Positions 1-64,000 of a stretch of 64,000 nucleotides of DNA are shown piece after piece. The notes beneath the pieces are model-generated. The model made no database searches, was not told where the DNA came from, and saw only the letters and a list, made by a program, of their open reading frames with translations. Location of the stretch: the sequence record MK817115.1, one strand, 5' to 3'. A program made the translations under genes and the position numbers. Each line of letters opens with the position of its first letter. Position 1 is the first letter of the stretch.

Positions 1-76
1 TGTTCAAGTACTGAATACTTTTTAAAATTAAGAAAATCTGAAATATCTAACATATACAATCCTCATAAATTTAGAC

Positions 77-105
77 AAAAAATTAGTCGAGAATAAATCT
101 CGACT
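77..105 (-). terminator. rho-independent terminator
   Basis: AGTCGAGA-5nt-TCTCGACT, U-tract on minus strand. Confidence 0.7.
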
Positions 106-214
106 TGTGTTTTACTTTACCATTTTTCATTTCTTTTTTACGATCCACATGTGTGTGAGGCTTGTTAAACTCATTCATGTGTTTCTGTACGAAATTGTTT
201 ACTTTCTTAGCCAT
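83..214 (-). CDS. small basic hypothetical protein (43 aa, below track cutoff)
   Basis: Hand-translated MAKKVNNFVQKHMNEFNKPHTHVDRKKE...; ends in terminator hairpin. Confidence 0.6.
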   Translation of the reverse strand: MAKKVNNFVQKHMNEFNKPHTHVDRKKEMKNGKVKHKSRFILD

Positions 215-216
215 AC

Positions 217-690
217 TTACTCCAAACTGGGATCTTTAACTGTTAGACTTTCTATGTCACTCGCATAAAGAACTACATTGGATTGATTTTCAGACACTTT
301 AAAGTCGTGATAACTGTCTTTGACGATAAAATTATCTAATATAAACCCTTTACTACAGCACATCATAATTTTATCATCTTTGATTGTGTAGGTGTTTTTC
401 TTTTTACGTACTTCAGATTGTGGCGTAATACTATCGTTATTACGAATAACACAATCAATATATTGTTCATTTGTACTCATAGGCATACCCATGATAAACG
501 AGTTTTCAGTACTGATTGTTAGTATAAAAACGTTAGTATTTGGGTTGTGAAAAAAATCATGCATTGTCTTGCTACACAAAAATAGACATTGAATAATGTC
601 CTTCACATTAAACATTATATCATGAACTTTGAATGCGTCCAACTCTAAAATGTCATCAATTTTCCCATTTTCAACAGTTTTAATCTCCAT
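217..690 (-). CDS. hypothetical protein
   Basis: 157 aa ORF in chained minus-strand run; no FQxS motif. Confidence 0.8.
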   Translation of the reverse strand: MEIKTVENGKIDDILELDAFKVHDIMFNVKDIIQCLFLCSKTMHDFFHNPNTNVFILTISTENSFIMGMPMSTNEQYIDCVIRNNDSITPQSEVRKKKNTYTIKDDKIMMCCSKGFILDNFIVKDSYHDFKVSENQSNVVLYASDIESLTVKDPSLE

Positions 691-732
691 GATCTATCCT
701 TGATCTTCTAATGCACTCCATGTGCGTTTTTA

Positions 733-1230
733 TTAAGTCACTGCATTATACTTCTCTATAGCATTAGTAATATTTAATATAGCTTCAGGAACCATTTCTT
801 TATTGTATTCACGTTTTAAATTTTCCATTTTCTTAATAATTTCCAAGAAAAATGGCAAAATGCATGAAGTATCTGTGAAATTACATGAGTACAAAGTACT
901 CATTTGAAATAATTCACCTGAATCAATATTAAGAGATTTGTATTCCTTAACAATGTTTTCGTTTGTATTGAAAATATGAAATACTGTTCCCATGTGATGA
1001 AGATATACACCATTCTCATTTTGAATATTGCATGGTGTGATTACAATAGCAGTGTTGTCAATATTATTTACTATTGATAAACGTAGACTATGTAAACCTA
1101 AAATAACAGTACAATCACTTGAACTGCTTTGAATTTGGTCAGCAGTTTGTGTAACACTTGTAATATTTTCCCCATCAAGACAACTCTTGATTTTATCAAA
1201 TGAATTTTTCATTGATTTAGTTAGATACAT
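733..1230 (-). CDS. FQxS-family hypothetical protein
   Basis: GELFQMSTL. Confidence 0.85.
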   Translation of the reverse strand: MYLTKSMKNSFDKIKSCLDGENITSVTQTADQIQSSSSDCTVILGLHSLRLSIVNNIDNTAIVITPCNIQNENGVYLHHMGTVFHIFNTNENIVKEYKSLNIDSGELFQMSTLYSCNFTDTSCILPFFLEIIKKMENLKREYNKEMVPEAILNITNAIEKYNAVT

Positions 1231-1634
1231 TTATGAACACCTTCGAAATATTTGATTAATGATTTTATCTTATCGCTACTAATGCCATGTAAGTCAACAC
1301 CTAAACACTCGTATTGAAAAAAATCAATATCCTCAAGCGTGTTTAGATCAATTTCCACCTTATCATGACCCAACGAATTCATAATAACGTTTTTATCATT
1401 AATTGTCAAGAAAGTTTTTTTATCTGAACCTAAAAAGATTTTTACGTGTTTTTTTGGCATTACATCATAAGATAAAGATTGTGAACCATAAATGTATATG
1501 CCTTCCATTGAACCAATATCTATAAAATATAGACGAATCCCTTTGTGGTATTTTGACTCCTTAGTGATCGCCTCTATTAGTTCATCTGTGGTTGTTAACC
1601 TTGTTTCTTTCTTCTCTAAATTGCTCAAATGCAT
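1221..1634 (-). CDS. FQxS-family hypothetical protein
   Basis: DIDFFQYECL. Confidence 0.8.
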   Translation of the reverse strand: MHLSNLEKKETRLTTTDELIEAITKESKYHKGIRLYFIDIGSMEGIYIYGSQSLSYDVMPKKHVKIFLGSDKKTFLTINDKNVIMNSLGHDKVEIDLNTLEDIDFFQYECLGVDLHGISSDKIKSLIKYFEGVHKCI

Positions 1635-2055
1635 AAAATAATACCTTGATCATTTGTAATGTTTCTGACATTACATCAGCAGAAAATTGAACATCAGTGT
1701 ATTTTACCATAGTACTTTGAGTAAAGAAAGTAGCTTCAATATCATCAAGGTCAAATGGTTCATCAAATAAATTAGTACTGAACATATCAGTTTTTTTCTT
1801 ATAAGTCAACATAAACTTAGCACTGTATCTCAATACAATTTCATCTTTACTTACTAAAATTCGTGCAATGTTCTGTCTACCCAGTGTTGTAATGTTAACA
1901 TTAAACGTATTCTTTCGTGCCTCAACAATATCAACGAAATAACCATCACCTTGGTAAACGTTATGACGAACTTCTAATCCTTGTTGAACTGTATTGAACA
2001 GTGCGTCCTGGATAAAATAATTTGCAGTATCGATGTTTCCTAAAATATCTAACAT
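1582..2055 (-). CDS. FQxS-family hypothetical protein (variant motif)
   Basis: EATFFTQSTMV. Confidence 0.8.
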   Translation of the reverse strand: MLDILGNIDTANYFIQDALFNTVQQGLEVRHNVYQGDGYFVDIVEARKNTFNVNITTLGRQNIARILVSKDEIVLRYSAKFMLTYKKKTDMFSTNLFDEPFDLDDIEATFFTQSTMVKYTDVQFSADVMSETLQMIKVLFYAFEQFREERNKVNNHR

Positions 2056-2585
2056 AACTTCTCCTTTATAGCTGTCATATTTAGAAGAAATTCAGTAAGC
2101 AATTCCTCCGTAACATGCTCTGTATACCAGAATATCACAATATCTTTTGAAAGTCGTGTATTCATAAAAATATCTACTAACTCTTTGTAGTACTCTAGCG
2201 TTTCGAGATTTGTGAGAATTAACGAGTACTGAAAGAGTAATTCTTCAGTTAGATTAAATTCTGGATAAAGTAAATCATTGAACTCATGTGATGCAGTTTG
2301 AACTTGAATTCGGTCAAAGTTATTGGTTATACAACCGGAATAAATATTTCGGTGCAACTCTCTGTACAACGCAGCATAATCTATGAATTTTGCTTTAGGG
2401 TTAAAATCAAGAACACTTTCACCTTTATATGACAATCGGTGGAACGCCGAGAACATAGTCACTTCCCACGGTTGCCTAATATCTAGCTCAGTGATATCAA
2501 TATTATTGGACAGAAGAACCGTAAAAATCTCACCAATCTTTAATAGTAATTTTGTACGTGCCAGTGCTACCATCGGGTCAGTCAT
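2049..2585 (-). CDS. FQxS-family hypothetical protein
   Basis: EELLFQYSLI. Confidence 0.85.
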   Translation of the reverse strand: MTDPMVALARTKLLLKIGEIFTVLLSNNIDITELDIRQPWEVTMFSAFHRLSYKGESVLDFNPKAKFIDYAALYRELHRNIYSGCITNNFDRIQVQTASHEFNDLLYPEFNLTEELLFQYSLILTNLETLEYYKELVDIFMNTRLSKDIVIFWYTEHVTEELLTEFLLNMTAIKEKLC

Positions 2586-2998
2586 TATACACCTTCATAT
2601 TCATCAAGAAAATCTTCGATAATCATTTCAGCTTCATCCATATGCATAGCATCAACTTCAATGATGCGAACTTTAGATGCATCCCAAATCATATAACTAG
2701 GAACATTATCAGGCTCGTAGTCATTTTTGTACTGAACAGCATCGTAACCTTTCGAAATACAATGTTCAATTAGTGCACGCCACTCATCATCACTACCTAA
2801 ATCTTCACACAGAAGCACGTTATCAACATCAACTTCTAAGGTATGCAAGTATACTGTACATGCGTCTACTACGTTCAGTGGGCTTCTCAGCTTGCGTAAG
2901 GCAGCTTCCAAAGCACTGTGTTTGCCTCCCATATGAAGTCCACCATACGGGATATAAAAGTTATCAATTTTTACAGTACTCGCATGATACAGTTTCAT
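2585..2998 (-). CDS. putative ADP-ribosyltransferase-fold protein (ART-PolyVal-like)
   Basis: LYHAS...GLHMG...GYDAVQYKNDYE...YMIWDASKVRII pattern. Confidence 0.5.
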   Translation of the reverse strand: MKLYHASTVKIDNFYIPYGGLHMGGKHSALEAALRKLRSPLNVVDACTVYLHTLEVDVDNVLLCEDLGSDDEWRALIEHCISKGYDAVQYKNDYEPDNVPSYMIWDASKVRIIEVDAMHMDEAEMIIEDFLDEYEGV

Positions 2999-3007
2999 AT
3001 TTCATTC

Positions 3008-3592
3008 CTATTTCAGTACTTTAGTCAATGCTTTCACAGCGGTTTCGAGTTGAGCATAGTCGTTAATTGTAAGGTAATGAATACCATGTGCATTCATTTC
3101 AGCATCTATTTTATTATATAAATCAAACATGTCAAGGATATGATTGTATGCATATGAAGTATTTGAAACACACAATTCTTGGAACAAACGTTCTTCCAAG
3201 TCATTCACAACTTCTCCATGAATATCAAGTACTACACCATCTTTGTAAGTGTAGTACTCTTCACTCCACTCTTCAGAAAGTCGGAACAGTAACGGATTCC
3301 CGCCGAACACTTCCATGTCATAGGAATTTATCTCACTAAGTAGTGTTTCACCTGGTTCTGGTGTGAAGTCAAAATATGCGAGTGTTGTACCATCATAGTC
3401 CTTGAGTGATATACCAGTATGATTTAAGGTTACTTCACCATAATTATTATTCTTGAACTTGATTTTGATATTAATCTCAATGTATTTTATTGTCTCATCA
3501 TCACTGAAATTGTAATCAATTTTATACTTTTTCCAAAGAAGTTTGATATCTTTGAAGTACTTTAATTTACTTTCAATTTCTTTAAAGTCCAT
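3008..3592 (-). CDS. FQxS-family hypothetical protein
   Basis: EERLFQELCV. Confidence 0.85.
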   Translation of the reverse strand: MDFKEIESKLKYFKDIKLLWKKYKIDYNFSDDETIKYIEINIKIKFKNNNYGEVTLNHTGISLKDYDGTTLAYFDFTPEPGETLLSEINSYDMEVFGGNPLLFRLSEEWSEEYYTYKDGVVLDIHGEVVNDLEERLFQELCVSNTSYAYNHILDMFDLYNKIDAEMNAHGIHYLTINDYAQLETAVKALTKVLK

Positions 3593-4184
3593 CTGGAACC
3601 ACCATTTCTTGAATGTGCTTACATTTTATATTTGCCATATTGGTATGTAATATAATGCTGTGTTTACGCAATGATTTTACTTTGTAGCACTCATTGAGTA
3701 CCGAAATAATTCCCCATAACTCTTCTACACTAATAGTGATAGGTTCACTTGTACTCAGTTGCATCAGTGCTGCTTGAACATCATCTTTGTTATTAATAGT
3801 GAACTGGATTCCTCTTTTGAGAATTTTAGTTTTTGGATTGTACTCAGCTAATACATCACCTTCTGGATAACCCTCATGAAGTAATAATGTTGTTTCAAAA
3901 TCACCGCAGTTGAAGTTAATTTCATCATAATCAGGTACACAAATGTTCCCTTCCCCGTACTCATTAGGTTCAGATTCTAGTGTTAAAATACGCTGAGTCT
4001 CATTGCTCAGGATGATAGAATCATTCCAGTACTGGGTAGTGAATGCTCTACGTTTCTTTTGAAAGCACATACTCGACATTGACCCATACTTCTTGTATAT
4101 GGACTTCTTGAACTCAATAGCAGCAGGAGCCACCTTGATAACTTCACGAATTAAGTCAATAGCTTCTTGATAACTTTTTCTCAT
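3582..4184 (-). CDS. FQxS-family hypothetical protein (variant motif)
   Basis: QAALMQLSTS. Confidence 0.8.
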   Translation of the reverse strand: MRKSYQEAIDLIREVIKVAPAAIEFKKSIYKKYGSMSSMCFQKKRRAFTTQYWNDSIILSNETQRILTLESEPNEYGEGNICVPDYDEINFNCGDFETTLLLHEGYPEGDVLAEYNPKTKILKRGIQFTINNKDDVQAALMQLSTSEPITISVEELWGIISVLNECYKVKSLRKHSIILHTNMANIKCKHIQEMVVPDGL

Positions 4185-4732
4185 TTATCGTATCCATATA
4201 AAATATGATCTAGTGTACTTTGGACTTCTTCATGAAAGAATGAAGGGTAAACTTGTATTAATTTATCTTTAAGTTCAAGGGAATGGCATAGTTCTAATGT
4301 TTTGTAACAATCCTCGTACTGTGCCAGATCATGTAATGTACTTAACTGAAAATGTTGTTCTTCGGAGTACAATAAATCATAAACCATATTATCGGATAAA
4401 AGATTAGATTTGATTGAAGGATCAAGTACTGTCTGGTGGTGACCAACCCAAAAGATAGCTTTTGAGTTAATGTTATTACAACCCCATCCTTTCCCCATCT
4501 TTTGGTGAATAGCAAATACACAGGAATCATACAAATTAATGCTCAGACGTTCTTCGTCTGCATGGATAGTTACACCATCAATAGATAGTGTATATTTGAA
4601 ATCCATAGCCCCCTCACTTCGTGCACGAGAACTAAAGACCAGATATCGATGAATTATGGTATTGATTTTATCTGTCCATCCATCAACACATTTGGATGCA
4701 CATAATGTAAAAAGATCATGATTGTAGTTCAT
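4181..4732 (-). CDS. FQxS-family hypothetical protein
   Basis: EEQHFQLSTL. Confidence 0.85.
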   Translation of the reverse strand: MNYNHDLFTLCASKCVDGWTDKINTIIHRYLVFSSRARSEGAMDFKYTLSIDGVTIHADEERLSINLYDSCVFAIHQKMGKGWGCNNINSKAIFWVGHHQTVLDPSIKSNLLSDNMVYDLLYSEEQHFQLSTLHDLAQYEDCYKTLELCHSLELKDKLIQVYPSFFHEEVQSTLDHILYGYDK

Positions 4733-4750
4733 AAAATTCTCCTTTAGGAC

Positions 4751-4788
4751 AATGTATCATACAAAAATACCAGAGTCAACCCCTGGTA
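4751..4788 (-). promoter_or_regulatory. terminator hairpin with sigma70 -35 inside it
   Basis: Minus: TACCAGGG-GTTGA-CTCTGGTA-TTTTT; TTGACT-17-TACATT. Confidence 0.55.
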
Positions 4789-4793
4789 CGAAT

Positions 4794-5375
4794 TTAATCC
4801 ATCATAAGTGGGATAATTGCCCATATCTTTTTCATAATCATATCTTCAGTAAAAACAAATGTTTTAGGAGCAGTATATGATATTGACACACCAAATGGAA
4901 GTTTGATTGCATCATCAATTATATTATGAATATCAAACCATGTTTTAACATAATCATACGGTGGAAGTTCATGAATTGTACTTAACTGAAAGTAATTCTC
5001 TTCACCAAAATCACTATATTCAATTTCACAAATTTTAGTGAATTGATGATTCCATTTAGATATAATACTATTTTTATTATTGTACATAGTAGTTCTATGC
5101 ATAAAACCATTTTTGCTAGTATGATTTGATATTACGTTTTCTTCAATGTCAGTATCTATTTTAAAATTCATATCAAAGTTGTAGTACGGACTTGACGATT
5201 CTTTGAATTTTAAATGTAAATTGCGATTGTTATTAATTTCAATTTCAATACAAAACACATCTGAATCAAAACGATTAAACTTGTAATCGTTATCTTCCGG
5301 TAGATTCTGTATTTTTTTCATAATACTAAGCATAGGGTGTACTACACTTTTAATAAAATCATTTGTTATTTTCAT
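4794..5375 (-). CDS. FQxS-family hypothetical protein
   Basis: EENYFQLSTI. Confidence 0.85.
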   Translation of the reverse strand: MKITNDFIKSVVHPMLSIMKKIQNLPEDNDYKFNRFDSDVFCIEIEINNNRNLHLKFKESSSPYYNFDMNFKIDTDIEENVISNHTSKNGFMHRTTMYNNKNSIISKWNHQFTKICEIEYSDFGEENYFQLSTIHELPPYDYVKTWFDIHNIIDDAIKLPFGVSISYTAPKTFVFTEDMIMKKIWAIIPLMMD

Positions 5376-5868
5376 AGTATTCCTTTAGAACTTTATATGA
5401 TTCAACAATACTATCTTGTGTATAATTTGAACTATATACAACAGCACTTGTTTTAGTTGACCATAGATATGACATAAAGGTTATAACACTACTACATGGA
5501 CTTAATGTATTGTTTTGAAATTCAATTTCTTCAATGTTATCAGTACTGGTATAGATGAATTGGAAAGTACCCATTGATTTATTGGACAGCGATACTATAG
5601 TAGAATCCGTACCAGGACTATACATGAATGTCTCATTACTAATTGAACTATCATTAGTATATGATGGTTTGGGAATATAAATCAAACGCATGATATCGCG
5701 TTCAAGACCTGACTTATTACTTTCCACCAAAGAAATCATATCTATATTTGATATATGTTCAACACTGACATGGAACTTTTTGTCGAGAATCACATCTCCA
5801 TGAGAATTTTTATATGAAGACAAAATCTCATACATCTCAACTAATTCGCGTGCATTTAATAAACTCAT
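5359..5868 (-). CDS. FQxS-family hypothetical protein
   Basis: EEIEFQNNTL. Confidence 0.85.
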   Translation of the reverse strand: MSLLNARELVEMYEILSSYKNSHGDVILDKKFHVSVEHISNIDMISLVESNKSGLERDIMRLIYIPKPSYTNDSSISNETFMYSPGTDSTIVSLSNKSMGTFQFIYTSTDNIEEIEFQNNTLSPCSSVITFMSYLWSTKTSAVVYSSNYTQDSIVESYKVLKEYYENNK

Positions 5869-6293
5869 GTTTTGTCTCTTAATGAAAGAATATCCTTAGT
5901 ATAAACTGAAACAGAAATATGATTATATTTCATCATTAATTTATACACATAAGAAGCTAGTACTAAATCGTAAATTAATTTAGTATTATACAGTACTTGG
6001 TATTGTAACGCAAGTGAATCAATATCATCTTTACTTTCAATATCCAGAAATGTACCGAAAAATGTAGTACCGTAGAGATGAAAAGTGGAATTAATGCAAT
6101 CAATGCATTCATTGTCCAATAGAGTAGATGCTGATGCCCTCGGTGAATCCCAAATAGTCACTGCGTGTATGCCCTCAACGAACAAATCTATCCATATTTT
6201 GTGTCGTTGTCTTTTTTTTGTTTTATAATTTTCTGGATTTGAAAGTGTAGTTTCAATTATATCCCATATGTACAAACAATCATCTCTTGTCAT
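5865..6293 (-). CDS. hypothetical protein (weak FQxS-like motif)
   Basis: DSLALQYQVLY; ATGA-coupled to neighbours. Confidence 0.8.
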   Translation of the reverse strand: MTRDDCLYIWDIIETTLSNPENYKTKKRQRHKIWIDLFVEGIHAVTIWDSPRASASTLLDNECIDCINSTFHLYGTTFFGTFLDIESKDDIDSLALQYQVLYNTKLIYDLVLASYVYKLMMKYNHISVSVYTKDILSLRDKT

Positions 6294-6871
6294 TGTAGCA
6301 CCTTATCCATTGCTGCATTTAATGCTTTTAAACGATCAACATTCAAAGTATTGAAGATGTACGTTCCTAAAATGTGGAAATCGAATTGGTTCTTTTTGTA
6401 TGTATGATAAATTAAACTACAAAAAACAACAGTACTAAGAACCTCTTCAGGTATAACAGTGCTCATCTGGAACAGTTCTTCTTCAACTGTACTTGAATCT
6501 GGATTGATAGCTTTTAACACATACTCTTCATCACCGAATAGTACTTTAATATTATATAAAACACCAATAGTACTAATATGGAATGGGTGATGTGAAAAAC
6601 TTCCATCATCCTTAATTTGTATATCGGTTCTAATCTCACACTCTTCATTACTTTTACTTTTATTTTTTACAATACAAATATTTCTGGCCCCAGAAATAGT
6701 AAGAATACCGTGGTCGTAATATTCATTTGACCAACATTTAGATGAAATTGATACATCACGGATGAGATATTGTTTTTCAATTTCTTTCGCACTACCAACA
6801 ATTGATAGCATTTTTTTACTGATATCATATAATAACTGATGGCGTTCTGTCATATAACTATAAGCGTTCAT
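6290..6871 (-). CDS. FQxS-family hypothetical protein
   Basis: EEELFQMSTV. Confidence 0.85.
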   Translation of the reverse strand: MNAYSYMTERHQLLYDISKKMLSIVGSAKEIEKQYLIRDVSISSKCWSNEYYDHGILTISGARNICIVKNKSKSNEECEIRTDIQIKDDGSFSHHPFHISTIGVLYNIKVLFGDEEYVLKAINPDSSTVEEELFQMSTVIPEEVLSTVVFCSLIYHTYKKNQFDFHILGTYIFNTLNVDRLKALNAAMDKVLQ

Positions 6872-7442
6872 ATTTTTCCTTAACAGATTCTATATTTTGA
6901 AGTAGTGTATTCAGAACATCAGTCTTGCAATTGATAAAATCATTGTACATAACTAGTTCACCACAATCAAGAATTTTTGCAGTATCGTAACAAAGCATTA
7001 AGTACTCGAATTCTTTGTAATTGTCCAACAAGGATTTCTGGAAAATGAATGCATCTCGAATATCTTCACTTTGGTCTAATTCTGGTGGAACATCCAACCC
7101 AATAAATCCATCATCTTCACTGAAATTAGATTCTACAATTTTATTCATTTTTTCATGTAATGCATTCGCAAATACCATATTAGAAGAAATAGAACCAATA
7201 CGTTCACGATTTCTGGATGTGCGAATGTACATAGTAATCGTATCCCATGAACTTTTAATTTTTTTAGAAAATTCATAAGTTTTATATACATCCAACTGAA
7301 CTGATCCAAAACGATGTTTGGATTTGTTTTCAATTTTCAGTCGATAATCATCAAATTCAACAATTTCTGTAATGTCATGAATCTCTGAAAGTTCTGCAAT
7401 GTCATGCATGAGTCTCAAAATTTTAGTTCTGATATGGTTCAT
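6858..7442 (-). CDS. FQxS-family hypothetical protein
   Basis: DAFIFQKSLL. Confidence 0.85.
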   Translation of the reverse strand: MNHIRTKILRLMHDIAELSEIHDITEIVEFDDYRLKIENKSKHRFGSVQLDVYKTYEFSKKIKSSWDTITMYIRTSRNRERIGSISSNMVFANALHEKMNKIVESNFSEDDGFIGLDVPPELDQSEDIRDAFIFQKSLLDNYKEFEYLMLCYDTAKILDCGELVMYNDFINCKTDVLNTLLQNIESVKEKYERL

Positions 7443-8017
7443 TGTGCATCCTCGAATTTAACAGGTACATGTTCATTAATGAAATTCTTAAGAGCCTGTA
7501 CTAAATCCTCTAATTCTTTTGTACTGTATTTTAAAATAGTTTTAAAGTGAATCAAATCTTTTCTTTCCATGATCTTTGGAATTTTATATGCTAACTCTAA
7601 ACAGCGTACAGTACTGGCATCATACAAAAGGTTTGCGTTGAACATTAGAACATTGTATTCATCAGATGAAATTTTATAATTATATGTATCAATCACTTCA
7701 TGTGTGTATAAATTCTTATACACAATTTTATTCTCACTGAAGTTTGAGCAAACACACAGATGATCGTTGTAAAATGAAGAACGATAATCTTGTTTACGTT
7801 GTACATCTGCTATGATTTGTAATACTGTATATTTTTCTTCAGAATCCAACTCAATGTTAGCATAACTGCTCGCAGTTTCAGATACAAGGATATTGATGTT
7901 ATATTTCTCATTAACTTTAATGTACTGGCGTGAGCCAGTATCAGGAATGAACTTAAAACAATGCTTCAGAAGTAATGTGACTTCTTTAATTAATTCAGTA
8001 CTCATAGATTCCTCCAA
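7439..8017 (-). CDS. hypothetical protein (variant FQxS motif)
   Basis: NVLMFNANLLYD. Confidence 0.8.
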   Translation of the reverse strand: MEESMSTELIKEVTLLLKHCFKFIPDTGSRQYIKVNEKYNINILVSETASSYANIELDSEEKYTVLQIIADVQRKQDYRSSFYNDHLCVCSNFSENKIVYKNLYTHEVIDTYNYKISSDEYNVLMFNANLLYDASTVRCLELAYKIPKIMERKDLIHFKTILKYSTKELEDLVQALKNFINEHVPVKFEDAQ

Positions 8018-8032
8018 CTCTAGTTAAAATCA

Positions 8033-8094
8033 AGTATAACACACCTGAATGCTCTTGTAAAGCCATAAACACAAAAAGACCCATACGGGTCTTT
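8033..8094 (-). promoter_or_regulatory. terminator followed by sigma70 promoter
   Basis: AAAGACCC-4nt-GGGTCTTT + U-tract; TTTACA-17-TATACT. Confidence 0.65.
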
Positions 8095-8659
8095 ATTTTG
8101 GTAAAACACTGTCAATGTACGCTAGAACCTCATCTCGAAGGTACGTTCCATCTATAGTTAGGTAATAGTTCATGGGAATATCACTCCCAACCTTCTCATA
8201 AATTTTCATACATGATATCACATCTTCATCACAAATGGTACTCAATTGAAAAAGAACTTCATCGGTTAACGGTACGATATCATGTTTAGATAGGGGATTT
8301 GTATTTTCATTCAACACAATATTAATCAAGTTAGGAGTATTCTTTGACGAAATATAACGATGCTTACTACGAATTACCATTCTCGATAGTGAAATACTGG
8401 AACTCCATCTTGGATCAACATCTTCATATGATAACGATATTAACATCTCGTGAAAATCTTGAAATTTCATTGACGCATAATATGTTTTATCCTCACCGTA
8501 CATACCAAATGATTTAAATTCAATATCCCCCACTTTGTATGTATCGACATCATTATTTGAGAACTTTATTAAACTATTAATTAGTCTAATTAGAATATCA
8601 TCTTTATCCATTCTTAAATAACTCCAAGTGCATGTCGTATAAATCTCTGAAGTCTTCAT
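8093..8659 (-). CDS. FQxS-family hypothetical protein
   Basis: DEVLFQLSTI. Confidence 0.85.
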   Translation of the reverse strand: MKTSEIYTTCTWSYLRMDKDDILIRLINSLIKFSNNDVDTYKVGDIEFKSFGMYGEDKTYYASMKFQDFHEMLISLSYEDVDPRWSSSISLSRMVIRSKHRYISSKNTPNLINIVLNENTNPLSKHDIVPLTDEVLFQLSTICDEDVISCMKIYEKVGSDIPMNYYLTIDGTYLRDEVLAYIDSVLPK

Positions 8660-9167
8660 AGAAATCTTTTTCTACCAGAATATCCTTTAAACTAGGAAAC
8701 TCTTCCATAATTTCTTCTATATCCGATTCTATGAAAAACCCTGATGGTTTATCGTAGTTTTGTAACAGATAACTGAAAGTAATAATGTAAAGAAGTTCAT
8801 TAGGATTGTGAATTAAACTTAGCTGGAACATAGCTGATTCTAAATCGGATTCAGTACTAAGATCAACCCAACGTGAATTTCTATAATCAATTCGTACTTG
8901 ACTTGTATTTGGATTCCATGTGAAGCAATGTGTACCAATATGACCTATACAACCAACCCTTGTACTGTCTCCGGTATCAACACTGATATCAACAAATAGT
9001 TCAACACAGATATCGGATGATGTTACACGACCTTTTTTCAGAAATAAATCATTATCCTTACGAAATTGTTTGGATGAAAGAGTGTCAATGATGCACATCA
9101 ATGTTTTTGCAAATGCAACACAATGACGAAATTCAAGCCTATGAAATTGGTAATCATTGATATTCAT
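8604..9167 (-). CDS. FQxS-family hypothetical protein
   Basis: ESAMFQLSLI. Confidence 0.85.
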   Translation of the reverse strand: MNINDYQFHRLEFRHCVAFAKTLMCIIDTLSSKQFRKDNDLFLKKGRVTSSDICVELFVDISVDTGDSTRVGCIGHIGTHCFTWNPNTSQVRIDYRNSRWVDLSTESDLESAMFQLSLIHNPNELLYIITFSYLLQNYDKPSGFFIESDIEEIMEEFPSLKDILVEKDFYEDFRDLYDMHLELFKNG

Positions 9168-9706
9168 AATTCAACCCCCAATATTTTATCAGCAATTGAT
9201 ATAACCTTATCATTGAATACATTACCAATCTCAATCCTTATATACATAGCAGGTGGAATCTTTCCTTGTAGTGAATAATATGTTTGTATACCTAAGTACT
9301 CATTATCTGATAATGAAAATTTGATTCTCTCCATATCAATGTCTGTTACTGGTAAATCAATCATTTCATAATGGTAGTCAACGTTTTCAGTGTATATTTT
9401 ATCGAAGTAATTTGAATAATCACTACTAATATAGATGCTATCATCACGAATAATCACTTTATAATCAGAAGGTTCAAATTTATCTTTAGAAGAAAAGAAT
9501 GCATCATCTATCTTCTCTTCTCTTATACCGAATAACATTTTACCATCATATTTTACATCAAGAATACTACCTAGTATATTAATGGTACAATGCTCATCAA
9601 TATTATGACGTAAAGAACGAGTCTTGTATTTTGGGTTAATGAAAATTTTCATTAATTTTATACAAATGTCAGTAATGCATTTTACATTCTCATTTTCTAT
9701 GTACAT
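9164..9706 (-). CDS. hypothetical protein
   Basis: 180 aa chained ORF; motif at best degenerate. Confidence 0.8.
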   Translation of the reverse strand: MYIENENVKCITDICIKLMKIFINPKYKTRSLRHNIDEHCTINILGSILDVKYDGKMLFGIREEKIDDAFFSSKDKFEPSDYKVIIRDDSIYISSDYSNYFDKIYTENVDYHYEMIDLPVTDIDMERIKFSLSDNEYLGIQTYYSLQGKIPPAMYIRIEIGNVFNDKVISIADKILGVEL

Positions 9707-10193
9707 TAAAAGCCCTCTTTAATTCTTTTACATTTTTAATGAATACTTTCATTGCAGAAATCTCAAAAGATAATGTATTAAATTTGCAGTACTTTTTAAA
9801 GTACGACATTATGAATAACATTTTGAGTTCTTTTTCTGTATAAATTAAACTGTTTTGAAAGTAACTTTCTTCGGAAATGTCCGTAAGAAAAGAATAAAAT
9901 GTATTTTGCTTGTGCACAATTTTAATACTATCAGACCAAGATTTGTATGAAACGTAATCAGTACGTGCAAAATCATATAGTGAATTAGATGTATCTGTGT
10001 ATGTTTCCGAGAACACAATCTTATATATCTTATCTTGAATTCGAGAACATATGTACCTATGGTCATCTGTCTCACTGATTGCAATGTATCTATGGAGTAA
10101 ATCTTTATGAGCATTGATGAACTCAAACACTTCTAAACACTCCTTAGCGAACTTCATAGTTTCTCTGTACTTTCGGTTCATTAGTCTCTCCAA
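9690..10193 (-). CDS. FQxS-family hypothetical protein
   Basis: EESYFQNSLI. Confidence 0.85.
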   Translation of the reverse strand: MERLMNRKYRETMKFAKECLEVFEFINAHKDLLHRYIAISETDDHRYICSRIQDKIYKIVFSETYTDTSNSLYDFARTDYVSYKSWSDSIKIVHKQNTFYSFLTDISEESYFQNSLIYTEKELKMLFIMSYFKKYCKFNTLSFEISAMKVFIKNVKELKRAFNVHRK

Positions 10194-10594
10194 ACTTTAC
10201 CAGGGAAGTGTTTCTCGTAGTACTCATCATCACTTAACATATAATCAGGAGTTTCTACTTCTATGGTTTTGAAGATTGTTTCTGGAATGTGTGTGACTTT
10301 ATTGGGTTGTACTTTATGTTCGCGTAAAACCTTCTGTATCGCTCCTAGACGTTGTAAATCGATACATGTAGGAAAGACTAAGCTGTACTGAAATAACTCA
10401 TCAGGGGTCATTATAGACACATCTTTAGCTTGTTTGATTTGATAATTAGTACTAATGAATATATCAAATCCTTGTACAGCATTATAGCTTACATAGGTTG
10501 TTTTATTTTTGTCAATAGGAGCACTTAAACGATATCCATATATCCCGTGTTGGTCAACAAGACAGCGTTGCATAATTTTAATCATTTCTAACAT
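10181..10594 (-). CDS. FQxS-family hypothetical protein
   Basis: PDELFQYSLV. Confidence 0.85.
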   Translation of the reverse strand: MLEMIKIMQRCLVDQHGIYGYRLSAPIDKNKTTYVSYNAVQGFDIFISTNYQIKQAKDVSIMTPDELFQYSLVFPTCIDLQRLGAIQKVLREHKVQPNKVTHIPETIFKTIEVETPDYMLSDDEYYEKHFPGKVWRD

Positions 10595-10940
10595 AATTTA
10601 CCTCATATGTATTGTAACACCACGGTTTAACAATATCGATTTGTATATCATTTGCTTCATGAAAATGTTTAAGTACCTTCTGGTATTCCATTATTTCGTA
10701 CACATCTTCAGTACTTATAGTGCTCTCCTGAAATAATTCCTCTTCTGATAAAGTACTATAATCAGGGATTTTTATTTCTGAATATATATCATTTATCTTT
10801 CCATTATATTGATAAATCTGGATATAAAATTGATTGTATTCTGGAATATAGGTTACATAATGGTTGTGGTTGATTACATATCTTGAAACAAAGTATTCAG
10901 TACCATCAGTCATGTACTGAATTGTTGTCGTATTTTGCAT
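10578..10940 (-). CDS. FQxS-family hypothetical protein
   Basis: EEELFQESTI. Confidence 0.85.
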   Translation of the reverse strand: MQNTTTIQYMTDGTEYFVSRYVINHNHYVTYIPEYNQFYIQIYQYNGKINDIYSEIKIPDYSTLSEEELFQESTISTEDVYEIMEYQKVLKHFHEANDIQIDIVKPWCYNTYEVNYVRND

Positions 10941-11400
10941 TCAAATAATCCACGCATTTATAGTATACTGCTAAATCTAAAAAGAATCGTTGTTTGTATT
11001 TGTAATGATGAAGTAGTGCACCATAAAATAACATAGCATTAAGTACTTTTGTATCATTAATCAATGATTTCTGAAAGTACATTTCCTCTGACATGAATAC
11101 TAAATCATTATATGGAACTTGTACTGCTTCTCTAAATGTATCAATATTAATCTTCAAATCAGACCCAGGGCAATATGAAATGTATTCTGCTTTGTAATGA
11201 AAGTCATTATTATCAAAGTACTCCGCGTAGATTTGATTACCTCTACCATTAGTAAATGCTAGTCTTCCTTTAGATGAACTGAACTCATCGTATTGAAACA
11301 TACCACCAAAAGGTTTAGGACTTCTGAACTCCTTTGCAATGCGATAGATATTTTCTGCAAATTCTAAAACACCATCGTAATCATATTCTGTAGTAATCAT
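10906..11400 (-). CDS. FQxS-family hypothetical protein
   Basis: EEMYFQKSLI. Confidence 0.85.
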   Translation of the reverse strand: MITTEYDYDGVLEFAENIYRIAKEFRSPKPFGGMFQYDEFSSSKGRLAFTNGRGNQIYAEYFDNNDFHYKAEYISYCPGSDLKINIDTFREAVQVPYNDLVFMSEEMYFQKSLINDTKVLNAMLFYGALLHHYKYKQRFFLDLAVYYKCVDYLNAKYDNNSVHD

Positions 11401-11873
11401 AAACCATTTTTCTCCAGGTACTCAATAATACAATCGACATTGTTCAGGTCCAAGTAGAAATGATCACTATCGGAATTTAGTTCATTTTTAAGGGCTGTTA
11501 AAATCACTGAACTGAAAACAATCCTCTCTGGATACACAGTACTGTACTGGAAGAACTCTTCTTCAGTGTTAATTACAATCGTATCAAATGCTTCATTTAT
11601 AAGAAGATGATTGTAGTATTTGAAATTATCTGAACTTGGGAAATGGTATGAAATAAAATCACCACTTGGTACTTCATCAAGCACTCTAATACTACAAGTT
11701 GATTCATCTGAGCTATAGAGTAACCCATCCATAAAGGAAAGATATCCATTTCGTTTAATAACTTTATTTTTATCAATTAAAAAATCTTCAGTAACATTCG
11801 CAAGGAATTTATAAACCCTGATAATGTCTTTTGCTATTTTTTGTGCATTGCTAAATGATAGGTCTTTGGACAT
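11397..11873 (-). CDS. FQxS-family hypothetical protein
   Basis: EEEFFQYSTV. Confidence 0.85.
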   Translation of the reverse strand: MSKDLSFSNAQKIAKDIIRVYKFLANVTEDFLIDKNKVIKRNGYLSFMDGLLYSSDESTCSIRVLDEVPSGDFISYHFPSSDNFKYYNHLLINEAFDTIVINTEEEFFQYSTVYPERIVFSSVILTALKNELNSDSDHFYLDLNNVDCIIEYLEKNGL

Positions 11874-11906
11874 TGTGTTATAACCCTTTACAATTAATAT
11901 AAAGGG

Positions 11907-11936
11907 ATTATATCACAAAAAATCGGTGGGTGTCAA
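11907..11936 (-). promoter_or_regulatory. sigma70-type promoter with 5' leader hairpin
   Basis: TTGACA-18-TATAAT, then CCCTTTA...TAAAGGG hairpin. Confidence 0.55.
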
Positions 11937-12517
11937 GAGTGGTTGCGAAGTTCTACCATTTCTTCCCAAACTAATTGGTAATCTTCTAAGTCCAGATAGA
12001 AGTCTTCATTCCAGTGCTCATGAAAGTACTTATACATGAATAGAACTCCTAAATCGTATGCAGGAAACAATAATGATAGTTGAAAGTAGTATTCCTGATT
12101 TAAAACTATATCAATAAACTCTAATGTACGTATGCCACCTTTCGATGAACGTATCTCAATGTGTGAGGTATCCTTCATACTGTAACACATGAAACCACCT
12201 CTAAATTCTGGATCATATTCACATTCGAACTGCTCACTGTTGTTATAGAAATCTCTCCCACTTTCTTGATCTTTCGGTCTACGTACTGATACATGAATAT
12301 TTTTATCACGGTACATTGAACGATTTAGTATTTTCAAACATTTGAACTTATCTTCTTTAATGAACTTGATAATATCAATTATATCTTGTGCTGTACTGAT
12401 AGCTGATTCGAATGTATCCAACTTAAGATGATTATATTGGGTTCCAGAGTTCATTTTTTTATCTAACATATAAACCTCATAATTCATACATTTTTGATTT
12501 GAACTGCATATGACCAC
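11933..12517 (-). CDS. FQxS-family hypothetical protein
   Basis: QEYYFQLSLL; true start probably downstream of track start. Confidence 0.85.
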   Translation of the reverse strand: MVICSSNQKCMNYEVYMLDKKMNSGTQYNHLKLDTFESAISTAQDIIDIIKFIKEDKFKCLKILNRSMYRDKNIHVSVRRPKDQESGRDFYNNSEQFECEYDPEFRGGFMCYSMKDTSHIEIRSSKGGIRTLEFIDIVLNQEYYFQLSLLFPAYDLGVLFMYKYFHEHWNEDFYLDLEDYQLVWEEMVELRNHS

Positions 12518-12818
12518 CTATTTCACATGGATAACAATTCATAATTTTGTTCAATAGAATCTGGTATTTTTTAATAACTTCTATATCAATTTTTATATTA
12601 CTATTAAAAACTAATGATTCTTGAAATAATTCCCCCTCGTCAAGTGAAGTAAAATCATTTATCTTCAAGGGTATATTGTTGCATCGCAAGGAGAATGTAT
12701 TTTCATCACGAATTAAAGTATAGAAATCATTATGTTTTTTATTATAATCAAATTTAACAAGTAGTAGTTTAATATGAGTAGCGTACATTACTTTAACTAA
12801 TTCAGATTCACGTCGCAT
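12477..12818 (-). CDS. FQxS-family hypothetical protein
   Basis: EGELFQESLV. Confidence 0.85.
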   Translation of the reverse strand: MRRESELVKVMYATHIKLLLVKFDYNKKHNDFYTLIRDENTFSLRCNNIPLKINDFTSLDEGELFQESLVFNSNIKIDIEVIKKYQILLNKIMNCYPCEIGGHMQFKSKMYEL

Positions 12819-13240
12819 ACAATACCTCTCTTATGATGCAAACATTCTTGCATAATGTGTTGTATTTTTCGTAACAGAAACACATCCAGTTCATTAAAAA
12901 CAGTACTGTACTGGAACATCTCTTCTTCCCCGTACTCAGTTAAATCATCAATTTCATCTCTAGAAACAGCTACAATATTAAAACCACGTGTACTACAATA
13001 ACCCTTAGTAAGATAATATATGTACTTGTACTCTCCGTTGATATCTAAGAGATCTTGTGTGATACAGAAGCTTTTGGGTGACAGTTTATCATCAGGAACC
13101 ATATGCCTTGCTTGTACATAGCAACGGATACCATCACCTATACTATATGTAATAACTTCAAATTCAATCTTCATAGGTGAATATAATCCTTTTATATTGC
13201 TCAGGTGCAGTACTGAAACGTTTGATTGGATAATTATCAA
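12797..13240 (-). CDS. FQxS-family hypothetical protein
   Basis: EEEMFQYSTV. Confidence 0.85.
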   Translation of the reverse strand: MIIIQSNVSVLHLSNIKGLYSPMKIEFEVITYSIGDGIRCYVQARHMVPDDKLSPKSFCITQDLLDINGEYKYIYYLTKGYCSTRGFNIVAVSRDEIDDLTEYGEEEMFQYSTVFNELDVFLLRKIQHIMQECLHHKRGIVCDVNLN

Positions 13241-13526
13241 AGATTCTTTTCATTTCTTTCTGGATTAAACATAAGAAATCAAAGTTACAATCGTACTTAT
13301 TATCCCATACTAAACTTTCTTGGAATAACTCATCCTCTTGCATTAGTGTAGTGTCAATTACATCTTCACGGACATAGCTATATACTTCATAGCTCTTGAA
13401 GCCATCTTCTGATAATTCTAATTCATATGCAGCCATATCAAACATATCATCATGGTTTGTCTTCAAAGATATTAAACAAGTAACTAATTTTTTAGTTGTA
13501 TAGTATGTAATACTTAATGTGTTCAT
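13164..13526 (-). CDS. FQxS-family hypothetical protein
   Basis: EDELFQESLV. Confidence 0.85.
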   Translation of the reverse strand: MNTLSITYYTTKKLVTCLISLKTNHDDMFDMAAYELELSEDGFKSYEVYSYVREDVIDTTLMQEDELFQESLVWDNKYDCNFDFLCLIQKEMKRIFDNYPIKRFSTAPEQYKRIIFTYED

Positions 13527-13531
13527 TTGTT

Positions 13532-14134
13532 TTATACCTCAGTATATAGCTTACAATAGCTTTCATCGAAATTACAAACACTTCTCAAGTACTGACACAG
13601 GTCATTGAAAATATTTACATTTGATATATATACATTATCAAATTCTGTTCGTTGAAAGAATGTATACATAGAATTTGTAATATATCGCATTGCATCTTCA
13701 CGTCCCATAGTTATATCATTTGTGAACATTGCATCTTCATCAGTACTGATGTGTTCTATTTTAAATGATTTCATAAATGGAATACTCTTTCCTAGGGCAT
13801 AACCATCACCATATGATGCTTCTACTGCACCTTTGGAATAAAGGAATTGATATAAGTCCGAATCACGATTATAAAAAGTACGACATACGGAGGAACATAA
13901 TTTATTATCTATATGAAATAAAAATCTTTTAGCATTTTTGTCTAATACTATTCGCAATGCATCACTCTCTAGAAATATATCACCATCAAGCATAAATGAG
14001 AACTGTACTAATGCTTTTTCTAAATCCGCTCGTTTGTGATAAATCATTTCCTGCATATATATAATATCATTTGCTAATTTCTTAAAAAACAAATGCACAT
14101 CTGCACTACAACATTTATTTGCATTTATTGACAT
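13532..14134 (-). CDS. hypothetical protein (variant FQxS motif)
   Basis: EDAMFTNDIT. Confidence 0.8.
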   Translation of the reverse strand: MSINANKCCSADVHLFFKKLANDIIYMQEMIYHKRADLEKALVQFSFMLDGDIFLESDALRIVLDKNAKRFLFHIDNKLCSSVCRTFYNRDSDLYQFLYSKGAVEASYGDGYALGKSIPFMKSFKIEHISTDEDAMFTNDITMGREDAMRYITNSMYTFFQRTEFDNVYISNVNIFNDLCQYLRSVCNFDESYCKLYTEV

Positions 14135-14685
14135 AATAGTTCCTTATACATATGATGTACTTTACAAATCTCATTATAGTATTTCATATCAATGTCATTT
14201 GTATTAAAAACGGAAACAGACAATACTGCTAACTTATCAATTAAGTAATTATTATCGGCGTACTGTTTTAACTTATTGAACATATAGATGCATTTTATAC
14301 TTAATTCATCATGCAACACACTGTTCTGAAAAATATTCTCTTCAGTATTAGGAGATAAGTAATCTTCAATTATATACGATAAACTACTATCGCAATCTTT
14401 ATAGATTGAAATTGATGGATGTAATGTGTCATACATTACACTAAACAGATCACCGTCATATGTGGATATTAAACTATTATTGGAAACAGTAGGATGATAA
14501 TATTTCAGTACTGAAAACTTTGAACAATCAGTGCAGTAAAAATGATCCATCCCTCGACGACTTTCGTATGAGAATAGTTTACTTGTATATTCAATCCCTT
14601 TGGTGCGACGGATTGTTTCATGCATTTCTGCACATTGCATTAAAATTACCATACGTTCAAACGCAAGATCTAAATCATCGTACAT
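14125..14685 (-). CDS. FQxS-family hypothetical protein
   Basis: EENIFQNSVL. Confidence 0.85.
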   Translation of the reverse strand: MYDDLDLAFERMVILMQCAEMHETIRRTKGIEYTSKLFSYESRRGMDHFYCTDCSKFSVLKYYHPTVSNNSLISTYDGDLFSVMYDTLHPSISIYKDCDSSLSYIIEDYLSPNTEENIFQNSVLHDELSIKCIYMFNKLKQYADNNYLIDKLAVLSVSVFNTNDIDMKYYNEICKVHHMYKELLCQ

Positions 14686-14866
14686 AACGGATATCCTTCT
14701 TCAACGAATTAATATATTCCAAAATAACTTGTTCCTGATATTGGGTTCCCAAGTACATCAGTACTTTCAACTCTTTGAATTCAGTACTATATGAGTCTGT
14801 TTGCATCATTCTAGTAGAATATATATTGAATAGTTTAGCAATATCATCTTGGTCTATTATTTTCAT
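14675..14866 (-). CDS. LGTxxQE-family small protein
   Basis: YLGTQYQEQ. Confidence 0.85.
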   Translation of the reverse strand: MKIIDQDDIAKLFNIYSTRMMQTDSYSTEFKELKVLMYLGTQYQEQVILEYINSLKKDIRYVR

Positions 14867-15062
14867 TAACCCTCTTCTGTATTAGTTCCTGTAAGTGCTG
14901 AATATAACCCTTCATTGCAACATCCTGTTTGTTAGAGCCAACGAAGAACAAGAGCTTAAAGTCATGGTAATCCATTTTTGGTTTAGTAGTGAACCATATG
15001 TCCCACACTGCACTCACAGTTCTCATGTATTCAATTCGATTAAATGTTTTTGAATACTTCAT
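14844..15062 (-). CDS. LGTxxQE-family small protein (variant)
   Basis: FVGSNKQD. Confidence 0.8.
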   Translation of the reverse strand: MKYSKTFNRIEYMRTVSAVWDIWFTTKPKMDYHDFKLLFFVGSNKQDVAMKGYIQHLQELIQKRVNENNRPR

Positions 15063-15576
15063 CGATGTTCATTGCCAATAAGTTAATATACAAATTACTG
15101 TTAAATGCTATCTGCAATTCCATATAGAACTGAATGATTGCATAGTCAGGGTCAGTACACGATAGTTGAAAACACTGTTCGTCGAATGCATTGTAATTGT
15201 ACTTAGGGATGTGAATTTCACGCTTCAAATCAGGTTGCCCCCACTTCATCGCGTACACACCAATGTTATTGTTCTTTTTCCTTTTCTTAAATGTTAATTG
15301 TTGAATATTTCCTGCGTTATCCAGGAAAATAGAATTATTCGACACAGGTGCACCAATAGAAAACAATGATGTATCAATTACGTGTTTCTCACGTACATCA
15401 CACTTCTGAAATGCACCTGTACCCTGTAATACACGATGAAAATTGTACTTCTCATTAACAACAGTACTAGGATCAATTAAACCAGTACTGCATTTTTTGA
15501 GTACTGGTACGATGATACGAATCTTTTTTGATAAATCTTGTAATGCATCAAAGTCATTGATGTTAACTTTCATCAC
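15040..15576 (-). CDS. FQxS-family hypothetical protein
   Basis: DEQCFQLSCT. Confidence 0.85.
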   Translation of the reverse strand: MMKVNINDFDALQDLSKKIRIIVPVLKKCSTGLIDPSTVVNEKYNFHRVLQGTGAFQKCDVREKHVIDTSLFSIGAPVSNNSIFLDNAGNIQQLTFKKRKKNNNIGVYAMKWGQPDLKREIHIPKYNYNAFDEQCFQLSCTDPDYAIIQFYMELQIAFNSNLYINLLAMNIDEVFKNI

Positions 15577-16022
15577 TCAAATGTGGCCTCTTCAGTAGTA
15601 ACAAAATTGATTAGTGTATCCAGTTCAGCAGTGTCAAGATAAAATACATCCAGTACTGATTTCTGATATATTACACTGAATGTGCATAGATTGTCAAGCG
15701 TTCCTTGTTCATAAACAGTACTACCCTGGAAGTACCCTTCTTCAGTACTCAGGGATAAAATGTCTGAAATTTTAAAAGATTCTTCAGTCGCATGTCTTTC
15801 TATATTAACTAAATGTCCGTTTCGGTTCAATGAAATATAATCGTATGCTAACTCAATTAGACTATAATTATCCGCATTAGTGTCAAATAAAGCGACAATT
15901 TTTCGTCTCAATCTCTCATCGTGATCATGGTTTTCATCAGCTAAGTATTCAGGATTTTCTTTGAAGAACTTAACAACTTTTAGAATATCATTTGCTTTCT
16001 TGATTGCACTTTCGTAACTCAT
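15573..16022 (-). CDS. FQxS-family hypothetical protein
   Basis: EEGYFQGSTV. Confidence 0.85.
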   Translation of the reverse strand: MSYESAIKKANDILKVVKFFKENPEYLADENHDHDERLRRKIVALFDTNADNYSLIELAYDYISLNRNGHLVNIERHATEESFKISDILSLSTEEGYFQGSTVYEQGTLDNLCTFSVIYQKSVLDVFYLDTAELDTLINFVTTEEATFE

Positions 16023-16327
16023 AATAATTCAACCACTCCATCTCTAAAGTACATATAACTACCACCATTGGATACTGTGAATTCTATTGTCCCCAATAAT
16101 ATATTATATTTTTTTATTTCACATGTAGTACTTGTAGTGTAAGGCTCACCATCTCCTAAGTACATTGACATATGACATAGAACTTTTCTACCAGCATATT
16201 TCTCTTCAAACGATTGTTCAAAACTATGCATAATTTGATTTAAAGCTGAAATGTAATTAATAAAGTCAGGTATTTCTGTCAATGAATTATAAACCGTACA
16301 AAGTGAATCAAATTCATTTTTAGTCAT
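16019..16327 (-). CDS. hypothetical protein
   Basis: 102 aa, stop/start-coupled to neighbours. Confidence 0.75.
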   Translation of the reverse strand: MTKNEFDSLCTVYNSLTEIPDFINYISALNQIMHSFEQSFEEKYAGRKVLCHMSMYLGDGEPYTTSTTCEIKKYNILLGTIEFTVSNGGSYMYFRDGVVELL

Positions 16328-16641
16328 TATATTTCTATCTCAATGTAATCCTGTGTGATTAAGTAATCCCAATGATACTTCACCTGCTTTTGTAATTCAA
16401 TTAACGTAAAGAAGTTGATCGATTTATCCCATACGAGCGATTCCTGGAAAATAAATGATTCATGTTCATCGTAATAATCACACTCTAAAAAATCAGGTAT
16501 ATATTCACTATCGTGAATGTATTCAACAAACGAACTAGCTTGGCATTTCTTTACTACTAGTAATAATGAATTATCATGATCAAACAGATACAATAAACTA
16601 ATTTCACCAGGGACGTACTGAACACTGAATAAGTTTTTCAT
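16327..16641 (-). CDS. FQxS-family hypothetical protein
   Basis: ESFIFQESLV. Confidence 0.85.
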   Translation of the reverse strand: MKNLFSVQYVPGEISLLYLFDHDNSLLLVVKKCQASSFVEYIHDSEYIPDFLECDYYDEHESFIFQESLVWDKSINFFTLIELQKQVKYHWDYLITQDYIEIEI

Positions 16642-17090
16642 TCTATACCTTCTGGATCTTTACGAAGTTCTTCGAAATCCAAATAAAATCGAGGACAGTT
16701 AACACTCTTTAAATACCACATAATAACTAATGCTTCAAGTACTTCATCATCGTAAACAGTACTGTTTTGGAAGTAATACTCTTCACTATCCCACGGACCA
16801 TCCAGTACTTCATAATTCAAAATTAATGGTTTTTTGCGATTAATAAAACGAATGCTACCATTTTCAACATAACTAATAAATTCTGCATCTCTATTGTATT
16901 CAGAAAACGATATAGGACTATTGGAATTCAACCCAAGAATAACCCTTACACCAACGGAGTTATTATACATTTCATCTTTGTAGTAGTTGCCGTTCTCGGC
17001 TTTGTACACTTCTTTGAACTTTCCTGCCTTTATATCGTCAAAGTATCCATGTAGTTCTTTTGCTTTTTCAAGAGCACTTTGTAATGACAT
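16638..17090 (-). CDS. FQxS-family protein, GPWDSEEYYFQ subfamily
   Basis: MSLQSALEKAK...GPWDSEEYYFQNSTV. Confidence 0.9.
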   Translation of the reverse strand: MSLQSALEKAKELHGYFDDIKAGKFKEVYKAENGNYYKDEMYNNSVGVRVILGLNSNSPISFSEYNRDAEFISYVENGSIRFINRKKPLILNYEVLDGPWDSEEYYFQNSTVYDDEVLEALVIMWYLKSVNCPRFYLDFEELRKDPEGIE

Positions 17091-17556
17091 TACCTTCTCC
17101 TACAGTATTCTCTACATATTCATAATCAAAATAGAAACTACTGGAGTCAATACTTTTGAAATACCACATAATCACAATAACATCCAGTTCTTCTTCATTG
17201 TACAACGTACTATTCTGGAAGTAATACTCTTCACTATCCCACGGACCTTCTAGTACTGAATAAGGAATGATAGTGTCATCAGCATCACTATCTGTGTTGT
17301 AGATGGTAATATCTTCATTACGGCAATAACTAATGTACTGATTGTACATATGATATTCACAGTTATCACTGTCACCAGTATCAGTGTGCAGTACTAATGT
17401 TTCTGCACATATCTCGGACTCGTCATAATCGTCACGGTCTTTTACAAAAAATTCAGTATCAGATGTTTTATATACACCTGGAACTGAACCTTCTTGTACC
17501 ATAATCATATACTCATGAATCTTCTTTGCTTCTTTCAATGCACTTTGTAACGACAT
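17068..17556 (-). CDS. FQxS-family protein, GPWDSEEYYFQ subfamily
   Basis: MSLQSALKEAK...GPWDSEEYYFQNSTL. Confidence 0.9.
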   Translation of the reverse strand: MSLQSALKEAKKIHEYMIMVQEGSVPGVYKTSDTEFFVKDRDDYDESEICAETLVLHTDTGDSDNCEYHMYNQYISYCRNEDITIYNTDSDADDTIIPYSVLEGPWDSEEYYFQNSTLYNEEELDVIVIMWYFKSIDSSSFYFDYEYVENTVGEGNVITKCS

Positions 17557-17999
17557 TACAAATCCCCTGAACTTAAATATTCACATGCTCCCCAGTCAAG
17601 AAAGAATGGTTCAAAATTCAATTCCTTAAAGTACCACAACACAACCAAGGAATCAAGCATTTCTTGGTTAAAAATGAAACTCTGTTGGAAGTAATACTCT
17701 TCAGTACCCCACGGGCCATCAAGTACCCCGAAGTCAACAGGTGCATTTGATGTGTCAAACGTAATCTTAGTACCTGGAATATATACAAAAAAACTAGTAT
17801 ATTGACTACATGAAGAGTACTGTATAGTATTGTCTTTATCCTGTCCCATAAGTAAAATATCATCAGAGTATGTCTTTATACCTGATAGATAATACTCATC
17901 ACCAAATGCACTTACTTTATCACCATAGAACCCACTTTTTATGTTATCGTGGAAGTGATGTATTCTGTGTGCTAGTTCAAGTGCACTTGCTAAACTCAT
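17556..17999 (-). CDS. FQxS-family protein, GPWDSEEYYFQ subfamily
   Basis: GPWGTEEYYFQQSFI. Confidence 0.9.
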   Translation of the reverse strand: MSLASALELAHRIHHFHDNIKSGFYGDKVSAFGDEYYLSGIKTYSDDILLMGQDKDNTIQYSSCSQYTSFFVYIPGTKITFDTSNAPVDFGVLDGPWGTEEYYFQQSFIFNQEMLDSLVVLWYFKELNFEPFFLDWGACEYLSSGDL

Positions 18000-18466
18000 A
18001 TATCCTCTTTAATAACTCGTAGTAGATCCAAGTCCAAATAGAAGCTAGGACAATCTGTATTATTAAAGTACCACAGAATGACAAGCTTGTCAAGTACATC
18101 TTCCTCGTAGATAGTATTCTGCTGGAAGTAGTACTCTTCACTTCCCCAGTCATTATCCAGTACTGAATACGGAAGATGTTTCTCTGCTGCACCAGATATA
18201 ATGTCAGAATCTTGTATTAAAATATCAGCATCACGACAGAAGTACATGTAATTATCTTCCAAATTAACATCACACCCATTGAGTGTTGTTTCAGAAGAAT
18301 CTAAGTTTTCTTCATACATGTGAATGTACTCACTACTGTCATCGTATCTCATTCGACAATAAGATTTACCTTCCTTGAATAGATATCCATTGAGACAATT
18401 TGCTACAATTTCTTTGCTGCATAAATCAATTAACTTCGCAATCTCTAATGCTCTTTCTAAACTCAT
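17996..18466 (-). CDS. FQxS-family protein, GPWDSEEYYFQ subfamily
   Basis: NDWGSEEYYFQQNTI. Confidence 0.9.
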   Translation of the reverse strand: MSLERALEIAKLIDLCSKEIVANCLNGYLFKEGKSYCRMRYDDSSEYIHMYEENLDSSETTLNGCDVNLEDNYMYFCRDADILIQDSDIISGAAEKHLPYSVLDNDWGSEEYYFQQNTIYEEDVLDKLVILWYFNNTDCPSFYLDLDLLRVIKEDI

Positions 18467-18467
18467 T

Positions 18468-18959
18468 TTAACCCCTGTTAATACCGTTATCTACAGTTTT
18501 CTTTACGTATTTGTAATCGAAATAGAAGTTCCCAGAACCAATACTTTTAAAGTACCACATAATTATAATAACATCAAGTACTTCATTATCGTATACAGTA
18601 CTTTGTTGGAAGTAATACTCTTCACTATCCCACGGACCTTCCAGTACTTCACTCGGAATTATAATGTCATCGGAATCGCTATCAGTACTGTAGATGGTAT
18701 CTGTATCATTAATATAGACCATGTACTCATTATGCATATTAATGAAGCATTCATAATCATTAGGGTCGGTATCCAGTACACACGTTTCTGTATCCAGTAC
18801 GCACGTTTCTGTATCTGAGCAGTCATTATAAAGGAGGTTATCCGGTACATAATATTGAGTACTTGTGTCTTTGAAAACACCGTAAACTGAACCTTCTTTT
18901 GCCATATTCATGTACTCATGAATCTTCTTTGCTTTTTCCAATGAACTCTGTAATGTCAT
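18468..18959 (-). CDS. FQxS-family protein, GPWDSEEYYFQ subfamily
   Basis: GPWDSEEYYFQQSTV; internal 21-nt tandem duplication at 18769-18811. Confidence 0.9.
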   Translation of the reverse strand: MTLQSSLEKAKKIHEYMNMAKEGSVYGVFKDTSTQYYVPDNLLYNDCSDTETCVLDTETCVLDTDPNDYECFINMHNEYMVYINDTDTIYSTDSDSDDIIIPSEVLEGPWDSEEYYFQQSTVYDNEVLDVIIIMWYFKSIGSGNFYFDYKYVKKTVDNGINRG

Positions 18960-18968
18960 TTTATAATC

Positions 18969-19328
18969 TCATATATTGAAATAATAATTATTCGTTCTTG
19001 ATGGGGATGGATTAAATACGTTTTCTTTTTCAAATCTCTTCATTTCATTTTGCAAAGAAACCATTTCTTCAAATGTACAGGAGTACTTATTCTTATCAAA
19101 CACTAATGCAGCCTGAAATAGTTCACCATCGTCCAGTACTGTATAATCTATAAGACTCTCAGATTCATAGTCATAGTCGTCATGTGATACATGAATAAAT
19201 TTAAAACAAGAATCTTTGTAATGCATATATAAACTCAACTCATGTTCCGAGTCGCCCTTAATAAGATTACAGCACAAGTCCCATCCTTTAGGTAACTTAT
19301 AATAGTACATAGAATAATCATATGTCAT
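18969..19328 (-). CDS. FQxS-family hypothetical protein
   Basis: DGELFQAALVFDK. Confidence 0.85.
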   Translation of the reverse strand: MTYDYSMYYYKLPKGWDLCCNLIKGDSEHELSLYMHYKDSCFKFIHVSHDDYDYESESLIDYTVLDDGELFQAALVFDKNKYSCTFEEMVSLQNEMKRFEKENVFNPSPSRTNNYYFNI

Positions 19329-19681
19329 TCTTGAATTCCTAAATTGAATTTGTATTCTTGATTAATACTTGCATTGGGTTTATGCAAAGCAGCATACTCT
19401 TTCATTTCATTTTGTATTGCAATAACTTCTTCAAATGTACACAAGTACTTCTTATCAAATACTAATGATTCTTGGAATAGTTCTGCGGTATCCATTAATG
19501 TATAGTCCGGCATATCTTGGTGTGGATACTGTAATGAACTGTAATCAATGAATGTAAATTTACCCTGAGTGTAATGAATATACTCATTTGCACTGTGCAT
19601 TAAATCACCTTTGTTTAAATTACAAAAGTACTGATAACTGTGCTTGAAAGTATGTACTGATATTAAAAAATCAAATTCCAT
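19325..19681 (-). CDS. FQxS-family hypothetical protein
   Basis: TAELFQESLVFDK. Confidence 0.85.
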   Translation of the reverse strand: MEFDFLISVHTFKHSYQYFCNLNKGDLMHSANEYIHYTQGKFTFIDYSSLQYPHQDMPDYTLMDTAELFQESLVFDKKYLCTFEEVIAIQNEMKEYAALHKPNASINQEYKFNLGIQE

Positions 19682-20052
19682 CAGTACTCAACCTCTACAT
19701 AAATAGATTCAGGAAACTTAGTCATATAATCTTCTGGATAGTTCTGCATTACTTTGATCATTTCTGCCTGTGTAGCACGGACGTATTCAATTGGTGCTCC
19801 TGGTAAATTCCAGACAGTACTTTCCTGAAAGAATTCCTCTTCTGACAGTACTGTCAGATTTACAAAATCATTACGGTAATTTTTTGAATCATCATATGTG
19901 AAGATTTTAAAAGACCCATTTTCATATAGTACAAGAACAAAATGGGAGAATTTTTGTAATGCACCACCAAGGCTTTCCACGACCGCATGATTCAGTGTAC
20001 AGATGACCTCTTTTTTCCTCATACCGAATTGAATTCTAATTTCTTTTTTCAT
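19681..20052 (-). CDS. FQxS-family hypothetical protein
   Basis: EEEFFQESTV. Confidence 0.85.
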   Translation of the reverse strand: MKKEIRIQFGMRKKEVICTLNHAVVESLGGALQKFSHFVLVLYENGSFKIFTYDDSKNYRNDFVNLTVLSEEEFFQESTVWNLPGAPIEYVRATQAEMIKVMQNYPEDYMTKFPESIYVEVEY

Positions 20053-20210
20053 AAAATCTCCTTCAGATTAGTACTGAATTTGTACAGAATATTAGAACTG
20101 TATACAGCCTCTGTATCTGTATCCATAATCAAATCACCTTTGTTTAAATTACAAAAGTACTGATAACTGTGCTTAAAAGAATGTACTGATATTAAAAAAT
20201 CAAATTCCAT
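20049..20210 (-). pseudogene. truncated duplicate (53 aa) of the 5' end of 19325..19681
   Basis: 20131-20212 matches 19602-19683 with 2 mismatches; MEFDFLISVHSFKHSYQYFCNLNKGDL, then unrelated tail. Confidence 0.7.
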
Positions 20211-20587
20211 CACTCTTCCCCTAGATTGAAATGATTACAAAAATCATCTTCACCAGTACTGCACCAGATATCTATACATTCCCTGTGAATACATTTAATT
20301 CTACGCTGTAATTCAATCATCTCTTCTAATGTACAGATGTACTTCTTATCAAATACTAATGCCGCCTGAAACAGTGCAGCATCATCAAGTACTGTATAGT
20401 CCAACATCTCGGTTGCTTTACCCCTAAACCCAGTACTAAAATCCATCAAATAAAAGTCAGCATTCCAGTACTTTAAAATCTTGTCCCTAGCGTAGTTTAA
20501 ATCACCCTTGTATAAGTTAGAGTGCGTAACTAACTCACCAGTGTACATCCATGTCCTTGCACAAAATTCATTATATTTTATTTCCAT
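20210..20587 (-). CDS. FQxS-family hypothetical protein
   Basis: DAALFQAALVFDK; start trimmed to MEIKYN. Confidence 0.85.
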   Translation of the reverse strand: MEIKYNEFCARTWMYTGELVTHSNLYKGDLNYARDKILKYWNADFYLMDFSTGFRGKATEMLDYTVLDDAALFQAALVFDKKYICTLEEMIELQRRIKCIHRECIDIWCSTGEDDFCNHFNLGEE

Positions 20588-20783
20588 CTTAATCTCTACT
20601 ATAATTAATAAGGTAAACTCCAATATAAGGAGCACGTTGCGGGGGCGGGGTATTTTTTGTTTCAGGAAACATGAACTGTACTCTGAAAAACACAATATAA
20701 AACTTTATATTAAACATATACCTTAGCATGTTTTTCAGCGGAAATTTTTTTGACCCCCTGCGGCCTGTCAAAACGAAACGTCT

Positions 20784-21008
20784 CTATTTATTCAGCCTAG
20801 AAACCTTGATTTCTTCAATCCTTTTCATTGCACAAAGCCTTCGACTCGTCCTCTCGTATATATTCAATACTCGCTGTAATGCATTATCTGTATTATCTGC
20901 AACTGCAATCTGAACCAAATATGTATCCTTCAAAATAGAATCCATCATGAATTCAAAACCTTTCACACTAAAGCAATATGCCACTTCCGGCTCTTCAAAC
21001 GTAATCAT
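20784..21008 (-). CDS. hypothetical protein
   Basis: 74 aa chained ORF. Confidence 0.7.
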   Translation of the reverse strand: MITFEEPEVAYCFSVKGFEFMMDSILKDTYLVQIAVADNTDNALQRVLNIYERTSRRLCAMKRIEEIKVSRLNK

Positions 21009-21198
21009 AATTCCAATCCCCTATTCCCTCTAACCTTCTAAGATATCTTGCGTAAATTATTTCGAAATATCTGTGCAACGAAATTACGGATTGCTCATAA
21101 TCATCATTCCTGTACATTGTGCATGTCAGAAAATCATTTAACCCAAAATCTAAACTGCACTTGAACTTCTCCTTAGCAACATCTCTAAAATTATTCAT
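20995..21198 (-). CDS. hypothetical protein
   Basis: 67 aa, GAGG RBS. Confidence 0.7.
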   Translation of the reverse strand: MNNFRDVAKEKFKCSLDFGLNDFLTCTMYRNDDYEQSVISLHRYFEIIYARYLRRLEGIGDWNYDYV

Positions 21199-21358
21199 AA
21201 TATGTCCTCTGTACAGCGTAGGTGTACTGTGAACTCAGCACCACTAATAGGTAATCTATATTGTAAGCACGATTTCCTCGTTGACTAGCACGGCTGGAAT
21301 AAAGAATATTATCCACATATGTATTGAACTGATCTTCAAATAACTCTTTCATCAGCAT
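21191..21358 (-). CDS. hypothetical protein (55 aa, below cutoff)
   Basis: Hand-translated MLMKELFEDQFNTY...; fills the gap exactly. Confidence 0.5.
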   Translation of the reverse strand: MLMKELFEDQFNTYVDNILYSSRASQRGNRAYNIDYLLVVLSSQYTYAVQRTYYE

Positions 21359-21380
21359 TATACCATCACATAATCATACA

Positions 21381-21932
21381 TCATACATTAACAACTTTAT
21401 CGATGTAATCTTCTAACATATCAATATATCTGGTATTGGTTCTAACTAAAAGGTATGCAAATCCAGAGAACTCCTGTGTATAATGCTTTACAGCGTACAT
21501 ACAACGAAGCTTATCATTGTCATACATTGTACTGTACTGAAACAAACTCTCGTCTGATAGCTCTAATAACGCTTGGGCTTCACTTCTCGTGAACTTCATA
21601 GGGTCATGTACTGCATCACAAAAACAAACCTGTGTCTCGCTATTGAAACCCTGTGATAGATATATACCTTCACACTCTGAACGCACCGATACTGCATTAT
21701 AACTATGTGTTGCCCCCATCATATCTGAACTCAAAACTAAAATCAACCCATTTTTATTTTTAATCAACAAATCTGACTTAAGGGATTTGATCTCCGTATG
21801 GGAAATATCACCAAATCTTCCTGGGACTTCAAACTTATCAACGTTGTATACAATCTTTTGTACTTGCTCTTTTAAACGCTTAATTGCACTTCTGTCTTTT
21901 TCTAATGTATCTAATAAACTCATTGAACTCAT
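21381..21932 (-). CDS. FQxS-family hypothetical protein
   Basis: DESLFQYSTM; start trimmed to MSSMS (AAGGA RBS). Confidence 0.85.
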   Translation of the reverse strand: MSSMSLLDTLEKDRSAIKRLKEQVQKIVYNVDKFEVPGRFGDISHTEIKSLKSDLLIKNKNGLILVLSSDMMGATHSYNAVSVRSECEGIYLSQGFNSETQVCFCDAVHDPMKFTRSEAQALLELSDESLFQYSTMYDNDKLRCMYAVKHYTQEFSGFAYLLVRTNTRYIDMLEDYIDKVVNV

Positions 21933-21942
21933 TGTACTTTCC

Positions 21943-22284
21943 TTACATATTTGTACCGAACAAAACGGAACTGCGAACGTCATTGATCGACAATTCATGT
22001 ACATATATATTTTGTCTGAACAAAGGAACTAATTGAACTAAACTTTGTTGCATAACAATATGCATATGTAAATTGTCATATGCCGTTTCGTATTGGAAAC
22101 GTGCTGCTTCATCTTCTATGAAATTAGGAACTTGGACTGGATTTTCAAAATTTGTTCTTGAACTGAACTGCACATCATTATCCTGTACTTTAATACCATA
22201 TGCATTATCATCATCATATACATCTAATTCAATTAAACTACCATCACTTTTTATGTTTACCACACAAACCGAAAATCGACTCAT
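21943..22284 (-). CDS. FQxS-family hypothetical protein
   Basis: EAARFQYETA. Confidence 0.8.
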   Translation of the reverse strand: MSRFSVCVVNIKSDGSLIELDVYDDDNAYGIKVQDNDVQFSSRTNFENPVQVPNFIEDEAARFQYETAYDNLHMHIVMQQSLVQLVPLFRQNIYVHELSINDVRSSVLFGTNM

Positions 22285-22796
22285 AAACCTATTTCCTCTA
22301 AATCTTTGACAAATGTATCATAATCCGATAATGACAAAAATATGTCTGTACTGATGTTTTGACGTAATGTATTAAACAAATTATGTACCTGTAATAAATC
22401 AGGTGCATAAATCAGGGATTGCTGGAAATACGATTCTTCTGTATCTAATATATCCCTGCACTCAATTTCACGAACTCGTTGGTATATTGAATTTAATAAT
22501 ACATTTTCATCTTTGAGCATTGGAAGGTATCTGATGTACATGTGCTCCATCAACTCATCCTGGATTGAACCCCTGAACTGCAACACGTATTCAAAACACA
22601 TCACTACATCTTGTAGGTAATTGGCACTGTAATTATTGCTGTAAACAATCTTATGACTTCTGAACTCATCATCATTTCTGAACCAATCGTCACCCACTTT
22701 GGTGTACTTATGACTAAGCTTCCCATCCTCCAACGCTCGAATGAACTTCATAATGTTAATTGCAAAATCATATGAATGATGCTTGTGTTGATGCAT
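22281..22796 (-). CDS. FQxS-family hypothetical protein
   Basis: EESYFQQSLI. Confidence 0.85.
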   Translation of the reverse strand: MHQHKHHSYDFAINIMKFIRALEDGKLSHKYTKVGDDWFRNDDEFRSHKIVYSNNYSANYLQDVVMCFEYVLQFRGSIQDELMEHMYIRYLPMLKDENVLLNSIYQRVREIECRDILDTEESYFQQSLIYAPDLLQVHNLFNTLRQNISTDIFLSLSDYDTFVKDLEEIGL

Positions 22797-22804
22797 TTTT
22801 TACC

Positions 22805-22999
22805 TCAATTCTGTCCGAAAAAATAACCAAAATGTTTAAAACAAGAAAGCATTACTATGTTCATCACTCTATCATCAAATTCATCTTGTGTTTCTGCACA
22901 TAATGTTTCACAGATATTCAAATGTAATAATTCAAGCTGGAAACTGTCGGTGAACCAATCAAACTTACGGTATTTTTGTTTAACATCAACTGTAAGCAT
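22805..22999 (-). CDS. hypothetical protein
   Basis: 64 aa chained ORF. Confidence 0.7.
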   Translation of the reverse strand: MLTVDVKQKYRKFDWFTDSFQLELLHLNICETLCAETQDEFDDRVMNIVMLSCFKHFGYFFGQN

Positions 23000-23000
23000 A

Positions 23001-23624
23001 CTATATATCCAACCCTTTTACAACATCTACGAAATGTTCAAACACTTCTTTTGAAAAATAACCACCTTCACAAAAAAGCATACTAAACGGTGGCAGCATG
23101 TCCGATAACTCTTTAGCTAAATTGATTTCTGCTCTTAACTCTTGAACATCAATGATATCATGTACTAACGATAATTGAAACATGAATGCATCTACATCTT
23201 CATTCATTTCTGAATTGTAATATAACTCTTCAGGGAATTTGTCGGTTTCGTAATAATAAAAAACTTTATTGTTGAACACACCACTAATAGGAACATCATT
23301 TTCATCTTTCTTTGAAATGTTTGTTTCCCATGACTCTATATTATTAGGAACAAAAAAATCATAGGCTGATTTTGAACCCTGTACTGAATCCAACTTTATT
23401 CCATAATATTCCGTATCCATGTATTTCTGCTGTAATGTAATACCACGTGTACTGACATTCACTTGGAATATATCATCTTTATCTGGAACACTAAATGGAA
23501 TACATAACACTGAATTCTCAGGGTATTTGGCAATGAATGCATCCAGCACTTTATTAAGCACCGGAATGGCAATTTTACTGTACTGCATCAAATCATACAT
23601 TTTAATTCTGGTCATATCATTCAC
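23001..23624 (-). CDS. FQxS-family hypothetical protein
   Basis: DAFMFQLSLV. Confidence 0.85.
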   Translation of the reverse strand: MNDMTRIKMYDLMQYSKIAIPVLNKVLDAFIAKYPENSVLCIPFSVPDKDDIFQVNVSTRGITLQQKYMDTEYYGIKLDSVQGSKSAYDFFVPNNIESWETNISKKDENDVPISGVFNNKVFYYYETDKFPEELYYNSEMNEDVDAFMFQLSLVHDIIDVQELRAEINLAKELSDMLPPFSMLFCEGGYFSKEVFEHFVDVVKGLDI

Positions 23625-24144
23625 CTGTGTATGTTTTCACCCTTAGCGATTCAAAATCCCATACATCACTGATTGTACCATTGTGCCTGTAATCATAATA
23701 TTCTACTAATACATTATACAATAACTTCAACGATACAAATTCATGATTCCACGGAGCTTTATTCTCATGAACACATTTGGTGATATAAGGTATAATATAT
23801 AAACTAAACAACACTAATGGTGAATGTATACATTGCATTTGAAAATATTCTTCTTCTTGCATACAATGCTCAGGAATAATCAATTCCGTATGTGACCCTA
23901 AGCTATACGAACCTGCTGTGTATTTTTTCGTATCACATGCGTACCATATTGTACTATCCGAAATAAATGGAATGATACCATTATTGTTTGCAATGTACAT
24001 CATATGGTAAGAGCGATTTGTCTTGTTAAATATCTCAATACTTTCGATATTACTACAAATCATGTATTCAATGCAATCAATAATCTTATCTTTAAATGCA
24101 CCAATTTCATTGAATGTCATTGATTTCTGCACTTCACTGCTCAT
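23617..24144 (-). CDS. FQxS-family hypothetical protein
   Basis: EEEYFQMQCI. Confidence 0.85.
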   Translation of the reverse strand: MSSEVQKSMTFNEIGAFKDKIIDCIEYMICSNIESIEIFNKTNRSYHMMYIANNNGIIPFISDSTIWYACDTKKYTAGSYSLGSHTELIIPEHCMQEEEYFQMQCIHSPLVLFSLYIIPYITKCVHENKAPWNHEFVSLKLLYNVLVEYYDYRHNGTISDVWDFESLRVKTYTGE

Positions 24145-24683
24145 ATGTTCTCCTTAAAAAAATTCAAATACTCTTCATTGAAAGCATATGTATCATCTTT
24201 TTTGTTATGCACCACATAATCATAAAGAGCTATGAATGCAGGGATTATGATCTTACATGATTTATTATTGTATTTGTACTGCTCCAAATCAACGGTGTTC
24301 AATTTAGCAATAAGCATAGCAGCAAAGATATCTTCATGGCGGTGTACTGTGCTGTACTGAAAATATTCATCCTCTCCAATATCGGGATGATATAACGGTA
24401 TAACCAAATTATTACGAATTGACATCTTATATTTTTGTAATGCAGCTAAATGTATGAACCACAATCTATCTTCATTGAAATATGGAAAAATAATTTTGTC
24501 TGTGCTAATAAAAATTTCTTCATTTCGATTATTTGTCACAAGAGGTGCATACATTTTAATTTTTGCAGATTTAATAATTAAATTAAAAATATAATGAATC
24601 TTATGAACTGCACTTGATGCATCTTCGTATGTACTTGGGATTATGAAACTCACTATATGTTCTCCTTTAAAATGAATACACAT
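24141..24683 (-). CDS. FQxS-family hypothetical protein
   Basis: EDEYFQYSTV; true start probably a downstream GTG after AGGAG. Confidence 0.85.
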   Translation of the reverse strand: MCIHFKGEHIVSFIIPSTYEDASSAVHKIHYIFNLIIKSAKIKMYAPLVTNNRNEEIFISTDKIIFPYFNEDRLWFIHLAALQKYKMSIRNNLVIPLYHPDIGEDEYFQYSTVHRHEDIFAAMLIAKLNTVDLEQYKYNNKSCKIIIPAFIALYDYVVHNKKDDTYAFNEEYLNFFKENI

Positions 24684-24748
24684 GATAACAGCTTTGGTCT
24701 TCTATGTCAATACCAAAACGAAAAAAGCCCATATCTTACGATACAGGC
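24682..24748 (-). promoter_or_regulatory. terminator followed by sigma70 promoter
   Basis: GCCTGTATC-GTAA-GATATGGGC-TTTTTT; TTGACA-17-TATCAT. Confidence 0.7.
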
Positions 24749-25242
24749 GTTCTGGGCATGTTGATTTGAATTTCATTGTACAAATCATCAATATATAGAC
24801 ATGAAAAAAATACACTATCTTGTACTATATTGTTGTGATAAAGCATTTTAAATACTACATAAAAAAATAAATCAATATCATCGTGGACTAAATTCTGCTG
24901 GAACCACCACTCGTCTGTTAAATCTTGTGCATTAAAATCATCAGGAACTTCAATGAACGACATATCACAATCTTCTTTGTACTCAAACCACATGTCGTCA
25001 TTCGGATAACGTTCATGCTTCTCTGGGTAACAATTGCTGGGATTAAATGTTAAAATATTAAACCCCGTAGAGCAACGTTCTTTATTTAAAAATGTATTAT
25101 TCCATACCTGATATTTTTCACCAACATCAAGCTCTTCTGTTACTGATTTTATTGCACATAATGTACTGTATATTGTTTCTATCTTGTGAACATATTTAAA
25201 TGCAGCATCTAAGCTGAACTCTAAATCATACATGTACTGCAT
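24736..25242 (-). CDS. FQxS-family hypothetical protein
   Basis: DEWWFQQNLV. Confidence 0.85.
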   Translation of the reverse strand: MQYMYDLEFSLDAAFKYVHKIETIYSTLCAIKSVTEELDVGEKYQVWNNTFLNKERCSTGFNILTFNPSNCYPEKHERYPNDDMWFEYKEDCDMSFIEVPDDFNAQDLTDEWWFQQNLVHDDIDLFFYVVFKMLYHNNIVQDSVFFSCLYIDDLYNEIQINMPRTPVS

Positions 25243-25562
25243 AAAATTACCTCAACTAAAGCAAGGACTGTATTGAATTCCACTATACTTGTAATTCCTT
25301 GAAGGTACATATACTTTGCTACTACATATTTCTGTACTAAATTATAATTATTAAATTCCTCAAAATTGTAATTTAGAACAAAATCTGTACTCAAAAATAT
25401 CTTATGCATCTCTAATGCACTTTGATAATACGCGTACAACTCACTGATATCAATACTGGTTAAATTATATTGTTCATATCTATGATACGGGATGGCTTCA
25501 ATTTCAATACTATAAAACCATTCTCTTAACTTATTAATATCAAATGTATTATTCAGCTTCAT
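25221..25562 (-). CDS. hypothetical protein
   Basis: 113 aa chained ORF. Confidence 0.75.
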   Translation of the reverse strand: MKLNNTFDINKLREWFYSIEIEAIPYHRYEQYNLTSIDISELYAYYQSALEMHKIFLSTDFVLNYNFEEFNNYNLVQKYVVAKYMYLQGITSIVEFNTVLALVEVILCSTCMI

Positions 25563-26115
25563 AACTCAATACCTCCATTAAACACTCATACACACCATCA
25601 ATCGCATAAGCACAAAAATTGAAATTAATTTTGTGATTCTTGTGTAATGGACTATTGTGTACTGTACTCATTATGACATTATAAAATAACAAACGCACTG
25701 GTACAAGCATTGAACCTTGGAAAAATTCTTCCTCTGATTTATATGTATTGTACTCTATTGTTTTGTTCGTTTCTTTATCATATGTTACCATTACTAATGG
25801 GGCATTTTTATTATACCATGCGTACTCTAAATCATTCTTTCCAATAACAGCACCAGGTGCGAAATCCAAAAGACCAATAACACTACGGGAATTTGGGGTA
25901 TCAGGTGTATTGAATCGTTTATCAAAATGACTCGTGCACGCAATATATGTATTGTACTTCGATGGAATAATACCAATACATTTGTGGAAATGACGCTTGT
26001 GATATTTCTGGGCATTATATAAGGCTGCAACAATACAAGCTAACTTTTGTCCCATAAGGATTGCATTAGCGTAGGTGTACTGAATTTCATTGCTGGTACG
26101 GTACTTCGAGGTCAT
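25549..26115 (-). CDS. FQxS-family hypothetical protein
   Basis: EEEFFQGSML. Confidence 0.85.
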   Translation of the reverse strand: MTSKYRTSNEIQYTYANAILMGQKLACIVAALYNAQKYHKRHFHKCIGIIPSKYNTYIACTSHFDKRFNTPDTPNSRSVIGLLDFAPGAVIGKNDLEYAWYNKNAPLVMVTYDKETNKTIEYNTYKSEEEFFQGSMLVPVRLLFYNVIMSTVHNSPLHKNHKINFNFCAYAIDGVYECLMEVLSYEAE

Positions 26116-26398
26116 AATATTTCCTTTGCCATATCATGGGCTTAAAATCAATAACAGCTTTCTGTATCTTTTTTAATAATAAGACATCATAACCACCCGT
26201 GTCAATCACTAATTGCTGTTGGAACAATTCTTCATCGGATAATGTATTGAAATCTACAAAATAATCTGTAACTATCGAATCATTTAAATGTGCCATGTAC
26301 CAACCTGAACTTCTTGAATAAATCAAATTCCACCCATCGTCATCATCTTCTAATTCAACATAAATCATATCTGGGGTATACATCATTTTATACTTCAT
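26087..26398 (-). CDS. FQxS-family hypothetical protein
   Basis: DEELFQQQLV. Confidence 0.85.
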   Translation of the reverse strand: MKYKMMYTPDMIYVELEDDDDGWNLIYSRSSGWYMAHLNDSIVTDYFVDFNTLSDEELFQQQLVIDTGGYDVLLLKKIQKAVIDFKPMIWQRKYYDLEVPYQQ

Positions 26399-26936
26399 AA
26401 CTATATCCTTGCATTAATAAATCATAAACTACATGGACTAAATTTAATTGAATATAAAATTTTAAACCTTTAATTAATGGATTCAAATGCATTGTACTGA
26501 ATAACATTAGATACATCATCTCATGCGGTTTTGTGATTAATGATTTTTGAAATACTTCAGCTTCATCATAAGGGTCTATGAACTGAAATTTGTCTTCATC
26601 ATAATTTGTATTGGAATGCTGATATATAAAATAATCATCATTGGTATTGTACCACAAATATCCTTCGAATCCTGTACTAACATCTTTGGTCAATGGGGAT
26701 GCTGATACTGGATTTGAACTGATTAATGCACCTACATCAACAATCCCCGTTGTATCATATTCGATTTCAACATCAATATCAATGTATTTCCTTGCGATAT
26801 CCGCGTTTATGGACAAATATAAACTACCACCTGTCCTCTGACTCAGGATTCCATCTATATGCGATATAGGATGGTTGTTATTGAGGATAAGCATTATTGT
26901 ACTTATCTTGTGTGCTAATAACTCTATCTCATTCAT
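26388..26936 (-). CDS. FQxS-family hypothetical protein
   Basis: EAEVFQKSLI. Confidence 0.85.
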   Translation of the reverse strand: MNEIELLAHKISTIMLILNNNHPISHIDGILSQRTGGSLYLSINADIARKYIDIDVEIEYDTTGIVDVGALISSNPVSASPLTKDVSTGFEGYLWYNTNDDYFIYQHSNTNYDEDKFQFIDPYDEAEVFQKSLITKPHEMMYLMLFSTMHLNPLIKGLKFYIQLNLVHVVYDLLMQGYSYEV

Positions 26937-27136
26937 AATTTACCTATCGATGGATACCTAGGATTTGTAGGATGTAAAATCCTGTCCTGTACTGAAAGGT
27001 GCTCAAATGTAATTAAACTCAAATAATAATCGTAATTATCAATACCACCCTTCAAATGTATATTGTAATACATCTTAATACTATCTAATAATGAATCCTG
27101 TAATGCATTTAATGTTATCGTATTAATCTTTTGCAT
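26933..27136 (-). CDS. hypothetical protein
   Basis: 67 aa chained ORF. Confidence 0.7.
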   Translation of the reverse strand: MQKINTITLNALQDSLLDSIKMYYNIHLKGGIDNYDYYLSLITFEHLSVQDRILHPTNPRYPSIGKL

Positions 27137-27284
27137 TAATGTTCTTCTCTTAAAAATCGTTTGATAGCATAATCTAAATAAAATTCATAACACATGCTAT
27201 CTCTGTTCTTTATCCATATTTTGTAATCGGATTTTATATTACGCAACAAATAATTTGTATTAATTGTGTAATAATCTAATCGCC

Positions 27285-27677
27285 CTAATCTTTCCATTTA
27301 ATAGGATACTCCTTTCCTTGTACTATATATGACAAAATCCATCCGTAATGAATAGGATGATTTTTGTCTGAATCAGGAATAAAATATAAAGCTGTACTTG
27401 GATTATGACTGAATAAATCTTTATTGTCAAATGTAAAATGTGATAATATAATTTTCCTTGCACTTGGACGAATAACATTCTTAACACTGAACTCTGAACC
27501 TTTGTATTTCTCCGATAATTCAAATAATGCATCTGTAATTAAATCACTGATCTCTTGGATTACAAAATTCTGATAAAATGCATTAATCTCTTTTAACTCT
27601 GTATACAATTCACTTCTGGTATTCAAAAGAAATATTACTTTTTTAAGATCCTGAACTATTTCTGGATTCATATTCAT
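27285..27677 (-). CDS. hypothetical protein
   Basis: 130 aa chained ORF. Confidence 0.75.
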   Translation of the reverse strand: MNMNPEIVQDLKKVIFLLNTRSELYTELKEINAFYQNFVIQEISDLITDALFELSEKYKGSEFSVKNVIRPSARKIILSHFTFDNKDLFSHNPSTALYFIPDSDKNHPIHYGWILSYIVQGKEYPIKWKD

Positions 27678-27909
27678 TTATCTCATTCTGTATCTTAAGC
27701 ATCAAAATTTGCATATTAATTTTTTGTACAAGGTGCTTGATAAATTTCTGTGCCATTTCTTCTTGTTCTTTTGTACCAAGATAAAATAACAGATTAAATT
27801 CTGATAATCGCAAAGAAAAATCTTCATCACCACCCTTTAAACAAAAATCCCTGTACTTTGTAGCGTACAAATATTGGTTTACCTTTTTATAATACCCTGT
27901 GTTTTGCAT
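27643..27909 (-). CDS. LGTxxQE-family small protein
   Basis: YLGTKEQEE. Confidence 0.85.
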   Translation of the reverse strand: MQNTGYYKKVNQYLYATKYRDFCLKGGDEDFSLRLSEFNLLFYLGTKEQEEMAQKFIKHLVQKINMQILMLKIQNEINEYESRNSSGS

Positions 27910-28097
27910 ACTATCTCCGTTCGCAACGAATTTATATAATAATGAACAAATTGTTCTTGTGAACGTGTTCCAAGAAAAATAAACATATCAAACTCTGTTG
28001 TTTTTAAATTCAATGCATCTTTTGTAAAATTCCTGTTGAATTCCCTGTACTTTTGGGTCTTCCATTCTTGATTAATTGTCTTGTATATCGATTTCAA
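27879..28097 (-). CDS. LGTxxQE-family small protein
   Basis: FLGTRSQEQ. Confidence 0.85.
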   Translation of the reverse strand: MKSIYKTINQEWKTQKYREFNRNFTKDALNLKTTEFDMFIFLGTRSQEQFVHYYINSLRTEIVCKTQGIIKR

Positions 28098-28398
28098 TGA
28101 TTCTCCCTGATGTACCTTGTATTAGCTTATCATACATATCGAGCATCACTTTTTGAATACTAATTAGTACTGGCATCGTGCAAATATCAATGTCGTATAC
28201 TAAGCTGTACTGGAATAATTCATCTTCCTGCATTTGTACTAAATTAGGTAAAGGATAATTGTCTGCCTCTTCATCCTGGTACTTGAAATGCATAACACCA
28301 TCCTTTTTGTACAAAAGAATGTCAATATCACCTAACTCATCAGCATAACCAAAAATACATATACTCGATGTTTTTGCTATATTAAATTTCATCTCCAC
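28072..28398 (-). CDS. FQxS-family hypothetical protein
   Basis: EDELFQYSLV. Confidence 0.85.
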   Translation of the reverse strand: MEMKFNIAKTSSICIFGYADELGDIDILLYKKDGVMHFKYQDEEADNYPLPNLVQMQEDELFQYSLVYDIDICTMPVLISIQKVMLDMYDKLIQGTSGRIIEIDIQDN

Positions 28399-28634
28399 CT
28401 CTCTCCGTCAGCACAAGAGTACTGGTACGTTGTCGTTAGGGTAGGGACCATGTTTGTAATGGGCATGTTGTTAACAATAACCGTAACAGGCATAAGAATC
28501 GTCTCTACTCTACTCTGTCCTGTCCTTGTGCAATTCATCTTCTGCATTTCATCTGAATCCATGAAATACAATACAAATGGTGCAATCCCAAGAACAATAC
28601 ACAAGACGATAAGGAAATTTAAAAAATTTAACAT
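28389..28634 (-). CDS. putative membrane-anchored protein
   Basis: N-terminal hydrophobic helix, two Cys. Confidence 0.75.
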   Translation of the reverse strand: MLNFLNFLIVLCIVLGIAPFVLYFMDSDEMQKMNCTRTGQSRVETILMPVTVIVNNMPITNMVPTLTTTYQYSCADGERWR

Positions 28635-28663
28635 AATTTTTACCCTATGATTAACGTTAGTGT

Positions 28664-28692
28664 ACTATATCAGTAATGAAAAGTACTGTCAA
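28664..28692 (-). promoter_or_regulatory. sigma70-type promoter
   Basis: TTGACA-17-TATAGT with AGTACT overlapping the -35/spacer. Confidence 0.65.
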
Positions 28693-28693
28693 G

Positions 28694-29098
28694 CTAGTAT
28701 TGCACTGTTCTAATGAAAGTACCTTTACTCATGGATTTAAGCTTATGAACCTCTTCCTGCATACCCTTAATTAACCCTAAAGGTATAGGTAAATCATGTA
28801 CTAAGCTGTACTGAAAGTATTCTTCTTCAGATAAAGTACTAACATCTGGAACGCCAATTTTAGTTATATAATCTTGATGTGTTGACCAATAAATTATATC
28901 TTCAGTACTATTGTACTCCCCATATACTGAACAATATTGATGAATATCTTTCCTGTACCCTTGAGCAATAAAGAACTTATCTAATGCATTACCAGCATTA
29001 ATAGAATTTACTTCGATTGTCACAGTACTTGAGCTTGTATAACTCTTAATATTATCAGTACTCTTAATACTCAACGATGTGTTCTTCATAATCACCAT
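28694..29098 (-). CDS. FQxS-family hypothetical protein
   Basis: EEEYFQYSLV. Confidence 0.85.
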   Translation of the reverse strand: MVIMKNTSLSIKSTDNIKSYTSSSTVTIEVNSINAGNALDKFFIAQGYRKDIHQYCSVYGEYNSTEDIIYWSTHQDYITKIGVPDVSTLSEEEYFQYSLVHDLPIPLGLIKGMQEEVHKLKSMSKGTFIRTVQY

Positions 29099-29408
29099 TA
29101 GGCTCCTGTTTAGATTCTTTCATTAGTACTATCATCTTATGTACTAATGGCATAGGAAACTCTAAATCCCATACTAATGATTCCTGAAAGTATTCCTCTG
29201 GTGATAAAGTACTTAAATCTTTAATATCAACGTGCTTGTATATTTTATTTTCGTAATTAACAAATGATATATATAAATCACTAACATAAGAATCATAGGT
29301 AATTGTGAATGGTTTACCCTTGTAATCCATTACATCTCTACATAGACTACTTTTGATATATGTATGTTCAAATGATTTATATACCTTGAGTTGTATATTA
29401 GTTTTCAT
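29064..29408 (-). CDS. FQxS-family hypothetical protein
   Basis: PEEYFQESLV. Confidence 0.85.
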   Translation of the reverse strand: MKTNIQLKVYKSFEHTYIKSSLCRDVMDYKGKPFTITYDSYVSDLYISFVNYENKIYKHVDIKDLSTLSPEEYFQESLVWDLEFPMPLVHKMIVLMKESKQEPNGDYEEHIVEY

Positions 29409-29658
29409 ATTTCTCTTTATTAGCTTGTTTGGTTTTATAGTGAATTAAATCTATTAATGTAATCAAGTACAACGTCAAATAGTACTCTTGTTGATCTGTA
29501 CCTAATGATACAAAGAACTTGTGCTCATAGATTAAAACCTGTTTCTCTTCAAATGGACATTTAATCCTCTGTATAGGCTTAAGTAAATGATAGTACTTAT
29601 TAAATCTATGATACATTTCTAGTTCTGTCAGTACTTTCATATTAAACACATACTCCAT
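29398..29658 (-). CDS. LGTxxQE-family small protein
   Basis: SLGTDQQE. Confidence 0.85.
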   Translation of the reverse strand: MEYVFNMKVLTELEMYHRFNKYYHLLKPIQRIKCPFEEKQVLIYEHKFFVSLGTDQQEYYLTLYLITLIDLIHYKTKQANKEKYEN

Positions 29659-29863
29659 TAGCAGTAGCAGTACTTAAAGCACTCAAATACCTCTGTACGG
29701 CTTGCTCTTGATGATCTGTACCTAAAAGTATATACACCCATAATTCATTGTAGTGTACATCTTCTGTATAAGGGTTGTTGTAACTTTTTGATAATATAGC
29801 ATCAAATTCAGATGCATAATCCCTTGTGAACTTAAACATATCTTGTTGTGTTATGATTCTCAT
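29642..29863 (-). CDS. LGTxxQE-family small protein
   Basis: LLGTDHQE. Confidence 0.85.
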   Translation of the reverse strand: MRIITQQDMFKFTRDYASEFDAILSKSYNNPYTEDVHYNELWVYILLGTDHQEQAVQRYLSALSTATANGVCV

Positions 29864-30075
29864 AACTTTTCCTGTATAAGCTTCTTAAGTATTTCTATGT
29901 GTGAATTAACAGTTCTTTCTTGATGCTGTGTTCCTAAGAGTGTCAGTACTATCATCTCTGAACGCAAAAGATTTTTTTCAAGTTCACTTATATCAGTTCT
30001 TGAATCAAGTGCCATATATTTGTGATTATTCTTCCTGAATAGTGCCAAGTACTCTTGATTTGATATTTCCTTCAT
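29860..30075 (-). CDS. LGTxxQE-family small protein
   Basis: LLGTQHQE. Confidence 0.85.
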   Translation of the reverse strand: MKEISNQEYLALFRKNNHKYMALDSRTDISELEKNLLRSEMIVLTLLGTQHQERTVNSHIEILKKLIQEKL

Positions 30076-30302
30076 AGTTTATTCCTGATGCCATTTAAAA
30101 GTGCTCTAATATGCTCATTGACAAATCGCTCTTGGGAATCTGTTCCTAGAGTGAGTAGCAATCTTAAATCTGAACTTTTGATGTGATATTCTAAATCATT
30201 CTTTGATTCTTGCATCAGTTTCTTAAAGGATGAGAAGTTTGCAGCCATTAGTTCAATGTATTCTGCTGTTCCTAGGGGTTTGTGTGTGTGCTGTCTGTGC
30301 AT
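30072..30302 (-). CDS. LGTxxQE-family small protein
   Basis: TLGTDSQE. Confidence 0.85.
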   Translation of the reverse strand: MHRQHTHKPLGTAEYIELMAANFSSFKKLMQESKNDLEYHIKSSDLRLLLTLGTDSQERFVNEHIRALLNGIRNKL

Positions 30303-30514
30303 TTTAATTGTATTACCCTTTTGAGTGTATTAATGTAATTATACACATTGGCTTCTTGATAGTTTGTTCCTAGAGTAGCTTGAACGTAGATTTCATTTAA
30401 CTTAATAATTTTATCAGAATCTGGAAGTTTTGATGTGTTAATGGCAAATAACTTCGAAAACAGTCCATTTATGATTGTTAGGTATTCTACTTCGGTAATG
30501 ATTCGCATTTGCAT
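30272..30514 (-). CDS. LGTxxQE-family small protein
   Basis: TLGTNYQE. Confidence 0.85.
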   Translation of the reverse strand: MQMRIITEVEYLTIINGLFSKLFAINTSKLPDSDKIIKLNEIYVQATLGTNYQEANVYNYINTLKRVIQLKCTDSTHTNP

Positions 30515-30726
30515 TGGATAAACCTTTTTAGTTCATTGATGTAATCATTAATATTGCATTCTTGATAGTTAGTCCCTAGTGTAGCTTGAACATAGATTTC
30601 ACTTACTAGAATACTTATTTCATCATCTGGTAATTTCATGCTTTTTGTTATAAACAGCTTTAGAATTAAACTACTTAATAGTTGGTTGTATTCTGTGGGT
30701 GAAATGATTTTCATTTGCATTTGCAT
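30487..30726 (-). CDS. LGTxxQE-family small protein
   Basis: TLGTNYQE. Confidence 0.85.
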   Translation of the reverse strand: MQMQMKIISPTEYNQLLSSLILKLFITKSMKLPDDEISILVSEIYVQATLGTNYQECNINDYINELKRFIQCKCESLPK

Positions 30727-30932
30727 TTTCTCAGTACTGATTCTTTAAGTTCATTAATGTAGCACTCTACATATTCTTCTTGTAGGTTTGTTCCGATATG
30801 TAACAGTACTCTTAAATCTGCTCTCAGTACTTCTTTATCATCTTCATCTATATCAGACAGTGTTATGTTTAAGAATTTACTTGAACTCTCTATAAGTAAT
30901 ATTACTGAATCACCTTTGCTTAAAATTTTCAT
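30711..30932 (-). CDS. LGTxxQE-family small protein
   Basis: HIGTNLQE. Confidence 0.85.
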   Translation of the reverse strand: MKILSKGDSVILLIESSSKFLNITLSDIDEDDKEVLRADLRVLLHIGTNLQEEYVECYINELKESVLRKCKCK

Positions 30933-31140
30933 AATCTCTTTTTGCTTTCCTCGCCAAAAGGTACATATACGATTCTTCGTATTGTGCTTGGTAGTTTGTG
31001 TTTAAGAGTCGAAACAACTTCTGTTCTGCTAGAACGAGTTGCTTATCTTCATAACAACGATAGCGTATCAACTTTTTGTATTCGATGTTGATTACATCCA
31101 TTACTATAAGCCCATGTTCATCATCTGTCAAGTGTTTCAT
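30910..31140 (-). CDS. LGTxxQE-family small protein
   Basis: LLNTNYQA. Confidence 0.85.
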   Translation of the reverse strand: MKHLTDDEHGLIVMDVINIEYKKLIRYRCYEDKQLVLAEQKLFRLLNTNYQAQYEESYMYLLARKAKRDYENFKQR

Positions 31141-31379
31141 GCATTTTTTCTTTTTCTTATATGTTTAGTTAAAAGGTATATTAGTTTTCTATTGTATTCT
31201 TCCTGATAGTTTGTTCCTAATAGTGCAAGAAGTTTTGCTTCAACTAAAGCTAATTGACGTTCTTCAAATGTGTGTTCCAGTATGTACTTGGGGTTTGATT
31301 TTTTAGCGTAAGCACTATTAGTCTTCATTACAATCTTATGATATTCATTAGCAGTTAGGATTTTTAAATACTTGATCAT
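31137..31379 (-). CDS. LGTxxQE-family small protein
   Basis: LLGTNYQE. Confidence 0.85.
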   Translation of the reverse strand: MIKYLKILTANEYHKIVMKTNSAYAKKSNPKYILEHTFEERQLALVEAKLLALLGTNYQEEYNRKLIYLLTKHIRKRKNA

Positions 31380-31599
31380 GTATCTTTTCCTTTATAGAGA
31401 ATTTAAGATATCGAAGCATACTTTCAATGTAATACTCTTGTCTGTCAGTGCCAAGAAAGTACATGAGTTGAATGTATAAAACTTCTGCACTCCTTTCCGC
31501 TGGAGACTTGTTTGTGTCGTTTGGAAGTTGATTTGTATGTTTTCTTGATTTAATTAGTCGTTCTTTTAACTCATCGTCTGTTAAGTATTTCATTTGCAT
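31348..31599 (-). CDS. LGTxxQE-family small protein
   Basis: FLGTDRQE. Confidence 0.85.
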   Translation of the reverse strand: MQMKYLTDDELKERLIKSRKHTNQLPNDTNKSPAERSAEVLYIQLMYFLGTDRQEYYIESMLRYLKFSIKEKIHDQVFKNPNC

Positions 31600-31825
31600 T
31601 TACTTTTTCCTTAATAGTGATTTTAAGATATCTAATCATACGTGCAACATATTCCTCTTGTCTATCAGTTCCCAGAAGATATGGTAGTGATTGGAATAAT
31701 ACTTCTGCACTCCTTTCTGCTGGGGTTTGGTTTAGGTCAATTGGACGTTTATTGGTATATCTCTTGGCACGAACTAATCTCTCGACGTATTCATTATAGG
31801 TTAAGTATATCATTTCATTTTGCAT
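31571..31825 (-). CDS. LGTxxQE-family small protein
   Basis: LLGTDRQE. Confidence 0.85.
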   Translation of the reverse strand: MQNEMIYLTYNEYVERLVRAKRYTNKRPIDLNQTPAERSAEVLFQSLPYLLGTDRQEEYVARMIRYLKITIKEKVNANEILNRR

Positions 31826-32045
31826 TTACTTTTTCCTTAATACTCATTATAAGATGTTCAATCATATTTTGAACCATAAATTCTTGTTTATCAGTTCCAA
31901 GAACGTATGGTAGCTTCTGAAACAATACATTTGCAGATACTTCAGATATTGATTGATTTGGACCGAACTTAAGAGTAATGTTTTTGGTTTTTAACATCTT
32001 CTCTTGAAATTCTTCATTCGTTAAGTATATCATTTCATTTTGCAT
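31815..32045 (-). CDS. LGTxxQE-family small protein
   Basis: VLGTDKQE. Confidence 0.85.
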   Translation of the reverse strand: MQNEMIYLTNEEFQEKMLKTKNITLKFGPNQSISEVSANVLFQKLPYVLGTDKQEFMVQNMIEHLIMSIKEKVNAK

Positions 32046-32261
32046 TTACATTCTCTCATATATATTTTGGGTTAAAAGGTCAATCCAGATTTCCACATAT
32101 CGTTGTTGGTGTTGCGTCCCTAACAGTACACCCAACTTAGCTTCACACTCTAATAACAATCTGGTTTTGTATGGTAGACTTTGGAATCCTATAGTAGCAT
32201 CTAATTTGGTAATTGCATAGTTGATTCGGATGAATCTTTCTTGCAATGTGATGTTGATCAT
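32046..32261 (-). CDS. LGTxxQE-family small protein
   Basis: LLGTQHQQ. Confidence 0.85.
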   Translation of the reverse strand: MINITLQERFIRINYAITKLDATIGFQSLPYKTRLLLECEAKLGVLLGTQHQQRYVEIWIDLLTQNIYERM

Positions 32262-32548
32262 TTCTTAGTACACCTCAGTGGTTGGGTCATTTGATGAAAG
32301 TACAGCTTACCTCTGATTTCCAGTAGCAACTCCGCGATTAAGCGATTTACTTCTGTATCTTGATAGTTTGTTCCTAAGAATACACCCATCTTTAACTCAC
32401 GCATCATAATCATTTTCTTACTGTGTTGAATTTCTGGGTTGTGATAGATTGTATTACGTTTGTGCGTAATTTTTGTCATACGCTCGGTATATTCATCTTT
32501 ACTTAAATTGATCATTTGCATGTTCATCAACCTCACATTTATTTTCAA
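32258..32548 (-). CDS. LGTxxQE-family small protein
   Basis: FLGTNYQD. Confidence 0.85.
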   Translation of the reverse strand: MKINVRLMNMQMINLSKDEYTERMTKITHKRNTIYHNPEIQHSKKMIMMRELKMGVFLGTNYQDTEVNRLIAELLLEIRGKLYFHQMTQPLRCTKK

Positions 32549-32550
32549 TA

Positions 32551-32817
32551 CTATTCTTTAGTTTGTAGATATAGTTTTCTTCCAATATATCTCTTAAGTG
32601 CGATTATGTATTCATCTACATAATACTCCTGATAGTTTGTTCCTATGAATGCACCCACCTTTAACTCAAGTTTCATAATCATCTTATTTCCGTGTTTAAT
32701 GACTTCTCCGTGATGGATTTCATTAAGTCCAGGTGCAATTTTTACCAGGCGTTCTTTATATTTTGCTTGAGATAATTTAATCATTTTCATGTTAATTACC
32801 CTTACATTTATTTTCAA
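32551..32817 (-). CDS. LGTxxQE-family small protein
   Basis: FIGTNYQE. Confidence 0.85.
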   Translation of the reverse strand: MKINVRVINMKMIKLSQAKYKERLVKIAPGLNEIHHGEVIKHGNKMIMKLELKVGAFIGTNYQEYYVDEYIIALKRYIGRKLYLQTKE

Positions 32818-33022
32818 TACTATTCATGAGTTCTATAAGATAGTTTTCTACCTTACCTTCCTGATAGTTAGTCCCTAGGAAGTTGCACAACACGGCTTCT
32901 ATGATTTTGATTTTCCTGATATCAGGCTTCAATCTTTTGTTATTGAATATTTGAATCCTTATATCTCTGGATGCATTTAAACGTTTTTGATATTCATGGT
33001 AAGTTAAATTAATCATTTTCAT
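32792..33022 (-). CDS. LGTxxQE-family small protein
   Basis: FLGTNYQE. Confidence 0.85.
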   Translation of the reverse strand: MKMINLTYHEYQKRLNASRDIRIQIFNNKRLKPDIRKIKIIEAVLCNFLGTNYQEGKVENYLIELMNSIENKCKGN

Positions 33023-33237
33023 TTACGTTTAACCTCTCGCTGGAGGGCATCAATTAACATCAGTACAGCATTCTCTTGATAGTTTGTTCCTAAGACTGAA
33101 AGCATCTTTATCTCATTTACTAAAATCAACTTCTTTGAGGGTTCAATAATGTGACTATCATAAACGGCCTTACGTGCTGGATAAGTTTTCGCCAGTATAA
33201 CATAAAATTCGTCTTTACTTAAATTAATCATTTGCAT
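33019..33237 (-). CDS. LGTxxQE-family small protein
   Basis: VLGTNYQE. Confidence 0.85.
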   Translation of the reverse strand: MQMINLSKDEFYVILAKTYPARKAVYDSHIIEPSKKLILVNEIKMLSVLGTNYQENAVLMLIDALQREVKRK

Positions 33238-33446
33238 TTACTTTTAACCTCTTTCTGTAGAGCGTCAATCCATAGATCCACATACATTTGTTGATAGTTT
33301 GTGCCTAAGAGTGCACCTACATAGAGTTCAGTTACTAGTGCGTGCTTAAGGTTAGCTTGGATGCTCTTATCGCTTGATAAGATTTTCCTTCTGCTGGTGC
33401 ATGTTTTCAGGAGTCTGATGTATTCAAAGCCTTGTAAATTTCTCAT
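33228..33446 (-). CDS. LGTxxQE-family small protein
   Basis: LLGTNYQQ. Confidence 0.85.
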   Translation of the reverse strand: MRNLQGFEYIRLLKTCTSRRKILSSDKSIQANLKHALVTELYVGALLGTNYQQMYVDLWIDALQKEVKSKCK

Positions 33447-33658
33447 ATTTTGGATACCACCTTGTTACGTAAGGCACTTAACAATACGTCAGTGTAGATG
33501 TTTTGATAGTTTGTCCCTACGAAAGCACCCAACTTCATTTCAGCTATTATAACACATTTGTCCTCTTGTGCAATAGATTTGTTTAACACAATACTATACA
33601 CTTTTGATTTGATAGTTTGTAACCTCCAATGATACTGAAACTCATTTAGTGTTATCAT
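33443..33658 (-). CDS. LGTxxQE-family small protein
   Basis: FVGTNYQN. Confidence 0.85.
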   Translation of the reverse strand: MITLNEFQYHWRLQTIKSKVYSIVLNKSIAQEDKCVIIAEMKLGAFVGTNYQNIYTDVLLSALRNKVVSKI

Positions 33659-33893
33659 TCTCTCGTCTCCATATCTCGGTTCTAATGTGTTGACATTGTG
33701 CTTCGATGAACATATCTATTGATTTGGCAATTGCTTTTTTATCAGTGCCTGTCATCAGTACAAGCATCTCTGCCTCACTATGAATTAAACGCATGATATC
33801 ATAGGGTAATATTTCAGATACAGTGTCATAGTGTTTCTGTGCCAGTGTCTGTAATAGTTTACAATACATTTTGTGATTTAGTCTGTGTCGCAT
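33642..33893 (-). CDS. LGTxxQE-family small protein (variant)
   Basis: EAEMLVLMTGTDKK. Confidence 0.8.
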   Translation of the reverse strand: MRHRLNHKMYCKLLQTLAQKHYDTVSEILPYDIMRLIHSEAEMLVLMTGTDKKAIAKSIDMFIEAQCQHIRTEIWRRENDNTK

Positions 33894-34150
33894 TGTTTAT
33901 TCCATTCTCTTCTGGCTTGACGGGTTTTATCTGATATTTCGTTTCTCAATGCAGCGATATATCGTAGAGTGAACAGTTCTTGATAGTTAGTCCCTATGAA
34001 TTTATTAAGATATACATCAGCGTTGACGATATCAGCTTCACGGGAATTATAAAGTTTATTGTTCGTGCGGAGGGTGTTTAGAAGAGAGAAGAGGGCAGTC
34101 TGATACTCCACTCCTGATAAAATCTTCATGTTTTGTGAGCAAATAATCAT
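33878..34150 (-). CDS. LGTxxQE-family small protein
   Basis: FIGTNYQE. Confidence 0.85.
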   Translation of the reverse strand: MIICSQNMKILSGVEYQTALFSLLNTLRTNNKLYNSREADIVNADVYLNKFIGTNYQELFTLRYIAALRNEISDKTRQARREWNKQCDTD

Positions 34151-34370
34151 CTAGTTTATCCTGTATAACATTCGTTAATTGTTCGATATATTCTGTGCAA
34201 AACTTATCTTGATATTGAGTCCCCATAAAGTACAGCAACCATAGCTCATTAACTTTAGCTCGCATTTGGTTCCATGTAAGGCTGGGGTCACCGTAGACTA
34301 TCCTTGTGATGGGGGTTAGTTTACGAATTATAGTTTCAAATTCATCATCAGTTAAGTGTTTCATTTGCAT
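34056..34370 (-). CDS. LGTxxQE-family small protein
   Basis: FMGTQYQD. Confidence 0.85.
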   Translation of the reverse strand: MQMKHLTDDEFETIIRKLTPITRIVYGDPSLTWNQMRAKVNELWLLYFMGTQYQDKFCTEYIEQLTNVIQDKLDDYLLTKHEDFIRSGVSDCPLLSSKHPPHEQ

Positions 34371-34579
34371 TTGTCCCTTATTAAATCAGTGAGGGCAACT
34401 ATGTGTGCAACAACATACTCTTCCTGAAAGTTCGTCCCCAGTACAGCCATCATGCGTATATCGGTGGTGTTTATCCTGTGTTCCCTTACACATAAACCTT
34501 CTGTGTGAGGAAGTGTAAAATATTTGTTTATTGCAGCAACGATAATTTTATTCTTCTCGGAGTTACTTAAATGTTTCAT
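34361..34579 (-). CDS. LGTxxQE-family small protein
   Basis: VLGTNFQE. Confidence 0.85.
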   Translation of the reverse strand: MKHLSNSEKNKIIVAAINKYFTLPHTEGLCVREHRINTTDIRMMAVLGTNFQEEYVVAHIVALTDLIRDKCK

Positions 34580-34788
34580 AGTTTACTCCTGATATAATTC
34601 TGAAGTGCAATTAAGTATTCCCCTACATAATACACCTGAAAGTCTGTATCAAGGAATGCACCCATAAGTAAATCTTTTTCTAATACCCTTGATAAGTTAA
34701 GGTCTGCATTTGAAAGGTATATAAGTAAGATTTCACCCTGTGCGGAATTGAAACGTTTCTTATATTCTTCTGGTGTTAAAAAAATCAT
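34576..34788 (-). CDS. LGTxxQE-family small protein
   Basis: FLDTDFQV. Confidence 0.85.
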   Translation of the reverse strand: MIFLTPEEYKKRFNSAQGEILLIYLSNADLNLSRVLEKDLLMGAFLDTDFQVYYVGEYLIALQNYIRSKL

Positions 34789-35000
34789 AATTTGCTCCTG
34801 ATATATTTCTCAAGAGATGACAAATACTTTTCCTCATAATACTTCTGATAGTCTGTTCCTAAGAATGCACCCAATAGTATATCATTTTCCAATACCTCGG
34901 CTAAGTTTAAATCAGAAGTCTCTTCGTATATTATGAGGATTTCAAGTTGTCTGGCAGCGATGCGTTCAGTATATTGATATGAGTTTTCTATAATAATCAT
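34785..35000 (-). CDS. LGTxxQE-family small protein
   Basis: FLGTDYQK. Confidence 0.85.
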   Translation of the reverse strand: MIIIENSYQYTERIAARQLEILIIYEETSDLNLAEVLENDILLGAFLGTDYQKYYEEKYLSSLEKYIRSKL

Positions 35001-35206
35001 AATTTACTCTTTATATCTTGAATTAAAAATCGAATCCATTCTTCAACATAATCTTCCTGATGGTTTGTGTTCAGTACAGCCAACATGCGGATCTCTGCTC
35101 TTGCAACTTCAATTTCAGTTTTAGGAAGGTCTTTGCTGATATCCACCATTAAGTCCATGTATTTCAAGATAAGACCGTATGATTGGGTTCGTGTTATAGT
35201 TTTCAT
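34997..35206 (-). CDS. LGTxxQE-family small protein
   Basis: VLNTNHQE. Confidence 0.85.
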   Translation of the reverse strand: MKTITRTQSYGLILKYMDLMVDISKDLPKTEIEVARAEIRMLAVLNTNHQEDYVEEWIRFLIQDIKSKL

Positions 35207-35403
35207 TGTTTCCTCGTGGACAATATTTTATTTTTCAATGTATCCATATATTGAATCACCCATCTTTCCTGATAGTTAGTTCCCAAAGTAATCAAAAGGT
35301 ATAACTCCATTCGTTCTACGTGTGTGTCTGTATTATAAATCTTTGTGAAGTTTTTACGTAACAGTGATTGATATTCTTCTTTATTTAAAATACGCATTTT
35401 CAT
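35203..35403 (-). CDS. LGTxxQE-family small protein
   Basis: TLGTNYQE. Confidence 0.85.
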   Translation of the reverse strand: MKMRILNKEEYQSLLRKNFTKIYNTDTHVERMELYLLITLGTNYQERWVIQYMDTLKNKILSTRKQ

Positions 35404-35627
35404 AGTTTACTCGTTATATCTTCAATTAAATACCAAATCCAATCGTTGACATACCTTTCCTGAAAGTTAGTTCCAATGAATAGTGCCATAATTAATTCAC
35501 GCTTATAGGCAATACCACGGTCATGGGACTTATACATTATCATAGCCATGTTATTGATAAGTCTTTCGTGGTGCTGTTCTTTAGTTAAAATACGCATAGG
35601 GACTCCCTTAAAATTATTATCGATCAT
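35400..35627 (-). CDS. LGTxxQE-family small protein
   Basis: FIGTNFQE. Confidence 0.85.
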   Translation of the reverse strand: MIDNNFKGVPMRILTKEQHHERLINNMAMIMYKSHDRGIAYKRELIMALFIGTNFQERYVNDWIWYLIEDITSKL

Positions 35628-35752
35628 ATTTTATACGATTCATATAAAAAGTCAATAACATTTTATTCGTAATACCCCTTTATCGAAGTCGCTAAGGTTA
35701 CCCGCCCTTTAGCCCCCTACGCATTTTGCCATAGTCCAATCCCTTTTATTTC

Positions 35753-35818
35753 AAAAAAGTCAAGGGATTACCTATGCATTTTTTTAACGCATAATTTTAA
35801 AAACGCCTTGACTTTTTT
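35753..35818. repeat. 13-bp perfect inverted repeat pair at region boundary
   Basis: AAAAAAGTCAAGG (35753-35765) / CCTTGACTTTTTT (35806-35818). Confidence 0.7.
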
Positions 35819-35846
35819 CTGAATCAGTACTAGATCCCTTTACGCA

Positions 35847-36056
35847 TTAATCCTTCGTTACGCTAACGATTATCTGTGTATCCCCGTAGTCCTGCCATAC
35901 TTCCACGCCATCGGTCGCCCTGGTTAGTCGTGCTGTCATCTGCTTAATGGTCTTAGGCTTTAGTGGAACCTGTTGCAGTACTGTACGCATAGCATCATTG
36001 ACGTTATCATGTACGCCTGCAATAGTACCTAGAACGCTGTATACTGTATAGAACAT
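35847..36056 (-). CDS. early hypothetical protein
   Basis: 69 aa, AGGAG RBS. Confidence 0.8.
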   Translation of the reverse strand: MFYTVYSVLGTIAGVHDNVNDAMRTVLQQVPLKPKTIKQMTARLTRATDGVEVWQDYGDTQIIVSVTKD

Positions 36057-36124
36057 ATGTATGTACTCCTGATATAGTTAAGGCCGCTACAAGGCGGCCT
36101 ATGATGTTTGGTGATGTGTAACGC

Positions 36125-36526
36125 TTACAGTCCTAAGATAGTGCGTGCTTCGTTACGTTCCGTACACAGCTGCATGATGTGAGCAAGTAAGTCCTTGCTA
36201 ATGTATCCGTTGTCCATAGCTTCACGGATAGATACATCATAAGCACCGAACCCCGTGCGAACGATACGCACATCATTCAGGTTAGTATTATAGATACCGC
36301 CGAGATCAACGGCTTCGAATACTACATCAACAGAATATTCATTGTTGCCATCGTGGAAGTTTTCCAGTGCAATAGTATTGGATACCGCCCAACGTTTGCA
36401 GTTTCCAATGATGCGGCACTGTTCCGGTTGGATAGTGCCATTACTTACAGCGTACTCCAGTGCATCTTTACCGAAAGTCCGAGCCAGTACTAAAACGTCA
36501 GCGAAGGAATTGATTGAGAAGGTCAT
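36125..36526 (-). CDS. early hypothetical protein
   Basis: Start trimmed to MTFSIN after cassette RBS. Confidence 0.8.
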   Translation of the reverse strand: MTFSINSFADVLVLARTFGKDALEYAVSNGTIQPEQCRIIGNCKRWAVSNTIALENFHDGNNEYSVDVVFEAVDLGGIYNTNLNDVRIVRTGFGAYDVSIREAMDNGYISKDLLAHIMQLCTERNEARTILGL

Positions 36527-36615
36527 GATAAAACTCCTTAATTTAGGAGGGAGAACCATTTCCCCCTCTCTATGTAAAACATTATACTTGATTCTAAGTA
36601 CTATGCAAGTACTTT

Positions 36616-36948
36616 TTACATTTTAATACCTGGATTCAGGTAGCGGTGAGATCCATATTCTGGATCGGTTTCGGTCCAGTACTGTAAATCTATAGTACCT
36701 TTAGCGTTAATCTTGTCTACCAGCTTATTCATCTTAGCGTATACTACATCAGCATCGATGCGTTTAAAGCCAGTAGCTTTAGTGAAGTAGTAGTGATTTG
36801 CTTCACTATCATTAAGGATATACCGAGCACCGTTTGCAGTCTGTGCGATAATGATTGAGTATTCTACTTCCCGATCCAGACCGTCGATGAATACAGATGA
36901 AACATTGGTACGGATGAAAGCTTTAACGATAGCGATTGAAGTACTCAT
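36616..36948 (-). CDS. early hypothetical protein
   Basis: 110 aa, AGGAG RBS. Confidence 0.8.
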   Translation of the reverse strand: MSTSIAIVKAFIRTNVSSVFIDGLDREVEYSIIIAQTANGARYILNDSEANHYYFTKATGFKRIDADVVYAKMNKLVDKINAKGTIDLQYWTETDPEYGSHRYLNPGIKM

Positions 36949-37100
36949 TTTGAATCTCCTAACTTTGTGGGCCGTCGCACCATTGCCGCCCTACGAGATA
37001 CATTATTGCAGTACTGATATACTTTGTCAATACTTTTTTATTAATAGTTTTAGTTCCACCAGCAGATAGTTACTCACCGTTATTAACTATATATTTTGGA

Positions 37101-37178
37101 TACACTCCTGCACCCAGTGGGCTAGTTTTTGTCTATGCGTATATAATAGCAAAGGGACTGACCGGAGTCAATCCCTTT
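37101..37178 (-). promoter_or_regulatory. class B unit: UNCG terminator + promoter + CCCANNGGGTGC
   Basis: Hairpin 37151-37178; TTGACT-17-TATTAT; motif 37110-37121. Confidence 0.8.
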
Positions 37179-37192
37179 TTTATTCTTTTTTG

Positions 37193-37393
37193 TTAGATGA
37201 TTCTCCAATCTTCTACGATCATGGTAAGATAACGGACCATCGATTCAAGTGATTCGAATTCCCGATAGTCTGCCGCTCCACCAGCGGTACAAGTACAGCC
37301 GATTAAACCATTTTGCAATTCCTTAATCTGTACATCGATAAGGTTGGCTTTAGCTTCTTTCAGTACTTCAACCAGGGCGATAGCGATAGACAT
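37193..37393 (-). CDS. early hypothetical protein
   Basis: 66 aa behind class A cassette. Confidence 0.8.
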   Translation of the reverse strand: MSIAIALVEVLKEAKANLIDVQIKELQNGLIGCTCTAGGAADYREFESLESMVRYLTMIVEDWRII

Positions 37394-37483
37394 AATGTTT
37401 TACTCCAAACTATTAGCGGGAGAACTATTCCCCCGCTCTATGTAAAACATTATACATTACTGGTTAGTACTGTCAAATAGTTT

Positions 37484-37741
37484 TTATGAAATATCTTCGA
37501 TGTAGTCGGCCCATTTCATTTTTTCAGTACTGTCAATGGCTACCGGATTATTTGGATCAAACCATTCACCATTACCGCAGTACATACCAACGGCTACGGT
37601 TTTATAGCCATCCTGGGCCGTACTCCACGACATTGCACGATAGATATGGCCTTTAACTGGTTGCAGTACTGGTAATGTTTTATGGTCTTCTACGTAGGCC
37701 ATAGCTTGAGGATTTACCCGATATTGTGTGAACTGTTCCAT
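37484..37741 (-). CDS. early hypothetical protein
   Basis: 85 aa with own promoter/RBS. Confidence 0.8.
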   Translation of the reverse strand: MEQFTQYRVNPQAMAYVEDHKTLPVLQPVKGHIYRAMSWSTAQDGYKTVAVGMYCGNGEWFDPNNPVAIDSTEKMKWADYIEDIS

Positions 37742-37817
37742 TATGTTTCCCCTTGTAGTTAGTAAAGTTATTACATCAGTACTATCAAGCTATGTCAATA
37801 GTACTGAAATAAAACTT

Positions 37818-38042
37818 TTAGATTAGATTATTGATGCCTGAAATGGTAGACTCACTTTCTTCTTTCTCCCATTGGCGGTAGTACTTCCACGCTTCATGAT
37901 AGGTGGCGATCAGTTCATCTTTTTGATCCTGAGTACATGCCAGTACTGAATCACTGTAAGCGGTGTTATAGATAGAATCGAATGATTTCTTCTCTTCTGC
38001 CAGGTTAGCTACTTCCCGCATCAGTTCATCAAAGTTAGCCAT
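37818..38042 (-). CDS. early hypothetical protein (acidic)
   Basis: Start trimmed to MANFDE. Confidence 0.8.
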   Translation of the reverse strand: MANFDELMREVANLAEEKKSFDSIYNTAYSDSVLACTQDQKDELIATYHEAWKYYRQWEKEESESTISGINNLI

Positions 38043-38110
38043 TTTAGTACTCCTTATTAGTGGGGGAGGATATCTCCCCCTATGCAAAACATTATACTTT
38101 GTTTTAGTTA

Positions 38111-38374
38111 TTATGCAAGTACTTTTTTCATATAAACATTAAATTCTACACCGCCGTAACCTTCTACGATGATATGTTTTGCGTTATCACGTTTGCACAT
38201 AGTGAAACCGTTGTTGATGTGTTCTGCATTTTCCAGGGCGACATCACCGATAGCGGCACATACGGCACTAATAACAGTATTCCGCAAAGTACTGGTATCA
38301 TTAGCGGTCATAGTAGTTTGCAGTACTACGTTGTCGTATACGTGTGCATTGATAGTGATTTCGATAGTGTTCAT
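38111..38374 (-). CDS. early hypothetical protein
   Basis: 87 aa behind class A cassette. Confidence 0.8.
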   Translation of the reverse strand: MNTIEITINAHVYDNVVLQTTMTANDTSTLRNTVISAVCAAIGDVALENAEHINNGFTMCKRDNAKHIIVEGYGGVEFNVYMKKVLA

Positions 38375-38460
38375 GGTGTATCTCCTGCACAGTCGGGAGA
38401 ACTATTCCCCCGCTCTATGTAAAACATTATACGTTAATCTAACTACAATGCAAGTACTTT

Positions 38461-38652
38461 TTAAATTTTATTTCCGATATAGTCCGGTCTATTCTTTTCG
38501 GTCATACGCTTTGCTAATGTTTGCATATGGCTTATTGCGTTTAATGTGTCTTCCTCCAGGGATGAATCAACATAATCAGGATCATTCTTCACCTTGCAAT
38601 GATTATGATAGCGTAGTACTGCCAGTACTTTTTTAACTTCTTCTACTGTCAT
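38461..38652 (-). CDS. early hypothetical protein
   Basis: 63 aa, ATGA-coupled. Confidence 0.75.
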   Translation of the reverse strand: MTVEEVKKVLAVLRYHNHCKVKNDPDYVDSSLEEDTLNAISHMQTLAKRMTEKNRPDYIGNKI

Positions 38653-38921
38653 AATAAGTACCCCACTTCGTTAGCTTTCAGGTTAGTATCAATCATCAGT
38701 GGATTTTTGTAGTTCACAAAACGATTAGTTTTCTCGATAGCGAATCCCATATAATCCAGCTTACTAACAGTACATTCATTCTTAAAAACTTCTTTCGCTG
38801 CATTGATGGCTGATTCAATTGATAACCGACCATCTAAGTTAATGTTTCCAAATGATCCACCAGCAGAAGTAGGATTACCGTTCATATCTTTAATGATCAT
38901 AGTAGCGGAGTAGCTAGACAT
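38649..38921 (-). CDS. early hypothetical protein
   Basis: 90 aa behind class A cassette. Confidence 0.8.
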   Translation of the reverse strand: MSSYSATMIIKDMNGNPTSAGGSFGNINLDGRLSIESAINAAKEVFKNECTVSKLDYMGFAIEKTNRFVNYKNPLMIDTNLKANEVGYLL

Positions 38922-39005
38922 AATTTTGTTTCCTTTTAGTATCGGGGAGAACTATTCTCCCCTTGATGTAAACTATTATACAGTACTAAGATACTTTGTC
39001 AATAC

Positions 39006-39227
39006 TTAATTACGTTTAAAATGATATGTGCCTTTATCATCCTGTACGCCCCATACTGATTTACCATCAACACCAGTGAAACCGGATTGTAATTCAATAT
39101 GGAAACCATTATTATCAACTACAAAAACTTTTTTATTTTCATCCCGATAACATTGATATTCTGAATCAACATTAAAGGCCGCATCATTCAGAAGATTGGA
39201 AGCGTAAATGCAAGTCATTGTAGTCAT
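39006..39227 (-). CDS. early hypothetical protein
   Basis: Start trimmed to MTTMTC. Confidence 0.8.
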   Translation of the reverse strand: MTTMTCIYASNLLNDAAFNVDSEYQCYRDENKKVFVVDNNGFHIELQSGFTGVDGKSVWGVQDDKGTYHFKRN

Positions 39228-39360
39228 GATTTTATTCCTTATTGCCAGGGAGAACCATTTCCCCCTCTCGATATAAAACATTATACTTGATTCTAAGTAC
39301 AATGCAAGTACTTTTTATCAAATACTTTAAAATAGTTTTCAGTACTGAATACTTATATAA

Positions 39361-39447
39361 TAGATACACTTATGCACCCTGTGGGTCAGTGAGTTATCTC
39401 TCAATGAATATATATTAGCAAAGGGACTGACCGGAGTCAATCCCTTT
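39361..39447 (-). promoter_or_regulatory. class B unit
   Basis: Hairpin 39420-39447; TTGACT-17-TAATAT; motif 39374-39385. Confidence 0.8.
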
Positions 39448-39458
39448 TTTAATCTTTT

Positions 39459-40043
39459 TTATCGTGTTATAGTTACGGCTTTTACATCACGCTTTTTATA
39501 GTACTGATTCCAGATATTGCGGGTTAAACCGTAATCAAGTACTTTAATAAGTCCATTACGATCCTGGCCGATATTCTGTTTTCTGATATCTCTTATCGTT
39601 AGTGTTGATAATGTATCATCGACGTGTTGTAGTGCATCAGCAAAGCGGTGCTGGCGTTCAATGGCATTACGTTTAATATTGTACTTTAATTCGTTGCACG
39701 CGTTAACGTGCTTCACACTGCCTTTACTTGCAGTACTCAACCGATCCATAACGATAAACATATTATCAGGATCGCATAAATGCATATGCACCTTTGCAAA
39801 GTACTGTTTCAATTGAGGGCGGTCATAGTCTAAAAAATTCCATACCTTACATTCAGTTTCATTTTGTTCTACACCCGCATCACAATTGGCGACCTTAATC
39901 ACTAACCGATCATTTAAAGCGAATACGATACGGGAAGAACCCGCCCCGATGATCTCCAGGCCAGCTAACCGACAAGCTGAAAGGATCTCTTTGTTGGTTT
40001 CCATTTCTGACAGTGTACGGATGAATTTAGTATAATTACGCAT
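39459..40043 (-). CDS. Ser/Thr protein kinase-like protein
   Basis: IGAGSSRIV (Gly loop), VIK, alphaC Glu, DIRKQN (catalytic loop), DYG; start trimmed to MRNYTK. Confidence 0.8.
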   Translation of the reverse strand: MRNYTKFIRTLSEMETNKEILSACRLAGLEIIGAGSSRIVFALNDRLVIKVANCDAGVEQNETECKVWNFLDYDRPQLKQYFAKVHMHLCDPDNMFIVMDRLSTASKGSVKHVNACNELKYNIKRNAIERQHRFADALQHVDDTLSTLTIRDIRKQNIGQDRNGLIKVLDYGLTRNIWNQYYKKRDVKAVTITR

Positions 40044-40074
40044 TGCATGTTCTCCTTGAGTTAATGAAACTATC

Positions 40075-40317
40075 TTACAGTACTTTACTATCAATGGCAA
40101 CCACTTTTTTCACACTAACCGCGTGAATCACTTCCTTAGTGTTTTTAGTACTGAATACTTTCGCTGTTCCTTGTTCTACTGCAATGCGATAACGACCGTT
40201 AACATCAACCATATTAATAAAGTCCGGTGTACTAAACCGAGTAGTACGGCATTTCAGTACTGTTAACAATTCCACCAGCGATGTAGTTTCTTTGATACGT
40301 TTTTCTAAAGTAATCAT
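40075..40317 (-). CDS. early hypothetical protein
   Basis: 80 aa with own promoter. Confidence 0.75.
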   Translation of the reverse strand: MITLEKRIKETTSLVELLTVLKCRTTRFSTPDFINMVDVNGRYRIAVEQGTAKVFSTKNTKEVIHAVSVKKVVAIDSKVL

Positions 40318-40375
40318 TTTGTTTTCCCCCGTGTTGGTATGTACATATAGTACTAAAACATTTGAGTACTGTCAA

Positions 40376-40594
40376 TTAGATAATAGAATATTTCTTTAGT
40401 GATAATGCGTCTTCTGTCGGTTGATATTCTACACCGTTCCCGTTATCAACCTTAGTGAGTAAACCTTTATCAATGAGTTTTTTGATGGTACGGTTTCCCT
40501 GTTGAAAACTGGTGAAGTGTGAATCATTACGAAAGGTATAACCGTGCTTCACTGCTTCATCAATAGTTTTCTTTTCGATTTTAGATAATTTCAT
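40376..40594 (-). CDS. early hypothetical protein (possible wHTH)
   Basis: Start trimmed to MKLSK; TIKKLIDKGLLTKV resembles a wHTH recognition helix/wing. Confidence 0.7.
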   Translation of the reverse strand: MKLSKIEKKTIDEAVKHGYTFRNDSHFTSFQQGNRTIKKLIDKGLLTKVDNGNGVEYQPTEDALSLKKYSII

Positions 40595-40650
40595 TTTGTT
40601 TCTCTCTCTGTGTTGGTATAGATACATAATACTAAAACAATTGAGTACTG

Positions 40651-40905
40651 TCAACGTGATATTAGTTTTATTTTTTTATTGTATTGTTGGTGTTCATATA
40701 GATTAATTTTTCCAGTACTCTCAATTACTATTCTATTGTTAGTGTCTACATCGATAACACGTAGTTTCCCGTTGCTTAACTTCCTGGGTAATAGACTACC
40801 ATTAATAAACTCATTAGCAAGCTGTACGGCCTTTGTGATGATTCTCTGTGGTGCTTTATAGTGTACCCGCAAGATATTATCTTTAGATAGTTGTACCTTC
40901 ATCAT
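40651..40905 (-). CDS. hypothetical protein, possibly ParE/RelE-like fold
   Basis: KA...PRKL...IDVDTNNRIV...LYEHQQYN pattern. Confidence 0.4.
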   Translation of the reverse strand: MMKVQLSKDNILRVHYKAPQRIITKAVQLANEFINGSLLPRKLSNGKLRVIDVDTNNRIVIESTGKINLYEHQQYNKKIKLISR

Positions 40906-40920
40906 TTTAGTTTATCCTAT

Positions 40921-40946
40921 AAAAAAAGGCGGGAACTGAACCCGCC
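40921..40946 (-). terminator. rho-independent terminator
   Basis: GGCGGG-7nt-CCCGCC + T7 on minus. Confidence 0.75.
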
Positions 40947-40969
40947 GTGTTGTTAGTACTGCAAAGTTA

Positions 40970-41374
40970 TTAGATAACCTGGCGGCGTTTACTGTATACT
41001 GTTACACGGTTTCCTTTACGGTCATGACGGATCTCTTTCTGGTTACGAATCAGTTCACTTGGACGCTTAAGGTTTGCCAGGTGATCCGCGTGAGTCCATG
41101 CATTTGCGTTAACTGTAACTTCAATATCAGAACCTTTCAAAAAGTCATCTTGAGCGTTCAGTACTTCAGCCAGTTCTTGAGCTTGCTTTAGTTCTGCTTC
41201 AGTAAGTACAGGCTCAGGTGAATTCACAATATCAGAGATCTCTTTGAACTGTACCGCCCAGCGTTGTCCTTTCGGTGCATCTTTGCCCATGTCTTTAAAT
41301 GTTTCACCTTCTTCACGAGCAACGATGCGAGCTTGTTCACGGGTAGCGAAGAATTTAGTAATCATGGTGTACAT
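40970..41374 (-). CDS. early hypothetical protein, paralog of 52987..53253
   Basis: FATREQARI...FKDMG...DRKGNRVTVY. Confidence 0.85.
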   Translation of the reverse strand: MYTMITKFFATREQARIVAREEGETFKDMGKDAPKGQRWAVQFKEISDIVNSPEPVLTEAELKQAQELAEVLNAQDDFLKGSDIEVTVNANAWTHADHLANLKRPSELIRNQKEIRHDRKGNRVTVYSKRRQVI

Positions 41375-41464
41375 CCTATTAGTTAAGTTAATTAGTACTA
41401 CAAGTTAGAGTCTATTATAAAGTACTATCTGGGCAATGTCAAATAGTACTTTAAATGGATTCTA

Positions 41465-41788
41465 TTACATGTCTTTTTTACGTTTTACATCGTAGTAACG
41501 AACTGTAATTTCTTTGTTGATCTCATCCTCAATTCTGTGTAGTACTTTCTCTTTCGGGTTGAAACCTATTACAGTTTCTTTAATGATCTCCAAGCCCGTG
41601 TATTCGCCTTGTGTACCGTAACCGTAAGTAAAGGTTTCATGTCCCAGGTCTTCCCAGCGGTCACCAATCAATGCAGACACGTAGCATGAGTGGTAAGTAT
41701 TGCCGTGGCTATCAGTCCACCGATTAACTTTAATGTCAAAGGAAGTTACAATTTTCATTTCTACTTTCTGGGCAAGGATCATAGTCAT
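41465..41788 (-). CDS. early hypothetical protein, paralog of 47657..48001
   Basis: RW...GNTY...F.YGYG...DVKRKKD. Confidence 0.85.
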   Translation of the reverse strand: MTMILAQKVEMKIVTSFDIKVNRWTDSHGNTYHSCYVSALIGDRWEDLGHETFTYGYGTQGEYTGLEIIKETVIGFNPKEKVLHRIEDEINKEITVRYYDVKRKKDM

Positions 41789-41875
41789 TTTAATTTCTCT
41801 CTTTTTGTTAGGAAGGGAACCATTCCCCTCACTTGATGTAAACTATTATACAGTACTAAGATACTTTGTCAATAC

Positions 41876-42151
41876 TTAAGTATTGTAAATGTCGTGAATA
41901 GTGATAAAGTTTTTACGACCGTAAACATGTAAATCAGTATCAATGTAGTGCTTATCAAGTACATCCTCGACGCTTAAAGCCGTGTCGTGAATATCTTCAT
42001 AGAATTGTGGATCTACAATCTTACTTAAATCATCCGGCGTTAACTTATCATTGAGCCATTGCACCGCCTGGATATCTGCATCACGTTTCCAGTCTTCCAG
42101 GTTAGTAGTCAGTACTTGCTCGATTTCGTTAGCTGTCAGTAGAATCCGCAT
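41876..42151 (-). CDS. early hypothetical protein (acidic)
   Basis: 91 aa behind class A cassette. Confidence 0.8.
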   Translation of the reverse strand: MRILLTANEIEQVLTTNLEDWKRDADIQAVQWLNDKLTPDDLSKIVDPQFYEDIHDTALSVEDVLDKHYIDTDLHVYGRKNFITIHDIYNT

Positions 42152-42240
42152 TTTAATTTCTCTCTTTGTTAGGTGGGGAACTATTCCCCACTTGATGTAA
42201 AATATTATACAGTACTAAAAACTATTGTCAAACTATTTTA

Positions 42241-42441
42241 TCAAATTGTTTCCCATTTCATGTTACCCGCTTTACGCTGTGAAACAGGAATAAACATGTT
42301 ATTAATGTTACTAATATAACCGACCTGTAAGTCACGCTGTGAACCATACGCCCGACTTGCTGCATTTTTAGCACCGCGTTCTGATTTATAAACGCCGCTG
42401 GATACTGTAAAGCCTACTACACCGAAAGTAAAATGTTTCAT
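42241..42441 (-). CDS. early hypothetical protein
   Basis: 66 aa with promoter and GAGG RBS. Confidence 0.8.
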   Translation of the reverse strand: MKHFTFGVVGFTVSSGVYKSERGAKNAASRAYGSQRDLQVGYISNINNMFIPVSQRKAGNMKWETI

Positions 42442-42492
42442 TTTGTATTCCTCTTTGTGGTTGATGTAAGTATTATACTCGTTTAATTTCTA

Positions 42493-42643
42493 TTGTCAAA
42501 CTATTTTATCAGGGGAGGTTTTCGTATGTCTTACTCCTGGACTACTTAACGGGGTTACTTATTTCGTTCCCCGTCCTGATGTAAAACATTATACTTGATT
42601 CTAAGTACAATGCAAGTACTTTTTAAAAATAGTTTTCAGTACT
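42493..42643 (-). repeat. ORF-less ~150-bp module (copy 1), candidate sRNA
   Basis: Near-identical to 52299-52451. Confidence 0.75.
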
Positions 42644-42670
42644 TGATAGTACTAGCCACCAGCATATAAT

Positions 42671-42751
42671 AGATACATTTATGCACCCTGTGGGTTAGAT
42701 TGTTTCTATGCATATATAATAGCAAAGGGACTGACCGGAGTCAATCCCTTT
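42671..42751 (-). promoter_or_regulatory. class B unit
   Basis: Hairpin 42724-42751; TTGACT-17-TATTAT; motif 42683-42694. Confidence 0.8.
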
Positions 42752-42762
42752 TTTAAATCTTT

Positions 42763-42912
42763 TTAAACTTGTTTTGGGTTGCGATATGTGATAGCGTTCG
42801 GGTACATTTGTTTAATGTTATTCCATGCCTGGTTAACATTGTAACCACTTGATCGAATCAGTTGGTTACTTCCTACGCCCTGAAACACTACTTCGAATAA
42901 GAATTCTTTCAT
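42763..42912 (-). CDS. small early protein (49 aa)
   Basis: Hand-translated MKEFLFEVVFQG...; ATGA-coupled. Confidence 0.65.
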   Translation of the reverse strand: MKEFLFEVVFQGVGSNQLIRSSGYNVNQAWNNIKQMYPNAITYRNPKQV

Positions 42913-43079
42913 GCTGCAATCCCCTCTGATTTACCTTTACGCCAGGCGTTAGCCAGTTCATTACGTTGCCATACATCCAATGCAATGTATAGTTTAGCAG
43001 TATCCCCTTTAGGGTATTCGCCAGTAGTGCCTAACCGATAAAACAGATCTTTCAGTACTGATAATTCTACTTGGATCAT
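42909..43079 (-). CDS. small early protein (56 aa)
   Basis: Hand-translated MIQVELSVLKDL...; AGGAG RBS. Confidence 0.65.
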   Translation of the reverse strand: MIQVELSVLKDLFYRLGTTGEYPKGDTAKLYIALDVWQRNELANAWRKGKSEGIAA

Positions 43080-43185
43080 TGTATTACTCCTGATTGTGTT
43101 AGTACTTCTACGATGGCATGAATGATCATAAGTACAGCTAACACAACAATCATCGGATTCATTTGCATAAGCTGTACTCCTTCTA

Positions 43186-43398
43186 TTAATCTTTCAGCCA
43201 ATGATCTTGAATGAATTTTTCACAGAATCCCTGTTTCATAGATTCTAACAGGCGTTCACGGTGAGCGGCGGCATATTGCTCAGTACTATGCGTTACGCCA
43301 GGTTGATAACGTGAAACACCGTCCGGTCCGATATATTGAACATCCCACGGTTTTTCGTTAGTATCAGACCATTTACGAACGATTAGTTGACCTTGCAT
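43186..43398 (-). CDS. early hypothetical protein
   Basis: 70 aa behind class A cassette. Confidence 0.8.
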   Translation of the reverse strand: MQGQLIVRKWSDTNEKPWDVQYIGPDGVSRYQPGVTHSTEQYAAAHRERLLESMKQGFCEKFIQDHWLKD

Positions 43399-43483
43399 GT
43401 TTCTTTCCTCTTAGTGGGGAGAATCATTTCTCCCCTTCATGTAAACTATTATACAGTACTATAATCTATTGTCCAGTACTTTT

Positions 43484-43678
43484 TTACAGTTTATGAATCA
43501 ATTCTTTATCTAAGCGATAGCGTACATTATTAATGGTAACAGCATTATTTTTAATGCTACGCTGTACTGGCCCACCAGCAATAACAAACGTTGCTTTATT
43601 ACCCCGAACAATGATAGCACTACCAGGATTGCCAAAATCATCTTGTACTAAAATACTTGATAAGTTTTCCATTTTCAT
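43484..43678 (-). CDS. early hypothetical protein
   Basis: 64 aa behind class A cassette. Confidence 0.8.
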   Translation of the reverse strand: MKMENLSSILVQDDFGNPGSAIIVRGNKATFVIAGGPVQRSIKNNAVTINNVRYRLDKELIHKL

Positions 43679-43750
43679 TTCCTCTTAGTAGGGGAAGACG
43701 TTTCCCCTTGATGTAAGTACTATAACAGTACTGGAAACTAAATGCAAGTA

Positions 43751-44107
43751 CTACGATAAAATCATGATAGGATATTCACTATCGATCAGTACTTCAAATC
43801 CAAAACTTTCATACCATTCTTTAAGATTAAAGGCGTTATCTTCTCCCGTATCGCATTCTAAAATGATACAATCTGAATCATCGGCGGCATCAATAAAGGC
43901 GTTCATCAATTCCGTACCTTCACCATTACCCCGACTAGCAGGATCAACATAAAGAGAATCAATAAACGCTACACGGTCATAATCAAGATCCGGTGCAATG
44001 ATTCCACGTTTAACAAACCAGTACTGCAATTGTGCTACTTTGCCCTGTACTTGATAGCCAGTGATCTCGCCATTGTCAGTAGTACGCGTGGTATGTTGTA
44101 TTCCCAT
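43751..44107 (-). CDS. GNAT family N-acetyltransferase
   Basis: IDSLYVDPASRGNGEGTELM (motif A), WYESFGF. Confidence 0.88.
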   Translation of the reverse strand: MGIQHTTRTTDNGEITGYQVQGKVAQLQYWFVKRGIIAPDLDYDRVAFIDSLYVDPASRGNGEGTELMNAFIDAADDSDCIILECDTGEDNAFNLKEWYESFGFEVLIDSEYPIMILS

Positions 44108-44170
44108 GATTTCTATCCTCAGTTAAGATATAAAATATTATACACTATCTTTCAGTACTGTCAATACTTT

Positions 44171-44428
44171 TTATCTCATAGATCTATGCCAACAATTACG
44201 CGGATCTCTTTTAAAAGTACTATCATGATCCTCCTGGCAAGTTATGCAATACTTACATCCCTTAACAGCCTGGCGGCGATTCTCAGGGATTTTATCGCCA
44301 CAGTCGAGGCAATGTATCAGTGATTCTATTTGTGCGTTAATTTGCTTTCTAGCGTGGTTTACGGCGGCCTGAATCACTGCGTTAATCTCGTCTTGCTCGG
44401 CCCCGTCTTTCGCGAATCCTACAGCCAT
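44171..44428 (-). CDS. DksA/TraR C4 zinc-finger protein (YbiI-like)
   Basis: MAVGFAKDGAEQDEI...CLDCGDKIPENRRQAVKGCKYCITCQE. Confidence 0.9.
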   Translation of the reverse strand: MAVGFAKDGAEQDEINAVIQAAVNHARKQINAQIESLIHCLDCGDKIPENRRQAVKGCKYCITCQEDHDSTFKRDPRNCWHRSMR

Positions 44429-44625
44429 TATTTTAACTTTTTTCTGTCATTGATTAATGCTTTCAGTACTATACTAATGATTTGCAATGATTCATCAATA
44501 ACTATAAAATTATTTTCTTTCATTAGATGATAGTTACCATTGATATTATATTCTAACGAGTACTGTTTACGTTTAATTTTTGATAATGTTTCTATTTGTT
44601 TTTGTACTGATTTCATGCTAATCAT
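44428..44625 (-). CDS. early hypothetical protein
   Basis: 65 aa, coupled to next gene. Confidence 0.7.
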   Translation of the reverse strand: MISMKSVQKQIETLSKIKRKQYSLEYNINGNYHLMKENNFIVIDESLQIISIVLKALINDRKKLK

Positions 44626-44698
44626 TGTTAAACGTCCTGTAACGCATTCTAACGAGATAAACGGTTTAGTACTGGCATTGTATAGGGTAATGGATTAA

Positions 44699-44724
44699 AG
44701 CCCACCAGCGTTAACCAGTGGGCT
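44699..44724 (-). terminator. terminator, AGCCCAC...GTGGGCT type
   Basis: 7-bp stem; short U-tract. Confidence 0.55.
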
Positions 44725-44730
44725 ATAATC

Positions 44731-44874
44731 TTACATCTTGCGGATAATCTTAACAGTATCTTTCACCGATTTACCGTTTTGCTGACATTGTTCGATCATC
44801 GCGTATTGTTCTGCGGTCAGATCCTCGCCAGTTTTTGCCAGTACTGCATCGATGAATGAATCTAGTGCGATCAT
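44731..44874 (-). CDS. small early protein (47 aa)
   Basis: Hand-translated MIALDSFIDAVL... Confidence 0.6.
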   Translation of the reverse strand: MIALDSFIDAVLAKTGEDLTAEQYAMIEQCQQNGKSVKDTVKIIRKM

Positions 44875-44973
44875 TTTGTTTCTCTCTTAGGTTAAGTTAA
44901 CTACTGTTTATAAAACTTATTATACAGTACTATCAAACTATGTCAATATCTTTAATAGTACTGGTAATATATT

Positions 44974-45153
44974 TTAGCGGTAGTCGTCGTATGCTTTATT
45001 CACCTGGCGAATGTAACTTTCAAAGGCTTCGTCTACCGTTTCATACTCCCGAACATAATCACCATAGGAAACTACATACATCCCTTTTTGATCTTCAAAC
45101 GTCATGATGATAGAATCCAGGCCGATGATTTCAGTTTTTGCGATGATAGCCAT
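44974..45153 (-). CDS. small early protein (59 aa)
   Basis: Hand-translated MAIIAKTEIIGL...; AAGGA RBS. Confidence 0.65.
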   Translation of the reverse strand: MAIIAKTEIIGLDSIIMTFEDQKGMYVVSYGDYVREYETVDEAFESYIRQVNKAYDDYR

Positions 45154-45234
45154 TTTTAATTCCTTAGTAGTGTAGTTGATAAAACTTATTATACAGTACT
45201 ATCAAACTATGTCAATAGTACTGTGATAATATTT

Positions 45235-45447
45235 TTAGTTAATGATAGTCAGTGTAAAATTGTAATCCCCTGCCTGGTATAGTACTTTGTCGCCGAACGT
45301 ACCAACACGTTTCATATTGCAATAGATACCCATAACACTTTTTACATCTTTGATATTCCGAACGCCTGTGATATCCTTGTTGAAATTTTCATGATCAGAA
45401 AATAAAACTTGTTTTGCATTTTTCAGTACAGTGCAGATATTAGCCAT
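45235..45447 (-). CDS. early hypothetical protein
   Basis: 70 aa behind class A cassette. Confidence 0.8.
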   Translation of the reverse strand: MANICTVLKNAKQVLFSDHENFNKDITGVRNIKDVKSVMGIYCNMKRVGTFGDKVLYQAGDYNFTLTIIN

Positions 45448-45540
45448 TTTGATTTCTCTTTGTTAGTGGGGAGAACTATTCTCCCCTTGATGTAACTTAT
45501 TATACAGTACTATAATCTATTGTCAAACTATTTTTTAATA

Positions 45541-45882
45541 TTATTCAAAATCTTCTGGACCGGACTGATAATCATCTTCACCGTATGCACTTTCTAACTT
45601 CTCGCCAGTGTGATCATCAGTTAGTGAGTCATCCTCATAGTTCACGTCTACGCCCGTGATGTAAAACTGGCTATCGTCTGGATCATTGAAATTAATTTTC
45701 TGAATGTTTACAATAACGGTATTGATGCCCAGGACACCGCCATCAGCAGTTACAAAGTACTGATAGTTTTCACAACCGCCTGTATTGAAACCGTAATTAA
45801 TTTCGGCCCGACCATCATTTAAACGCAGTGCCTGGGCGATGATTTCGTTTTCAAAGTTAGATTGAGCAATTGAGATAGTCAT
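45541..45882 (-). CDS. early hypothetical protein (acidic)
   Basis: YFVTADGGVL...VNYEDDSL...IESAY-type motif; start trimmed to MTISIA. Confidence 0.8.
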   Translation of the reverse strand: MTISIAQSNFENEIIAQALRLNDGRAEINYGFNTGGCENYQYFVTADGGVLGINTVIVNIQKINFNDPDDSQFYITGVDVNYEDDSLTDDHTGEKLESAYGEDDYQSGPEDFE

Positions 45883-46002
45883 GATTCGTTTCCTTATTAC
45901 CAGGGGAAACCGTTTCCCCTCTCGATGTAAAACATTATACGCCAATTGAGATAGTTTGCAAGTACTTTTTAAAAATAGTTTTCAGTACTCAATACTTATA
46001 TA

Positions 46003-46091
46003 ATAGATACACTTATGCACCCGGTGGGCTAGTGAGCTATCTCTCAATGAATATATAATAGCAAAATGGCTGACCGAAGTCAACCACTTTT
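46003..46091 (-). promoter_or_regulatory. class B unit with compensatory stem changes
   Basis: GTGGTTGAC-TTCG-GTCAGCCAT; TTGACT-17-TATTAT; motif 46017-46028. Confidence 0.8.
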
Positions 46092-46096
46092 TTCAT

Positions 46097-46231
46097 TTAT
46101 TTTTTAGCTTTCAGTACTGCCGCCTTTCGCGTCATGCCTTGCTTAATGTACTCCTTTACTTTCGCTTTACGTGCTTTCGCTTTATCTGCTTTCGTTTTAG
46201 GAGTACTGTAAATTAAACCGTTAGGATTCAT
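46097..46231 (-). CDS. small very basic protein (44 aa)
   Basis: Hand-translated MNPNGLIYSTPKTKADKAKARKAKVK... Confidence 0.55.
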   Translation of the reverse strand: MNPNGLIYSTPKTKADKAKARKAKVKEYIKQGMTRKAAVLKAKK

Positions 46232-46317
46232 TTAAATCACCATAAAGAATAGATAGGTTACTAACAATGCCGCGATCAATGCACCGATCACCGCTGAACT
46301 GTAATAAGCTAATGATT

Positions 46318-46470
46318 TCATTTTTTAGCCTGGAAGTAATGTTTAATTTGTGCGGCGGTCAGTGCACAATTACGCAGGAAGTTTTCTGTATAACTGCGGC
46401 GAGTACTGAAAGAGAATTGACCTTTGCCGTTACCGATAGTAACATCAAACCGAGCGTTGTATTGTTTCAT
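46318..46470 (-). CDS. small early protein (50 aa)
   Basis: Start trimmed to MKQYNARF. Confidence 0.7.
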   Translation of the reverse strand: MKQYNARFDVTIGNGKGQFSFSTRRSYTENFLRNCALTAAQIKHYFQAKK

Positions 46471-46551
46471 TTTGTTTCTCCTGTTATTGGGGAGAATCAT
46501 TTCTCCCCTTCATGTAAAACATTATACAGTACTAAAAACTAATTGCAAGTA

Positions 46552-46698
46552 CTATTTTTTAGATTTACGCAAACTTTCTACCATCTCAGGAGTAAGGCCA
46601 GGCGGGTAGGAAACCACTTCATCAACGAAACGTAAAGGGAATACCCCAGCGAAAGGTGAACATGCTTTCTTAGTATTACTCTTTTTTGATGCTTTCAT
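46552..46698 (-). CDS. small early protein (48 aa)
   Basis: Hand-translated MKASKKSNTKK...; behind class A cassette. Confidence 0.55.
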   Translation of the reverse strand: MKASKKSNTKKACSPFAGVFPLRFVDEVVSYPPGLTPEMVESLRKSKK

Positions 46699-46767
46699 TT
46701 CATATTCCTTAATTAGTGGAGAGAATCATTTCTCCCCTTCATGTAAAACATTATACGCGTTTAAAAA

Positions 46768-46977
46768 CTAATTGCAAGTATTATTTGAAAGTAAATGCTC
46801 ATACGCTGCATTAACTACGTTTTCAATAACCGACTGTACAGAAAGATCCCCCACGTCCTGGCTATAGTAGAAATCGCTTACAGTACTATCATCGTATGCA
46901 AATACTTTACCAGGATCTGCATCAATCACATACATATTAACCTTTAAGATGTCGATCTTATCCTGTACAGTAAGCAT
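46768..46977 (-). CDS. early hypothetical protein (acidic)
   Basis: 69 aa. Confidence 0.75.
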   Translation of the reverse strand: MLTVQDKIDILKVNMYVIDADPGKVFAYDDSTVSDFYYSQDVGDLSVQSVIENVVNAAYEHLLSNNTCN

Positions 46978-46982
46978 ATTAA

Positions 46983-47255
46983 TTAACCTTTTAAGTACTG
47001 GCTTAAGTAGTCTTGTTGATCTTCGGTGATTGCAGCCATCTTCCCTAGTACTGGATTGATGATATAATCCCCTGTAACGTCCTGTAACGCATTCTCAGGC
47101 GGTTTAACGGCTGGGGTAGCCATAGCCATTGCCTGGACTTGTTCGACGCTGTAACGCTCATAAAGGCGGCATTCTTCCGGTGTTAACATAGCATCAGTAC
47201 GCTTCATCGGTTTAATGATGCTTTCGATCTCATTCAGTACTTGATTAACGTTCAT
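46983..47255 (-). CDS. early hypothetical protein
   Basis: 90 aa. Confidence 0.75.
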   Translation of the reverse strand: MNVNQVLNEIESIIKPMKRTDAMLTPEECRLYERYSVEQVQAMAMATPAVKPPENALQDVTGDYIINPVLGKMAAITEDQQDYLSQYLKG

Positions 47256-47306
47256 GGTATAATCCCCAATATAAGCGGCCTAAATCGACCGCTAACGATG
47301 TTTTGA

Positions 47307-47576
47307 TTAATAGGTGTATGGTTGACGCTCAAACAATGAATAGACGTTATACGCCCCGCTTATGGGCTTCGCTGGTAAATCAATTTTATATTGTTCACGC
47401 TTAAAGATAATAAAACGGCAATTGTTTTTAACATCAAAATTGATTGAACGTTCCAGGAGTTTACCATCGTGCACAAATACAAGATAACCGCTCGCTACTT
47501 GTTTTGTAGTACTGGTTGCAACCATAGACCGCCGAACATGTGTACCTGCATCAATTAAAGTACTGATATTTTTCAT
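47307..47576 (-). CDS. early hypothetical protein
   Basis: 89 aa. Confidence 0.75.
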   Translation of the reverse strand: MKNISTLIDAGTHVRRSMVATSTTKQVASGYLVFVHDGKLLERSINFDVKNNCRFIIFKREQYKIDLPAKPISGAYNVYSLFERQPYTY

Positions 47577-47656
47577 TATACTATCTTCTTAAGTTAATTT
47601 AATTTCTTTCCCCTATGCAGACACTATATCAAAGTATCTGCATAAAGTAAAGCTAA

Positions 47657-48001
47657 TTAAAGATCTTTTTTGCGTTTAACATCAGTTACCGAACTGTAAA
47701 CAGTGATATTATTGTCACGGCAAAAACGGGAAAGATAAGAACCGCGTAAAAACTCTTTATCTTCCATATTAATAACCTTGCTAAATTCTTCCATTGCTAC
47801 AGTGTCAAAGTGATCCCCGTATCCATATTGGAACGGCACGTTTACTACTTCAATAAAATTACCATCAATTTCTACGTCTACACTTAAAGAGAAATAAGTG
47901 TTACCATATGAAGCCTGGAACCAACGCCGAGCGGCAATATGTACAACTTCAACAGAAGACAGGTTGATATTTTGTTTTGCGATAGTGTTGATATTAGCCA
48001 T
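47657..48001 (-). CDS. early hypothetical protein, paralog of 41465..41788
   Basis: RRWFQASYGNTY...FQYGYGD...DVKRKKDL. Confidence 0.85.
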   Translation of the reverse strand: MANINTIAKQNINLSSVEVVHIAARRWFQASYGNTYFSLSVDVEIDGNFIEVVNVPFQYGYGDHFDTVAMEEFSKVINMEDKEFLRGSYLSRFCRDNNITVYSSVTDVKRKKDL

Positions 48002-48082
48002 TTTAATTTCCTCTTAGTTGTCTTGATAAAATCTATTATGCCAGTACTATCAAACTATGTCAATAGTACTGTGATAATATTT

Positions 48083-48226
48083 TTACTTACTTTTTGCTTT
48101 CTTTGCTGCTTCCACCTGGTCGGCCCATTCTTTACCCCATACTTGTAAATTATAATGGTACTGGCAAAGTGCAACGCCCCGCTTTAAACCAGTAATAGAT
48201 TTTTTACCACATTGACAAGTTTTCAT
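48083..48226 (-). CDS. small putative Zn-binding protein (47 aa)
   Basis: Hand-translated MKTCQCG...LCQYHY; behind class A cassette. Confidence 0.6.
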   Translation of the reverse strand: MKTCQCGKKSITGLKRGVALCQYHYNLQVWGKEWADQVEAAKKAKSK

Positions 48227-48312
48227 ATTAGTTTCCTCATTATCAGGGAGAACCATTTCTCCCCTTGATGTAATGTATTATACTTTATCTGATTTACTTT
48301 GCAAGTACTTTT

Positions 48313-48540
48313 TTAATTTAATTCATCCAGGCAAAGGATACGCTCAACGCCCAAATCAGTTAAACTAATCGACGGCACTTGATAGGTTTCAATGTATGCT
48401 ACACTTGCCCACTGACCGAACTCATTAACGGCCCATTTATCCATTGCAAAATGCAATTCCGCACCTTTCTTATTAGTAATTACAGCAACAGTAGAAGAAT
48501 TGCCAGTAGTACCAGTTACGCGAGTGATTACGATAGCCAT
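48313..48540 (-). CDS. early hypothetical protein
   Basis: Start trimmed to MAIVIT. Confidence 0.8.
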   Translation of the reverse strand: MAIVITRVTGTTGNSSTVAVITNKKGAELHFAMDKWAVNEFGQWASVAYIETYQVPSISLTDLGVERILCLDELN

Positions 48541-48777
48541 TGTTTTAATTCCTTTGATTTGGAAGGAGAACCGTTTCCCCCTCTCGATGTAAAACATTAT
48601 ACGCTAATCTCTTAATCGTGCAAGTACTTTTTATTACTTTTTGCAAAATACTTTAAACGCACTCAATCGCGTTCTTACAGCCTTAACGCCACCAGCTAGG
48701 GCAATGCATCAGATAATCAGTTTAATGCGTTAGAATCGATTCTAGGCGGTGCTGGTGGCCTGGTAAACGTTAAACAC

Positions 48778-48803
48778 AAAAAAGCCCACTTATGCAGTGG
48801 GCT
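48778..48803 (-). terminator. terminator, AGCCCAC...GTGGGCT type
   Basis: 8-bp stem + T6 on minus. Confidence 0.75.
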
Positions 48804-48824
48804 AGTGATTCAGTACTTTAATTG

Positions 48825-49307
48825 TTATGCTTCCACTTTGCGATGAGCTTCGATCCATTCCTCGCGAGTCATACCGCTGGAGTTAATCGCATCCAGTACT
48901 ACCGCAATGCAGTTACCACGCACCGGAATCAGATATTCTTCCCCGTTGTCCAGTACTACCGCTACACGTTTTTGAATCCATTTTTTAGGCTTAGATTCCG
49001 GCTTATCTTCCCCATACTTAACCGCCAGGGCTTTTTGTGCCATCTCTGTAACTACTTCCAGATCCAATCCAACTACTGCCGCCTGAATACTTTCAATTGT
49101 TGCTTGTAGTTCTGCTTCACGGGCCGCCTTTGCCGCTTCAATTTCTGCCGCTTTATTTGCTTGTAGTTCTTTCGCAGTACTATAAGCGATGTTAAAATTA
49201 TTGCGTACCGCTTTCATGGTATCGTTATCCAGATCAGCCAGGATCTCTGCCGCGACGTTAGTTTCATTTGCTACCAGTGCTTTGATGAATGATTTTACAT
49301 TAGCCAT
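48825..49307 (-). CDS. H-NS/MvaT-like protein (coiled coil + C-terminal domain)
   Basis: Ala/Glu-rich helical N-half; C-term LDNGEEYLIPVRGNCIAVVLDAINSSGMTREEWI aligns by eye with H-NS [35 protein letters not shown]. Confidence 0.5.
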   Translation of the reverse strand: MANVKSFIKALVANETNVAAEILADLDNDTMKAVRNNFNIAYSTAKELQANKAAEIEAAKAAREAELQATIESIQAAVVGLDLEVVTEMAQKALAVKYGEDKPESKPKKWIQKRVAVVLDNGEEYLIPVRGNCIAVVLDAINSSGMTREEWIEAHRKVEA

Positions 49308-49510
49308 TTTATAAATCCTCAATTAAAGTTTAGTTTACGTTGGTTAGTGTATCAAAGTTTTCTCGACGTGTCCAGTTTTTCGTTCGACTTACTGGCGGTC
49401 TACTTAGTGCTCCCCGTCTTGATGTAATATATTCTACGCCTTTTTGCGGTAATGTCAACTATTTTTTAAAACTATTTTCAAAGTATCTCAGTACTACGAT
49501 ACTACAAAAA

Positions 49511-49534
49511 CAAAAAAAGCCCACCAGGTGGGCT
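49511..49534 (-). terminator. terminator, AGCCCAC...GTGGGCT type
   Basis: 7-bp stem + T7 on minus. Confidence 0.75.
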
Positions 49535-49540
49535 ATGTAC

Positions 49541-49771
49541 TTAATCAGTAATTAAAACATTAAACACTTTATCATTTAACGTTATGGGTGTACTGCTACC
49601 AGGCTTGAGATCAGTTAGTACACCTGCAATAGCTTTTTCATTGGCGACCTTTCCAGTGTCCAACAGTACTACAGTACTGATAAGATTAACGCTCGTTTCA
49701 ATATCATAATGCACGGCGTTAAGTAGTTGTGTAGTACTGCTTTCGTTAAGTAAAACAATTCGCTTAGTCAT
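49541..49771 (-). CDS. early hypothetical protein
   Basis: 76 aa. Confidence 0.75.
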   Translation of the reverse strand: MTKRIVLLNESSTTQLLNAVHYDIETSVNLISTVVLLDTGKVANEKAIAGVLTDLKPGSSTPITLNDKVFNVLITD

Positions 49772-49792
49772 GATGTTACCCCGTAGTATCTA

Positions 49793-50092
49793 TCAACGGC
49801 AATTAATAACGCCAGTATGAGTTACTTTCTCAGTATCCATAACAGTGACCGAACCGCGTTTAGTACTTGCATCGTAATAAATTGTCGTGCTACCGTTTTC
49901 GTCTTCTTCATGGAACGGGCCGTTTTTAAATGCTTCCGGCTGGATCTCTAAATCCTTTAAAACAATCTCGCCAGTACTTTCATCGGTCATTGCAACAGTG
50001 CACTGAATGAATTTTTCACTACTTACATCTAATGACGCATTAACAGCGAAAGAGGAAACAGATAAAGCCAGGGCGATGATTGCAATTTTCAT
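49793..50092 (-). CDS. putative secreted/periplasmic protein
   Basis: Signal peptide MKIAIIALALSVSSFAVNA. Confidence 0.75.
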   Translation of the reverse strand: MKIAIIALALSVSSFAVNASLDVSSEKFIQCTVAMTDESTGEIVLKDLEIQPEAFKNGPFHEEDENGSTTIYYDASTKRGSVTVMDTEKVTHTGVINCR

Positions 50093-50177
50093 TTGATTAT
50101 CCTTAGTTACCAGGGGGAACCGCTCCCCCCTTGCGATGTAAAATATTATACAGTACTAAAAACTAATTGCAAGTACT

Positions 50178-50414
50178 TTATGATTTTTTATAAAACATTT
50201 CGGCAGTGATATTTTTACCCGTTGGTTGTACTTTATCCAGAATTTTTTGATGTCCAGGGCGACCAAATGAATAAGATCCGTAAACCGTAAACCAGTAGTT
50301 ACCCTCAGTGTTTACATGTACAGCACAATAGGGAACGCCCCGCGATTCATCACTAGTAAAGTGTGATACCGTACCCGTTACATTCGCAGACGTTGATTTG
50401 ATTTGTTCGACCAT
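50178..50414 (-). CDS. early hypothetical protein
   Basis: 78 aa behind class A cassette. Confidence 0.8.
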   Translation of the reverse strand: MVEQIKSTSANVTGTVSHFTSDESRGVPYCAVHVNTEGNYWFTVYGSYSFGRPGHQKILDKVQPTGKNITAEMFYKKS

Positions 50415-50522
50415 TTTCTTATTCCTTAGTTACCAGGGGAACCGCTCCCCCTATGCAAAACATTATACGCGTTTAAAAACTAATAGCAAGTATTTTAATA
50501 AAAAGTATTTGGAAAATAATTG

Positions 50523-50591
50523 TTGACAAGTGCATCCAGTACTGGCATAATTACTACATCAAGACGAAACAGTCACTAACCCACCGGGTGC
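50523..50591 (+). promoter_or_regulatory. class B unit, plus strand, no ORF
   Basis: TTGACA-17-CATAAT; CCCACCGGGTGC 50580-50591. Confidence 0.75.
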
Positions 50592-50621
50592 CGAGATCCG
50601 TCTATTAAATGATTCAGTACT

Positions 50622-50650
50622 AAAAAAAGAAAGGGGATCAATTGATCCCC
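50622..50650 (-). terminator. rho-independent terminator (possibly bidirectional)
   Basis: GGGGATCAATTGATCCCC, strong U-tract on minus. Confidence 0.75.
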
Positions 50651-50656
50651 TCGTTG

Positions 50657-50878
50657 TTATTTTGTAAGGTATAAACAGAAGTCACCTTTATTTGCTACGC
50701 CGCCAGTGTAACGCGAGGAATAGTTAGAAACGTCCTGGACTTCTGCTATTACCAGGGTATCATCATTCAATTCGTCGCAGAAGCAAACGGCTGGATCTTG
50801 TACGCCGATATTGTCGGCATGTTCCCGCATAGATTTAACCAGTGCTTCAAGTTGGGAAAGAGTAGTGATATTAGCCAT
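50657..50878 (-). CDS. early hypothetical protein
   Basis: Start trimmed to MANITT. Confidence 0.8.
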   Translation of the reverse strand: MANITTLSQLEALVKSMREHADNIGVQDPAVCFCDELNDDTLVIAEVQDVSNYSSRYTGGVANKGDFCLYLTK

Positions 50879-50961
50879 TTTATTTTCCTCATTACCAGGG
50901 AGAACCATTTCTCCCCTTGATGTAAACTATTATACAGTACTAAAAACTAATTGCAAGTACT

Positions 50962-51243
50962 TTAACTGTAAGATCCGCAACGGTCGCAGTAGTGCCCCTC
51001 GTCATCGTCAACGAATTGACCAACGAAATTATCTACTTTCGCTTTCAGGTTATTATAATCGTTTTCTACTTCATTTAAACGCTTCTGGTAGTATTCCAGT
51101 GCTTTAAGATATGCCGCATCAGCAGTTTTCTCCTGCATAGCTAAATTCATGCCACGCGTTTCATCGTACAGCCAAAAACCATCGGTGCACTGGCTAATAG
51201 ATAATGACTTGCTTAGTACTGTATAGTTAATTACTTTACTCAT
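50962..51243 (-). CDS. early hypothetical protein
   Basis: GFWLYDETRGMNLAM + coiled coil; start trimmed to MSKVIN. Confidence 0.8.
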   Translation of the reverse strand: MSKVINYTVLSKSLSISQCTDGFWLYDETRGMNLAMQEKTADAAYLKALEYYQKRLNEVENDYNNLKAKVDNFVGQFVDDDEGHYCDRCGSYS

Positions 51244-51301
51244 TAGATAAACCCTCAATAAAGGCGGGAACCATTCCCCGCCATTGTTACAGTACTGAAT
51301 A

Positions 51302-51541
51302 TTACATTCCAACCATTGCAGCACGGATCGCAGTAGTGCTATACTTAAAGCCGTCCGGCGTTGTAGTAGTACCGTTGGCTTTTAATCTGCGGTACATGCA
51401 TTCCGCTGCAATATCTTTAGTTCTACTTTGTGCGATACAACTTTGTGCAAGCCGATACAATGACTCACCGTTATTAATCCATAAGGAAACATTCCAATGA
51501 GTTTTGTTTTTGTGCCCGTTGTAAGTTTTAGTACTAGCCAT
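51302..51541 (-). CDS. early hypothetical protein, paralog of 53339..53578
   Basis: GHKNKTHWNVSLWINN...TPDGFKYSTTAIRAAMVGM. Confidence 0.85.
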   Translation of the reverse strand: MASTKTYNGHKNKTHWNVSLWINNGESLYRLAQSCIAQSRTKDIAAECMYRRLKANGTTTTPDGFKYSTTAIRAAMVGM

Positions 51542-51633
51542 TTTTTTTAATCCTCGTTTGAGCGGGGAACCACTCCCCGCCTCGATATAAAGTATTATAC
51601 GCTTTTAAACTTAGTTTGCAAGTACTTTTTAAA

Positions 51634-52245
51634 TTAATATTCGATTGATTCTACTACGCCATCAATAACATTGAATTGATATTCGTTACCCTCAATCAGT
51701 GCTGTAATGTTTTCAGTAGTGAATTGATCCTCATATGCATTCTCTAAATCACGGTACAACTTGCGGGATAATTCACGAATAGTTTCAGTGAGTAGTTCCT
51801 CAAGCTCATTAACTAACGTTTCTTGTTTTGCGGTTAAATCAGTGTAAGCCGATTCAATGTACCCGCTTACAGTGTTTTCATGCGAGTAGTGGGAGTGAGA
51901 ACGCTTTACACTCATCGCCAAATCATCTTCATTCAGCAGGTGACGGATTGAGCGATACTTAGTTAATGCTCTTACCTTGCGTAAAAACTTCACTGCGTCA
52001 ACGTGGTCAGTACTGATTGATGCACCGTCACCCTGGGACCAAAAACCACTGAATTGTATTTCAGCGTCATTAATGCCATATTCCGGCAATACTGTTTCTT
52101 TATAGTGTTCAATTTCACTTTCAGAAAAATAATCGTCGTTTGAGTTTTTTTCACGTTCCCGAACCAGTTCGATAGCTGACGTTTTTTGTTCTGCGTTCAA
52201 TTCAGAAAAATCCATAACATAAGTAGTAGTAGTGATAGTTTTCAT
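51634..52245 (-). CDS. conserved protein of the family annotated 'antitoxin of toxin-antitoxin stability system' (function unverified)
   Basis: FSGFWSQGDGAS motif; N-term T.Y...EL...K..A; C-term LYR.LE..Y......I..NEY.F. Confidence 0.55.
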   Translation of the reverse strand: MKTITTTTYVMDFSELNAEQKTSAIELVREREKNSNDDYFSESEIEHYKETVLPEYGINDAEIQFSGFWSQGDGASISTDHVDAVKFLRKVRALTKYRSIRHLLNEDDLAMSVKRSHSHYSHENTVSGYIESAYTDLTAKQETLVNELEELLTETIRELSRKLYRDLENAYEDQFTTENITALIEGNEYQFNVIDGVVESIEY

Positions 52246-52298
52246 TTTGTAACCCTCATTCAGTAGTTTATGTAAGTATTATACGCTTTTAAAAACAA

Positions 52299-52451
52299 TT
52301 GTCAAACTATTTTATCAGGGGAGTTTTTCGTGTGCCTTACTCCTGGGCTACTTAACGGGAAGTTACTTATTTCGTTCCCCGTCCTGATGTAAAACATTAT
52401 ACGCCTTTAAACATAGTTTGCAAGTACTTTTTAAAAATAGTTTTCAGTACT
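52299..52451 (-). repeat. ORF-less ~150-bp module (copy 2), candidate sRNA
   Basis: Near-identical to 42493-42643. Confidence 0.75.
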
Positions 52452-52467
52452 GAATAGTAAAAAGGTA

Positions 52468-52640
52468 TTGACAGCACTATCCAGTACTGGTATAATATAC
52501 CCCATGACAACAGCTAACCCACCGGGTGCACAATTGTAACTGTACTAAACTACTTTTTCTATAGATACACTCCCGCACCCTATGGGCTACGGCTTATCTG
52601 CCAATGAATACATTATGCCAGTACTGACAAAATAAGTCAA
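52468..52640. promoter_or_regulatory. convergent pair of class B promoters
   Basis: Plus TTGACA-17-TATAAT with motif 52518-52529; minus TTGACT-17-CATAAT with motif 52575-52586. Confidence 0.8.
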
Positions 52641-52670
52641 TACCGGCAATTGTAAAGATTTGTAAACTAC

Positions 52671-52901
52671 TTATACTGCAATCGCGTCCAGGCTATAATA
52701 ATAATAAGTGCCGTATTGGTGTACTTTATTACCTTTTATTTCAGTACTGAATGAATCCGAACGATTGGCATATGATGTTAATTTATAGTACTTTACTTTA
52801 CTAATACGTTGCCATACACCGCAGATCCGCTGTAAGTAAGTAGTTTTATTTGTGGTAGTATCTTTTACGGCTTTCAATTCGATCATATACATAGTGGTCA
52901 T
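52671..52901 (-). CDS. early hypothetical protein
   Basis: 76 aa behind class A cassette. Confidence 0.8.
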   Translation of the reverse strand: MTTMYMIELKAVKDTTTNKTTYLQRICGVWQRISKVKYYKLTSYANRSDSFSTEIKGNKVHQYGTYYYYSLDAIAV

Positions 52902-52986
52902 TTTATTACTCCTTGCTTTAGTGGGGAACTATTCCCCACCTGATATAAAGTATTATACGCGTTTAAACTTAGTTTGCAAGTACTTT

Positions 52987-53253
52987 TTATTCAAGTACTG
53001 CGATCTTTTTAATACGGTACACGGTCACGCGGTTGCCCTTTCGGTCGAGCTTTATTTCTACCACTCGACGCGATACACTATCAGGACTTTTCAACGCCGC
53101 TAACCAGTACTGTAATGATCTGGCGGTACTACGCTTTACAATGGCCCAACGTTTACCACGTTCCGATTGTACGCCCATATCTTTAAACGTTGCCCCGTCC
53201 TGGCGTGCGGCGATCCGAGCTTGTTCACGCGTCGCAAAATACTTAATATTCAT
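52987..53253 (-). CDS. early hypothetical protein, paralog of 40970..41374
   Basis: YFATREQARI...DRKGNRVTVY; start trimmed to MNIKYF. Confidence 0.85.
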   Translation of the reverse strand: MNIKYFATREQARIAARQDGATFKDMGVQSERGKRWAIVKRSTARSLQYWLAALKSPDSVSRRVVEIKLDRKGNRVTVYRIKKIAVLE

Positions 53254-53338
53254 GCTGTTGCCCTTATCGTTGGTGTATGAATAAAACACTATTATAAAGT
53301 ACTATCGCAAAAAATGATAGTACTTTAAATAAATTCTA

Positions 53339-53578
53339 TTACATTCCAACCATTGCAGCACGGATCGCAGTAGTGCTATATTTGAATCCGTCCGGTGTTT
53401 TATCTTGTCCAGTCTGTTCTAAAAATAACATCATATGACGGGCCGCATCATTACGATTAGTATTGGCGGCAATAAAGTCCTGGGCCAACCGGTATAATGA
53501 TTCATCGTTATTAATCCAAAGGCTTACATTCCAATGAGTTTTGTTTTTGTGACCTAAGAACATTTTTGATTTAGCCAT
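53339..53578 (-). CDS. early hypothetical protein, paralog of 51302..51541
   Basis: GHKNKTHWNVSLWINNDE; start trimmed to MAKSKM. Confidence 0.85.
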   Translation of the reverse strand: MAKSKMFLGHKNKTHWNVSLWINNDESLYRLAQDFIAANTNRNDAARHMMLFLEQTGQDKTPDGFKYSTTAIRAAMVGM

Positions 53579-53671
53579 TTTTTTAATCCTCTTATATAGT
53601 GGGGAACTATTCCCCACCTGATGTAAAACATTATACGCTTTTAAACATAGTTTGCAAGTACTTTATTAAAC

Positions 53672-54034
53672 TTATTCGTAAATTTTGCCACTGTCAGCCC
53701 ATACCAGGAAACGAGGCATATTATCCCATGCATCTTGTTTTAAATTTAAACCGTGTAATACTTCTGTACTTTCCATTCCTGGTACTGGTTTACTATACAC
53801 CGCAAATAGTTCACCCATATACTGATAAGCCATCGTTAAATCACTGGCGATCATCTTATGGATCATCGCATCAAGCATCACGGTAGCGGCGTATTGTTCA
53901 CGCTTAAGCGGTAACATTGCAATAAGTTCCCGATAAGCTGAAATGTGAATTTTTACCGTTTCAGCCGGAAGACCTTTCATCTCTTCACGGAAGTTAACCA
54001 GGTTAGCAATAATTTTATTGATTTGAGTCGCCAT
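53672..54034 (-). CDS. first gene of the early region, hypothetical
   Basis: Behind class A cassette; start MATQIN (or MKT at 54043). Confidence 0.8.
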   Translation of the reverse strand: MATQINKIIANLVNFREEMKGLPAETVKIHISAYRELIAMLPLKREQYAATVMLDAMIHKMIASDLTMAYQYMGELFAVYSKPVPGMESTEVLHGLNLKQDAWDNMPRFLVWADSGKIYE

Positions 54035-54397
54035 CGTTTTCATCTCTCTTACAGTGTAGCGGGAAGTGTTCCCGCTCTCGATGTAAAACATTATACGCTT
54101 TTAAACATAGTTTGCAAGTACTTTCTACATGTACTTTTAAAATAGTTTTCTTTCTATATAGGAGTACTATTATTCAGTACTGCAACCATCCAGGGGAACT
54201 ATCTTTCTATATAGTAGTACTATTATTCAGTACTGAATCAATCAACCAAATCACTACTACACCCCGTAAAACGGCCTCAGACGCATTCTAACGCATTAAT
54301 ACACCCAAGCTATACATTTGCACCATTCCAATCATTCCAGGGCTTTACGGGCCGTTTAAACGCGTTAAATTATTTTCAATTATTTTGTTTTTAGGTA

Positions 54398-54580
54398 TTG
54401 ACTCAGTACAGAAAAAGCGTATAATTACTATATAGACGCGAGAAAGCGGAAACCCCAGAGGGTGCGGAATTACGCCCAAAATTCAAGATATAAAAAAAGG
54501 ATACACTCCCGCACCCTAGCAGGTAAACGCACTTTCTCAGTACTGAAATATAGTACCATAGTCCGGCCCAGGATAGCAAG
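54398..54580. promoter_or_regulatory. second convergent pair of class B promoters
   Basis: Plus TTGACT-16-TATAAT with CCCAGAGGGTGC 54454-54465; minus TTGCTA-18-TACTAT with degenerate motif ~54511-54522. Confidence 0.65.
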
Positions 54581-54612
54581 CAAATTAATTAAAACTTTTT
54601 TCATCCAGGGTA

Positions 54613-54680
54613 TTGCTTTATTTTTCCAGTACTGTATAATAGTTCCATCAAGTCGAGAAAGACTCAAGCCCACCGGGTGC
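54613..54680 (+). promoter_or_regulatory. class B unit, plus strand
   Basis: TTGCTT-16-TATAAT; CCCACCGGGTGC 54669-54680. Confidence 0.7.
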
Positions 54681-54737
54681 ATAGTTACGCCCAAAATTCA
54701 GTACTAGATTATTTTTTAAAAATATTCATCCAGGCGG

Positions 54738-54766
54738 TTGACATTGCCCCCAGTTTATAAGATAAT
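54738..54766 (+). promoter_or_regulatory. sigma70-type promoter, no ORF downstream
   Basis: TTGACA-17-GATAAT. Confidence 0.6.
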
Positions 54767-54863
54767 GATTCCAGATTCAGAAAAATCTAACTCCAGATAC
54801 TGCGGGGAAACTATCCCCACGCGGTAGGGGAACTATTGGAAAAAACAAAATAAAATTTTGATT

Positions 54864-55015
54864 TAGCCGTCTATACTTCCAGACGTGTAACCATCTAGCC
54901 GTTTAGCCGTCCAAACGTCTAGCCATCCAGCCCTCCAGAAATCTAGCCGTTTAGCCGTCTAGATGGATAGCCATCTTTACTTCCAGACTTCTGGAGGGCT
55001 AGACATATCTACGTC
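54864..55015. repeat. degenerate tandem octamer array (19 units, YAG(C/A)CNTC)
   Basis: TAGCCRT at 54864, 54896, 54904, 54920, 54944, 54952, 54968; all offsets are multiples of 8. Confidence 0.85.
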
Positions 55016-55377
55016 CAAAATCCACCCAGGGTAACTACGCCCAAAATCCGTCAGTACTATACCATAGATCTATCTTTTGAAAGGGAGTATTCAGTACTGC
55101 CATCATAGCCCTCACTATGTTACCCTAGGAGGATGAAGACTATCATGTAGTACTGAATACTGTTAGAGGGAATCCACCAGCACAAGCTGGTGGCATAATG
55201 CTTTAGATTAAAATCAGTACTGACACCATTCTGTTAATATCAGTACTGTTATTACGATTTTCATATGAGGTTCAAAAAGATGTACCACCACAGGAGGAAC
55301 TATCTTTTCTGTACTGTCTCACGACAGGAGGTAGAGTAAATGAATTGTTCGCAGCAACTCATCACCCTATGTAGAAC

Positions 55378-55405
55378 ATTATACAGTACTGAATCATAAT
55401 GTCAA
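55378..55405 (-). promoter_or_regulatory. class A-type promoter, no ORF downstream
   Basis: TTGACA-16-TATAAT-GTTCTACAT. Confidence 0.65.
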
Positions 55406-56033
55406 TAGCTTTCTTTCATTATTCAGTACTGATATTCTTGAGAACTACCCGACTACAAACATCATTATATCCCACAAATCATAAACGTCCCAACGTAAAT
55501 TTCAACTTTCGAAGATCCAACTTTTATTTCATAGGTACTCCAAAATTTTTAGGATCGAGATTTAGGATGGAGTACTAACCAACTTTTTGCTGGAGCCTCA
55601 AGGGGTAATGGAATTTTACCCCGAAGGGTAAAGGGGTAATTGAAATTAAGGTGAAAGTAATAATTCAGTACTAATCATTGCGTGATTACTTTTGATTACA
55701 TTTGATGTAATTTGAAAAATGGAAAAGGAGCTTGGAAACTACAAAGTACGGCAGACTTCCTCTGCCTACTTAGTGGCATATCAGTACTGAATCCTTCCCG
55801 TGCATTCTTGAGCATTCTTGTCTATACTAATCAGTACTGAATCATATATAATCATTCTGTGATTCTACGGTGCTCATATAAATGTTTATATATGATTACT
55901 TATGACTACCTATGATTACGGGGTTTAGCCTGGGGAGAATCCTAGTGATCGCATTTGTCCAGGCTGAATTTTAACAATTCGCCTGTACATAAAGGTTGTT
56001 CACTAGGAGCTTCCCCTGTCTCTATGTGTTTAA

Positions 56034-56225
56034 TTACTTTCTATATATAAGCATTAAGATATAGTAGTACTGATTATACTGTACATTCTCTTTAATATTA
56101 TAAGGGTCTATAGCAATCTCGGTACATCTGTTAAATGCATATCTATTAAATGCCAGTGGAATTATAGATCTAATCCATACTTGTTCATTTTCTTTTAGTT
56201 TACTTATATAGAAGTTTTTATACAT
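56034..56225 (-). CDS. (H/Y)KE(F/Y)Y-family ~60 aa protein
   Basis: MYKNFY...LMLIYRK. Confidence 0.8.
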   Translation of the reverse strand: MYKNFYISKLKENEQVWIRSIIPLAFNRYAFNRCTEIAIDPYNIKENVQYNQYYYILMLIYRK

Positions 56226-56240
56226 AGTATTCTCTATTAA

Positions 56241-56423
56241 TTAATATGATAGTACTAGTGTTAGTACTGAGCACAATTGTTCTTTATAGTTCTTAGGGTA
56301 TATAGAATCTTTTATGCACTCATTGAAGTGCCATAGGTATAATCTTGGGTCGCATTCTTTATATATTCTTACGGGGACGAATGTTAGTTTTCTTATATAG
56401 AATTCTTTATGTTCTTTATTCAT
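56241..56423 (-). CDS. (H/Y)KE(F/Y)Y-family ~60 aa protein
   Basis: EHKEFY...FNECIKDS. Confidence 0.8.
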   Translation of the reverse strand: MNKEHKEFYIRKLTFVPVRIYKECDPRLYLWHFNECIKDSIYPKNYKEQLCSVLTLVLSY

Positions 56424-56424
56424 A

Positions 56425-56613
56425 TTAGTACCTGAATATAAGTAGGATTATGTTATAGTACTGGTTAGTACTGCAATGATTCTCTATACATCGATTAACA
56501 GTTATGGAATAGCTATATCTGGCGTAAGCATTATCCAGCGGGATTTTACATTGAGCACTTAGAGAAAGTACAGTAGGTAGTGTATTCAAATAGAAGTCTT
56601 TGTAATTATTCAT
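56425..56613 (-). CDS. (H/Y)KE(F/Y)Y-family ~60 aa protein
   Basis: YKDFY...ILLIFRY. Confidence 0.8.
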   Translation of the reverse strand: MNNYKDFYLNTLPTVLSLSAQCKIPLDNAYARYSYSITVNRCIENHCSTNQYYNIILLIFRY

Positions 56614-56815
56614 ACAGGAATAGTATACCTATGATACCTGAGTACAGGTTAGTACTGTTACCATCTTCGTTTGCGTTTAAAGTCATTTGAATACAATTAT
56701 TGTAGCATACTCTGCCGAAAAATGTATTAGTACTTAAAGGTGGAGTAGTCCTTAGAAACATTTGTTCTGAGGGGCTTATGTATTTGGAGTAGAATTCTTT
56801 ATGTTCTTTATTCAT
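56606..56815 (-). CDS. (H/Y)KE(F/Y)Y-family protein, close paralog of 59618..59827
   Basis: EHKEFYSKY...STNTFFGR..YNNCI. Confidence 0.85.
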   Translation of the reverse strand: MNKEHKEFYSKYISPSEQMFLRTTPPLSTNTFFGRVCYNNCIQMTLNANEDGNSTNLYSGIIGILFLYE

Positions 56816-56820
56816 ATTAG

Positions 56821-57006
56821 TTAGTGTCTGTATATAAGTAATAGTAAGAATACGTACTGCACATCTTCATCTTTAGTATTGAGTACTGTACGTATTGCGT
56901 CATTAAACAAGAATATAGTACTTGGGTCATGAGAATTTAAAGGGGTTCTGGGTACGGCATGTTTGTAGTTCCCTTTAACAAATTGTGTGTAGTATTCTCT
57001 ATGCAT
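56821..57006 (-). CDS. (H/Y)KE(F/Y)Y-family ~60 aa protein
   Basis: MHREYY...LLLIYRH. Confidence 0.8.
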   Translation of the reverse strand: MHREYYTQFVKGNYKHAVPRTPLNSHDPSTIFLFNDAIRTVLNTKDEDVQYVFLLLLIYRH

Positions 57007-57007
57007 A

Positions 57008-57193
57008 TTAGTACCTATATATTAGGGCGATAATGTAGTACAATTCATATGGAATGTAATTTGGGGTGATCGCACACTGTGTATGGTAAATGAATTGTTC
57101 GGTATTTTTCTTATCCTTGATATCTATTGGGATTAGTGGTATAAGCATTTGGGAGTTTAGATCGAGATGGCTTAAGTAGAATTCTTTATGCAT
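57008..57193 (-). CDS. (H/Y)KE(F/Y)Y-family ~60 aa protein
   Basis: MHKEFY...IALIYRY. Confidence 0.8.
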   Translation of the reverse strand: MHKEFYLSHLDLNSQMLIPLIPIDIKDKKNTEQFIYHTQCAITPNYIPYELYYIIALIYRY

Positions 57194-57202
57194 ATTGTTC
57201 TT

Positions 57203-57391
57203 TTAGAATACGAAAGCTAGGTACAGGGTATGATACAGTACTCGATGATAGCTGTCAAAATCTAGTATACATGCTTTAGTGCACATAGTAAAGTACACTT
57301 TATCGTTTTGTGCATTGATACCGCGAGGTTTATCTAATAGATTAGTACTGAGGTACATTGGGAAATATTTTGTGTAGTATTCTTTATGCAT
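57203..57391 (-). CDS. (H/Y)KE(F/Y)Y-family ~60 aa protein
   Basis: Start trimmed to MHKEYY. Confidence 0.8.
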   Translation of the reverse strand: MHKEYYTKYFPMYLSTNLLDKPRGINAQNDKVYFTMCTKACILDFDSYHRVLYHTLYLAFVF

Positions 57392-57392
57392 A

Positions 57393-57575
57393 TTAGTACC
57401 TGAATATAAGTAGGATAGTGTTATATAGCTGGTCATAACTACTACTATTTTCTATACTTCGTTCTATGCAGTTATTGAATCCCAGTACTGCCAAATCGTT
57501 ATCCATAGGGACTTTGTATCTGGCGTAGTGTTCAAAAATGCTGGGGAGAAATTGTGTGTAGTATTCTTTGTGCAT
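57393..57575 (-). CDS. (H/Y)KE(F/Y)Y-family ~60 aa protein
   Basis: MHKEYY...ILLIFRY. Confidence 0.8.
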   Translation of the reverse strand: MHKEYYTQFLPSIFEHYARYKVPMDNDLAVLGFNNCIERSIENSSSYDQLYNTILLIFRY

Positions 57576-57576
57576 A

Positions 57577-57762
57577 TTAGTACCTATATATTAGTAAAAG
57601 GATGTGATACAGTACTCGATTATAGTCTTCAATATATATCGAGGATTTAGTGCACTGAATGAAGTAGTCTTTTTCGTAGTTTTTTTCTATACCCAATGGT
57701 TCTGTTGGTACAAGGTGTTGGAGATACATTGGGAGTTTCTCTATGTAGTATTCTTTATACAT
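57577..57762 (-). CDS. (H/Y)KE(F/Y)Y-family ~60 aa protein
   Basis: MYKEYY...LLLIYRY. Confidence 0.8.
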   Translation of the reverse strand: MYKEYYIEKLPMYLQHLVPTEPLGIEKNYEKDYFIQCTKSSIYIEDYNRVLYHILLLIYRY

Positions 57763-57771
57763 ATATTATCC

Positions 57772-57972
57772 TTAGTACTGGAACGCAAGGTACAGGGTGT
57801 GGTAAAGTTGTACTTGATAATTGTTTTCATTAGCTTCTTCATTAAGTACTTGTTCAGTACATGTACGGAAGTAATCAGCTTCATATATACAGTCAATACC
57901 GCGAGGTTCATCTTCTAATAGATTTCCTTGTAGAAACTTTGGTAGTTCTTTTATGTAGAATTCTTTATACAT
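57772..57972 (-). CDS. (H/Y)KE(F/Y)Y-family ~60 aa protein
   Basis: Start trimmed to MYKEFY. Confidence 0.8.
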   Translation of the reverse strand: MYKEFYIKELPKFLQGNLLEDEPRGIDCIYEADYFRTCTEQVLNEEANENNYQVQLYHTLYLAFQY

Positions 57973-58636
57973 AGTTTGTAATATACGTAATGAGGTGATG
58001 CATTTTCTTATCAGTACTGATAATTTCCTGTACATGTTTTGTCAGATTGTACGCGTTTTTATAGAGTACTGGATTATCGATTACAGTACTGTACATGAAT
58101 AGTTCTTCTTCCTGTAGTTCTTTGTGTTCTAGTTCTTTGAGGAATTCTACAATTGATTTAGTTTCTTCTGTACGTTGTGCTTGCCAGAAGTGCATATTCT
58201 CGTGTACTTTTTTTGCACCTATACTGTATATACCACCCATTTGGAATTGTGCTGTATTGACATCGTGGGAGGTGTTACAATTCCCGAAGAAGTATGTATT
58301 CCCGAAGTATAGCATTAAAGTGCACGGGGTATTATCCAACTGCATATGGATGATGAAGGATGCGTTCTTTAGTACCTTTGTGCTCGTATTAGTACTCAAT
58401 ACTTTTAAATCAGTATTATAGATATTCATATAATGAACAGCTATATTATTTTTCTTCATGTACAATCCCAGGTTCTTTGATACGTTAACTCCATTTGTAC
58501 TGGATTTTTCCTTTTTATTTCGTTTCTTTAGTACATTCGGGTGATACGTATATGCAGATGTAACTGATTCTGCCTGAATACTATTGAGGTACTTAAAGTG
58601 CTTAAGGTATTGTTTGCTGTGTGCATTAAGTTTCAT
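57965..58636 (-). CDS. FQxS-family-like protein (outlier)
   Basis: EEELFMYSTVID. Confidence 0.8.
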   Translation of the reverse strand: MKLNAHSKQYLKHFKYLNSIQAESVTSAYTYHPNVLKKRNKKEKSSTNGVNVSKNLGLYMKKNNIAVHYMNIYNTDLKVLSTNTSTKVLKNASFIIHMQLDNTPCTLMLYFGNTYFFGNCNTSHDVNTAQFQMGGIYSIGAKKVHENMHFWQAQRTEETKSIVEFLKELEHKELQEEELFMYSTVIDNPVLYKNAYNLTKHVQEIISTDKKMHHLITYITNYV

Positions 58637-58646
58637 TTGGTTTCCT

Positions 58647-58826
58647 TTATATAGATGCCAGGGCGAGGATTTCCCTGTAGGGATTATCTTGTGTTAGTAC
58701 AGCATAAATGCAGTTATTGAGATTAATATTTTTAGTACTTTTTGTTCCTAGTTTGTAGTACTTCACGAAGGTGTCGTACATGAAACGGTCTTTTATGGTT
58801 ATACGTTCTCTATAGAATTGTTGCAT
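58647..58826 (-). CDS. (H/Y)KE(F/Y)Y-family protein (59 aa, below cutoff)
   Basis: Hand-translated MQQFYRERIT...NNCIYAVLT...YREILALASI. Confidence 0.7.
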   Translation of the reverse strand: MQQFYRERITIKDRFMYDTFVKYYKLGTKSTKNINLNNCIYAVLTQDNPYREILALASI

Positions 58827-58834
58827 AGTATTCC

Positions 58835-59017
58835 TTAAATAGCGATTAGTTTCATTACTTCTCTGTATGTGTACTTTTCGTTTTGTGCATCTCTTGTGAC
58901 GACATATAGGAAGGTGTGTTTATCTTTTTTGTTCCCGCAATTGTAGAAAATATTGAACTTATTGAAGTTGAATCTTTCGGCGTGTTGTAGTTTAGTTAAA
59001 TAGAATTCTATGTTCAT
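58835..59017 (-). CDS. (H/Y)KE(F/Y)Y-family ~60 aa protein
   Basis: MNIEFY...YTYREVMKLI. Confidence 0.8.
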   Translation of the reverse strand: MNIEFYLTKLQHAERFNFNKFNIFYNCGNKKDKHTFLYVVTRDAQNEKYTYREVMKLIAI

Positions 59018-59025
59018 TTTCTTCC

Positions 59026-59211
59026 TTACATTTCAATAAGTTTCAGTACTGCTCGGTACGTGTACTTAGTTGTCAGTGCTTCTTTAATAGAAATACAGAA
59101 GTAATGTTGTTTGTCTCTTATACTGCCGCGTTTGTAGTACCACACATGGGAGTTGTGACTGTACTTGTCTCTGTCGGATAGTTGTTGGTAGTAGTAGCTT
59201 ATATGATTCAT
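59026..59211 (-). CDS. (H/Y)KE(F/Y)Y-family ~60 aa protein
   Basis: HISYY...YTYRAVLKLI. Confidence 0.8.
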   Translation of the reverse strand: MNHISYYYQQLSDRDKYSHNSHVWYYKRGSIRDKQHYFCISIKEALTTKYTYRAVLKLIEM

Positions 59212-59420
59212 TATAATGTAATTAGCCTTACTATATTAAAGTACTCGGTCCCTGGTGTACCTTGTAGTATATTACGCACGACATTTTTTTGGTGCTGGAT
59301 GATTGCTGAAGGTGCGGTTCTTTTTAGTTTTTTTAAAGTACTGAATTCTTGTTTAAGTATGAACTGTACATCTTTAGGGAGAATATCTATGTAGTACTGA
59401 TGAATGTTTGTAGTTTTCAT
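59211..59420 (-). CDS. (H/Y)KE(F/Y)Y-family-like protein
   Basis: IHQYYIDILP...VVRNILQG..YFNIVRLI. Confidence 0.8.
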   Translation of the reverse strand: MKTTNIHQYYIDILPKDVQFILKQEFSTLKKLKRTAPSAIIQHQKNVVRNILQGTPGTEYFNIVRLITL

Positions 59421-59430
59421 ATAGCACCTT

Positions 59431-59625
59431 TTAGAACTTAAAGATGAGGTTCAGGATAGAGCGGTACTTAGTTTCAGGGAACTGATGTTCTATTGCATAA
59501 CGTGTCGCCATCCTGAAATCGTAATTGTAATATAGATTATCCTTTCTCATAGGTGGTGCTAAAGAGAATGATAGCTGGTCTTGCTTGTGTAGTTTACTAC
59601 CATAGAAATCTTTATGATTATTCAT
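59431..59625 (-). CDS. (H/Y)KE(F/Y)Y-family ~60 aa protein
   Basis: HKDFY...YRSILNLIFKF. Confidence 0.8.
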   Translation of the reverse strand: MNNHKDFYGSKLHKQDQLSFSLAPPMRKDNLYYNYDFRMATRYAIEHQFPETKYRSILNLIFKF

Positions 59626-59827
59626 AGAAGTAGATTAGTCCTATTAAACCTGAGTACATAATATTTTTGTTATTGCATTCGATTGCTTCTAGAGTACTAC
59701 GTATACAATTATTAAAGCAATCTCTACCGAAGTGAGTATTGGTACTTACAGGTGATACACTCCTTAGAAACAATTGTTCTTCGTTGCTAAGGTATTTGGT
59801 GTAGAATTCTTTATGTTCAGTATTCAT
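59618..59827 (-). CDS. (H/Y)KE(F/Y)Y-family protein, close paralog of 56606..56815
   Basis: EHKEFYTKY...STNTHFGR..FNNCI. Confidence 0.85.
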   Translation of the reverse strand: MNTEHKEFYTKYLSNEEQLFLRSVSPVSTNTHFGRDCFNNCIRSTLEAIECNNKNIMYSGLIGLIYFYE

Positions 59828-59828
59828 A

Positions 59829-60032
59829 TTAGTACTCGATTAAAAGGGCAAGGATATAATAGTATTGCATACTTTCTGCCCCTTGTAAAGCATTTCTTAT
59901 GATATTATTCCTGTACGAGTTCAGGAGTTTAGGACAACGTTTGTAGTGTATAATAGTATTTTGTGTATACAGTAGGCTTTCTCGTAGACCTTTTGTTGGT
60001 AGTGCATCGATGTAGTACTGTTCGATATTCAT
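59829..60032 (-). CDS. (H/Y)KE(F/Y)Y-family-like protein
   Basis: IEQYYIDALP...IIRNALQG. Confidence 0.8.
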   Translation of the reverse strand: MNIEQYYIDALPTKGLRESLLYTQNTIIHYKRCPKLLNSYRNNIIRNALQGAESMQYYYILALLIEY

Positions 60033-60256
60033 ATAGATAGCAGTACTAAGATTTTTGATAATTGTTTATTGCTATCCCCGCAGATGTTGCTGTGTAAAAT
60101 ACTCACAATGAGGGTATCAATTGCATTGTTCATCATAAGGGTGCATCCTGGACTATTATAATTTTTTAGCTCAATTAGCCACGAACTATCCGAGAGAAAC
60201 TCCCCGTACTCTAGTTCATTTAGAGTATTGAGGTAGTACTTAAGAGTATTTGTCAT
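60029..60256 (-). CDS. (H/Y)KE(F/Y)Y-family-like protein
   Basis: LKYYLNTL...NNAIDTL; AGGAG RBS. Confidence 0.75.
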   Translation of the reverse strand: MTNTLKYYLNTLNELEYGEFLSDSSWLIELKNYNSPGCTLMMNNAIDTLIVSILHSNICGDSNKQLSKILVLLSI

Positions 60257-60281
60257 GTGTAGTTCTCCTTATATTCCTTCT

Positions 60282-60310
60282 ATAGTACAACAGTACTGAA
60301 AGGATGTCAA
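60282..60310 (-). promoter_or_regulatory. sigma70 promoter driving the 56-60 kb array
   Basis: TTGACA-17-TACTAT, AGTACT in spacer. Confidence 0.7.
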
Positions 60311-60358
60311 GGGTTTTCTTTATGGGGTAAATATGATATAATGAATAAGGAGGGATTT

Positions 60359-61507
60359 ATGTTACCTTTTGCAAGAATGATTAAGTACGGGAATATTGCC
60401 CCTGGTGATGATGGACGTTTTAAAATATATTCCAGTGATTCCATGTATCTTCATGATACTTATACTGATAAGTTGTATGCATCTTCTGCGACGAATTGGG
60501 GTACTGGTACAGGTGTAGCATCGAGTAAATTTATTCTTTGTGCGGAGAATGTTAAACGAGTTCTATTGGAAGATAACAGTAGTGATTGTCAATTGTACGA
60601 AGAGAAAGGTACGGGAAAAGTTTTTATCACTGGCAACACGAAGGCATTCACTGGTGTAACTGATAGAAAAACTTTGTGGACGGACTGTACTACATGGATA
60701 ACATCAGGTGGTATTAATGTTTCTGATATAAAATACATGAGTAGTTTTTATGATATGAAGGTGAATTTGATAACAAACGATGGTACATTGTATTGTTGTG
60801 GAGCTAACAATATATCGAACATATCATCATTTGGTGATGGCACAAACATTAATTCTTTTAACACATTCAAAAGAGTAGATACTATAACTTCGGTTAAAAA
60901 GGCAGTTGGTAACATTTATTTGCGAGAAGATAATACTTTATGGGGTTGTGGTTTTAACTATTACTACCAGTTGGGTACGGGTAATCAAACTTCTATTACT
61001 GGGGTGACGATGATTTCTTCGGATGTTATAGATTTTAATGTAAGTTATCAGAGTACATTTTTTATCAAATCGGATAATAATTTGTACGCTTGTGGTAAAC
61101 AGTTCGGTGCACAATATGGGAACGAATTTGGTACAGGTGGTACTTCTACATCTACAGATATACAATATAAAACTCCGACATTATTGAGTTCAGGAGTTTA
61201 TACTCTATATACTTGTGTTGGTAACATGGCATCACATATTGTCAAAGCAGATGAAGTTCTATATGCTTCTGGAACGAATGGGTTTGGGCAATTAGGTGTT
61301 GGTAATAATAATAATCAGTACTCCTATACTCCTTCTTATACTTCTTTTAATAGTTCGTGTGATTTGGTACGCAGTCCATCTGGATCACTTATACTTACGG
61401 ATACTGGAAAATTATATTATTGTGGCATTGCAATAGTAGTAATGGGTGGTATTTCTGGACAGAACGTTCTTAATTATACAGAAGTAGATATGTCATTTAT
61501 ACAATGA
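60359..61507 (+). CDS. RCC1/BLIP-II-like beta-propeller protein
   Basis: LWGCGFNYYYQLGTGN and LYASGTNGFGQLGVGN repeats; start at MLPFARM after AAGGAGG. Confidence 0.85.
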   Translation: MLPFARMIKYGNIAPGDDGRFKIYSSDSMYLHDTYTDKLYASSATNWGTGTGVASSKFILCAENVKRVLLEDNSSDCQLYEEKGTGKVFITGNTKAFTGVTDRKTLWTDCTTWITSGGINVSDIKYMSSFYDMKVNLITNDGTLYCCGANNISNISSFGDGTNINSFNTFKRVDTITSVKKAVGNIYLREDNTLWGCGFNYYYQLGTGNQTSITGVTMISSDVIDFNVSYQSTFFIKSDNNLYACGKQFGAQYGNEFGTGGTSTSTDIQYKTPTLLSSGVYTLYTCVGNMASHIVKADEVLYASGTNGFGQLGVGNNNNQYSYTPSYTSFNSSCDLVRSPSGSLILTDTGKLYYCGIAIVVMGGISGQNVLNYTEVDMSFIQ

Positions 61508-61515
61508 ATTAATAT

Positions 61516-61579
61516 GCCAGTACTTGATACTGGCTTTTCTTTTTGTATTAAATATAGTATAATGAATAAAGGAGGAATT
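61516..61579 (+). promoter_or_regulatory. terminator-promoter-RBS cassette, copy 1
   Basis: GCCAGTA-CTTGA-TACTGGC-TTTTCTTTTT-GTATTAAATATAGTATAATGAATAAAGGAGG. Confidence 0.85.
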
Positions 61580-62722
61580 ATGTTACCTTTTGCAAGAATG
61601 GTTAAGTACGGGAATATTGCACCTGCACAAATCGGTAGATATAAAATATACAGTTCATCTTCTTCACTATTTTTATTGGATACCCAAAAACACAATTTGT
61701 ACAGTACATCGAACATTAATTATACTAGTGGTACAGGTAATGTTGAGCCTAAATTTGTGTTAAGTGCAACTAATGTTAAAAGATTATTACTATCTGATAA
61801 TAGTTGTGCAATGCAAATATATGAAGATATGAATGGGCGTGCAGCGATGTGTGGCACAAGAACTGCATATAGTGGGGTTGCAAATGATAATGTACTGGTA
61901 TGGACGGATTGCACTACATGGTTCACAAATGTAGGGTTGAATGTATCAGATATTCAGTACATGTCTGGTTTTTATAATCTGAAACTAAACATAGTTATGA
62001 ATAATGGTGATTTGTGGTGTAGTGGGAAAAACAACACTACTACTATGTCATCATTTGGTAATAGCACAAATATCGATTCATTCAATCAGTTTACCAAAAT
62101 AACAACAATATCAAATGTTATTAAAGCCACCGGGAATATATACTTATGTGCAGATAATACTTTATGGGGATGTGGTTTTAACTCTTACTATCAGTTAGGG
62201 ACAGGTAATCAAACATCCAGTATTAATTTGATTATGATGGCTTCTAATGTTATCGACTGTAATGTTGGTCTTCAAAATACTTATTACTTGACTAATAATA
62301 AAGAACTTTATGGATGTGGTACACAATTTGGTACAACTTACGGGAATGAATTTGGAACAGGAAGGCAGGGAACATCAATACAATATAAGACTCCTACTAT
62401 AATTTTCACAAATGCAGATGGTCTGGCTGTTTGTGTCGGTAATATGTCTACTCATGTTATTCAATATGATAAAGTTTTTAGTTCTGGTAATAATGCCCTT
62501 GCACAGTTGGGTGTAGGCAACCGTGACAATGTGTACACATATACACAATCATTTGATAATTTCAAAATGGATTCTTCTATAGTACGTGCAAACGTTGGAA
62601 CATTGATAATGACAGCGGACAATAAGTTATATTACAGTGGGAGAAATGATGTTGTTATGGGTGGAACAAGCACACAATACACGACGGTTTTCAGTGAAGT
62701 TAATATGTCATTTATACAATGA
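61580..62722 (+). CDS. RCC1/BLIP-II-like beta-propeller protein
   Basis: Close paralog of 60359..61507; start trimmed to MLPFARM. Confidence 0.85.
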   Translation: MLPFARMVKYGNIAPAQIGRYKIYSSSSSLFLLDTQKHNLYSTSNINYTSGTGNVEPKFVLSATNVKRLLLSDNSCAMQIYEDMNGRAAMCGTRTAYSGVANDNVLVWTDCTTWFTNVGLNVSDIQYMSGFYNLKLNIVMNNGDLWCSGKNNTTTMSSFGNSTNIDSFNQFTKITTISNVIKATGNIYLCADNTLWGCGFNSYYQLGTGNQTSSINLIMMASNVIDCNVGLQNTYYLTNNKELYGCGTQFGTTYGNEFGTGRQGTSIQYKTPTIIFTNADGLAVCVGNMSTHVIQYDKVFSSGNNALAQLGVGNRDNVYTYTQSFDNFKMDSSIVRANVGTLIMTADNKLYYSGRNDVVMGGTSTQYTTVFSEVNMSFIQ

Positions 62723-62728
62723 ATTAAT

Positions 62729-62794
62729 GCCAGTACTTGATACTGGCTTTTCTTTTTTGTATTAAATATAGTATAATGAATAAAGGAGGGAATT
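62729..62794 (+). promoter_or_regulatory. terminator-promoter-RBS cassette, copy 2
   Basis: Same as copy 1 apart from T/G-tract length. Confidence 0.85.
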
Positions 62795-63937
62795 ATGTTA
62801 CCTTTTGCAAGAATGGTTAAGTACGGAAATGAAGCACCAGAACCAAAACCTCTATTTAAAAATAGATTACAAGCAAATTATAATACTCGTTTTTATTTGC
62901 ATGTTAATGGTGACTTGTACTGGTATGGTTCATCTTCATTTGGACAAGGTGGTAATGGTTCATTACAATCATCCACCGTATGGACCCGTGTGAATAATAA
63001 TATTGAACGTTACTGGGGTGGTGTTCTTGGTTCCATTGCCATTAAGAATGATGGAACTATTTGGTTCACAGGTGCTAGTATAGTAATGCCACAAATCGGA
63101 ACAAATACAAATGGGGTTTGGATTGATGTAACCCAGTACTTCACTGATTTTGGTGTCAGTGCTGATGATATTGATGGTATTGCTGTTGGACAGAATTTGC
63201 GTGTATTTTTGAAAAATGGAAAATGGTTCTACTGTGGTGCTGGCGAGGGTGGTGTATTTGGTAACGCATCAACAGCTAATGTCACATCGTTCAGATACAG
63301 CACTATAGAAAATGTTAAAAGTTATGGCTGTTCTTTGCTCAGTACTGGGTTAGTTCTTGATGATGGTTCCTATTGGTATGCAGGAAATACTGTTGCTCCT
63401 GGTAGTACAACAACATCAAATATATTAAGTTTTACAAAAGACAATACGATCACCAATGCTATACAAGCTGTAAATACATACCGTACTTCATATATATTTC
63501 TTAATGATGGTTCAGTGAAGGTTGCTTCACCAAATGCATATGGTCAAGCTGGTGTAGGTAGAGTATCAGCAGTACCAATGAGTACATTAATTCCCAATTT
63601 ATCATTCCAAGGTGAAATAGAGTTGGTGGGTGGTTTATCCAACAACGAAGGGAATGGATGTGTTGTTAAAAATAATAATAAGTTATATACTTGTGGTCGA
63701 AATACCTATGGTGCATGTGGTGTTAATCAAACATCCGAAAATATACTAACTTTCACCGAAATGGTTCTTGATGCATTAGAAGGAAGACGAATTTCAGGCT
63801 TCGTAATTGATAATTTCTATTCAATGATAATTGATGAAAATAACAATTTGTATATGAGTGGTTTGGCTGAACTTGGAAATGTTCCAGCCGTGAGAGTTCC
63901 AACCAGAGTCCCCGATTCCCTTCTACCGTGGAAATAA
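62795..63937 (+). CDS. RCC1/BLIP-II-like beta-propeller protein (more divergent)
   Basis: LYWYGSSSFGQGGNG, LYTCGRNTYGACGVN; MLPFARMVKYGN start. Confidence 0.85.
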   Translation: MLPFARMVKYGNEAPEPKPLFKNRLQANYNTRFYLHVNGDLYWYGSSSFGQGGNGSLQSSTVWTRVNNNIERYWGGVLGSIAIKNDGTIWFTGASIVMPQIGTNTNGVWIDVTQYFTDFGVSADDIDGIAVGQNLRVFLKNGKWFYCGAGEGGVFGNASTANVTSFRYSTIENVKSYGCSLLSTGLVLDDGSYWYAGNTVAPGSTTTSNILSFTKDNTITNAIQAVNTYRTSYIFLNDGSVKVASPNAYGQAGVGRVSAVPMSTLIPNLSFQGEIELVGGLSNNEGNGCVVKNNNKLYTCGRNTYGACGVNQTSENILTFTEMVLDALEGRRISGFVIDNFYSMIIDENNNLYMSGLAELGNVPAVRVPTRVPDSLLPWK

Positions 63938-63945
63938 TGTAATAT

Positions 63946-64000
63946 GCCAGTACTTGATGCTGGCTTTTCTTTTTTGTATTAAATATAGTATAATGAATAA
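63946..64000 (+). promoter_or_regulatory. terminator-promoter cassette, copy 3 (next gene lies beyond the window)
   Basis: Same cassette with one A>G change giving a U-G wobble in the stem. Confidence 0.85.

Follow-up and report, generated by a model that had tools for sequence, protein, structure and literature searches.

Ten units in the early region of coliphage phAPEC6, mostly with very strong host-type promoters, are each predicted to begin their transcript with a common structured leader. Terminal repeats of Rak2-like jumbo phages from four genera each carry 8-12 copies of the unit, whose conserved element, combining RNA-type pairing with an alternative helix, appears from sequence comparison to match no described RNA family. 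The evidence favours an element that works as RNA over a double-stranded dyad operator. We tentatively read it as a promoter-proximal elongation-control element, acting by pausing, attenuation or antitermination.

Ten promoter units in the terminal repeat share a leader motif

The window, the 64-kb stretch analyzed throughout, is the last 64 kb of phAPEC6, whose whole genome measures ~352.6 kb. In close relatives of phAPEC6 the early region is a ~20-kb direct terminal repeat (DTR), which restriction digests confirm for fEgEco12 (PMC13070987). The ends of the annotated 21,525-bp DTR of vB_Ec-M-J align to window positions ~55770 and ~35690, and we place the probable DTR boundaries of phAPEC6 there by homology (Table 1). 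This DTR equivalent has a GC content of 0.36-0.41, compared with 0.30-0.35 outside it, and is full of small function-unassigned genes, with indels between close relatives.

The motif CCCANNGGGTGC has nine exact matches in the 64-kb window, where 0.02 are expected and none of 100 shuffles reached nine. All nine lie at the positions and strands given in a preliminary description made from the sequence alone, and a covariance model recovered the degenerate tenth copy proposed there at 54511(-), CTGCTAGGGTGC, at 16.6 bits (E=0.09). That description had also asked whether a genome-wide scan would find the motif confined to one block; across the whole phAPEC6 genome, the model returned only ten copies, all inside the DTR equivalent. 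Outside the repeat, 85 other promoters match at least 11 of 12 consensus positions and lack the element.

A near-consensus, same-strand sigma70 promoter precedes all ten copies, with a -35 of TTGAC(A/T) or TTGCT(T/A), a spacing of 16-18 bp and a -10 of TATTAT, TATAAT, CATAAT, TAATAT or TACTAT. Between the end of the -10 and the motif lie 21, 26, 21, 26, 28, 21, 25, 28, 27 and 28 nt in the ten copies, in agreement with the 21-28 nt described earlier. As also described, no RBS and ORF lie directly 3' of any of the ten motif copies in the window. In gene-sense copies a second promoter comes 40-60 nt further on and has a separate leader, RBS and ATG, and antisense copies end in a terminator, as at 50580(+), or meet a head-on partner. 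Four gene-sense units sit on a terminator-type hairpin with the -35 inside the stem. The head-on pairs are 52518(+)/52575(-), with predicted start sites 102 bp and motif starts 57 nt apart, and 54454(+)/54511(-).

Minus-strand copies are extended by (A/G)GTGTATC and plus-strand copies 54454 and 54669 by TACGCCCAAAA, with further CTACGYCCAAAATCC copies at 55006 and 55032. The preliminary description had these extensions right, but 'AGTGTATC' is part of a 3' box that all copies have at fixed spacing. Its limitation of variation to the 3-nt centre breaks down in relatives, which have CCU...AGG, CCU...GGG, 4-nt loops and GGGTG(G/T). What it did not describe is an upstream covarying hairpin (P1), a 3' box able to pair in an alternative way, a second promoter in tandem and the location in a terminal repeat. 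An 8-bp iteron array at 54868-55019 lies 3' of unit 10 and of the promoter downstream of it.

Table 1. Window coordinates of the DTR-equivalent stretch and of the ten units, with predicted start sites and model match scores
Feature	Position	Strand	Context	Bits	Promoter	Predicted start	P1	Motif	3' box	Downstream or adjacent
DTR equivalent	35690..55770	.	early, host-takeover region; contains all ten units
Unit 1	37091..37178	-	gene-sense	33	terminator-like hairpin 37178-37151 encloses -35 TTGACT (37171-37166); -10 TATTAT 37148-37143	~37136	none	37121-37110	GTATCC 37103-37098	second promoter 37030-37002, then gp492c ATG (36948)
Unit 2	39355..39447	-	gene-sense	54.2	hairpin with -35 (39440-39435); -10 TAATAT	~39405	UGAG/CUCA	39385-39374	GTATCT	TTGCAT-TATAAT promoter, leader hairpin, RBS, gp499c
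Unit 3	42664..42751	-	gene-sense	39.6	hairpin 42751-42724 with -35; -10 TATTAT	~42709	none stable	42694-42683	GTATCT	two more promoters, then gp507c
Unit 4	45998..46090	-	gene-sense	50.2	hairpin 46090-46063 with -35; -10 TATTAT	~46048	UGAG/CUCA	46028-46017	GTATCT	promoter 45961-45934, then gp518c
Unit 5	50523..50660	+	antisense to genes; predicted ORF-less ~100-nt RNA	51.1	-35 TTGACA 50523; -10 CATAAT	~50558	GAC/GUC	50580-50591	CCGTCT	bidirectional terminator 50631-50652; back-to-back with leftward gp531c promoter (50489-50462)
Unit 6	52468..52548	+	antisense; head-on with unit 7	23.1	matches consensus 12/12	~52503	none	52518-52529	GTAACT
Unit 7	52556..52640	-	gene-sense	46.5	-35 TTGACT 52640; -10 CATAAT	~52605	GGC/GCC	52586-52575	GTATCT
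Unit 8	54398..54484	+	towards genome end; head-on with unit 9	42.5		~54432	CGC/GCG	54454-54465	ACGCCC, then AAAATTC
Unit 9	54492..54579	-	degenerate gene-sense copy	16.6 (E=0.09)	weak, TTGCTA-18-TACTAT			CTGCTAGGGTGC (CCC lost)		GGGUGC pairs GUAUCC, then seven U (terminator-like)
Unit 10	54613..54699	+	towards genome end	45.5		~54647	AGUC/GACU	54669-54680	ACGCCC, then AAAATTC	promoter 54738-54766

The element recurs in terminal repeats of related jumbo phages

The covariance model gave 71 matches across nine sequence sources, and nine more in a Yersinia phage. The element lies under the annotated terminal repeats of fENko-Kae01, CBB, Muenster and vB_Ec-M-J; a promoter accompanies every element found, and 71/71 copies have the orientation of their promoter. 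Among relatives (fENko-Kae01, Muenster, RaK2, L014 and L035), antisense copies have a terminator within ~45-60 nt. CBB carries head-on pairs at 1.0 and 3.8 kb from its end, compared with 1.3 and 3.2 kb here. Known occurrences are in phages of Enterobacterales only: the element was not found in E. coli genomes or in 185,579 bacterial species genomes, and Pseudomonas phage PA5oct, including its terminal repeat, gave no match to the model. Rfam contained no match and a literature search found no paper containing the motif sequence, which supports the earlier suggestion of an undescribed regulatory family.

Base changes follow RNA pairing

The leader is ~45-50 nt long, and its transcript is predicted to start at an A ~7 nt past the -10. 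It is ordered as an optional P1, a YUA linker, P2, GC, five purine-rich bases, U and the 3' box N-Y-R-U-C-Y. P1 is a variable hairpin of 3-5 bp with a purine-rich 6-8-nt loop, absent in about one quarter of copies. Its ~20 different stem sequences (fold z-scores -2 to -5) covary, with 4/4 pairs changing on both sides and a score of 0.285, compared with 0.139 when shuffled (0/500 reach the true score) and at most 0.096 with the partner columns slid out of register. P2 is a mini-hairpin, R-CCC, a loop of 3-4 nt and GGG-U, in which the three central C:G pairs are almost invariant and 99% of cells are paired (4-60% with partner columns slid). Among distinct copies, 38 have A-U and 24 have G.U as the outer pair of P2, with an invariant U side; other variants are U.G pairs and one C:G to U:A swap. 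Because the A-U/G.U change keeps RNA pairing and breaks dyad symmetry, RNA is favoured over a DNA dyad operator; of the two forms suggested earlier, the mini-hairpin is thus supported and the operator disfavoured.

The 3' strand of P2 has a second partner. In an alternative helix, P3, GGGUGC pairs with the 3' box and competes with P2; P3 is 90.5% paired (32-67% when slid), and all changes keep the pairing. P3 is the predicted fold in copies 37110, 54669 and 54511, and together with a U-run it is a predicted terminator in the degenerate copy and in five copies from relatives. The P2-to-box spacing shows no indels among 60 distinct copies, and column conservation is 100% for G at position 11, 93% for U at 18, 60% for G at 19 and 100% for both Y at 20 and R at 21.

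A tentative reading as elongation control

Under promoter-proximal elongation control, each site would be a single cassette that joins a very strong host sigma70 promoter to a conserved RNA leader, and control would act on the first transcripts from the phage terminal repeat. Once folded in the nascent RNA, P2 would be recognised by RNA polymerase or a polymerase-bound protein, and it would compete with P3, which may be a true terminator in some copies. The regulated step would be whether polymerase pauses, stops or proceeds modified, ~35-45 nt after the start. The strict start-site-adjacent position favours an action at the onset of elongation. The geometry may resemble a hairpin-stabilised pause, with the 3' base of the P2 hairpin 10-11 nt before the invariant Y/R step and with putative pause-like bases in the invariant G at -10 and U-G at -3/-2. 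The match to a pause pattern is incomplete, with G at +1 in one third of copies and U at -11, and P3 pairing alone, without a pause, could explain the Y/R pattern too. P2 is invariant and pause hairpins normally covary, which points to sequence-specific recognition by a partner. The sequences show the family, its conservation, its confinement to the terminal repeat, the RNA-type pairing and the alternative helix; we infer the start sites, the pausing, a reader protein and the outcome. The repeat-conserved proteins, which include a DksA/TraR zinc-finger protein, a weak kinase-like protein and a ParE-like protein, yielded no candidate reader, and none was linked to the element.

Two further observations count against this reading. 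At 4 bp, P2 is small for a pause hairpin, and antisense copies that run straight into a terminator or partner have no obvious use for a change in elongation.

Alternative readings

The main rival to elongation control is an early small RNA or protein decoy, which we regard as possible though rather unlikely. The element would then be the working 5' domain of abundant early non-coding RNAs that bind and titrate a protein of host or phage, or that serve as small regulatory RNAs. With about ten strong promoters, and each of them present twice through the terminal repeat, P2 RNAs would swamp the cell within minutes; in gene-sense copies this RNA would be either joined to mRNA leaders or cleaved from them. 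Unit 50580(+) has the makings of a complete small-RNA gene, with a promoter, a structured 5' part and a terminator ~40 nt past the motif, and the antisense copies of the five relatives above have an equal layout, so both fit the family of short RNAs among the earlier suggestions. These terminators are, however, the bidirectional ones of neighbouring operons, and the short RNA length may therefore be incidental; more than half of copies are gene-sense and followed by a promoter, not a terminator. An invariant P2 beside a freely covarying P1 resembles a protein-binding site, and the limitation to Enterobacterales phages would fit a host-specific target, but a free RNA needs neither the fixed start-site position nor the fixed P2-to-box spacing. 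Two abundant non-coding RNAs come from the terminal repeat of PA5oct, a distant relative (PMC7318152), although these are unrelated in sequence to the element.

We consider it improbable that the leader is a 5' stability or processing determinant, whose hairpins would block 5'-end-dependent decay or mark a site at which a host or phage ribonuclease cuts the purine-rich, GGAG-like spacer. In about three quarters of copies, 2-5 nt separate P1 from the predicted 5' end, but the remaining quarter have 14-15 unpaired 5' nt and would not be protected. The purine-rich spacer that follows GGGUGC often reads GGAG, which the T4 RegB nuclease cleaves in early mRNAs; GGAG is nevertheless not conserved, as AUAAG, CGAGA and ACAAU are also found. 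Both variants leave the invariance of P2 and the antisense ORF-less copies unexplained.

Less probable again is a DNA operator, in which a phage or host protein would bind double-stranded CCCNNNGGG just past the start and either shut these early promoters off or block them. The motif does contain a short dyad, whose symmetry the CCT...AGG variant retains, its location at +15 to +35 would suit a roadblock, and an unrelated phage contig has CCCACTGGGTGC as clustered DNA iterons. Yet the outer pair sets G against an invariant T in 24/65 copies and two copies have CCT...GGG, changes that keep RNA pairing and break DNA symmetry. UGC and the 3' box, which flank the motif and are conserved, lack symmetry, every copy keeps one orientation relative to its promoter, and the adjacent P1 covaries like RNA.

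Two readings seem very unlikely. The units could be mobile cassettes of the promoter-early stem-loop (PeSL) type known from T4-like phages (Arbiol 2010, PMC2839356; Comeau 2014, PMC4122927), reshuffling gene modules through recombination, with the motif kept by copy homogenisation and not by function. Both kinds join terminator stem-loops (A3G3...C3T3) to a near-consensus sigma70 early promoter and are repeated often among small variable genes, and four gene-sense units have a PeSL-like front (PMC4122927). The indels between close relatives in the phAPEC6 region also speak for this reading. Unlike PeSLs, which end in an RBS and start codon, the phAPEC6 units carry the -35 inside the stem, run into a conserved structured leader, face both ways and also form head-on pairs, and are restricted to the terminal repeat. 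P1 and the spacer vary within one genome and the motif and 3' box are constant across four genera, which argues for selection on the motif, not homogenisation. The last reading, DNA pulling or anchoring by host RNA polymerase as for T7, had been raised earlier as DNA-entry stations; no unit lies outside the terminal repeat, those in gene sense face inward at 2-4.5-kb intervals from the mapped end and the head-on pairs, at a fixed 57-nt spacing, might be stops, but four units point the wrong way and pulling requires a promoter, not a conserved RNA structure.

Relation to known systems

Like lambda nut (boxA/boxB), HK022 put, RfaH ops and the LoaP leader hairpin, the element is short, orientation-locked and located in the early transcript; nut, put and LoaP act as nascent-RNA hairpins, unlike ops. 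The purine-rich loops of P1 (GAGAAA, GCGAAA) resemble boxB, the two adjacent hairpins of the element resemble put, although the element is much smaller, and its 12-nt size resembles ops. It may be nut/put-like in its mode of action, but the boxA core occurs in 0/66 units, which speaks against membership of the nut family; the ops core occurs in 1/66, by chance, and no partner resembling N, Q or NusG was identified. The element shares with his-type pause signals the hairpin-to-Y/R distance and the G at -10, whereas P2 is short and invariant, not covarying, and the consensus is partly matched. As in RAT-type antiterminator/terminator overlaps, P2 overlaps the 5' strand of P3, a predicted terminator in some copies, but most P3 helices lack a U-run.

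The SPO1 terminal redundancy and the T5 first-step-transfer region are likewise repeats of small early genes with many strong host-type promoters. No sequence element is common to the phAPEC6 repeat and those of SPO1, T5 and PA5oct. In its small early genes and strong host-type promoters, the phAPEC6 repeat is like the DTR of PA5oct, whose abundant repeat-derived RNAs are ORF-less (PMC7318152).

Confinement of the motif to the terminal-repeat equivalent of phAPEC6

The ORF-less "class B" promoters of phage phAPEC6 belong to a family of promoter-plus-leader cassettes that is under RNA-level selection and confined to enterobacterial Rak2-like phages and, within these, to the terminal repeat. All nine copies of the motif CCCANNGGGTGC that the preliminary description had placed behind these promoters are present (0.02 expected; no shuffle attained nine), and a tenth, degenerate copy lies at 54511(-). 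Each shares its strand with a promoter, with 21–28 nt from the end of the -10 to the motif, and none is followed directly by a ribosome-binding site (RBS) and ORF. The finding was real, beyond chance and largely correct as described. We refer to each promoter with its motif-bearing leader as a unit, named by motif coordinate and strand. The unit promoters combine TTGAC(A/T) or the weaker TTGCT with a 16–18-bp spacer and TATTAT, TATAAT, CATAAT, TAATAT or TACTAT.

The window matches the final 64 kb of the genome of Escherichia phage vB_EcoM_phAPEC6 at 100% identity (MK817115; subtracting 288,598 from a record position gives the window position). With 352.6 kb, this Asteriusvirus belongs to the Rak2-like jumbo phages. 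The units lie among a series of small leftward genes to which no function is assigned, all of them in intergenic gaps of the annotation. A covariance model built from the units found exactly ten copies on both strands of the whole genome (352.7 kb), all in this block, and no other phAPEC6 site better than E=0.38, so the motif is restricted to one block. The plain pattern matched once more in the remaining genome, at record position 245680 (GCACCCAACGGGTGC); this match is palindromic, terminator-like and unrelated to the motif. Promoters alone do not explain the confinement, because the genome outside the block has 85 promoters that agree with the consensus at 11 or more of its 12 positions.

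In a close relative, vB_Ec-M-J, the annotated direct terminal repeat is 21,525 bp long; its two ends align to the window at ~55,770 and ~35,690, and GC content climbs to 0.36–0.41 between these points. BLAST placed the unit 8–12 times in records with both repeat copies versus 4–5 times in collapsed records, a roughly twofold difference. Judged by homology, from which its phAPEC6 boundaries are also deduced, the block is the equivalent of the terminal repeat. The repeat of fEgEco12 (20,993 bp) has been verified by restriction digests (PMC13070987).

Structure of the leader RNA

We compared 66 units (56–60 distinct) from phAPEC6, vB_Ec-M-J, fENko-Kae01, CBB, Muenster, RaK2 and two metagenomic contigs. 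With the start site taken as the A 7 nt past the -10, the leader opens with A(U), followed in 41 of 56 distinct units by a hairpin of 3–5 bp, P1, and in the other 15 by a 12–13-nt A/C-rich unpaired leader. P1 has about 20 distinct stem sequences (including GGC/GCC, UGAG/CUCA, GGAG/CUCC, AGCA/UGCU and ACCG/CGGU), a purine-rich loop of 6–8 nt (for example AGAUAA, AGAACAA, GAGAAA or GCGAAA) and fold z-scores of -2 to -5. A YUA linker then precedes the mini-hairpin P2, in which position 0 (A or G) pairs with the invariant U10 and CCC with GGG around a loop reading A-Y-N in most genera; elsewhere it is UAUA, UCAA or UUUA. Past P2 come an invariant G11, then C12, which six diverged copies replace with G or U, a purine-rich stretch of five bases, U18 (93%) and the 3' box, (G/C/A)19-Y20-R21-U22-C23-Y24, with conservation fading out by about position 31. 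The stretch from P2 to the box holds no indel in any copy, and the part upstream is rich in them.

Changes on both sides were seen at all four P1 pairs in the model alignment. The covariation score of the whole structure was 0.285; shuffles gave 0.139, with none of 500 attaining the observed score, and slid partners did not exceed 0.096. The alignment was fitted to the model and hence biased towards the structure, and the slid controls preserve sequence relatedness. MAFFT with RNAalifold recovered P2 alone and missed P1 because the register of P1 shifts among copies; a covariance model was needed. P2 was paired in 99% of cells versus 4–60% when slid, its outer pair being A-U in 38 copies and G.U in 24, with two U.G variants and two double changes from C:G to U:A. 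Because G.U keeps RNA pairing and breaks DNA-dyad symmetry, we read the hairpin as RNA, or at the least as single-stranded in the transcribed sense.

The 3' box is complementary, wobble included, to the GGGUGC that ends the motif, and this alternative helix, P3, was paired in 90.5% of cells versus 32–67% when slid. All changes in the box preserve pairing (U/C opposite G, A/G opposite U), which is evidence of compatibility and not of covariation, because GGGUGC is invariant. Where position 12 is G or U in the diverged copies, position 19 still pairs in five of six (C-G twice, A-U once, G.U twice). P2 and P3 have the GGG in common and are mutually exclusive. The predicted fold is P2 in most units, with P3 favoured in 37110, 54669, 54511 and one copy whose P2 is weakened to CCU/AGG. 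Copy 54511(-) has lost the CCC; there the P3 helix precedes seven U and was scored as an intrinsic terminator. Five copies of relatives also carry a U-rich tail after P3 (6/66 units with 54511(-)). A U-run never follows P2, which thus falls outside the definition of an intrinsic terminator as a GC-rich hairpin with an immediate U-run. An outer helix joining the 5' region to the 3' box, first suggested by single folds (AGAUA/UAUCU, AGACG/CGUCU), was rejected, as own-pair energy equalled cross-unit energy (-3.36 and -3.24, p=0.27).

Distribution and gene content

A 106-nt unit used as query matched 95 phage records. Among the matches listed, all full-length ones were Rak2-like jumbo phages of Enterobacterales, with hosts in Escherichia, Salmonella, Klebsiella, Cronobacter, Pectobacterium, Erwinia, Yersinia and Serratia, and the annotated matches carry the label "terminal repeat". 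The covariance model gave 71 hits in the sources of the 66 units and a further nine in Yersinia phage fHe-Yen9-03. Every copy in fENko-Kae01, CBB and Muenster lies within the annotated repeat. The model can locate terminal-repeat early regions in unannotated jumbo-phage contigs. A host origin was rejected on the basis of 5,426 E. coli genomes without a match and of 185,579 species genomes with 27 scattered single matches, none in Enterobacterales and fewer than expected by chance. The terminal repeat of the distant relative PA5oct gave no model hit, and its non-coding RNAs, unrelated in sequence, were rejected as relatives. Rfam returned no hit at gathering thresholds in the window and four chance-level hits between 36 and 56 kb (E 0.1–0.6), none overlapping a unit, and we found no published description of the element. 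Scanning IMG/VR with a 14-base pattern gave chance hits, mostly single, with multi-copy hits from Rak2-like contigs only. Separately, an unrelated GC-rich viral contig carries CCCACTGGGTGC seven times in a stretch of 300 bp, as DNA iterons whose sequence likeness to the motif is coincidental.

The repeat equivalent encodes 50 annotated proteins, few of them common to several genera (Table). This content fits a host-takeover early region. The terminal repeat of PA5oct is likewise an early region, dependent on host polymerase (PMC7318152), and a concentration of RpoD-type promoters in the early region of CBB had already been noted (PMC5259590), the leader element not. The element marks out a special promoter class, some ten of the strongest that the terminal repeat has, and is kept across at least four genera while the surrounding genes turn over.

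Arrangement of the units

Six units are gene-sense (37110, 39374, 42683, 46017, 52575 and 54511). A second promoter, typically TTGCAA-16-TATAAT, follows after 40–60 nt and has a leader hairpin, RBS and gene of its own. A 12-bp terminator-type hairpin, AAAGGGATTGACTCCGGTCAGTCCCTTT, encloses the -35 of the first four units; no stem-loop does so in the six other phAPEC6 units. A stem-loop that overlaps, or sits just upstream of, a sigma70-like early promoter is common to these four and to PeSL of T4-like phages (PMC4122927), whereas a PeSL cassette closes at its 3' end with the Shine-Dalgarno sequence and start codon of the downstream gene. The units instead continue into a structured leader and then the second promoter, with the gene starting 147–240 nt past the motif. 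Having no RBS and start codon, the element is not PeSL in the strict sense; we take the family to be a variant of phage early promoter cassettes and leader RNA signals.

The antisense units point at the end of the upstream operon. Unit 50580(+), back-to-back with the next leftward promoter, has its own promoter, no ORF and then a bidirectional terminator, giving a predicted RNA of ~100 nt, and this layout recurs among antisense copies of relatives. These copies, and not the gene-sense ones, fall under the definition of a small-RNA gene (promoter, no ORF, terminator after ~50–300 nt). Motif starts in the head-on pairs 52518(+)/52575(-) and 54454(+)/54511(-) are exactly 57 nt apart, a spacing found identically in three head-on pairs of Pectobacterium phage CBB. 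In Klebsiella-type relatives it is 68–75 nt, and a perfect Fur-box core, AATGATAATCATT, sits exactly midway, which hints at iron-dependent host control of those pairs; the core is missing from the phAPEC6 pairs. Units 54454(+) and 54669(+) are directed at the mapped genome end, ~1.1–1.3 kb off.

Table. Positions of features in and around the repeat (window coordinates unless a source is named)
Feature	Position	Remark
gp503c	40651-40905(-)	ParE-like toxin-domain protein, E=3e-10; conserved in all four genera
gp513c	44171-44428(-)	DksA/TraR zinc-finger protein, E=1e-11; among cross-genus proteins
gp500c	39459-40043(-)	Weakly protein-kinase-like; among cross-genus proteins
12-bp hairpins enclosing -35	37178-37151, 42751-42724, 46090-46063	Same sequence at 39447
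Bidirectional terminator	50631-50652	After 50580(+)
Fur-box core AATGATAATCATT	L009 (fENko-Kae01) 1043-1055, 7312-7324; L014 2825, 8083; L035 915, 961	Between head-on members
Class A hairpins	45900-45960, 39230-39330	~15 others in 36-54 kb
CAGGACGGGGAACGAAATAAGTAAC leader	42554-42578(-), 52362-52386(-)	
Palindrome CAGTACTG	50537, 52482, 52619, 54627	Examples
Iteron array (C)RTCTAGC	54868-55019	8-bp period, ~19 iterons
CTACGYCCAAAATCC	54682, 55006, 55032	Three copies
Outward promoters	54613-54640, 54738-54766	
Outward Muenster unit	L011 (Muenster) 18-29(-)	
CCCACTGGGTGC iterons	L030 (IMG/VR 3300042332_000769) 4444-4742	Seven copies

Known signals and possible functions

A nut- or put-like site had been among the early proposals. 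Lambda-type nut sites are not what the units contain, since the core GCTCTT/TGCTCT of boxA (CGCUCUUA / UGCUCUUU) occurs in 0/66 units; P1 resembles lambda boxB in loop composition alone, and Pfam gave no hit to an N-like arginine-rich protein among 10 repeat-encoded proteins. Nor are they RfaH ops elements (12-nt non-template GGCGGTAGnnTG), whose core occurs in 1/66 units, at chance level, and whose sequence differs from the motif. HK022 put consists of two adjacent nascent-RNA stem-loops that act on polymerase without protein factors; about three quarters of the units have two adjacent hairpins, here far smaller. A nut/put-type or pause-type mode of action may nonetheless apply. Work by Larson and by Vvedenskaya, both in 2014, reportedly defined a pause consensus in which -10 is G and the step at the 3' end runs from a pyrimidine (-1) to G (+1), and in hairpin-stabilised pauses the 3' base of the RNA hairpin lies 10–12 nt from the paused 3' end. 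With position 20 set as -1, the hairpin base U10 falls at -11, G11 at -10 (100%), U18 at -3 (93%), G19 at -2 (60%), Y20 at -1 (100%) and R21 at +1 (100%; G just 33%), which suggests a partial match to the hairpin-stabilised pause consensus.

Several other candidates were rejected. A translated mini-ORF (M-Y-L-stop, with GGGUG as Shine-Dalgarno sequence) lacks its start codon in 40% of copies: NUG stands at positions 17–19 in 36/60, the others having AUC, GUC, UUA or similar, and ORF length is not conserved. The GGA of a CsrA site is not conserved in the spacer. A tRNA-like or CRISPR-repeat-like mimic had a 3–4 bp acceptor-stem likeness by inspection, with no tRNA and no Rfam hit. The 3' box (RTCTRTW) is similar to ATCTGTT, a class II signal for pausing or termination in T7 that a single-subunit polymerase of the T7 type reads; no such polymerase is annotated in phAPEC6, and we treat the likeness as coincidence.

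We tentatively favour co-transcriptional control of early elongation, a possible rather than a probable mechanism, because no copy of the element occurs apart from a start site, the spacing from P2 to the box is rigid, the pattern around position 20 is partly pause-like, and P2 overlaps a helix predicted to act as a terminator in some copies. An invariant P2 implies specific recognition, by polymerase or by a protein; no candidate for this reader was found. The main rival, which we consider unlikely, makes the RNA the end product, in the form of a plentiful early small RNA or of a protein decoy; this best accounts for the antisense ORF-less copies. We regard as doubtful a self-contained RNA module that would reprogram host polymerase on the first DNA entering. 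P2 would then bind polymerase itself or an Enterobacterales-specific host factor, complexes begun at unit promoters would become long-lived paused or terminator-resistant ones, and the 57-nt head-on pairs would set up face-to-face polymerase barriers near the genome end. If so, these could regulate entry of the genome in steps, shield its end or separate modules from one another. A role in RNA stability or processing is also rather improbable; even as a mere stability hairpin the element would be a new RNA motif family with covariation support. We give little credence to a DNA operator, set against the G.U pairs of P2, and least of all to DNA-entry promoters or to cassettes kept by recombination alone.

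Rak2-like jumbo phages (~350 kb) are common phage-therapy candidates, and we found no transcript map of any of them in the literature. The element makes the earliest regulatory step accessible to experiment, as a 45-nt RNA suited to mutation, pull-down and in vitro assay with E. coli polymerase, and possibly a tool in the form of a new small polymerase-directed or protein-titrating RNA.

Other sequences near the units

"Class A" promoters (TTGCAA-16-TATAAT) have a conserved 5' hairpin (GAGAGGGGAAAC..GTTTCCCCTGG) directly 5' of the RBS, and nearly every small repeat gene has its own copy. A second conserved ORF-less leader, ~75 nt long and opening with CAGGACGGGGAACGAAATAAGTAAC, is driven by a TTGCA(T/A)-TATAAT promoter that lies immediately past units 42683 and 52575, with a further TTGACA-16-TATAAT promoter beyond; this leader, too, may be a structured RNA.

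The window contains 58 copies of the palindrome CAGTACTG, where 0.8 would be expected, and the whole genome 198; AGTACT is found 918 times versus ~120 by a rough base-composition estimate. The palindrome takes up the spacer or extended -10 in five class B promoters, lies 12–30 nt past the 3' box in most units, and probably constitutes a genome-wide protein site or promoter element in its own right. In Muenster, an outward unit ending 17 nt from the PhageTerm-reported genome terminus has a CAGTACTG hairpin in place of P1. In phAPEC6, the ORF-less stretch adjoining the mapped genome end (54.1–55.8 kb) holds the iteron array and the CTACGYCCAAAATCC copies; two outward promoters transcribe into the array, which is a candidate packaging or replication site.

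Follow-up and report, generated by a model that had tools for sequence, protein, structure and literature searches.

An array of 19 contiguous 8-bp units close to one end of the genome of Escherichia phage vB_EcoM_phAPEC6 was found to match the met boxes of the host regulator MetJ in both geometry and sequence. Binding of MetJ to the array is inferred from this match, and we think it probable that the array would act as a cooperative loading site for host MetJ-SAM, used by the phage as a terminus-proximal element. The stretch of DNA analyzed here (the window) is 64,000 bases long and corresponds to positions 288,599-352,598 of the phAPEC6 record (MK817115.1), with 0 mismatches. This phage, a jumbo myophage in the genus Asteriusvirus, infects E. 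coli and has a genome of 352.6 kb. All coordinates are positions in the window.

An octamer array with a strict 8-bp period

The array occupies positions 54864 to 55016 and is defined, with no strand assigned, by its sequence and its period. As a sequence-only reading of this DNA had described, 19 octamers follow one another at 54864-55015 in strict 8-bp phase. The sequence is as it was written there, beginning at 54864 with TAGCCGTC, TATACTTC, CAGACGTG, TAACCATC, TAGCCGTT, TAGCCGTC, CAAACGTC, TAGCCATC, CAGCCCTC, CAGAAATC, TAGCCGTT and TAGCCGTC, with more octamers following, and Tandem Repeats Finder assigned periods of 8, 16, 24 and 32 to the array. The seven TAGCCRT sites singled out by the same reading (54864, 54896, 54904, 54920, 54944, 54952 and 54968) do lie at offsets of 0, 32, 40, 56, 80, 88 and 104, every one a multiple of 8; the probability of all seven falling in one phase by chance is (1/8)^6, or ~4e-6. 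All boxes of the array point one way. The one inverted copy that had been noted, CTGGAGGGCTAG, is present at 54991-55002 and is part of an imperfect inverted repeat (54926-54961 versus 54968-55003). An A/T-rich tract of 26 bp (54838-54863) adjoins the array.

The array is the single site of its kind in the 352.6-kb phAPEC6 genome, and no copy of it was found among the 5,426 E. coli genomes searched. A kinship of the unit with a class B motif, also put forward from the sequence, turned out to be superficial: outside the array, all TAGCCRT sites in the window read TAGCCAT. A link of the array to the class B motif, or to a TAGCC motif dispersed over the terminal repeat, was rejected, nearly all copies of TAGCCAT being the reverse complement of minus-strand ATGGCTA start codons, with the Shine-Dalgarno complement just beyond.

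In 10 close relatives the array differs in length by indels of +8, -8, -16 and -16 bp only. In six more-diverged relatives, all TAGCCRT sites of the array stay in one 8-bp phase, and these include EJP2, whose flanks are only 71-77% identical and in which box quality was kept although individual boxes have turned over. Altogether, 17-25 units are retained in 16 Asteriusvirus genomes (phAPEC6 and 15 relatives), with indels in multiples of 8 only. The 8-bp unit is therefore real in evolution, being gained and lost as a unit.

Match to the met boxes of MetJ

E. coli MetJ recognizes tandem 8-bp met boxes with the optimum AGACGTCT, and at least two adjacent boxes are needed (PMC4239095, PMC3413123, PMC3228920, PMC3274233). 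The genome of E. coli K-12, a member of the host species, carries metJ. Read one base to the right (54865-55016), the array consists of AGCCGTCT, AGACGTGT, AAACGTCT, AGACTTCT and similar units that match the met box, so that where two or more adjacent contiguous boxes are needed, the phage has 19 with a period of exactly 8. A plain consensus scan recovered the K-12 operators of metBJ, metF, metA, metC and metE/R (2-5 boxes, with 4-7 matches each). In the same scan the phage array gave 110/152 matches, z ~13.7 above the window mean, and every top-ranking position in the window fell inside the array.

Box quality was then scored with two matrices. With a natural-box matrix, built from 20 boxes of the K-12 operators, the mean was 5.77 bits/box for the phage and 5.95 for the natural boxes themselves (4.89 when one operator at a time was left out), against a background of -4.75; the 16 Asteriusvirus genomes gave 5.2-6.0 bits/box. 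The second was the published symmetrized matrix of Augustus and Spicer (PMC3228920, Table 3), used with its published rule, by which a box must reach at least a quarter of the consensus score and a whole site at least the consensus score, 12.58 bits. Fifteen of the 19 boxes pass, including runs of eight (59.1 bits) and five (37.9 bits), and the array totals 115.7 bits, so that it scores as a MetJ site under this rule. The K-12 met operators score 17-30 bits, and their box quality is equaled or bettered by the array under this matrix and its thresholds, as it is under the natural-box matrix. The maximum in five genome shuffles was 19 bits, and in 512 kb of control DNA scores above 30 bits occurred only at genuine or pre-selected met-box sites. 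For a random repeat unit, all 8 rotations being allowed, the probability of reaching the main unit's score is 0.0015.

The phage array resembles the E. coli met operators in being built of tandem contiguous 8-bp boxes near the optimum, but it differs from them in several ways. It has 19 boxes (17-25 in relatives, 28 in an Aeromonas phage), compared to 2-5 in the K-12 operators scanned, where the five of metF are the cited large case. It lies in phage DNA, its boxes are co-oriented, and it differs from all known MetJ operators in that it neither overlaps a promoter nor adjoins a methionine or SAM gene, there being no methionine gene nearby. The boxes themselves also have a dialect. Position 3 is A in 87% of natural half-sites, whereas it is A in 51% and C in 48% of the phage boxes, and T is more frequent at position 5 than it is in cellular sites. 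Among the Asteriusvirus relatives, positions 3, 5 and 8 are the most variable and positions 1, 6, 2 and 4 the most constrained, unlike the profile of natural operators. This difference means that the true binder could be another protein of related specificity. Judged by the published criteria, the array counts as a MetJ site many times over, yet it lacks the context of an operator, and we have filed it as a variant of the met-box operator and not as a member of the met regulon.

The array lies near a genome end mapped in relatives

Several linear Asteriusvirus records are ~20 kb longer than the remaining ones. The two ends of the G17 record map to window positions 35695 and 55770, and the records of fEgEco12, vB_Ec-M-J, BF17, CRJP21, ELP-22, E9.1, WPEC3 and WPEC5 have an end at exactly 55770, which makes this position an end in nine of the nine terminal-repeat-bearing Asteriusvirus records. 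The second end of fEgEco12 maps to 35695. For fEgEco12, a direct terminal repeat of 20,993 bp was determined by PhageTerm and restriction digests (PMC13070987), and for G17 sequence coverage showed a redundancy of ~20 kb (PMC6563267). These ends of relatives indicate that the direct terminal repeat of phAPEC6 runs from 35695 to 55770 (20,076 bp, no strand), represented by a single collapsed copy in the circularized record, and that the array lies 755-906 bp inside the physical end. The phAPEC6 terminus given here is thus taken from the ends of relatives, just as its transcripts, discussed below, are taken from consensus promoter scans. Headful packaging without fixed ends had been inferred for phAPEC6 from its large terminase alone (PMC7247149), a description that terminus mapping in relatives corrects. 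The placement of the array near the genome end, which had been proposed from the sequence, holds on this evidence.

A leader of 1.68 kb without a conserved open reading frame (54092-55770, no strand) separates the genome end from the first terminal-repeat gene (53672-54091, minus strand). The start of fEgEco12 g01 at position 1689 fits such a non-coding leader. The leader is dense with direct and inverted repeats and is 84-99% conserved across the genus. It is about as conserved as the array within it, and conservation alone therefore does not pick out the array.

Another element of the leader is an inverted pair of Chi octamers, CCACCAGC-4 nt-GCTGGTGG (55174-55193, no strand), 577 bp from the end. 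The pair is kept in eight of the 10 relatives checked and was annotated as a terminator in G17. The Chi sites beside the array are correctly oriented. In the whole phAPEC6 genome, 27 Chi sites were observed and ~1.9 were expected.

Similar arrays near the ends of other phages

A BLAST search with the array alone returned ~40 Asteriusvirus records and ~40 unrelated phages. Further IMG/VR contigs were found by two-box patterns, and several records were fetched. For some of these phages the distances given below are from the start of the record or contig, taken as the physical end. Among the podophages (Autographiviridae), PGT2 and phiKT carry nine boxes, which in PGT2 fall within a 260-bp terminal repeat, at a distance of 38-109 bp from the end. 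Among T5-like phages, Vibrio phage Pontus has 17 boxes at 468-603 of its 8.6-kb terminal repeat, downstream of the last gene; Aeromonas phage AhSzq-1 has 28 boxes, all of which pass, in non-coding DNA of the A1/A2 gene region; and Providencia phage PSTCR5 has nine, with a mean of 9.5 of a possible 12.6 bits. A 118.5-kb contig listed with PSTCR5 also has nine boxes, at 631-702 from the contig start (means of 9.5-9.8 bits for the pair). Lastly, the jumbo phages Serratia BF, XbC2 and GAP32 and contigs of 357-378 kb carry 15-17 boxes, 650-930 bp from the record start except in GAP32 and the 357-kb contig, where this distance was not readable. In other terminal-repeat phages, the distance of the array from the end thus comes to ~40-930 bp. 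Their end-proximal occurrence in three unrelated phage groups suggests that the position matters.

When 245 boxes from 18 arrays were pooled, their consensus was exactly AGACGTCT. Positions 1, 2, 4 and 5-8 of the pooled boxes follow the published matrix, which predicts the second-commonest base at positions 5-8 and comes close to the observed frequencies at positions 6-8. The hosts named for these phages, Escherichia, Salmonella, Klebsiella, Serratia, Erwinia, Yersinia, Cronobacter, Providencia, Vibrio and Aeromonas, come from three orders for which MetJ has been reported (Enterobacterales, Vibrionales and Aeromonadales). The one exception is XbC2, which is reported on Xanthomonas, of an order not listed with MetJ, and is of the same genus as Cronobacter phage GAP32. 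A shared host factor is the simplest explanation for one unit occurring in three phage families within MetJ-bearing hosts. Relative to the nearest record end, the boxes are oriented alike in phAPEC6, PGT2, XbC2 and Serratia BF and apparently the opposite way in Pontus.

The element is not universal among such phages. No met-box array was found in T5, either in its left terminal repeat or elsewhere in its first 11.5 kb, and none in the first 3 kb of Klebsiella jumbo phage fENko-Kae01. Two 68-kb IMG/VR contigs have four-box arrays upstream of a small membrane protein gene, which are too small to interpret. In the literature searched, no description linked MetJ or met boxes with phage arrays, and the octamers searched as words returned primers only.

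Other explanations for the array

The sequence-only reading had proposed a signal for terminase or packaging, and a phage small terminase or other packaging protein that recognized the octamers and positioned the cut at the boundary of the repeat would be in keeping with a distance of 755-906 bp between the array and the cut site at 55770, and with similar arrays near the ends of other terminal-repeat phages. However, the cut site is 755 bp off and has conserved elements of its own. A hairpin, GGCAGA-cttcc-TCTGCC (55750-55770, no strand), ends 4 nt before the physical terminus. On the inner side of the terminus is a 10-bp-phased module of TGATTAC repeats (55656-55716, plus strand), and a second TGATTAC module lies just outside it (55833-55916); both modules (repeat families D4 and D11) are conserved, and the DNA between them is variable. 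These modules are better candidates for a terminase signal than the array. A contiguous 8-bp period would also place neighboring sites on different faces of the helix, unlike the repeats of known pac and cos sites. Moreover, the unit is common to podophages, T5-like phages and jumbo myophages, whose packaging proteins are presumably unrelated, a pattern that a shared host factor would fit better than a phage-specific protein, and no small terminase was identified in the phage. We consider direct recognition by a packaging protein unlikely. With better local candidates at the cut site, what is left of the terminase idea, besides the proximity to the end, is its helper form, in which MetJ would assist the terminase.

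Another possible explanation is a protein other than MetJ, encoded by the phage or by the host, that binds tandem 8-bp units in the same mode, such as a centromere or organizer protein of the ParG kind (ParG is discussed in PMC3413123) or the omega kind, so that the likeness to met boxes would be convergent. Ribbon-helix-helix centromere-binding proteins typically occupy long contiguous arrays of 7-8-bp units; the ParG boxes on TP228 and the omega heptads on pSM19035 are such arrays, bound by polymerizing ribbon-helix-helix dimers. The dialect of the phage boxes, which have more C at position 3 and more T at position 5 than natural met boxes, could also point to such a protein. Against it, the pooled consensus is exactly that of MetJ, and unrelated phage families would all need one and the same protein. 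The unit of the known centromeres also differs from that of the array. A centromere of this kind has a cognate ribbon-helix-helix protein and a ParA-type ATPase on the same replicon, and neither was detected in phAPEC6 with the limited sensitivity of the search: the Pfam models MetJ, RHH_1, Arc, ParG, Omega and ParA/CbiA, run over the whole phage, gave nothing above threshold, and their sensitivity on orphan phage proteins is low. The only sub-threshold results were an RHH_1 match inside a 756-aa frame and a P-loop match for CbiA/ParA. We hold this explanation to be rather improbable and continue to favor MetJ itself.

The array could instead work at the level of RNA, if the flanking promoters gave a non-coding transcript in which it served, for instance, as a structured RNA or a protein sponge. 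Each strand does have a strong promoter that reads into it. On the minus strand, a perfect sigma-70 consensus promoter (TTGACA-16 nt-TATAAT, 12/12; 55378-55405) reads from the end toward the array and lies ~355 bp upstream of it. On the plus strand, a sigma-70-like promoter (TTGACA-17 nt-GATAAT, 11/12; 54738-54766) that is invariant in relatives reads into the array. The two promoters converge on the array from ~100 bp (plus strand) and ~355 bp (minus strand) upstream. A small hairpin (54802-54822) is located between the plus-strand promoter and the array. The promoter scan also gave a near-consensus promoter at 54398 on the plus strand, facing the opposite way from the minus-strand promoter at 55405-55378. 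The predicted folds of the array beat those of shuffled sequences on both strands (z -4.75 and -6.9), but near-palindromic units and one inverted repeat account for these fold scores. Further, there was no match to an Rfam family, the central stem is imperfect in most relatives (A for C at 54933), and the arrays of other phages stand in differing transcriptional contexts, that of Pontus being downstream of the last gene. A function in RNA is therefore very improbable.

Iterons of a replication origin, the other function that the sequence-only reading had offered, found no support. The A/T-rich tract beside the array and the global cumulative GC-skew minimum of the genome, at window position 55541, could be counted in its favor, but a block of paralogous genes on the minus strand, atypical in composition, confounds the skew minimum, which is not decisive. 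There are no DnaA boxes in 54-56 kb and no adjacent initiator gene, and the units are contiguous 8-mers instead of 17-22 bp in helical phase, which leaves the 26-bp tract as the only feature of an iteron origin that is present. We give this idea almost no credence. Equally implausible is a functionless short tandem repeat prone to slippage, of which unit-number shifts in multiples of 8 would be the product, since 17-25 units are kept in 16 genomes, box quality is held even in EJP2, and the box type turns up independently in unrelated phages, again close to their ends.

Comparison with other genome ends

The closest parallel to the leader was found at the end of the left terminal repeat of T5, where a genus-conserved non-coding stretch of 1.66 kb ('repeat region 3'), rich in repeats and palindromes, stands at one end of a long direct repeat filled with small early genes (Davison, bioRxiv 10.1101/866236). 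The phAPEC6 leader, at 1.68 kb, is likewise large, conserved, non-coding and rich in repeats, and it too stands at one end of a long terminal repeat. In addition, the injection stop of T5 is proposed to act through a host protein on paired DnaA boxes, and for the phAPEC6 leader, too, action through a host DNA-binding protein is proposed here. The elements themselves differ. T5 has 15-bp DRD units and DnaA boxes, whereas phAPEC6 has no DnaA boxes in 54-56 kb, and neither the paired DnaA boxes nor the DRD, DRE, IRC and IRD repeats of the T5 type were found there. T5 was therefore rejected as a direct homologue, its DRD repeats being unrelated 15-mers and its first 11.5 kb being free of met-box arrays. 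Two-step injection is not known for Asteriusvirus.

In lambda, cosB contains a site for host IHF in terminus-proximal DNA, where IHF is an architectural helper for terminase. Lambda has a single IHF site that adjoins the nick site, in contrast to the 152 bp of the phage array, which are 755 bp from the cut. T7 has short-repeat arrays, SRL and SRR, just outside its terminal repeat, with a different unit and no assigned function. T7 was absent from the BLAST matches of the array, while in phiKT-like podophages the 260-bp repeat itself contains an array of the met-box type.

A proposed model for MetJ at the genome end

If MetJ is the binder, its ribbon-helix-helix dimers, with SAM as corepressor, would bind successive boxes side by side and contact their neighbors. 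About 15-19 dimers of host MetJ would in this way line up as one continuous cooperative filament along ~152 bp of phage DNA. What such a filament might do is suggested less firmly than the binding itself, and two roles can be put forward. In the first, the filament would be a nucleoprotein structure near the end that holds, ratchets or shields the first DNA to enter the cell, with strong host-type promoters and the Chi pair as its neighbors; as a variant, it could be an architectural helper for terminase, as IHF is at lambda cosB. In the second, replicated phage DNA would titrate MetJ, and the synthesis of methionine and SAM would be derepressed. Such titration would suit a phage with two DNA methyltransferases. 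phAPEC6 is said to encode two that use SAM (PMC7247149); the methylase models of the Dam type (PF02086) and N6_N4 type (PF01555) were negative in phAPEC6.

The occurrence of similar arrays elsewhere raises the broader possibility that terminus-proximal met-box arrays are a widespread, undescribed cis-element of terminal-repeat phages that infect enterobacteria, vibrios and aeromonads, from podophages and T5-like phages to jumbo myophages. We advance this tentatively, at somewhat less than even confidence. The element would recruit the SAM-sensing MetJ to the first or last few hundred base pairs of the genome, where a filament could serve a function of the genome end (entry, protection or packaging) or soak up MetJ in favor of methionine and SAM synthesis.

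If MetJ does bind, the array would be the largest known MetJ site, carried by a virus and scoring ~4x as high as any operator of the host chromosome. It may represent an undescribed use of a host regulator by phages, and it illustrates that annotation pipelines overlook arrays of host-factor sites in the non-coding DNA of phages. The array provides a handle, cheap to test, on what the non-coding DNA conserved at the ends of terminal-repeat phages is for, which has been asked since the work on the T5 injection stop, and a second handle on how phages tune the methionine and SAM metabolism of their hosts. If the model is true, unrelated phages would have converged on one host transcription factor, which would serve them structurally or in regulation at the ends of their DNA.

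Genome ends

Mapping from nine relatives implies that the ends of phAPEC6 are fixed and that it has a direct terminal repeat of 20,076 bp, placed at record positions 324293-344368 (window 35695-55770). The record, MK817115.1, was deposited in circularised form, and the phAPEC6 paper had inferred headful packaging, with no fixed ends (PMC7247149). A conserved hairpin (55750-55766) lies just before the physical terminus at 55770. Terminus and hairpin are flanked on either side by a conserved module of about 60 bp that contains 10-bp-phased TGATTAC repeats, with one copy at 55656-55716 and the other at 55833-55916. Both modules are conserved, whereas the DNA just beyond the terminal repeat is variable. 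The hairpin together with the TGATTAC modules (region 55640-55930) is a likely signal for terminase recognition and cutting.

The cumulative GC skew of the whole phAPEC6 genome reaches its global minimum at window 55541 (phAPEC6 344139), which is 230 bp away from the boundary of the terminal repeat. In the 56-60 kb region (56034-60256), a block of paralog genes on the minus strand shows a positive skew, that is, a C-rich coding strand, and its skew is opposite to that of the minus-strand genes across on the other side.

Chi sites in the terminal repeat

Chi (GCTGGTGG) was found 27 times in the phAPEC6 genome, compared to about 1.9 copies expected, and 11 of these copies fall within the terminal repeat at 35695-55770. 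Nine of them lie on the minus strand, an orientation interpreted as the one in which RecBCD would encounter them when coming in from the 35695 end. The two on the plus strand were interpreted as oriented for RecBCD that enters at the 55770 end. They include a Chi from the inverted pair at 55174-55193, which is annotated as a terminator in the relative G17.

Promoters in the leader

The non-coding leader (54092-55770) contains a perfect promoter on the minus strand at 55378-55405 (TTGACA, 16 nt, TATAAT), 365 bp from the genome end. Downstream of this promoter, no ORF was found for more than 1.2 kb. On the strand opposite to it, a short ORF of 19 codons was seen at 55340-55399, preceded by a strong Shine-Dalgarno sequence. 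Within the leader, between 54160 and 55440, the palindromic core CAGTACTG has more than 12 occurrences, usually immediately 5' of a -10-like hexamer, as in CAGTACTGTATAAT at 54629. This core apparently belongs to the spacer or the extended -10 of this phage's early promoters on both strands.

Met-box arrays in other phages and contigs

The longest of the met-box arrays seen was that of Aeromonas phage AhSzq-1 (record 108799-109022), with a score of 221 bits and 28 boxes that all exceed the published threshold. The gap in which it sits is non-coding and about 950 bp long; the T5-type DNA transfer genes A2 and A1 are about 2.8 kb away. Phage XbC2 carries 16 boxes (record about 647-775) that are nearly identical to the arrays of GAP32-like phages. 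Its reported host is Xanthomonas, whose order is not listed as MetJ-bearing; this case calls for a check of the host assignment, of the interpretation as MetJ sites, or of the MetJ dependence of the element.

Two related viral contigs from IMG/VR, for which no matching phage was found in GenBank, hold five to six tandem met boxes each (L055:14584-14631 and L056:435-474; 48-51 bits), among them two perfect copies of AGACGTCT. The L055 array immediately precedes an operon of small genes. These may be phage operons under MetJ control.

What the first reader, a model, noticed from the sequence alone, without database searches (positions are those of the whole stretch)
60330..64000. RCC1-like propeller array with a constant 12-aa N-terminal tag and a cloned regulatory cassette
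Seen: three ~380-aa propellers all start MLPFARM(I/V)KYGN and then diverge. Each is followed by the same ~65-bp terminator-promoter-RBS cassette, and a fourth unit begins at the window edge. Upstream of each gene is TAAATA-N3-TATAAT with no good -35. Established: T4 late promoters use TATAAATA. Inference: monocistronic, possibly late-expressed, interchangeable binding proteins (fibre/adhesin or inhibitor repertoire) docked through the tag and shuffled via the identical cassettes.
Basis: partly seen in the sequence, partly recalled or inferred. Interest (0 to 1): 0.7.

Follow-up and report, generated by a model that had tools for sequence, protein, structure and literature searches.

The report
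Tagged virion propeller genes in swappable cassettes
A giant E. coli phage carries a row of about 13 genes for different binding-type proteins that all begin with the same 12 amino acids and sit in near-identical terminator-promoter cassettes; the proteins are found in phage particles, and related phages hold different sets in different orders, so this looks like a plug-in repertoire of particle-borne binding modules.

Summary
The window is the end of the Escherichia phage vB_EcoM_phAPEC6 record (Asteriusvirus). Three RCC1-like propeller genes (60359-61507, 61580-62722, 62795-63937) start MLPFARM(I/V)KYGN and then diverge to 21-52% identity. Each is followed by a 72-nt hairpin, T-run, TAAATA-N3-TATAAT and AGGAGG cassette. 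The "fourth unit" is a 2,423-bp record overlap repeating unit 2.

The whole array has 13 tagged genes plus one decayed unit, and the tag occurs nowhere else in the genome. Published virion mass spectrometry found 8 of the 10 distinct annotated units.

- **Tag:** it is conserved across phage genera with free synonymous change. It sits on four folds (RCC1 and Kelch propellers, ConA-like lectin, Gly-rich) and is disordered in the AlphaFold model.
- **Promoter:** TAAATA is this genome's own virion-gene upstream motif (26 of 37 genes).
- **Shuffling:** four relatives carry different unit sets and orders, and every homology-block boundary lies in the cassette-plus-tag block.

Best reading: late, single-gene, swappable units encoding binding modules addressed to the virion by the tag. 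This combines T4 PeSL-like cassettes with the short docking peptides of branched receptor-binding proteins. Where the proteins sit in the particle, and whether the tag docks them, is not shown. It is a new variant of known kinds.

The parts
60328..60358 (+). Promoter-like core and ribosome-binding site of unit 1: TAAATA 60328-60333, TATAAT 60337-60342, AGGAGG 60348-60353. There is no upstream hairpin, because this is the first unit of the array.
60359..61507 (+). Unit 1 (type A, gp549), 382 aa. N-terminal tag at 60359-60394, a short linker, then an RCC1-like propeller.
   Evidence: Found in virions by published MS (4 peptides).
61508..61579 (+). Cassette 1: hairpin 61516-61534, T-run, TAAATA 61549-61554, TATAAT 61558-61563, AGGAGG 61570-61575.
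61580..62722 (+). Unit 2 (type M, gp550), 380 aa. Tag at 61580-61615, then an RCC1-like propeller. It shares 52% identity and the same C-terminal end with unit 1.
   Evidence: Not among the MS-detected proteins. Absent from 121Q, PBECO4 and G17. Covered at 96% in phage A4.
62723..62794 (+). Cassette 2: hairpin 62729-62747, T-run, TAAATA 62763-62768, TATAAT 62772-62777, AGGAGG 62784-62789.
62795..63937 (+). Unit 3 (type D, gp551), 380 aa. Tag at 62795-62830, a Pro-rich linker, then a seven-bladed RCC1-like propeller.
   Evidence: AlphaFold2 pLDDT 92 with residues 1-13 below 50. Foldseek TM 0.78 to UVR8. Found in virions by MS (5 peptides).
63938..64000 (+). Cassette 3, cut by the window end: hairpin 63946-63964, TAAATA 63980-63985, TATAAT 63989-63994. 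In the record it runs into a 100% identical second copy of units 2 and 3 (record overlap). In the non-redundant genome it precedes unit type B.
60282..60310 (-). Context only: a sigma-70-like promoter (TTGACA, 17 nt, TACTAT) pointing away from the array, towards the row of about 60-aa paralogues on the minus strand.

Best explanation
The region is the start of a roughly 16-kb array of 13 intact single-gene units plus one decayed unit in jumbo coliphage phAPEC6.

**Transcription.** Each unit is a self-contained expression module. An intrinsic terminator (7-8 bp GC-rich hairpin plus T-run) closes the upstream unit. The genus's late-type promoter core TAAATA follows, with a TATAAT 3 nt downstream, then a strong AGGAGG site and the gene. 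The promoter is presumably read by host RNA polymerase carrying the phage's annotated late sigma factor. That step, and late timing, are inferred.

**Protein.** Each product has three parts:
- a 12-residue N-terminal tag (M-L-P-F-[AG]-R-M-x-[KN]-Y-G-N) that is predicted disordered;
- a short linker, often proline-rich;
- a compact beta-rich binding-type module. This is usually a seven-bladed RCC1-like propeller. One unit here is glycine-rich, and relatives also use Kelch propellers and ConA-like lectin folds.

**Function.** The tag acts as a shared address that brings these unrelated modules into the virion. Virion presence is shown by published proteomics. Docking through the tag is inferred. 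I favour an exposed position, as accessory adhesin or ligand-binding heads on the particle's fibres or surface, over packaging inside the head.

**Evolution.** The roughly 110-bp block from hairpin to codon 12 is identical between units. It serves as the crossover site through which whole units are gained, lost, replaced and reordered between related phages. Each module brings its own promoter, terminator and address.
For: **Anatomy**
- Searches give the cassette and hairpins.
- The cassette precedes 10 of 13 units. Unit 1 has the promoter and SD without a hairpin. Two units follow their neighbour without a cassette.

**Restriction to the array**
- The tag and the cassette occur nowhere else in the 350-kb genome.

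**Virion presence (published MS)**
- phAPEC6: gp003, 005, 006, 007, 009, 010, 549 and 551, which is 8 of the 10 distinct annotated units.
- GAP32_001 in GAP32.
- Tagged CBB_548, CBB_549 and CBB_551 are annotated 'structural protein' in the CBB record; I read the tag on CBB_548-550 only, because CBB_551 is cut at the locus start.
- W70_237-239, RCC1-like proteins carrying a different shared tag, in a Vequintavirinae phage.

**The tag is selected as a peptide**
- It is conserved in Salmonella phage Munch, Erwinia phage Hallingskeid, GAP32, CBB and Xanthomonas phage XaC1.
- In Munch and Hallingskeid the synonymous codons vary freely, and many units have no cassette.
- It is kept on the two phAPEC6 units that lack a cassette.

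**The tag is not part of the fold**
- AlphaFold2 gives pLDDT below 50 for residues 1-13 and above 88 from about residue 21 on.
- It heads four unrelated body types.

**Late promoter**
- TAAATA lies at -80 to -16 of 26 of 37 virion or morphogenesis genes, against 5.7 +/- 2.2 in shuffles and a genome density of 0.021 per 65 nt.
- TAAATA-N3-TATAAT also precedes the virion genes gp077 and gp274c.
- The literature predicts ATAAATA as the late motif in CBB and GAP32.

**Shuffling**
- Unit-type maps differ:
  - phAPEC6: A M D B N O C E F H G I J
  - 121Q: A D B K C E P F G I
  - PBECO4: L B K A C F Q R
  - G17: S L B T A D C E H U G J
- All 28 homology-block boundaries inside the array lie -110 to +55 nt from a unit start codon, a zone that is 15% of the array length.
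- dS between the same two phages ranges from 0.006 to 0.39 from unit to unit.
- The tag variant MMNYGN follows the neighbourhood, not the body type.
- Bodies are maintained genes, with dN/dS of 0.03-0.44 where it could be computed.

**Outside rather than inside**
- The folds are typical ligand binders.
- RCC1-like propellers match proteins annotated as Pseudomonas phage tail fibres, one with a T7 tail-fibre N-terminal domain.
- The 11 full-length propellers have pI 5.1-7.6; the Gly-rich unit (8.8) and the short unit G (9.2) are more basic.
- There is no conserved glutamate after the tag.
Against: - No experiment places these proteins on the particle or shows that the tag matters.
- MS peptide counts are low (1-5).
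- The same MS table lists thymidylate synthase, a RecA-like protein and an SSB. Detection is therefore not proof of a structural role.
- gp550 and gp002 were not detected.
- No transcript data exist. The TATAAT could equally serve host sigma-70 without a -35, which would give early or constitutive expression.
- The annotated late sigma factor gave no Pfam hit.
- No T4gp10-like docking domain was found in six large virion proteins.
- CBB has tail whiskers but no RCC1 gene, so the propellers are not the hairs themselves.
- The boundary statistic is inflated. Any shared cassette extends BLAST blocks to its far edge, and the boundaries are not independent.
Confidence: 0.6

Rival explanations
1. 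Internal or ejected proteins. The tag would be a capsid-targeting sequence of the kind T4 uses for its internal proteins. It would load the propellers and lectin-like modules into the prohead. They would then travel with the DNA into the cell and act there, for example as a variable repertoire of inhibitors of host defence proteins.
For: - A short shared N-terminal peptide on unrelated proteins, in a locus that varies between close relatives. From my own knowledge, this is how T4 internal-protein loci look.
- phAPEC6 has an inner body whose proteins are unassigned. Its authors suggested the RCC1-like proteins as candidates.
- Low-abundance MS signals fit minor packaged proteins.
- Propellers are good protein-protein interaction scaffolds.
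Against: - There is no conserved glutamate or other fixed residue after the tag that could serve a T4-type prohead protease. The first Glu lies anywhere from residue 13 to 140.
- The linker is proline-rich and variable.
- The 11 full-length propellers are near-neutral to acidic, so they are not DNA-binding by charge.
- The folds (RCC1, Kelch, ConA-like) are typical extracellular ligand binders, and RCC1-like propellers match proteins annotated as tail fibres in other phages.
- None of this is decisive.
Confidence: 0.2
2. The tag has no function as a peptide. On this view it is conserved only because the first 36 coding bases belong to the regulatory and recombination cassette, as a translation-initiation region or a conversion tract.
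For: - In phAPEC6 the tag codons are almost invariant even at synonymous sites. TTA, CCT, TTT and AGA are each 13 of 13.
- Tag variants spread between neighbouring units, as expected for gene conversion.
Against: - In Munch and Hallingskeid the same residues are kept while codons vary freely: CCA/CCG/CCT, TTT/TTC, AGA/AGG/CGT, TAT/TAC and four Gly codons.
- Most of their units are translationally coupled with no cassette.
- Two phAPEC6 units keep the tag without a cassette.
- The tag is conserved across genera whose bodies are only 22-40% identical.
- A second, different tag plays the same part in Vequintavirinae.
Confidence: 0.05
3. These are DNA or chromosome condensation proteins, as the database names say. 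They would organise the packaged genome or the host nucleoid.
For: - Annotation as 'regulator of chromosome condensation' or 'DNA condensation protein' in many records.
- The suggestion in the phAPEC6 paper.
Against: - The name comes only from the RCC1 repeat fold. The best structural matches are UVR8, HERC and RPGR RCC1-like domains, which have unrelated functions.
- The 11 full-length propellers have pI 5.1-7.6.
- The same tag heads lectin-like, Kelch and glycine-rich proteins.
Confidence: 0.03

Closest known systems
PeSL (promoter-early stem-loop) mobile regulatory cassettes of T4-type phages (Arbiol et al. 2010, PMC2839356; Comeau et al. 2014, PMC4122927)
   Same: - A conserved composite of about 100 bp lies between a stop codon and the next start codon: a stem-loop terminator, a promoter and a Shine-Dalgarno site.
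- It is repeated many times in a hyperplastic region.
- It flanks genes that differ between close relatives.
- It is proposed to be the crossover site for modular shuffling, so that each gene carries its own promoter and terminator.
- Here, unit gain, loss and reordering are likewise bounded by the cassettes.
   Different: - PeSL promoters match the sigma-70 consensus with a -35 box and act early. This cassette has no -35 and carries the phage's late-type TAAATA core.
- Here the stem-loop is a plain upstream intrinsic terminator with a T-run.
- Here the conserved block runs 36 nt into the coding sequence and encodes a functional peptide.
- The flanked genes are one protein class found in virions, not assorted ORFans.
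- Mini-circles were not and could not be tested.
Short conserved N-terminal docking peptides of branched receptor-binding-protein systems (K1E / K1-5 / SP6, KP32, KP34 and others; Latka et al. 2019, PMC6872550; tested in PMC13352976)
   Same: - A group-specific N-terminal peptide of 7-11 or more residues heads otherwise unrelated virion proteins.
- It attaches them to a common anchor, so specificity modules can be exchanged.
- Here a 12-residue lineage-specific tag heads unrelated virion-associated binding modules.
- A different tag does the same in Vequintavirinae.
   Different: - The known cases are trimeric beta-helix tailspikes or depolymerases, one to a few per phage, docking on a T4gp10-like domain.
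- Here there are 13-16 paralogues per genome, built from propeller or lectin folds.
- No T4gp10-like partner was found.
- Neither docking nor a role in host recognition is shown.
Capsid-targeting sequence of T4 internal proteins
   Same: A short shared N-terminal peptide on unrelated proteins from a locus that is hypervariable among relatives. This comparison rests on my own knowledge; no T4 relative came back from any search.
   Different: - No conserved protease site follows the tag.
- The folds suggest external ligand binding.
- An internal location is untested.
RCC1-like domain proteins (UVR8, HERC1/2 RLDs, RPGR, RCC1)
   Same: Seven-bladed RCC1-type propeller. The alignment profile hits UVR8 at E = 6.5e-34, and Foldseek gives TM 0.78.
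   Different: - Sequence identity to these structures is only 12-18%.
- There is no reason to expect Ran-GEF or chromatin functions.
- The phage proteins add a tag and a linker and are particle-associated.

Membership tests
RCC1-like repeat beta-propeller (Pfam RCC1 / RCC1_2 / RLD) | RCC1 repeat matches above the curated gathering score | tested here: met
   
- PF13540: 36.4, 26.3 and 28.6 bits for units 1-3, against a cut-off of 22.
- PF00415: 34.6 and 26.3 bits for units 1 and 2, against 21.7. Unit 3 scores 16, below the cut-off.
RCC1-like repeat beta-propeller (Pfam RCC1 / RCC1_2 / RLD) | Seven-bladed propeller fold | tested here: met
   The AlphaFold2 model of unit 3 has pLDDT 92.3 and pTM 0.89. 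Foldseek gives TM 0.76-0.79 to UVR8 and about 0.71 to HERC2 and RCC1. This is a predicted structure, not a solved one.
RCC1-like repeat beta-propeller (Pfam RCC1 / RCC1_2 / RLD) | Chromatin or Ran-related activity, the source of the name 'chromosome condensation' | not testable with these tools
   Only the fold is shared. A pI of 5.1-7.6 for the full-length propellers gives no support.
PeSL-type mobile regulatory cassette | Composite of stem-loop, promoter and SD between a stop codon and the next start codon, repeated in a variable region | tested here: met
   There are 10 full copies plus a hairpin-less one in about 16 kb, and none elsewhere in the genome.
PeSL-type mobile regulatory cassette | Sigma-70 consensus early promoter with -35 and -10 boxes | tested here: not met
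   The sigma-70 scan finds no -35 / -10 pair at the cassettes. The conserved core is TAAATA, shared with virion genes.
PeSL-type mobile regulatory cassette | Insertions, deletions and replacements between close relatives are bounded by the cassettes | tested here: met
   (28 of 28 boundaries). Unit-to-unit dS differs more than 50-fold between the same genomes.
PeSL-type mobile regulatory cassette | Excised mini-circles formed by recombination between flanking cassettes | not testable with these tools
   This needs reads or DNA from infected cells.
Conserved N-terminal docking peptide of branched RBP systems | Short, lineage-specific N-terminal peptide shared by otherwise unrelated proteins | tested here: met
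   The peptide heads four body folds. A second tag does the same in Vequintavirinae.
Conserved N-terminal docking peptide of branched RBP systems | The proteins are virion components | tested here: met
   From published MS, not from my own test: phAPEC6, GAP32_001 and W70_237-239. CBB record annotations agree.
Conserved N-terminal docking peptide of branched RBP systems | A partner protein with a T4gp10-like branching or docking domain | tested here: inconclusive
   A Pfam scan of six large virion proteins (gp244, 245, 248, 256, 314c, 323c) found only a T4 gp15-like domain in gp248. Pfam may simply miss such a domain.
Conserved N-terminal docking peptide of branched RBP systems | Bodies are receptor-binding tailspikes or fibres that set host range | not testable with these tools
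   The bodies are propellers and lectin-like folds, not beta-helix spikes. The only link to fibres is fold matches to proteins annotated as Pseudomonas phage tail fibres.
T4-type capsid-targeting sequence of internal proteins | Prohead-protease cleavage site directly after the targeting peptide | tested here: not met
   No conserved residue follows the tag. The first Glu lies at residue 13 to 140, depending on the unit. The requirement for Glu comes from my own knowledge of T4-type proteases.
T4-type capsid-targeting sequence of internal proteins | Location inside the head | not testable with these tools
   No localisation data were found.
Late (phage sigma-dependent) promoter of Rak2-like phages | A/T-rich -10-type core shared with virion genes, without a -35 | tested here: met
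   TAAATA is upstream of 26 of 37 virion genes against 5.7 in shuffles. It is invariant in all cassettes. ATAAATA was predicted as the late motif in CBB and GAP32.
Late (phage sigma-dependent) promoter of Rak2-like phages | Late timing and dependence on the phage late sigma factor | not testable with these tools
   gp237c is annotated as the late sigma factor but gave no Pfam hit. No transcriptome was found.

The most novel reading that the evidence does not exclude
Large myoviruses may use a general plug-in display system. A short, lineage-specific N-terminal address peptide would load a changing set of a dozen or more unrelated ligand-binding modules onto shared sites of the particle. The peptide is M-[LIF]-P-F-x-R-...-Y-G-N in Rak2-like jumbo phages and M-x-E-M-[LM]-x-[LV]-[GS] in Vequintavirinae. 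The modules are RCC1 and Kelch propellers, ConA-like lectins and glycine-rich domains. The shared sites might be the unassigned 'hairy' fibres. Each module would be carried on a self-sufficient late promoter-terminator cassette that doubles as the recombination site. The result would be a combinatorial adhesin coat that can be re-dealt between co-infecting phages.
Probability: 0.4. Interest if true: 0.75.

Novelty: new variant of a known kind. Interest (0 to 1): 0.55.

Why it matters
**What was already in print.** The multi-copy 'RCC1 / DNA condensation' genes of Asteriusvirus phages, and their detection in virions, are published. They were read as possible DNA organisers.

**What this analysis adds.**
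- The genes are tied together by a selected 12-residue address peptide.
- That peptide also heads lectin-like, Kelch and glycine-rich virion proteins in several genera.
- An unrelated myovirus subfamily uses a different peptide in the same way.
- The units sit in late-type promoter-terminator cassettes that bound every exchange seen between relatives.

**Why that is useful.**
- It gives a concrete, testable model for how giant phages diversify accessory particle proteins.
- It gives a handle for identifying the unassigned fibres or decoration sites of these phages.
- It extends the PeSL idea from early ORFans to late virion genes.
- It corrects a misleading annotation.
- It flags three unannotated genes and a 2.4-kb redundancy in the reference record.

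Tried and rejected
1. **Sigma-70 promoter.** The scan scores no -35 / -10 pair at the cassettes. I rejected it as the main reading but cannot exclude -10-only use.
2. **The tag as the propeller's closing strand.** Rejected. The model leaves residues 1-13 disordered, and the tag also heads non-propeller folds.
3. **A genuine fourth unit or tandem duplication at the window edge.** Rejected in favour of a record overlap. 121Q has no such duplication.
4. **Scan of IMG/VR for the tag DNA.** It returned only 121Q itself, so nothing was gained.
5. **Pfam scan of six large virion proteins for a T4gp10-like docking domain.** Nothing useful came back.
6. **Pfam on the annotated late sigma factor and on the glycine-rich unit.** No hits.
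7. **Peptide-level MS data for the N-terminus.** No supplementary files are held for the paper.
8. **In-register identity of the upstream cassettes**. It was misleading because of 1-2-nt indels. I replaced it with the MAFFT alignment.
9. **The hairs themselves being RCC1 proteins.** Unlikely, because CBB has whiskers but no RCC1 gene.
10. **Literature search for an existing description of the tag or cassette.** None was found in the library. The library holds open-access papers only.

Full report
**What the window is**

[quoted passage not shown] The window is record positions 288,599-352,598. The three ORFs are annotated gp549, gp550 and gp551. Two are named 'regulator of chromosome condensation' and one 'hypothetical protein'.

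**Check of the observation**

- The three genes run 60359-61507, 61580-62722 and 62795-63937.
- They begin MLPFARMIKYGN, MLPFARMVKYGN and MLPFARMVKYGN.
- They match Pfam RCC1 / RCC1_2 above the curated cut-offs.
- Their bodies share 24-52% identity or none that BLASTP detects.
- Between them lie 72-nt spacers that are almost identical. Each holds a 7-bp hairpin, a T-run, TAAATA, three bases, TATAAT, AGGAGG and the ATG.
- The hairpins fold at -10 kcal/mol, with z-scores of -3.5 to -4.3 against shuffles.
- The consensus scan lists the hairpins as terminator-like. It finds no sigma-70 -35 / -10 pair at the cassettes.

**The fourth unit**

The 'fourth unit' needs a correction. The final 2,423 bp of the record are identical to its first 2,423 bp. 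The authors state a genome of 350,175 bp, exactly 2,423 less than the record. Phage 121Q has no such duplication. The unit starting at the window edge is therefore unit 2 again, most likely an untrimmed circular overlap.

**The whole array**

Reading on into the record (locus L002) gives 13 non-redundant ORFs with the tag, plus a fourteenth unit that is broken and has a decayed tag.

- Twelve are RCC1-like.
- One (type E, 244 aa) is glycine-rich. It has no Pfam match and belongs to PHROG 4474.
- One RCC1 unit (type G, gp007) is short, at 269 aa. It has the same length in 121Q and G17 and was detected in virions.
- The full cassette precedes 10 units. Unit 1 has the promoter and SD only. Two units follow their neighbour with only a ribosome-binding site.
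- A six-frame scan of the whole record, read locus by locus, finds the tag nowhere else. The hairpin-promoter cassette is also confined to the array.
- Three units (B, C and E) have no CDS in the record. gp004 is an out-of-frame ORF inside E.

**Are the proteins in the particle?**

The phAPEC6 paper lists 62 virion-associated proteins by ESI-MS/MS. Among them are gp003, gp005, gp006, gp007, gp009, gp010, gp549 and gp551, with 1-5 unique peptides each. That is 8 of the 10 distinct annotated units. gp550 and gp002 were not seen, and the three unannotated units could not be.

The same table also lists thymidylate synthase, a RecA-like protein and an SSB. Detection alone is therefore weak evidence. 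Independent studies agree, however:
- GAP32_001, an RCC1-like protein, was found by MS in GAP32.
- In the CBB record, CBB_548, CBB_549 and CBB_551 are annotated 'structural protein'. I read the tag on CBB_548, CBB_549 and CBB_550. CBB_550 is annotated kelch-like, and CBB_551 is cut at the locus start.
- All three RCC1-like paralogues of the Vequintavirinae phage W70 were found in virions.

**What the tag is**

1. *It is selected as a peptide.* The same motif heads the array genes of several phages:
   - Salmonella phage Munch: MIPF.RIL.YGN
   - Erwinia phage Hallingskeid: MIPFARMIQYGN
   - GAP32: MLPFSRIIQYGN
   - CBB: MLPFPRL.EY[GA]N
   - Xanthomonas phage XaC1, in weaker form: MFPIPIIS.YGN

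   It also heads many 50%-cluster representatives from the exhaustive protein search. In Munch and Hallingskeid the residues are kept while codons vary freely, and most units are translationally coupled without any cassette.
2. *In phAPEC6 the codons themselves are nearly invariant.* DNA identity is 93% over codons 1-12, against 44% and 29% over the next two blocks of 12 codons. The variant MMNYGN follows the neighbourhood rather than the body type. Conversion with the cassette therefore acts on top of peptide selection.
3. *The tag is not part of the fold.* The AlphaFold2 model of gp551 (pLDDT 92.3, pTM 0.89) leaves residues 1-13 below pLDDT 50. The propeller starts at about residue 21-25.
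4. *The tag heads four unrelated body types*:
   - RCC1 propellers (PHROG 4219);
   - a Kelch propeller (Hallingskeid CDS0073, CBB_550);
   - ConA / laminin-G-like proteins of PHROG 6011, 'virion structural protein' (GAP32_002, Munch_540 and CBB_549, the last by tblastn similarity to GAP32_002);
   - the glycine-rich type E.
5. *A second tag exists in another lineage.* In Vequintavirinae the same RCC1 and ConA-like bodies carry M-x-E-M-[LM]-x-[LV]-[GS]. Examples are W70_237-239, A5-4 genes 119-121, 4MG gp182 and CR3 gp255.

A short, lineage-specific N-terminal peptide on interchangeable virion-associated modules is best explained as an address for incorporation.

**What the bodies are**

The profile of the family hits UVR8, HERC1/2 and RPGR RCC1-like domains at E = 1e-27 to 1e-34. 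The model superposes on UVR8 at TM 0.78.

Among predicted viral structures, the fold recurs in two Pseudomonas phage proteins annotated as tail fibres, one of them carrying a T7 tail-fibre N-terminal domain.

The 11 full-length propellers have pI 5.1-7.6; the Gly-rich unit E and the short unit G are more basic, at 8.8 and 9.2. None has a fixed residue after the tag. Nothing supports a DNA-condensing role, and the name reflects only the repeat family.

Orthologous bodies in different phages evolve under purifying selection, with dN/dS of 0.03-0.44 where it could be computed. They are working genes.

**The promoter**

I did not use the T4 letters quoted in the finding. I read the 100 nt upstream of 37 virion and morphogenesis genes of this genome.

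- TAAATA lies between -80 and -16 in 26 of them. Shuffles give 5.7 +/- 2.2.
- The hexamer is rare in the genome overall, at 0.021 per 65 nt per strand.
- The CBB paper reached the motif ATAAATA for structural genes of CBB and GAP32 by MEME.
- TAAATA is invariant in every cassette, including that of the decayed unit, which has lost the TATAAT.
- TAAATA-N3-TATAAT also precedes the virion genes gp077 and gp274c.
- The distance from TAAATA to the ATG in the cassettes is 25-26 nt, at the short end of the range for other late genes. Most of those lie at 29-58 nt, with one at 17.
- The phage encodes an annotated late sigma factor (gp237c) and a sigma-70-like protein (gp066c).

Late expression is therefore the likeliest reading, but no transcript data exist. 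The downstream TATAAT might add sigma-70-dependent expression.

**Shuffling**

I clustered unit bodies at 85% identity or more. This gives 21 types in four phages, and the maps differ:

| Phage | Unit types in order |
|---|---|
| phAPEC6 | A M D B N O C E F H G I J |
| 121Q | A D B K C E P F G I |
| PBECO4 | L B K A C F Q R |
| G17 | S L B T A D C E H U G J |

- Pairwise BLAST blocks at 88% identity or more start and stop at -110 to +55 nt from a unit start codon in all 28 cases inside the array. That zone is 15% of the array length.
- The statistic is inflated by the shared cassette itself, so I treat it as consistent with cassette-bounded exchange, not as proof.
- Stronger evidence comes from synonymous divergence between the same two genomes. 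For phAPEC6 against 121Q, dS is 0.006-0.008 for units D, E and F, but 0.22 for A and 0.39 for C. The units have separate histories.

This matches the PeSL model of T4-type phages, in which a conserved promoter-plus-stem-loop block of about 100 bp serves as the crossover site.

**Where the proteins sit**

This is open. The phAPEC6 particle has unassigned fibres at each capsid hexamer and at three rings on the sheath, and also an inner body.

- For an exposed position: the folds, the fold matches to annotated tail fibres, the proline-rich linkers and the lack of a protease site.
- Limits on that view: CBB has whiskers without any RCC1 gene, so the propellers are not the hairs themselves. CBB does have tagged lectin-like and Kelch proteins.
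- The docking-peptide systems of K1-5 / SP6 / KP32-type phages are the nearest precedent for a 7-11-residue anchor. I found no T4gp10-like partner.
- The internal-protein reading (rival 1) stays at about 0.2.

**Novelty**

These points are already in print: many RCC1-like genes in 121Q, PBECO4 and phAPEC6; their detection in virions; and their variation between close relatives.

I found no description of the shared tag, of its spread to other folds and lineages, of the cassette, or of cassette-bounded exchange. The library holds open-access papers only.

I therefore rate this a new variant of two known kinds, PeSL-like cassettes and docking-peptide modularity. Interest is moderate.

Noticed in passing
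window 56034-60256, minus strand: A second paralogue array. At least 16 tandem ORFs of 59-75 aa share a loose motif (HKEFY ... FN..I ... Y..IL.LIYRY; alignment A3). A 223-aa ORF at 57965-58636 interrupts them. They are transcribed away from the RCC1 array, from a sigma-70-like promoter at 60310-60282. The same row is present in 121Q (genes 249-265) and G17. Function is unknown; these are probably early genes.
   Followed up: partly
window 61578-64000 and L002:1-2423 (record MK817115.1, ends): The last 2,423 bp of the deposited record repeat its first 2,423 bp exactly. The paper's genome length is shorter by exactly that amount. gp550 / gp551 and the unannotated ORF at L002:3-1145 / gp001 are the same two genes listed twice.
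   Followed up: yes
L002:2434-3543, L002:6063-7253, L002:7325-8059: Three intact tagged array genes (types B, C and the glycine-rich E) have no CDS in the phAPEC6 record. gp004 (7716-8018) is an out-of-frame ORF inside E. The 2020 virion proteomics could therefore not have detected them.
   Followed up: partly
L002:10640-11829 and L002:14190-14700: Two units look damaged. Type G is a short form (269 aa) followed by a non-coding remnant. It is conserved in that state in 121Q and G17 and was still detected in virions. The last unit of the array has a decayed tag and is in pieces in all four phages compared (at least one break each).
   Followed up: partly
L016 (A5-4), L022 (W70), L019 (4MG), L020 (CR3): Vequintavirinae phages carry RCC1-like and ConA-like virion proteins homologous to the jumbo-phage bodies, but with their own shared N-terminal tag (MLEM[LM]NL, MEEMLLVG, MNEMLMLG).
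   Followed up: partly
whole phAPEC6 record (L002-L008 and window): The hexamer TAAATA is strongly depleted genome-wide: 0.021 per 65 nt per strand, against about 0.15 expected in shuffled upstream regions. Yet it sits upstream of most virion genes, as if spurious late promoters were avoided.
   Followed up: partly
L012 (Salmonella phage Munch), L013 (Erwinia phage Hallingskeid): In these relatives most array genes are translationally coupled, with overlapping or abutting stop and start codons. Only every third or fourth gene has a terminator-TAAATA cassette. The one-gene-one-cassette layout is therefore particular to Asteriusvirus.
   Followed up: partly
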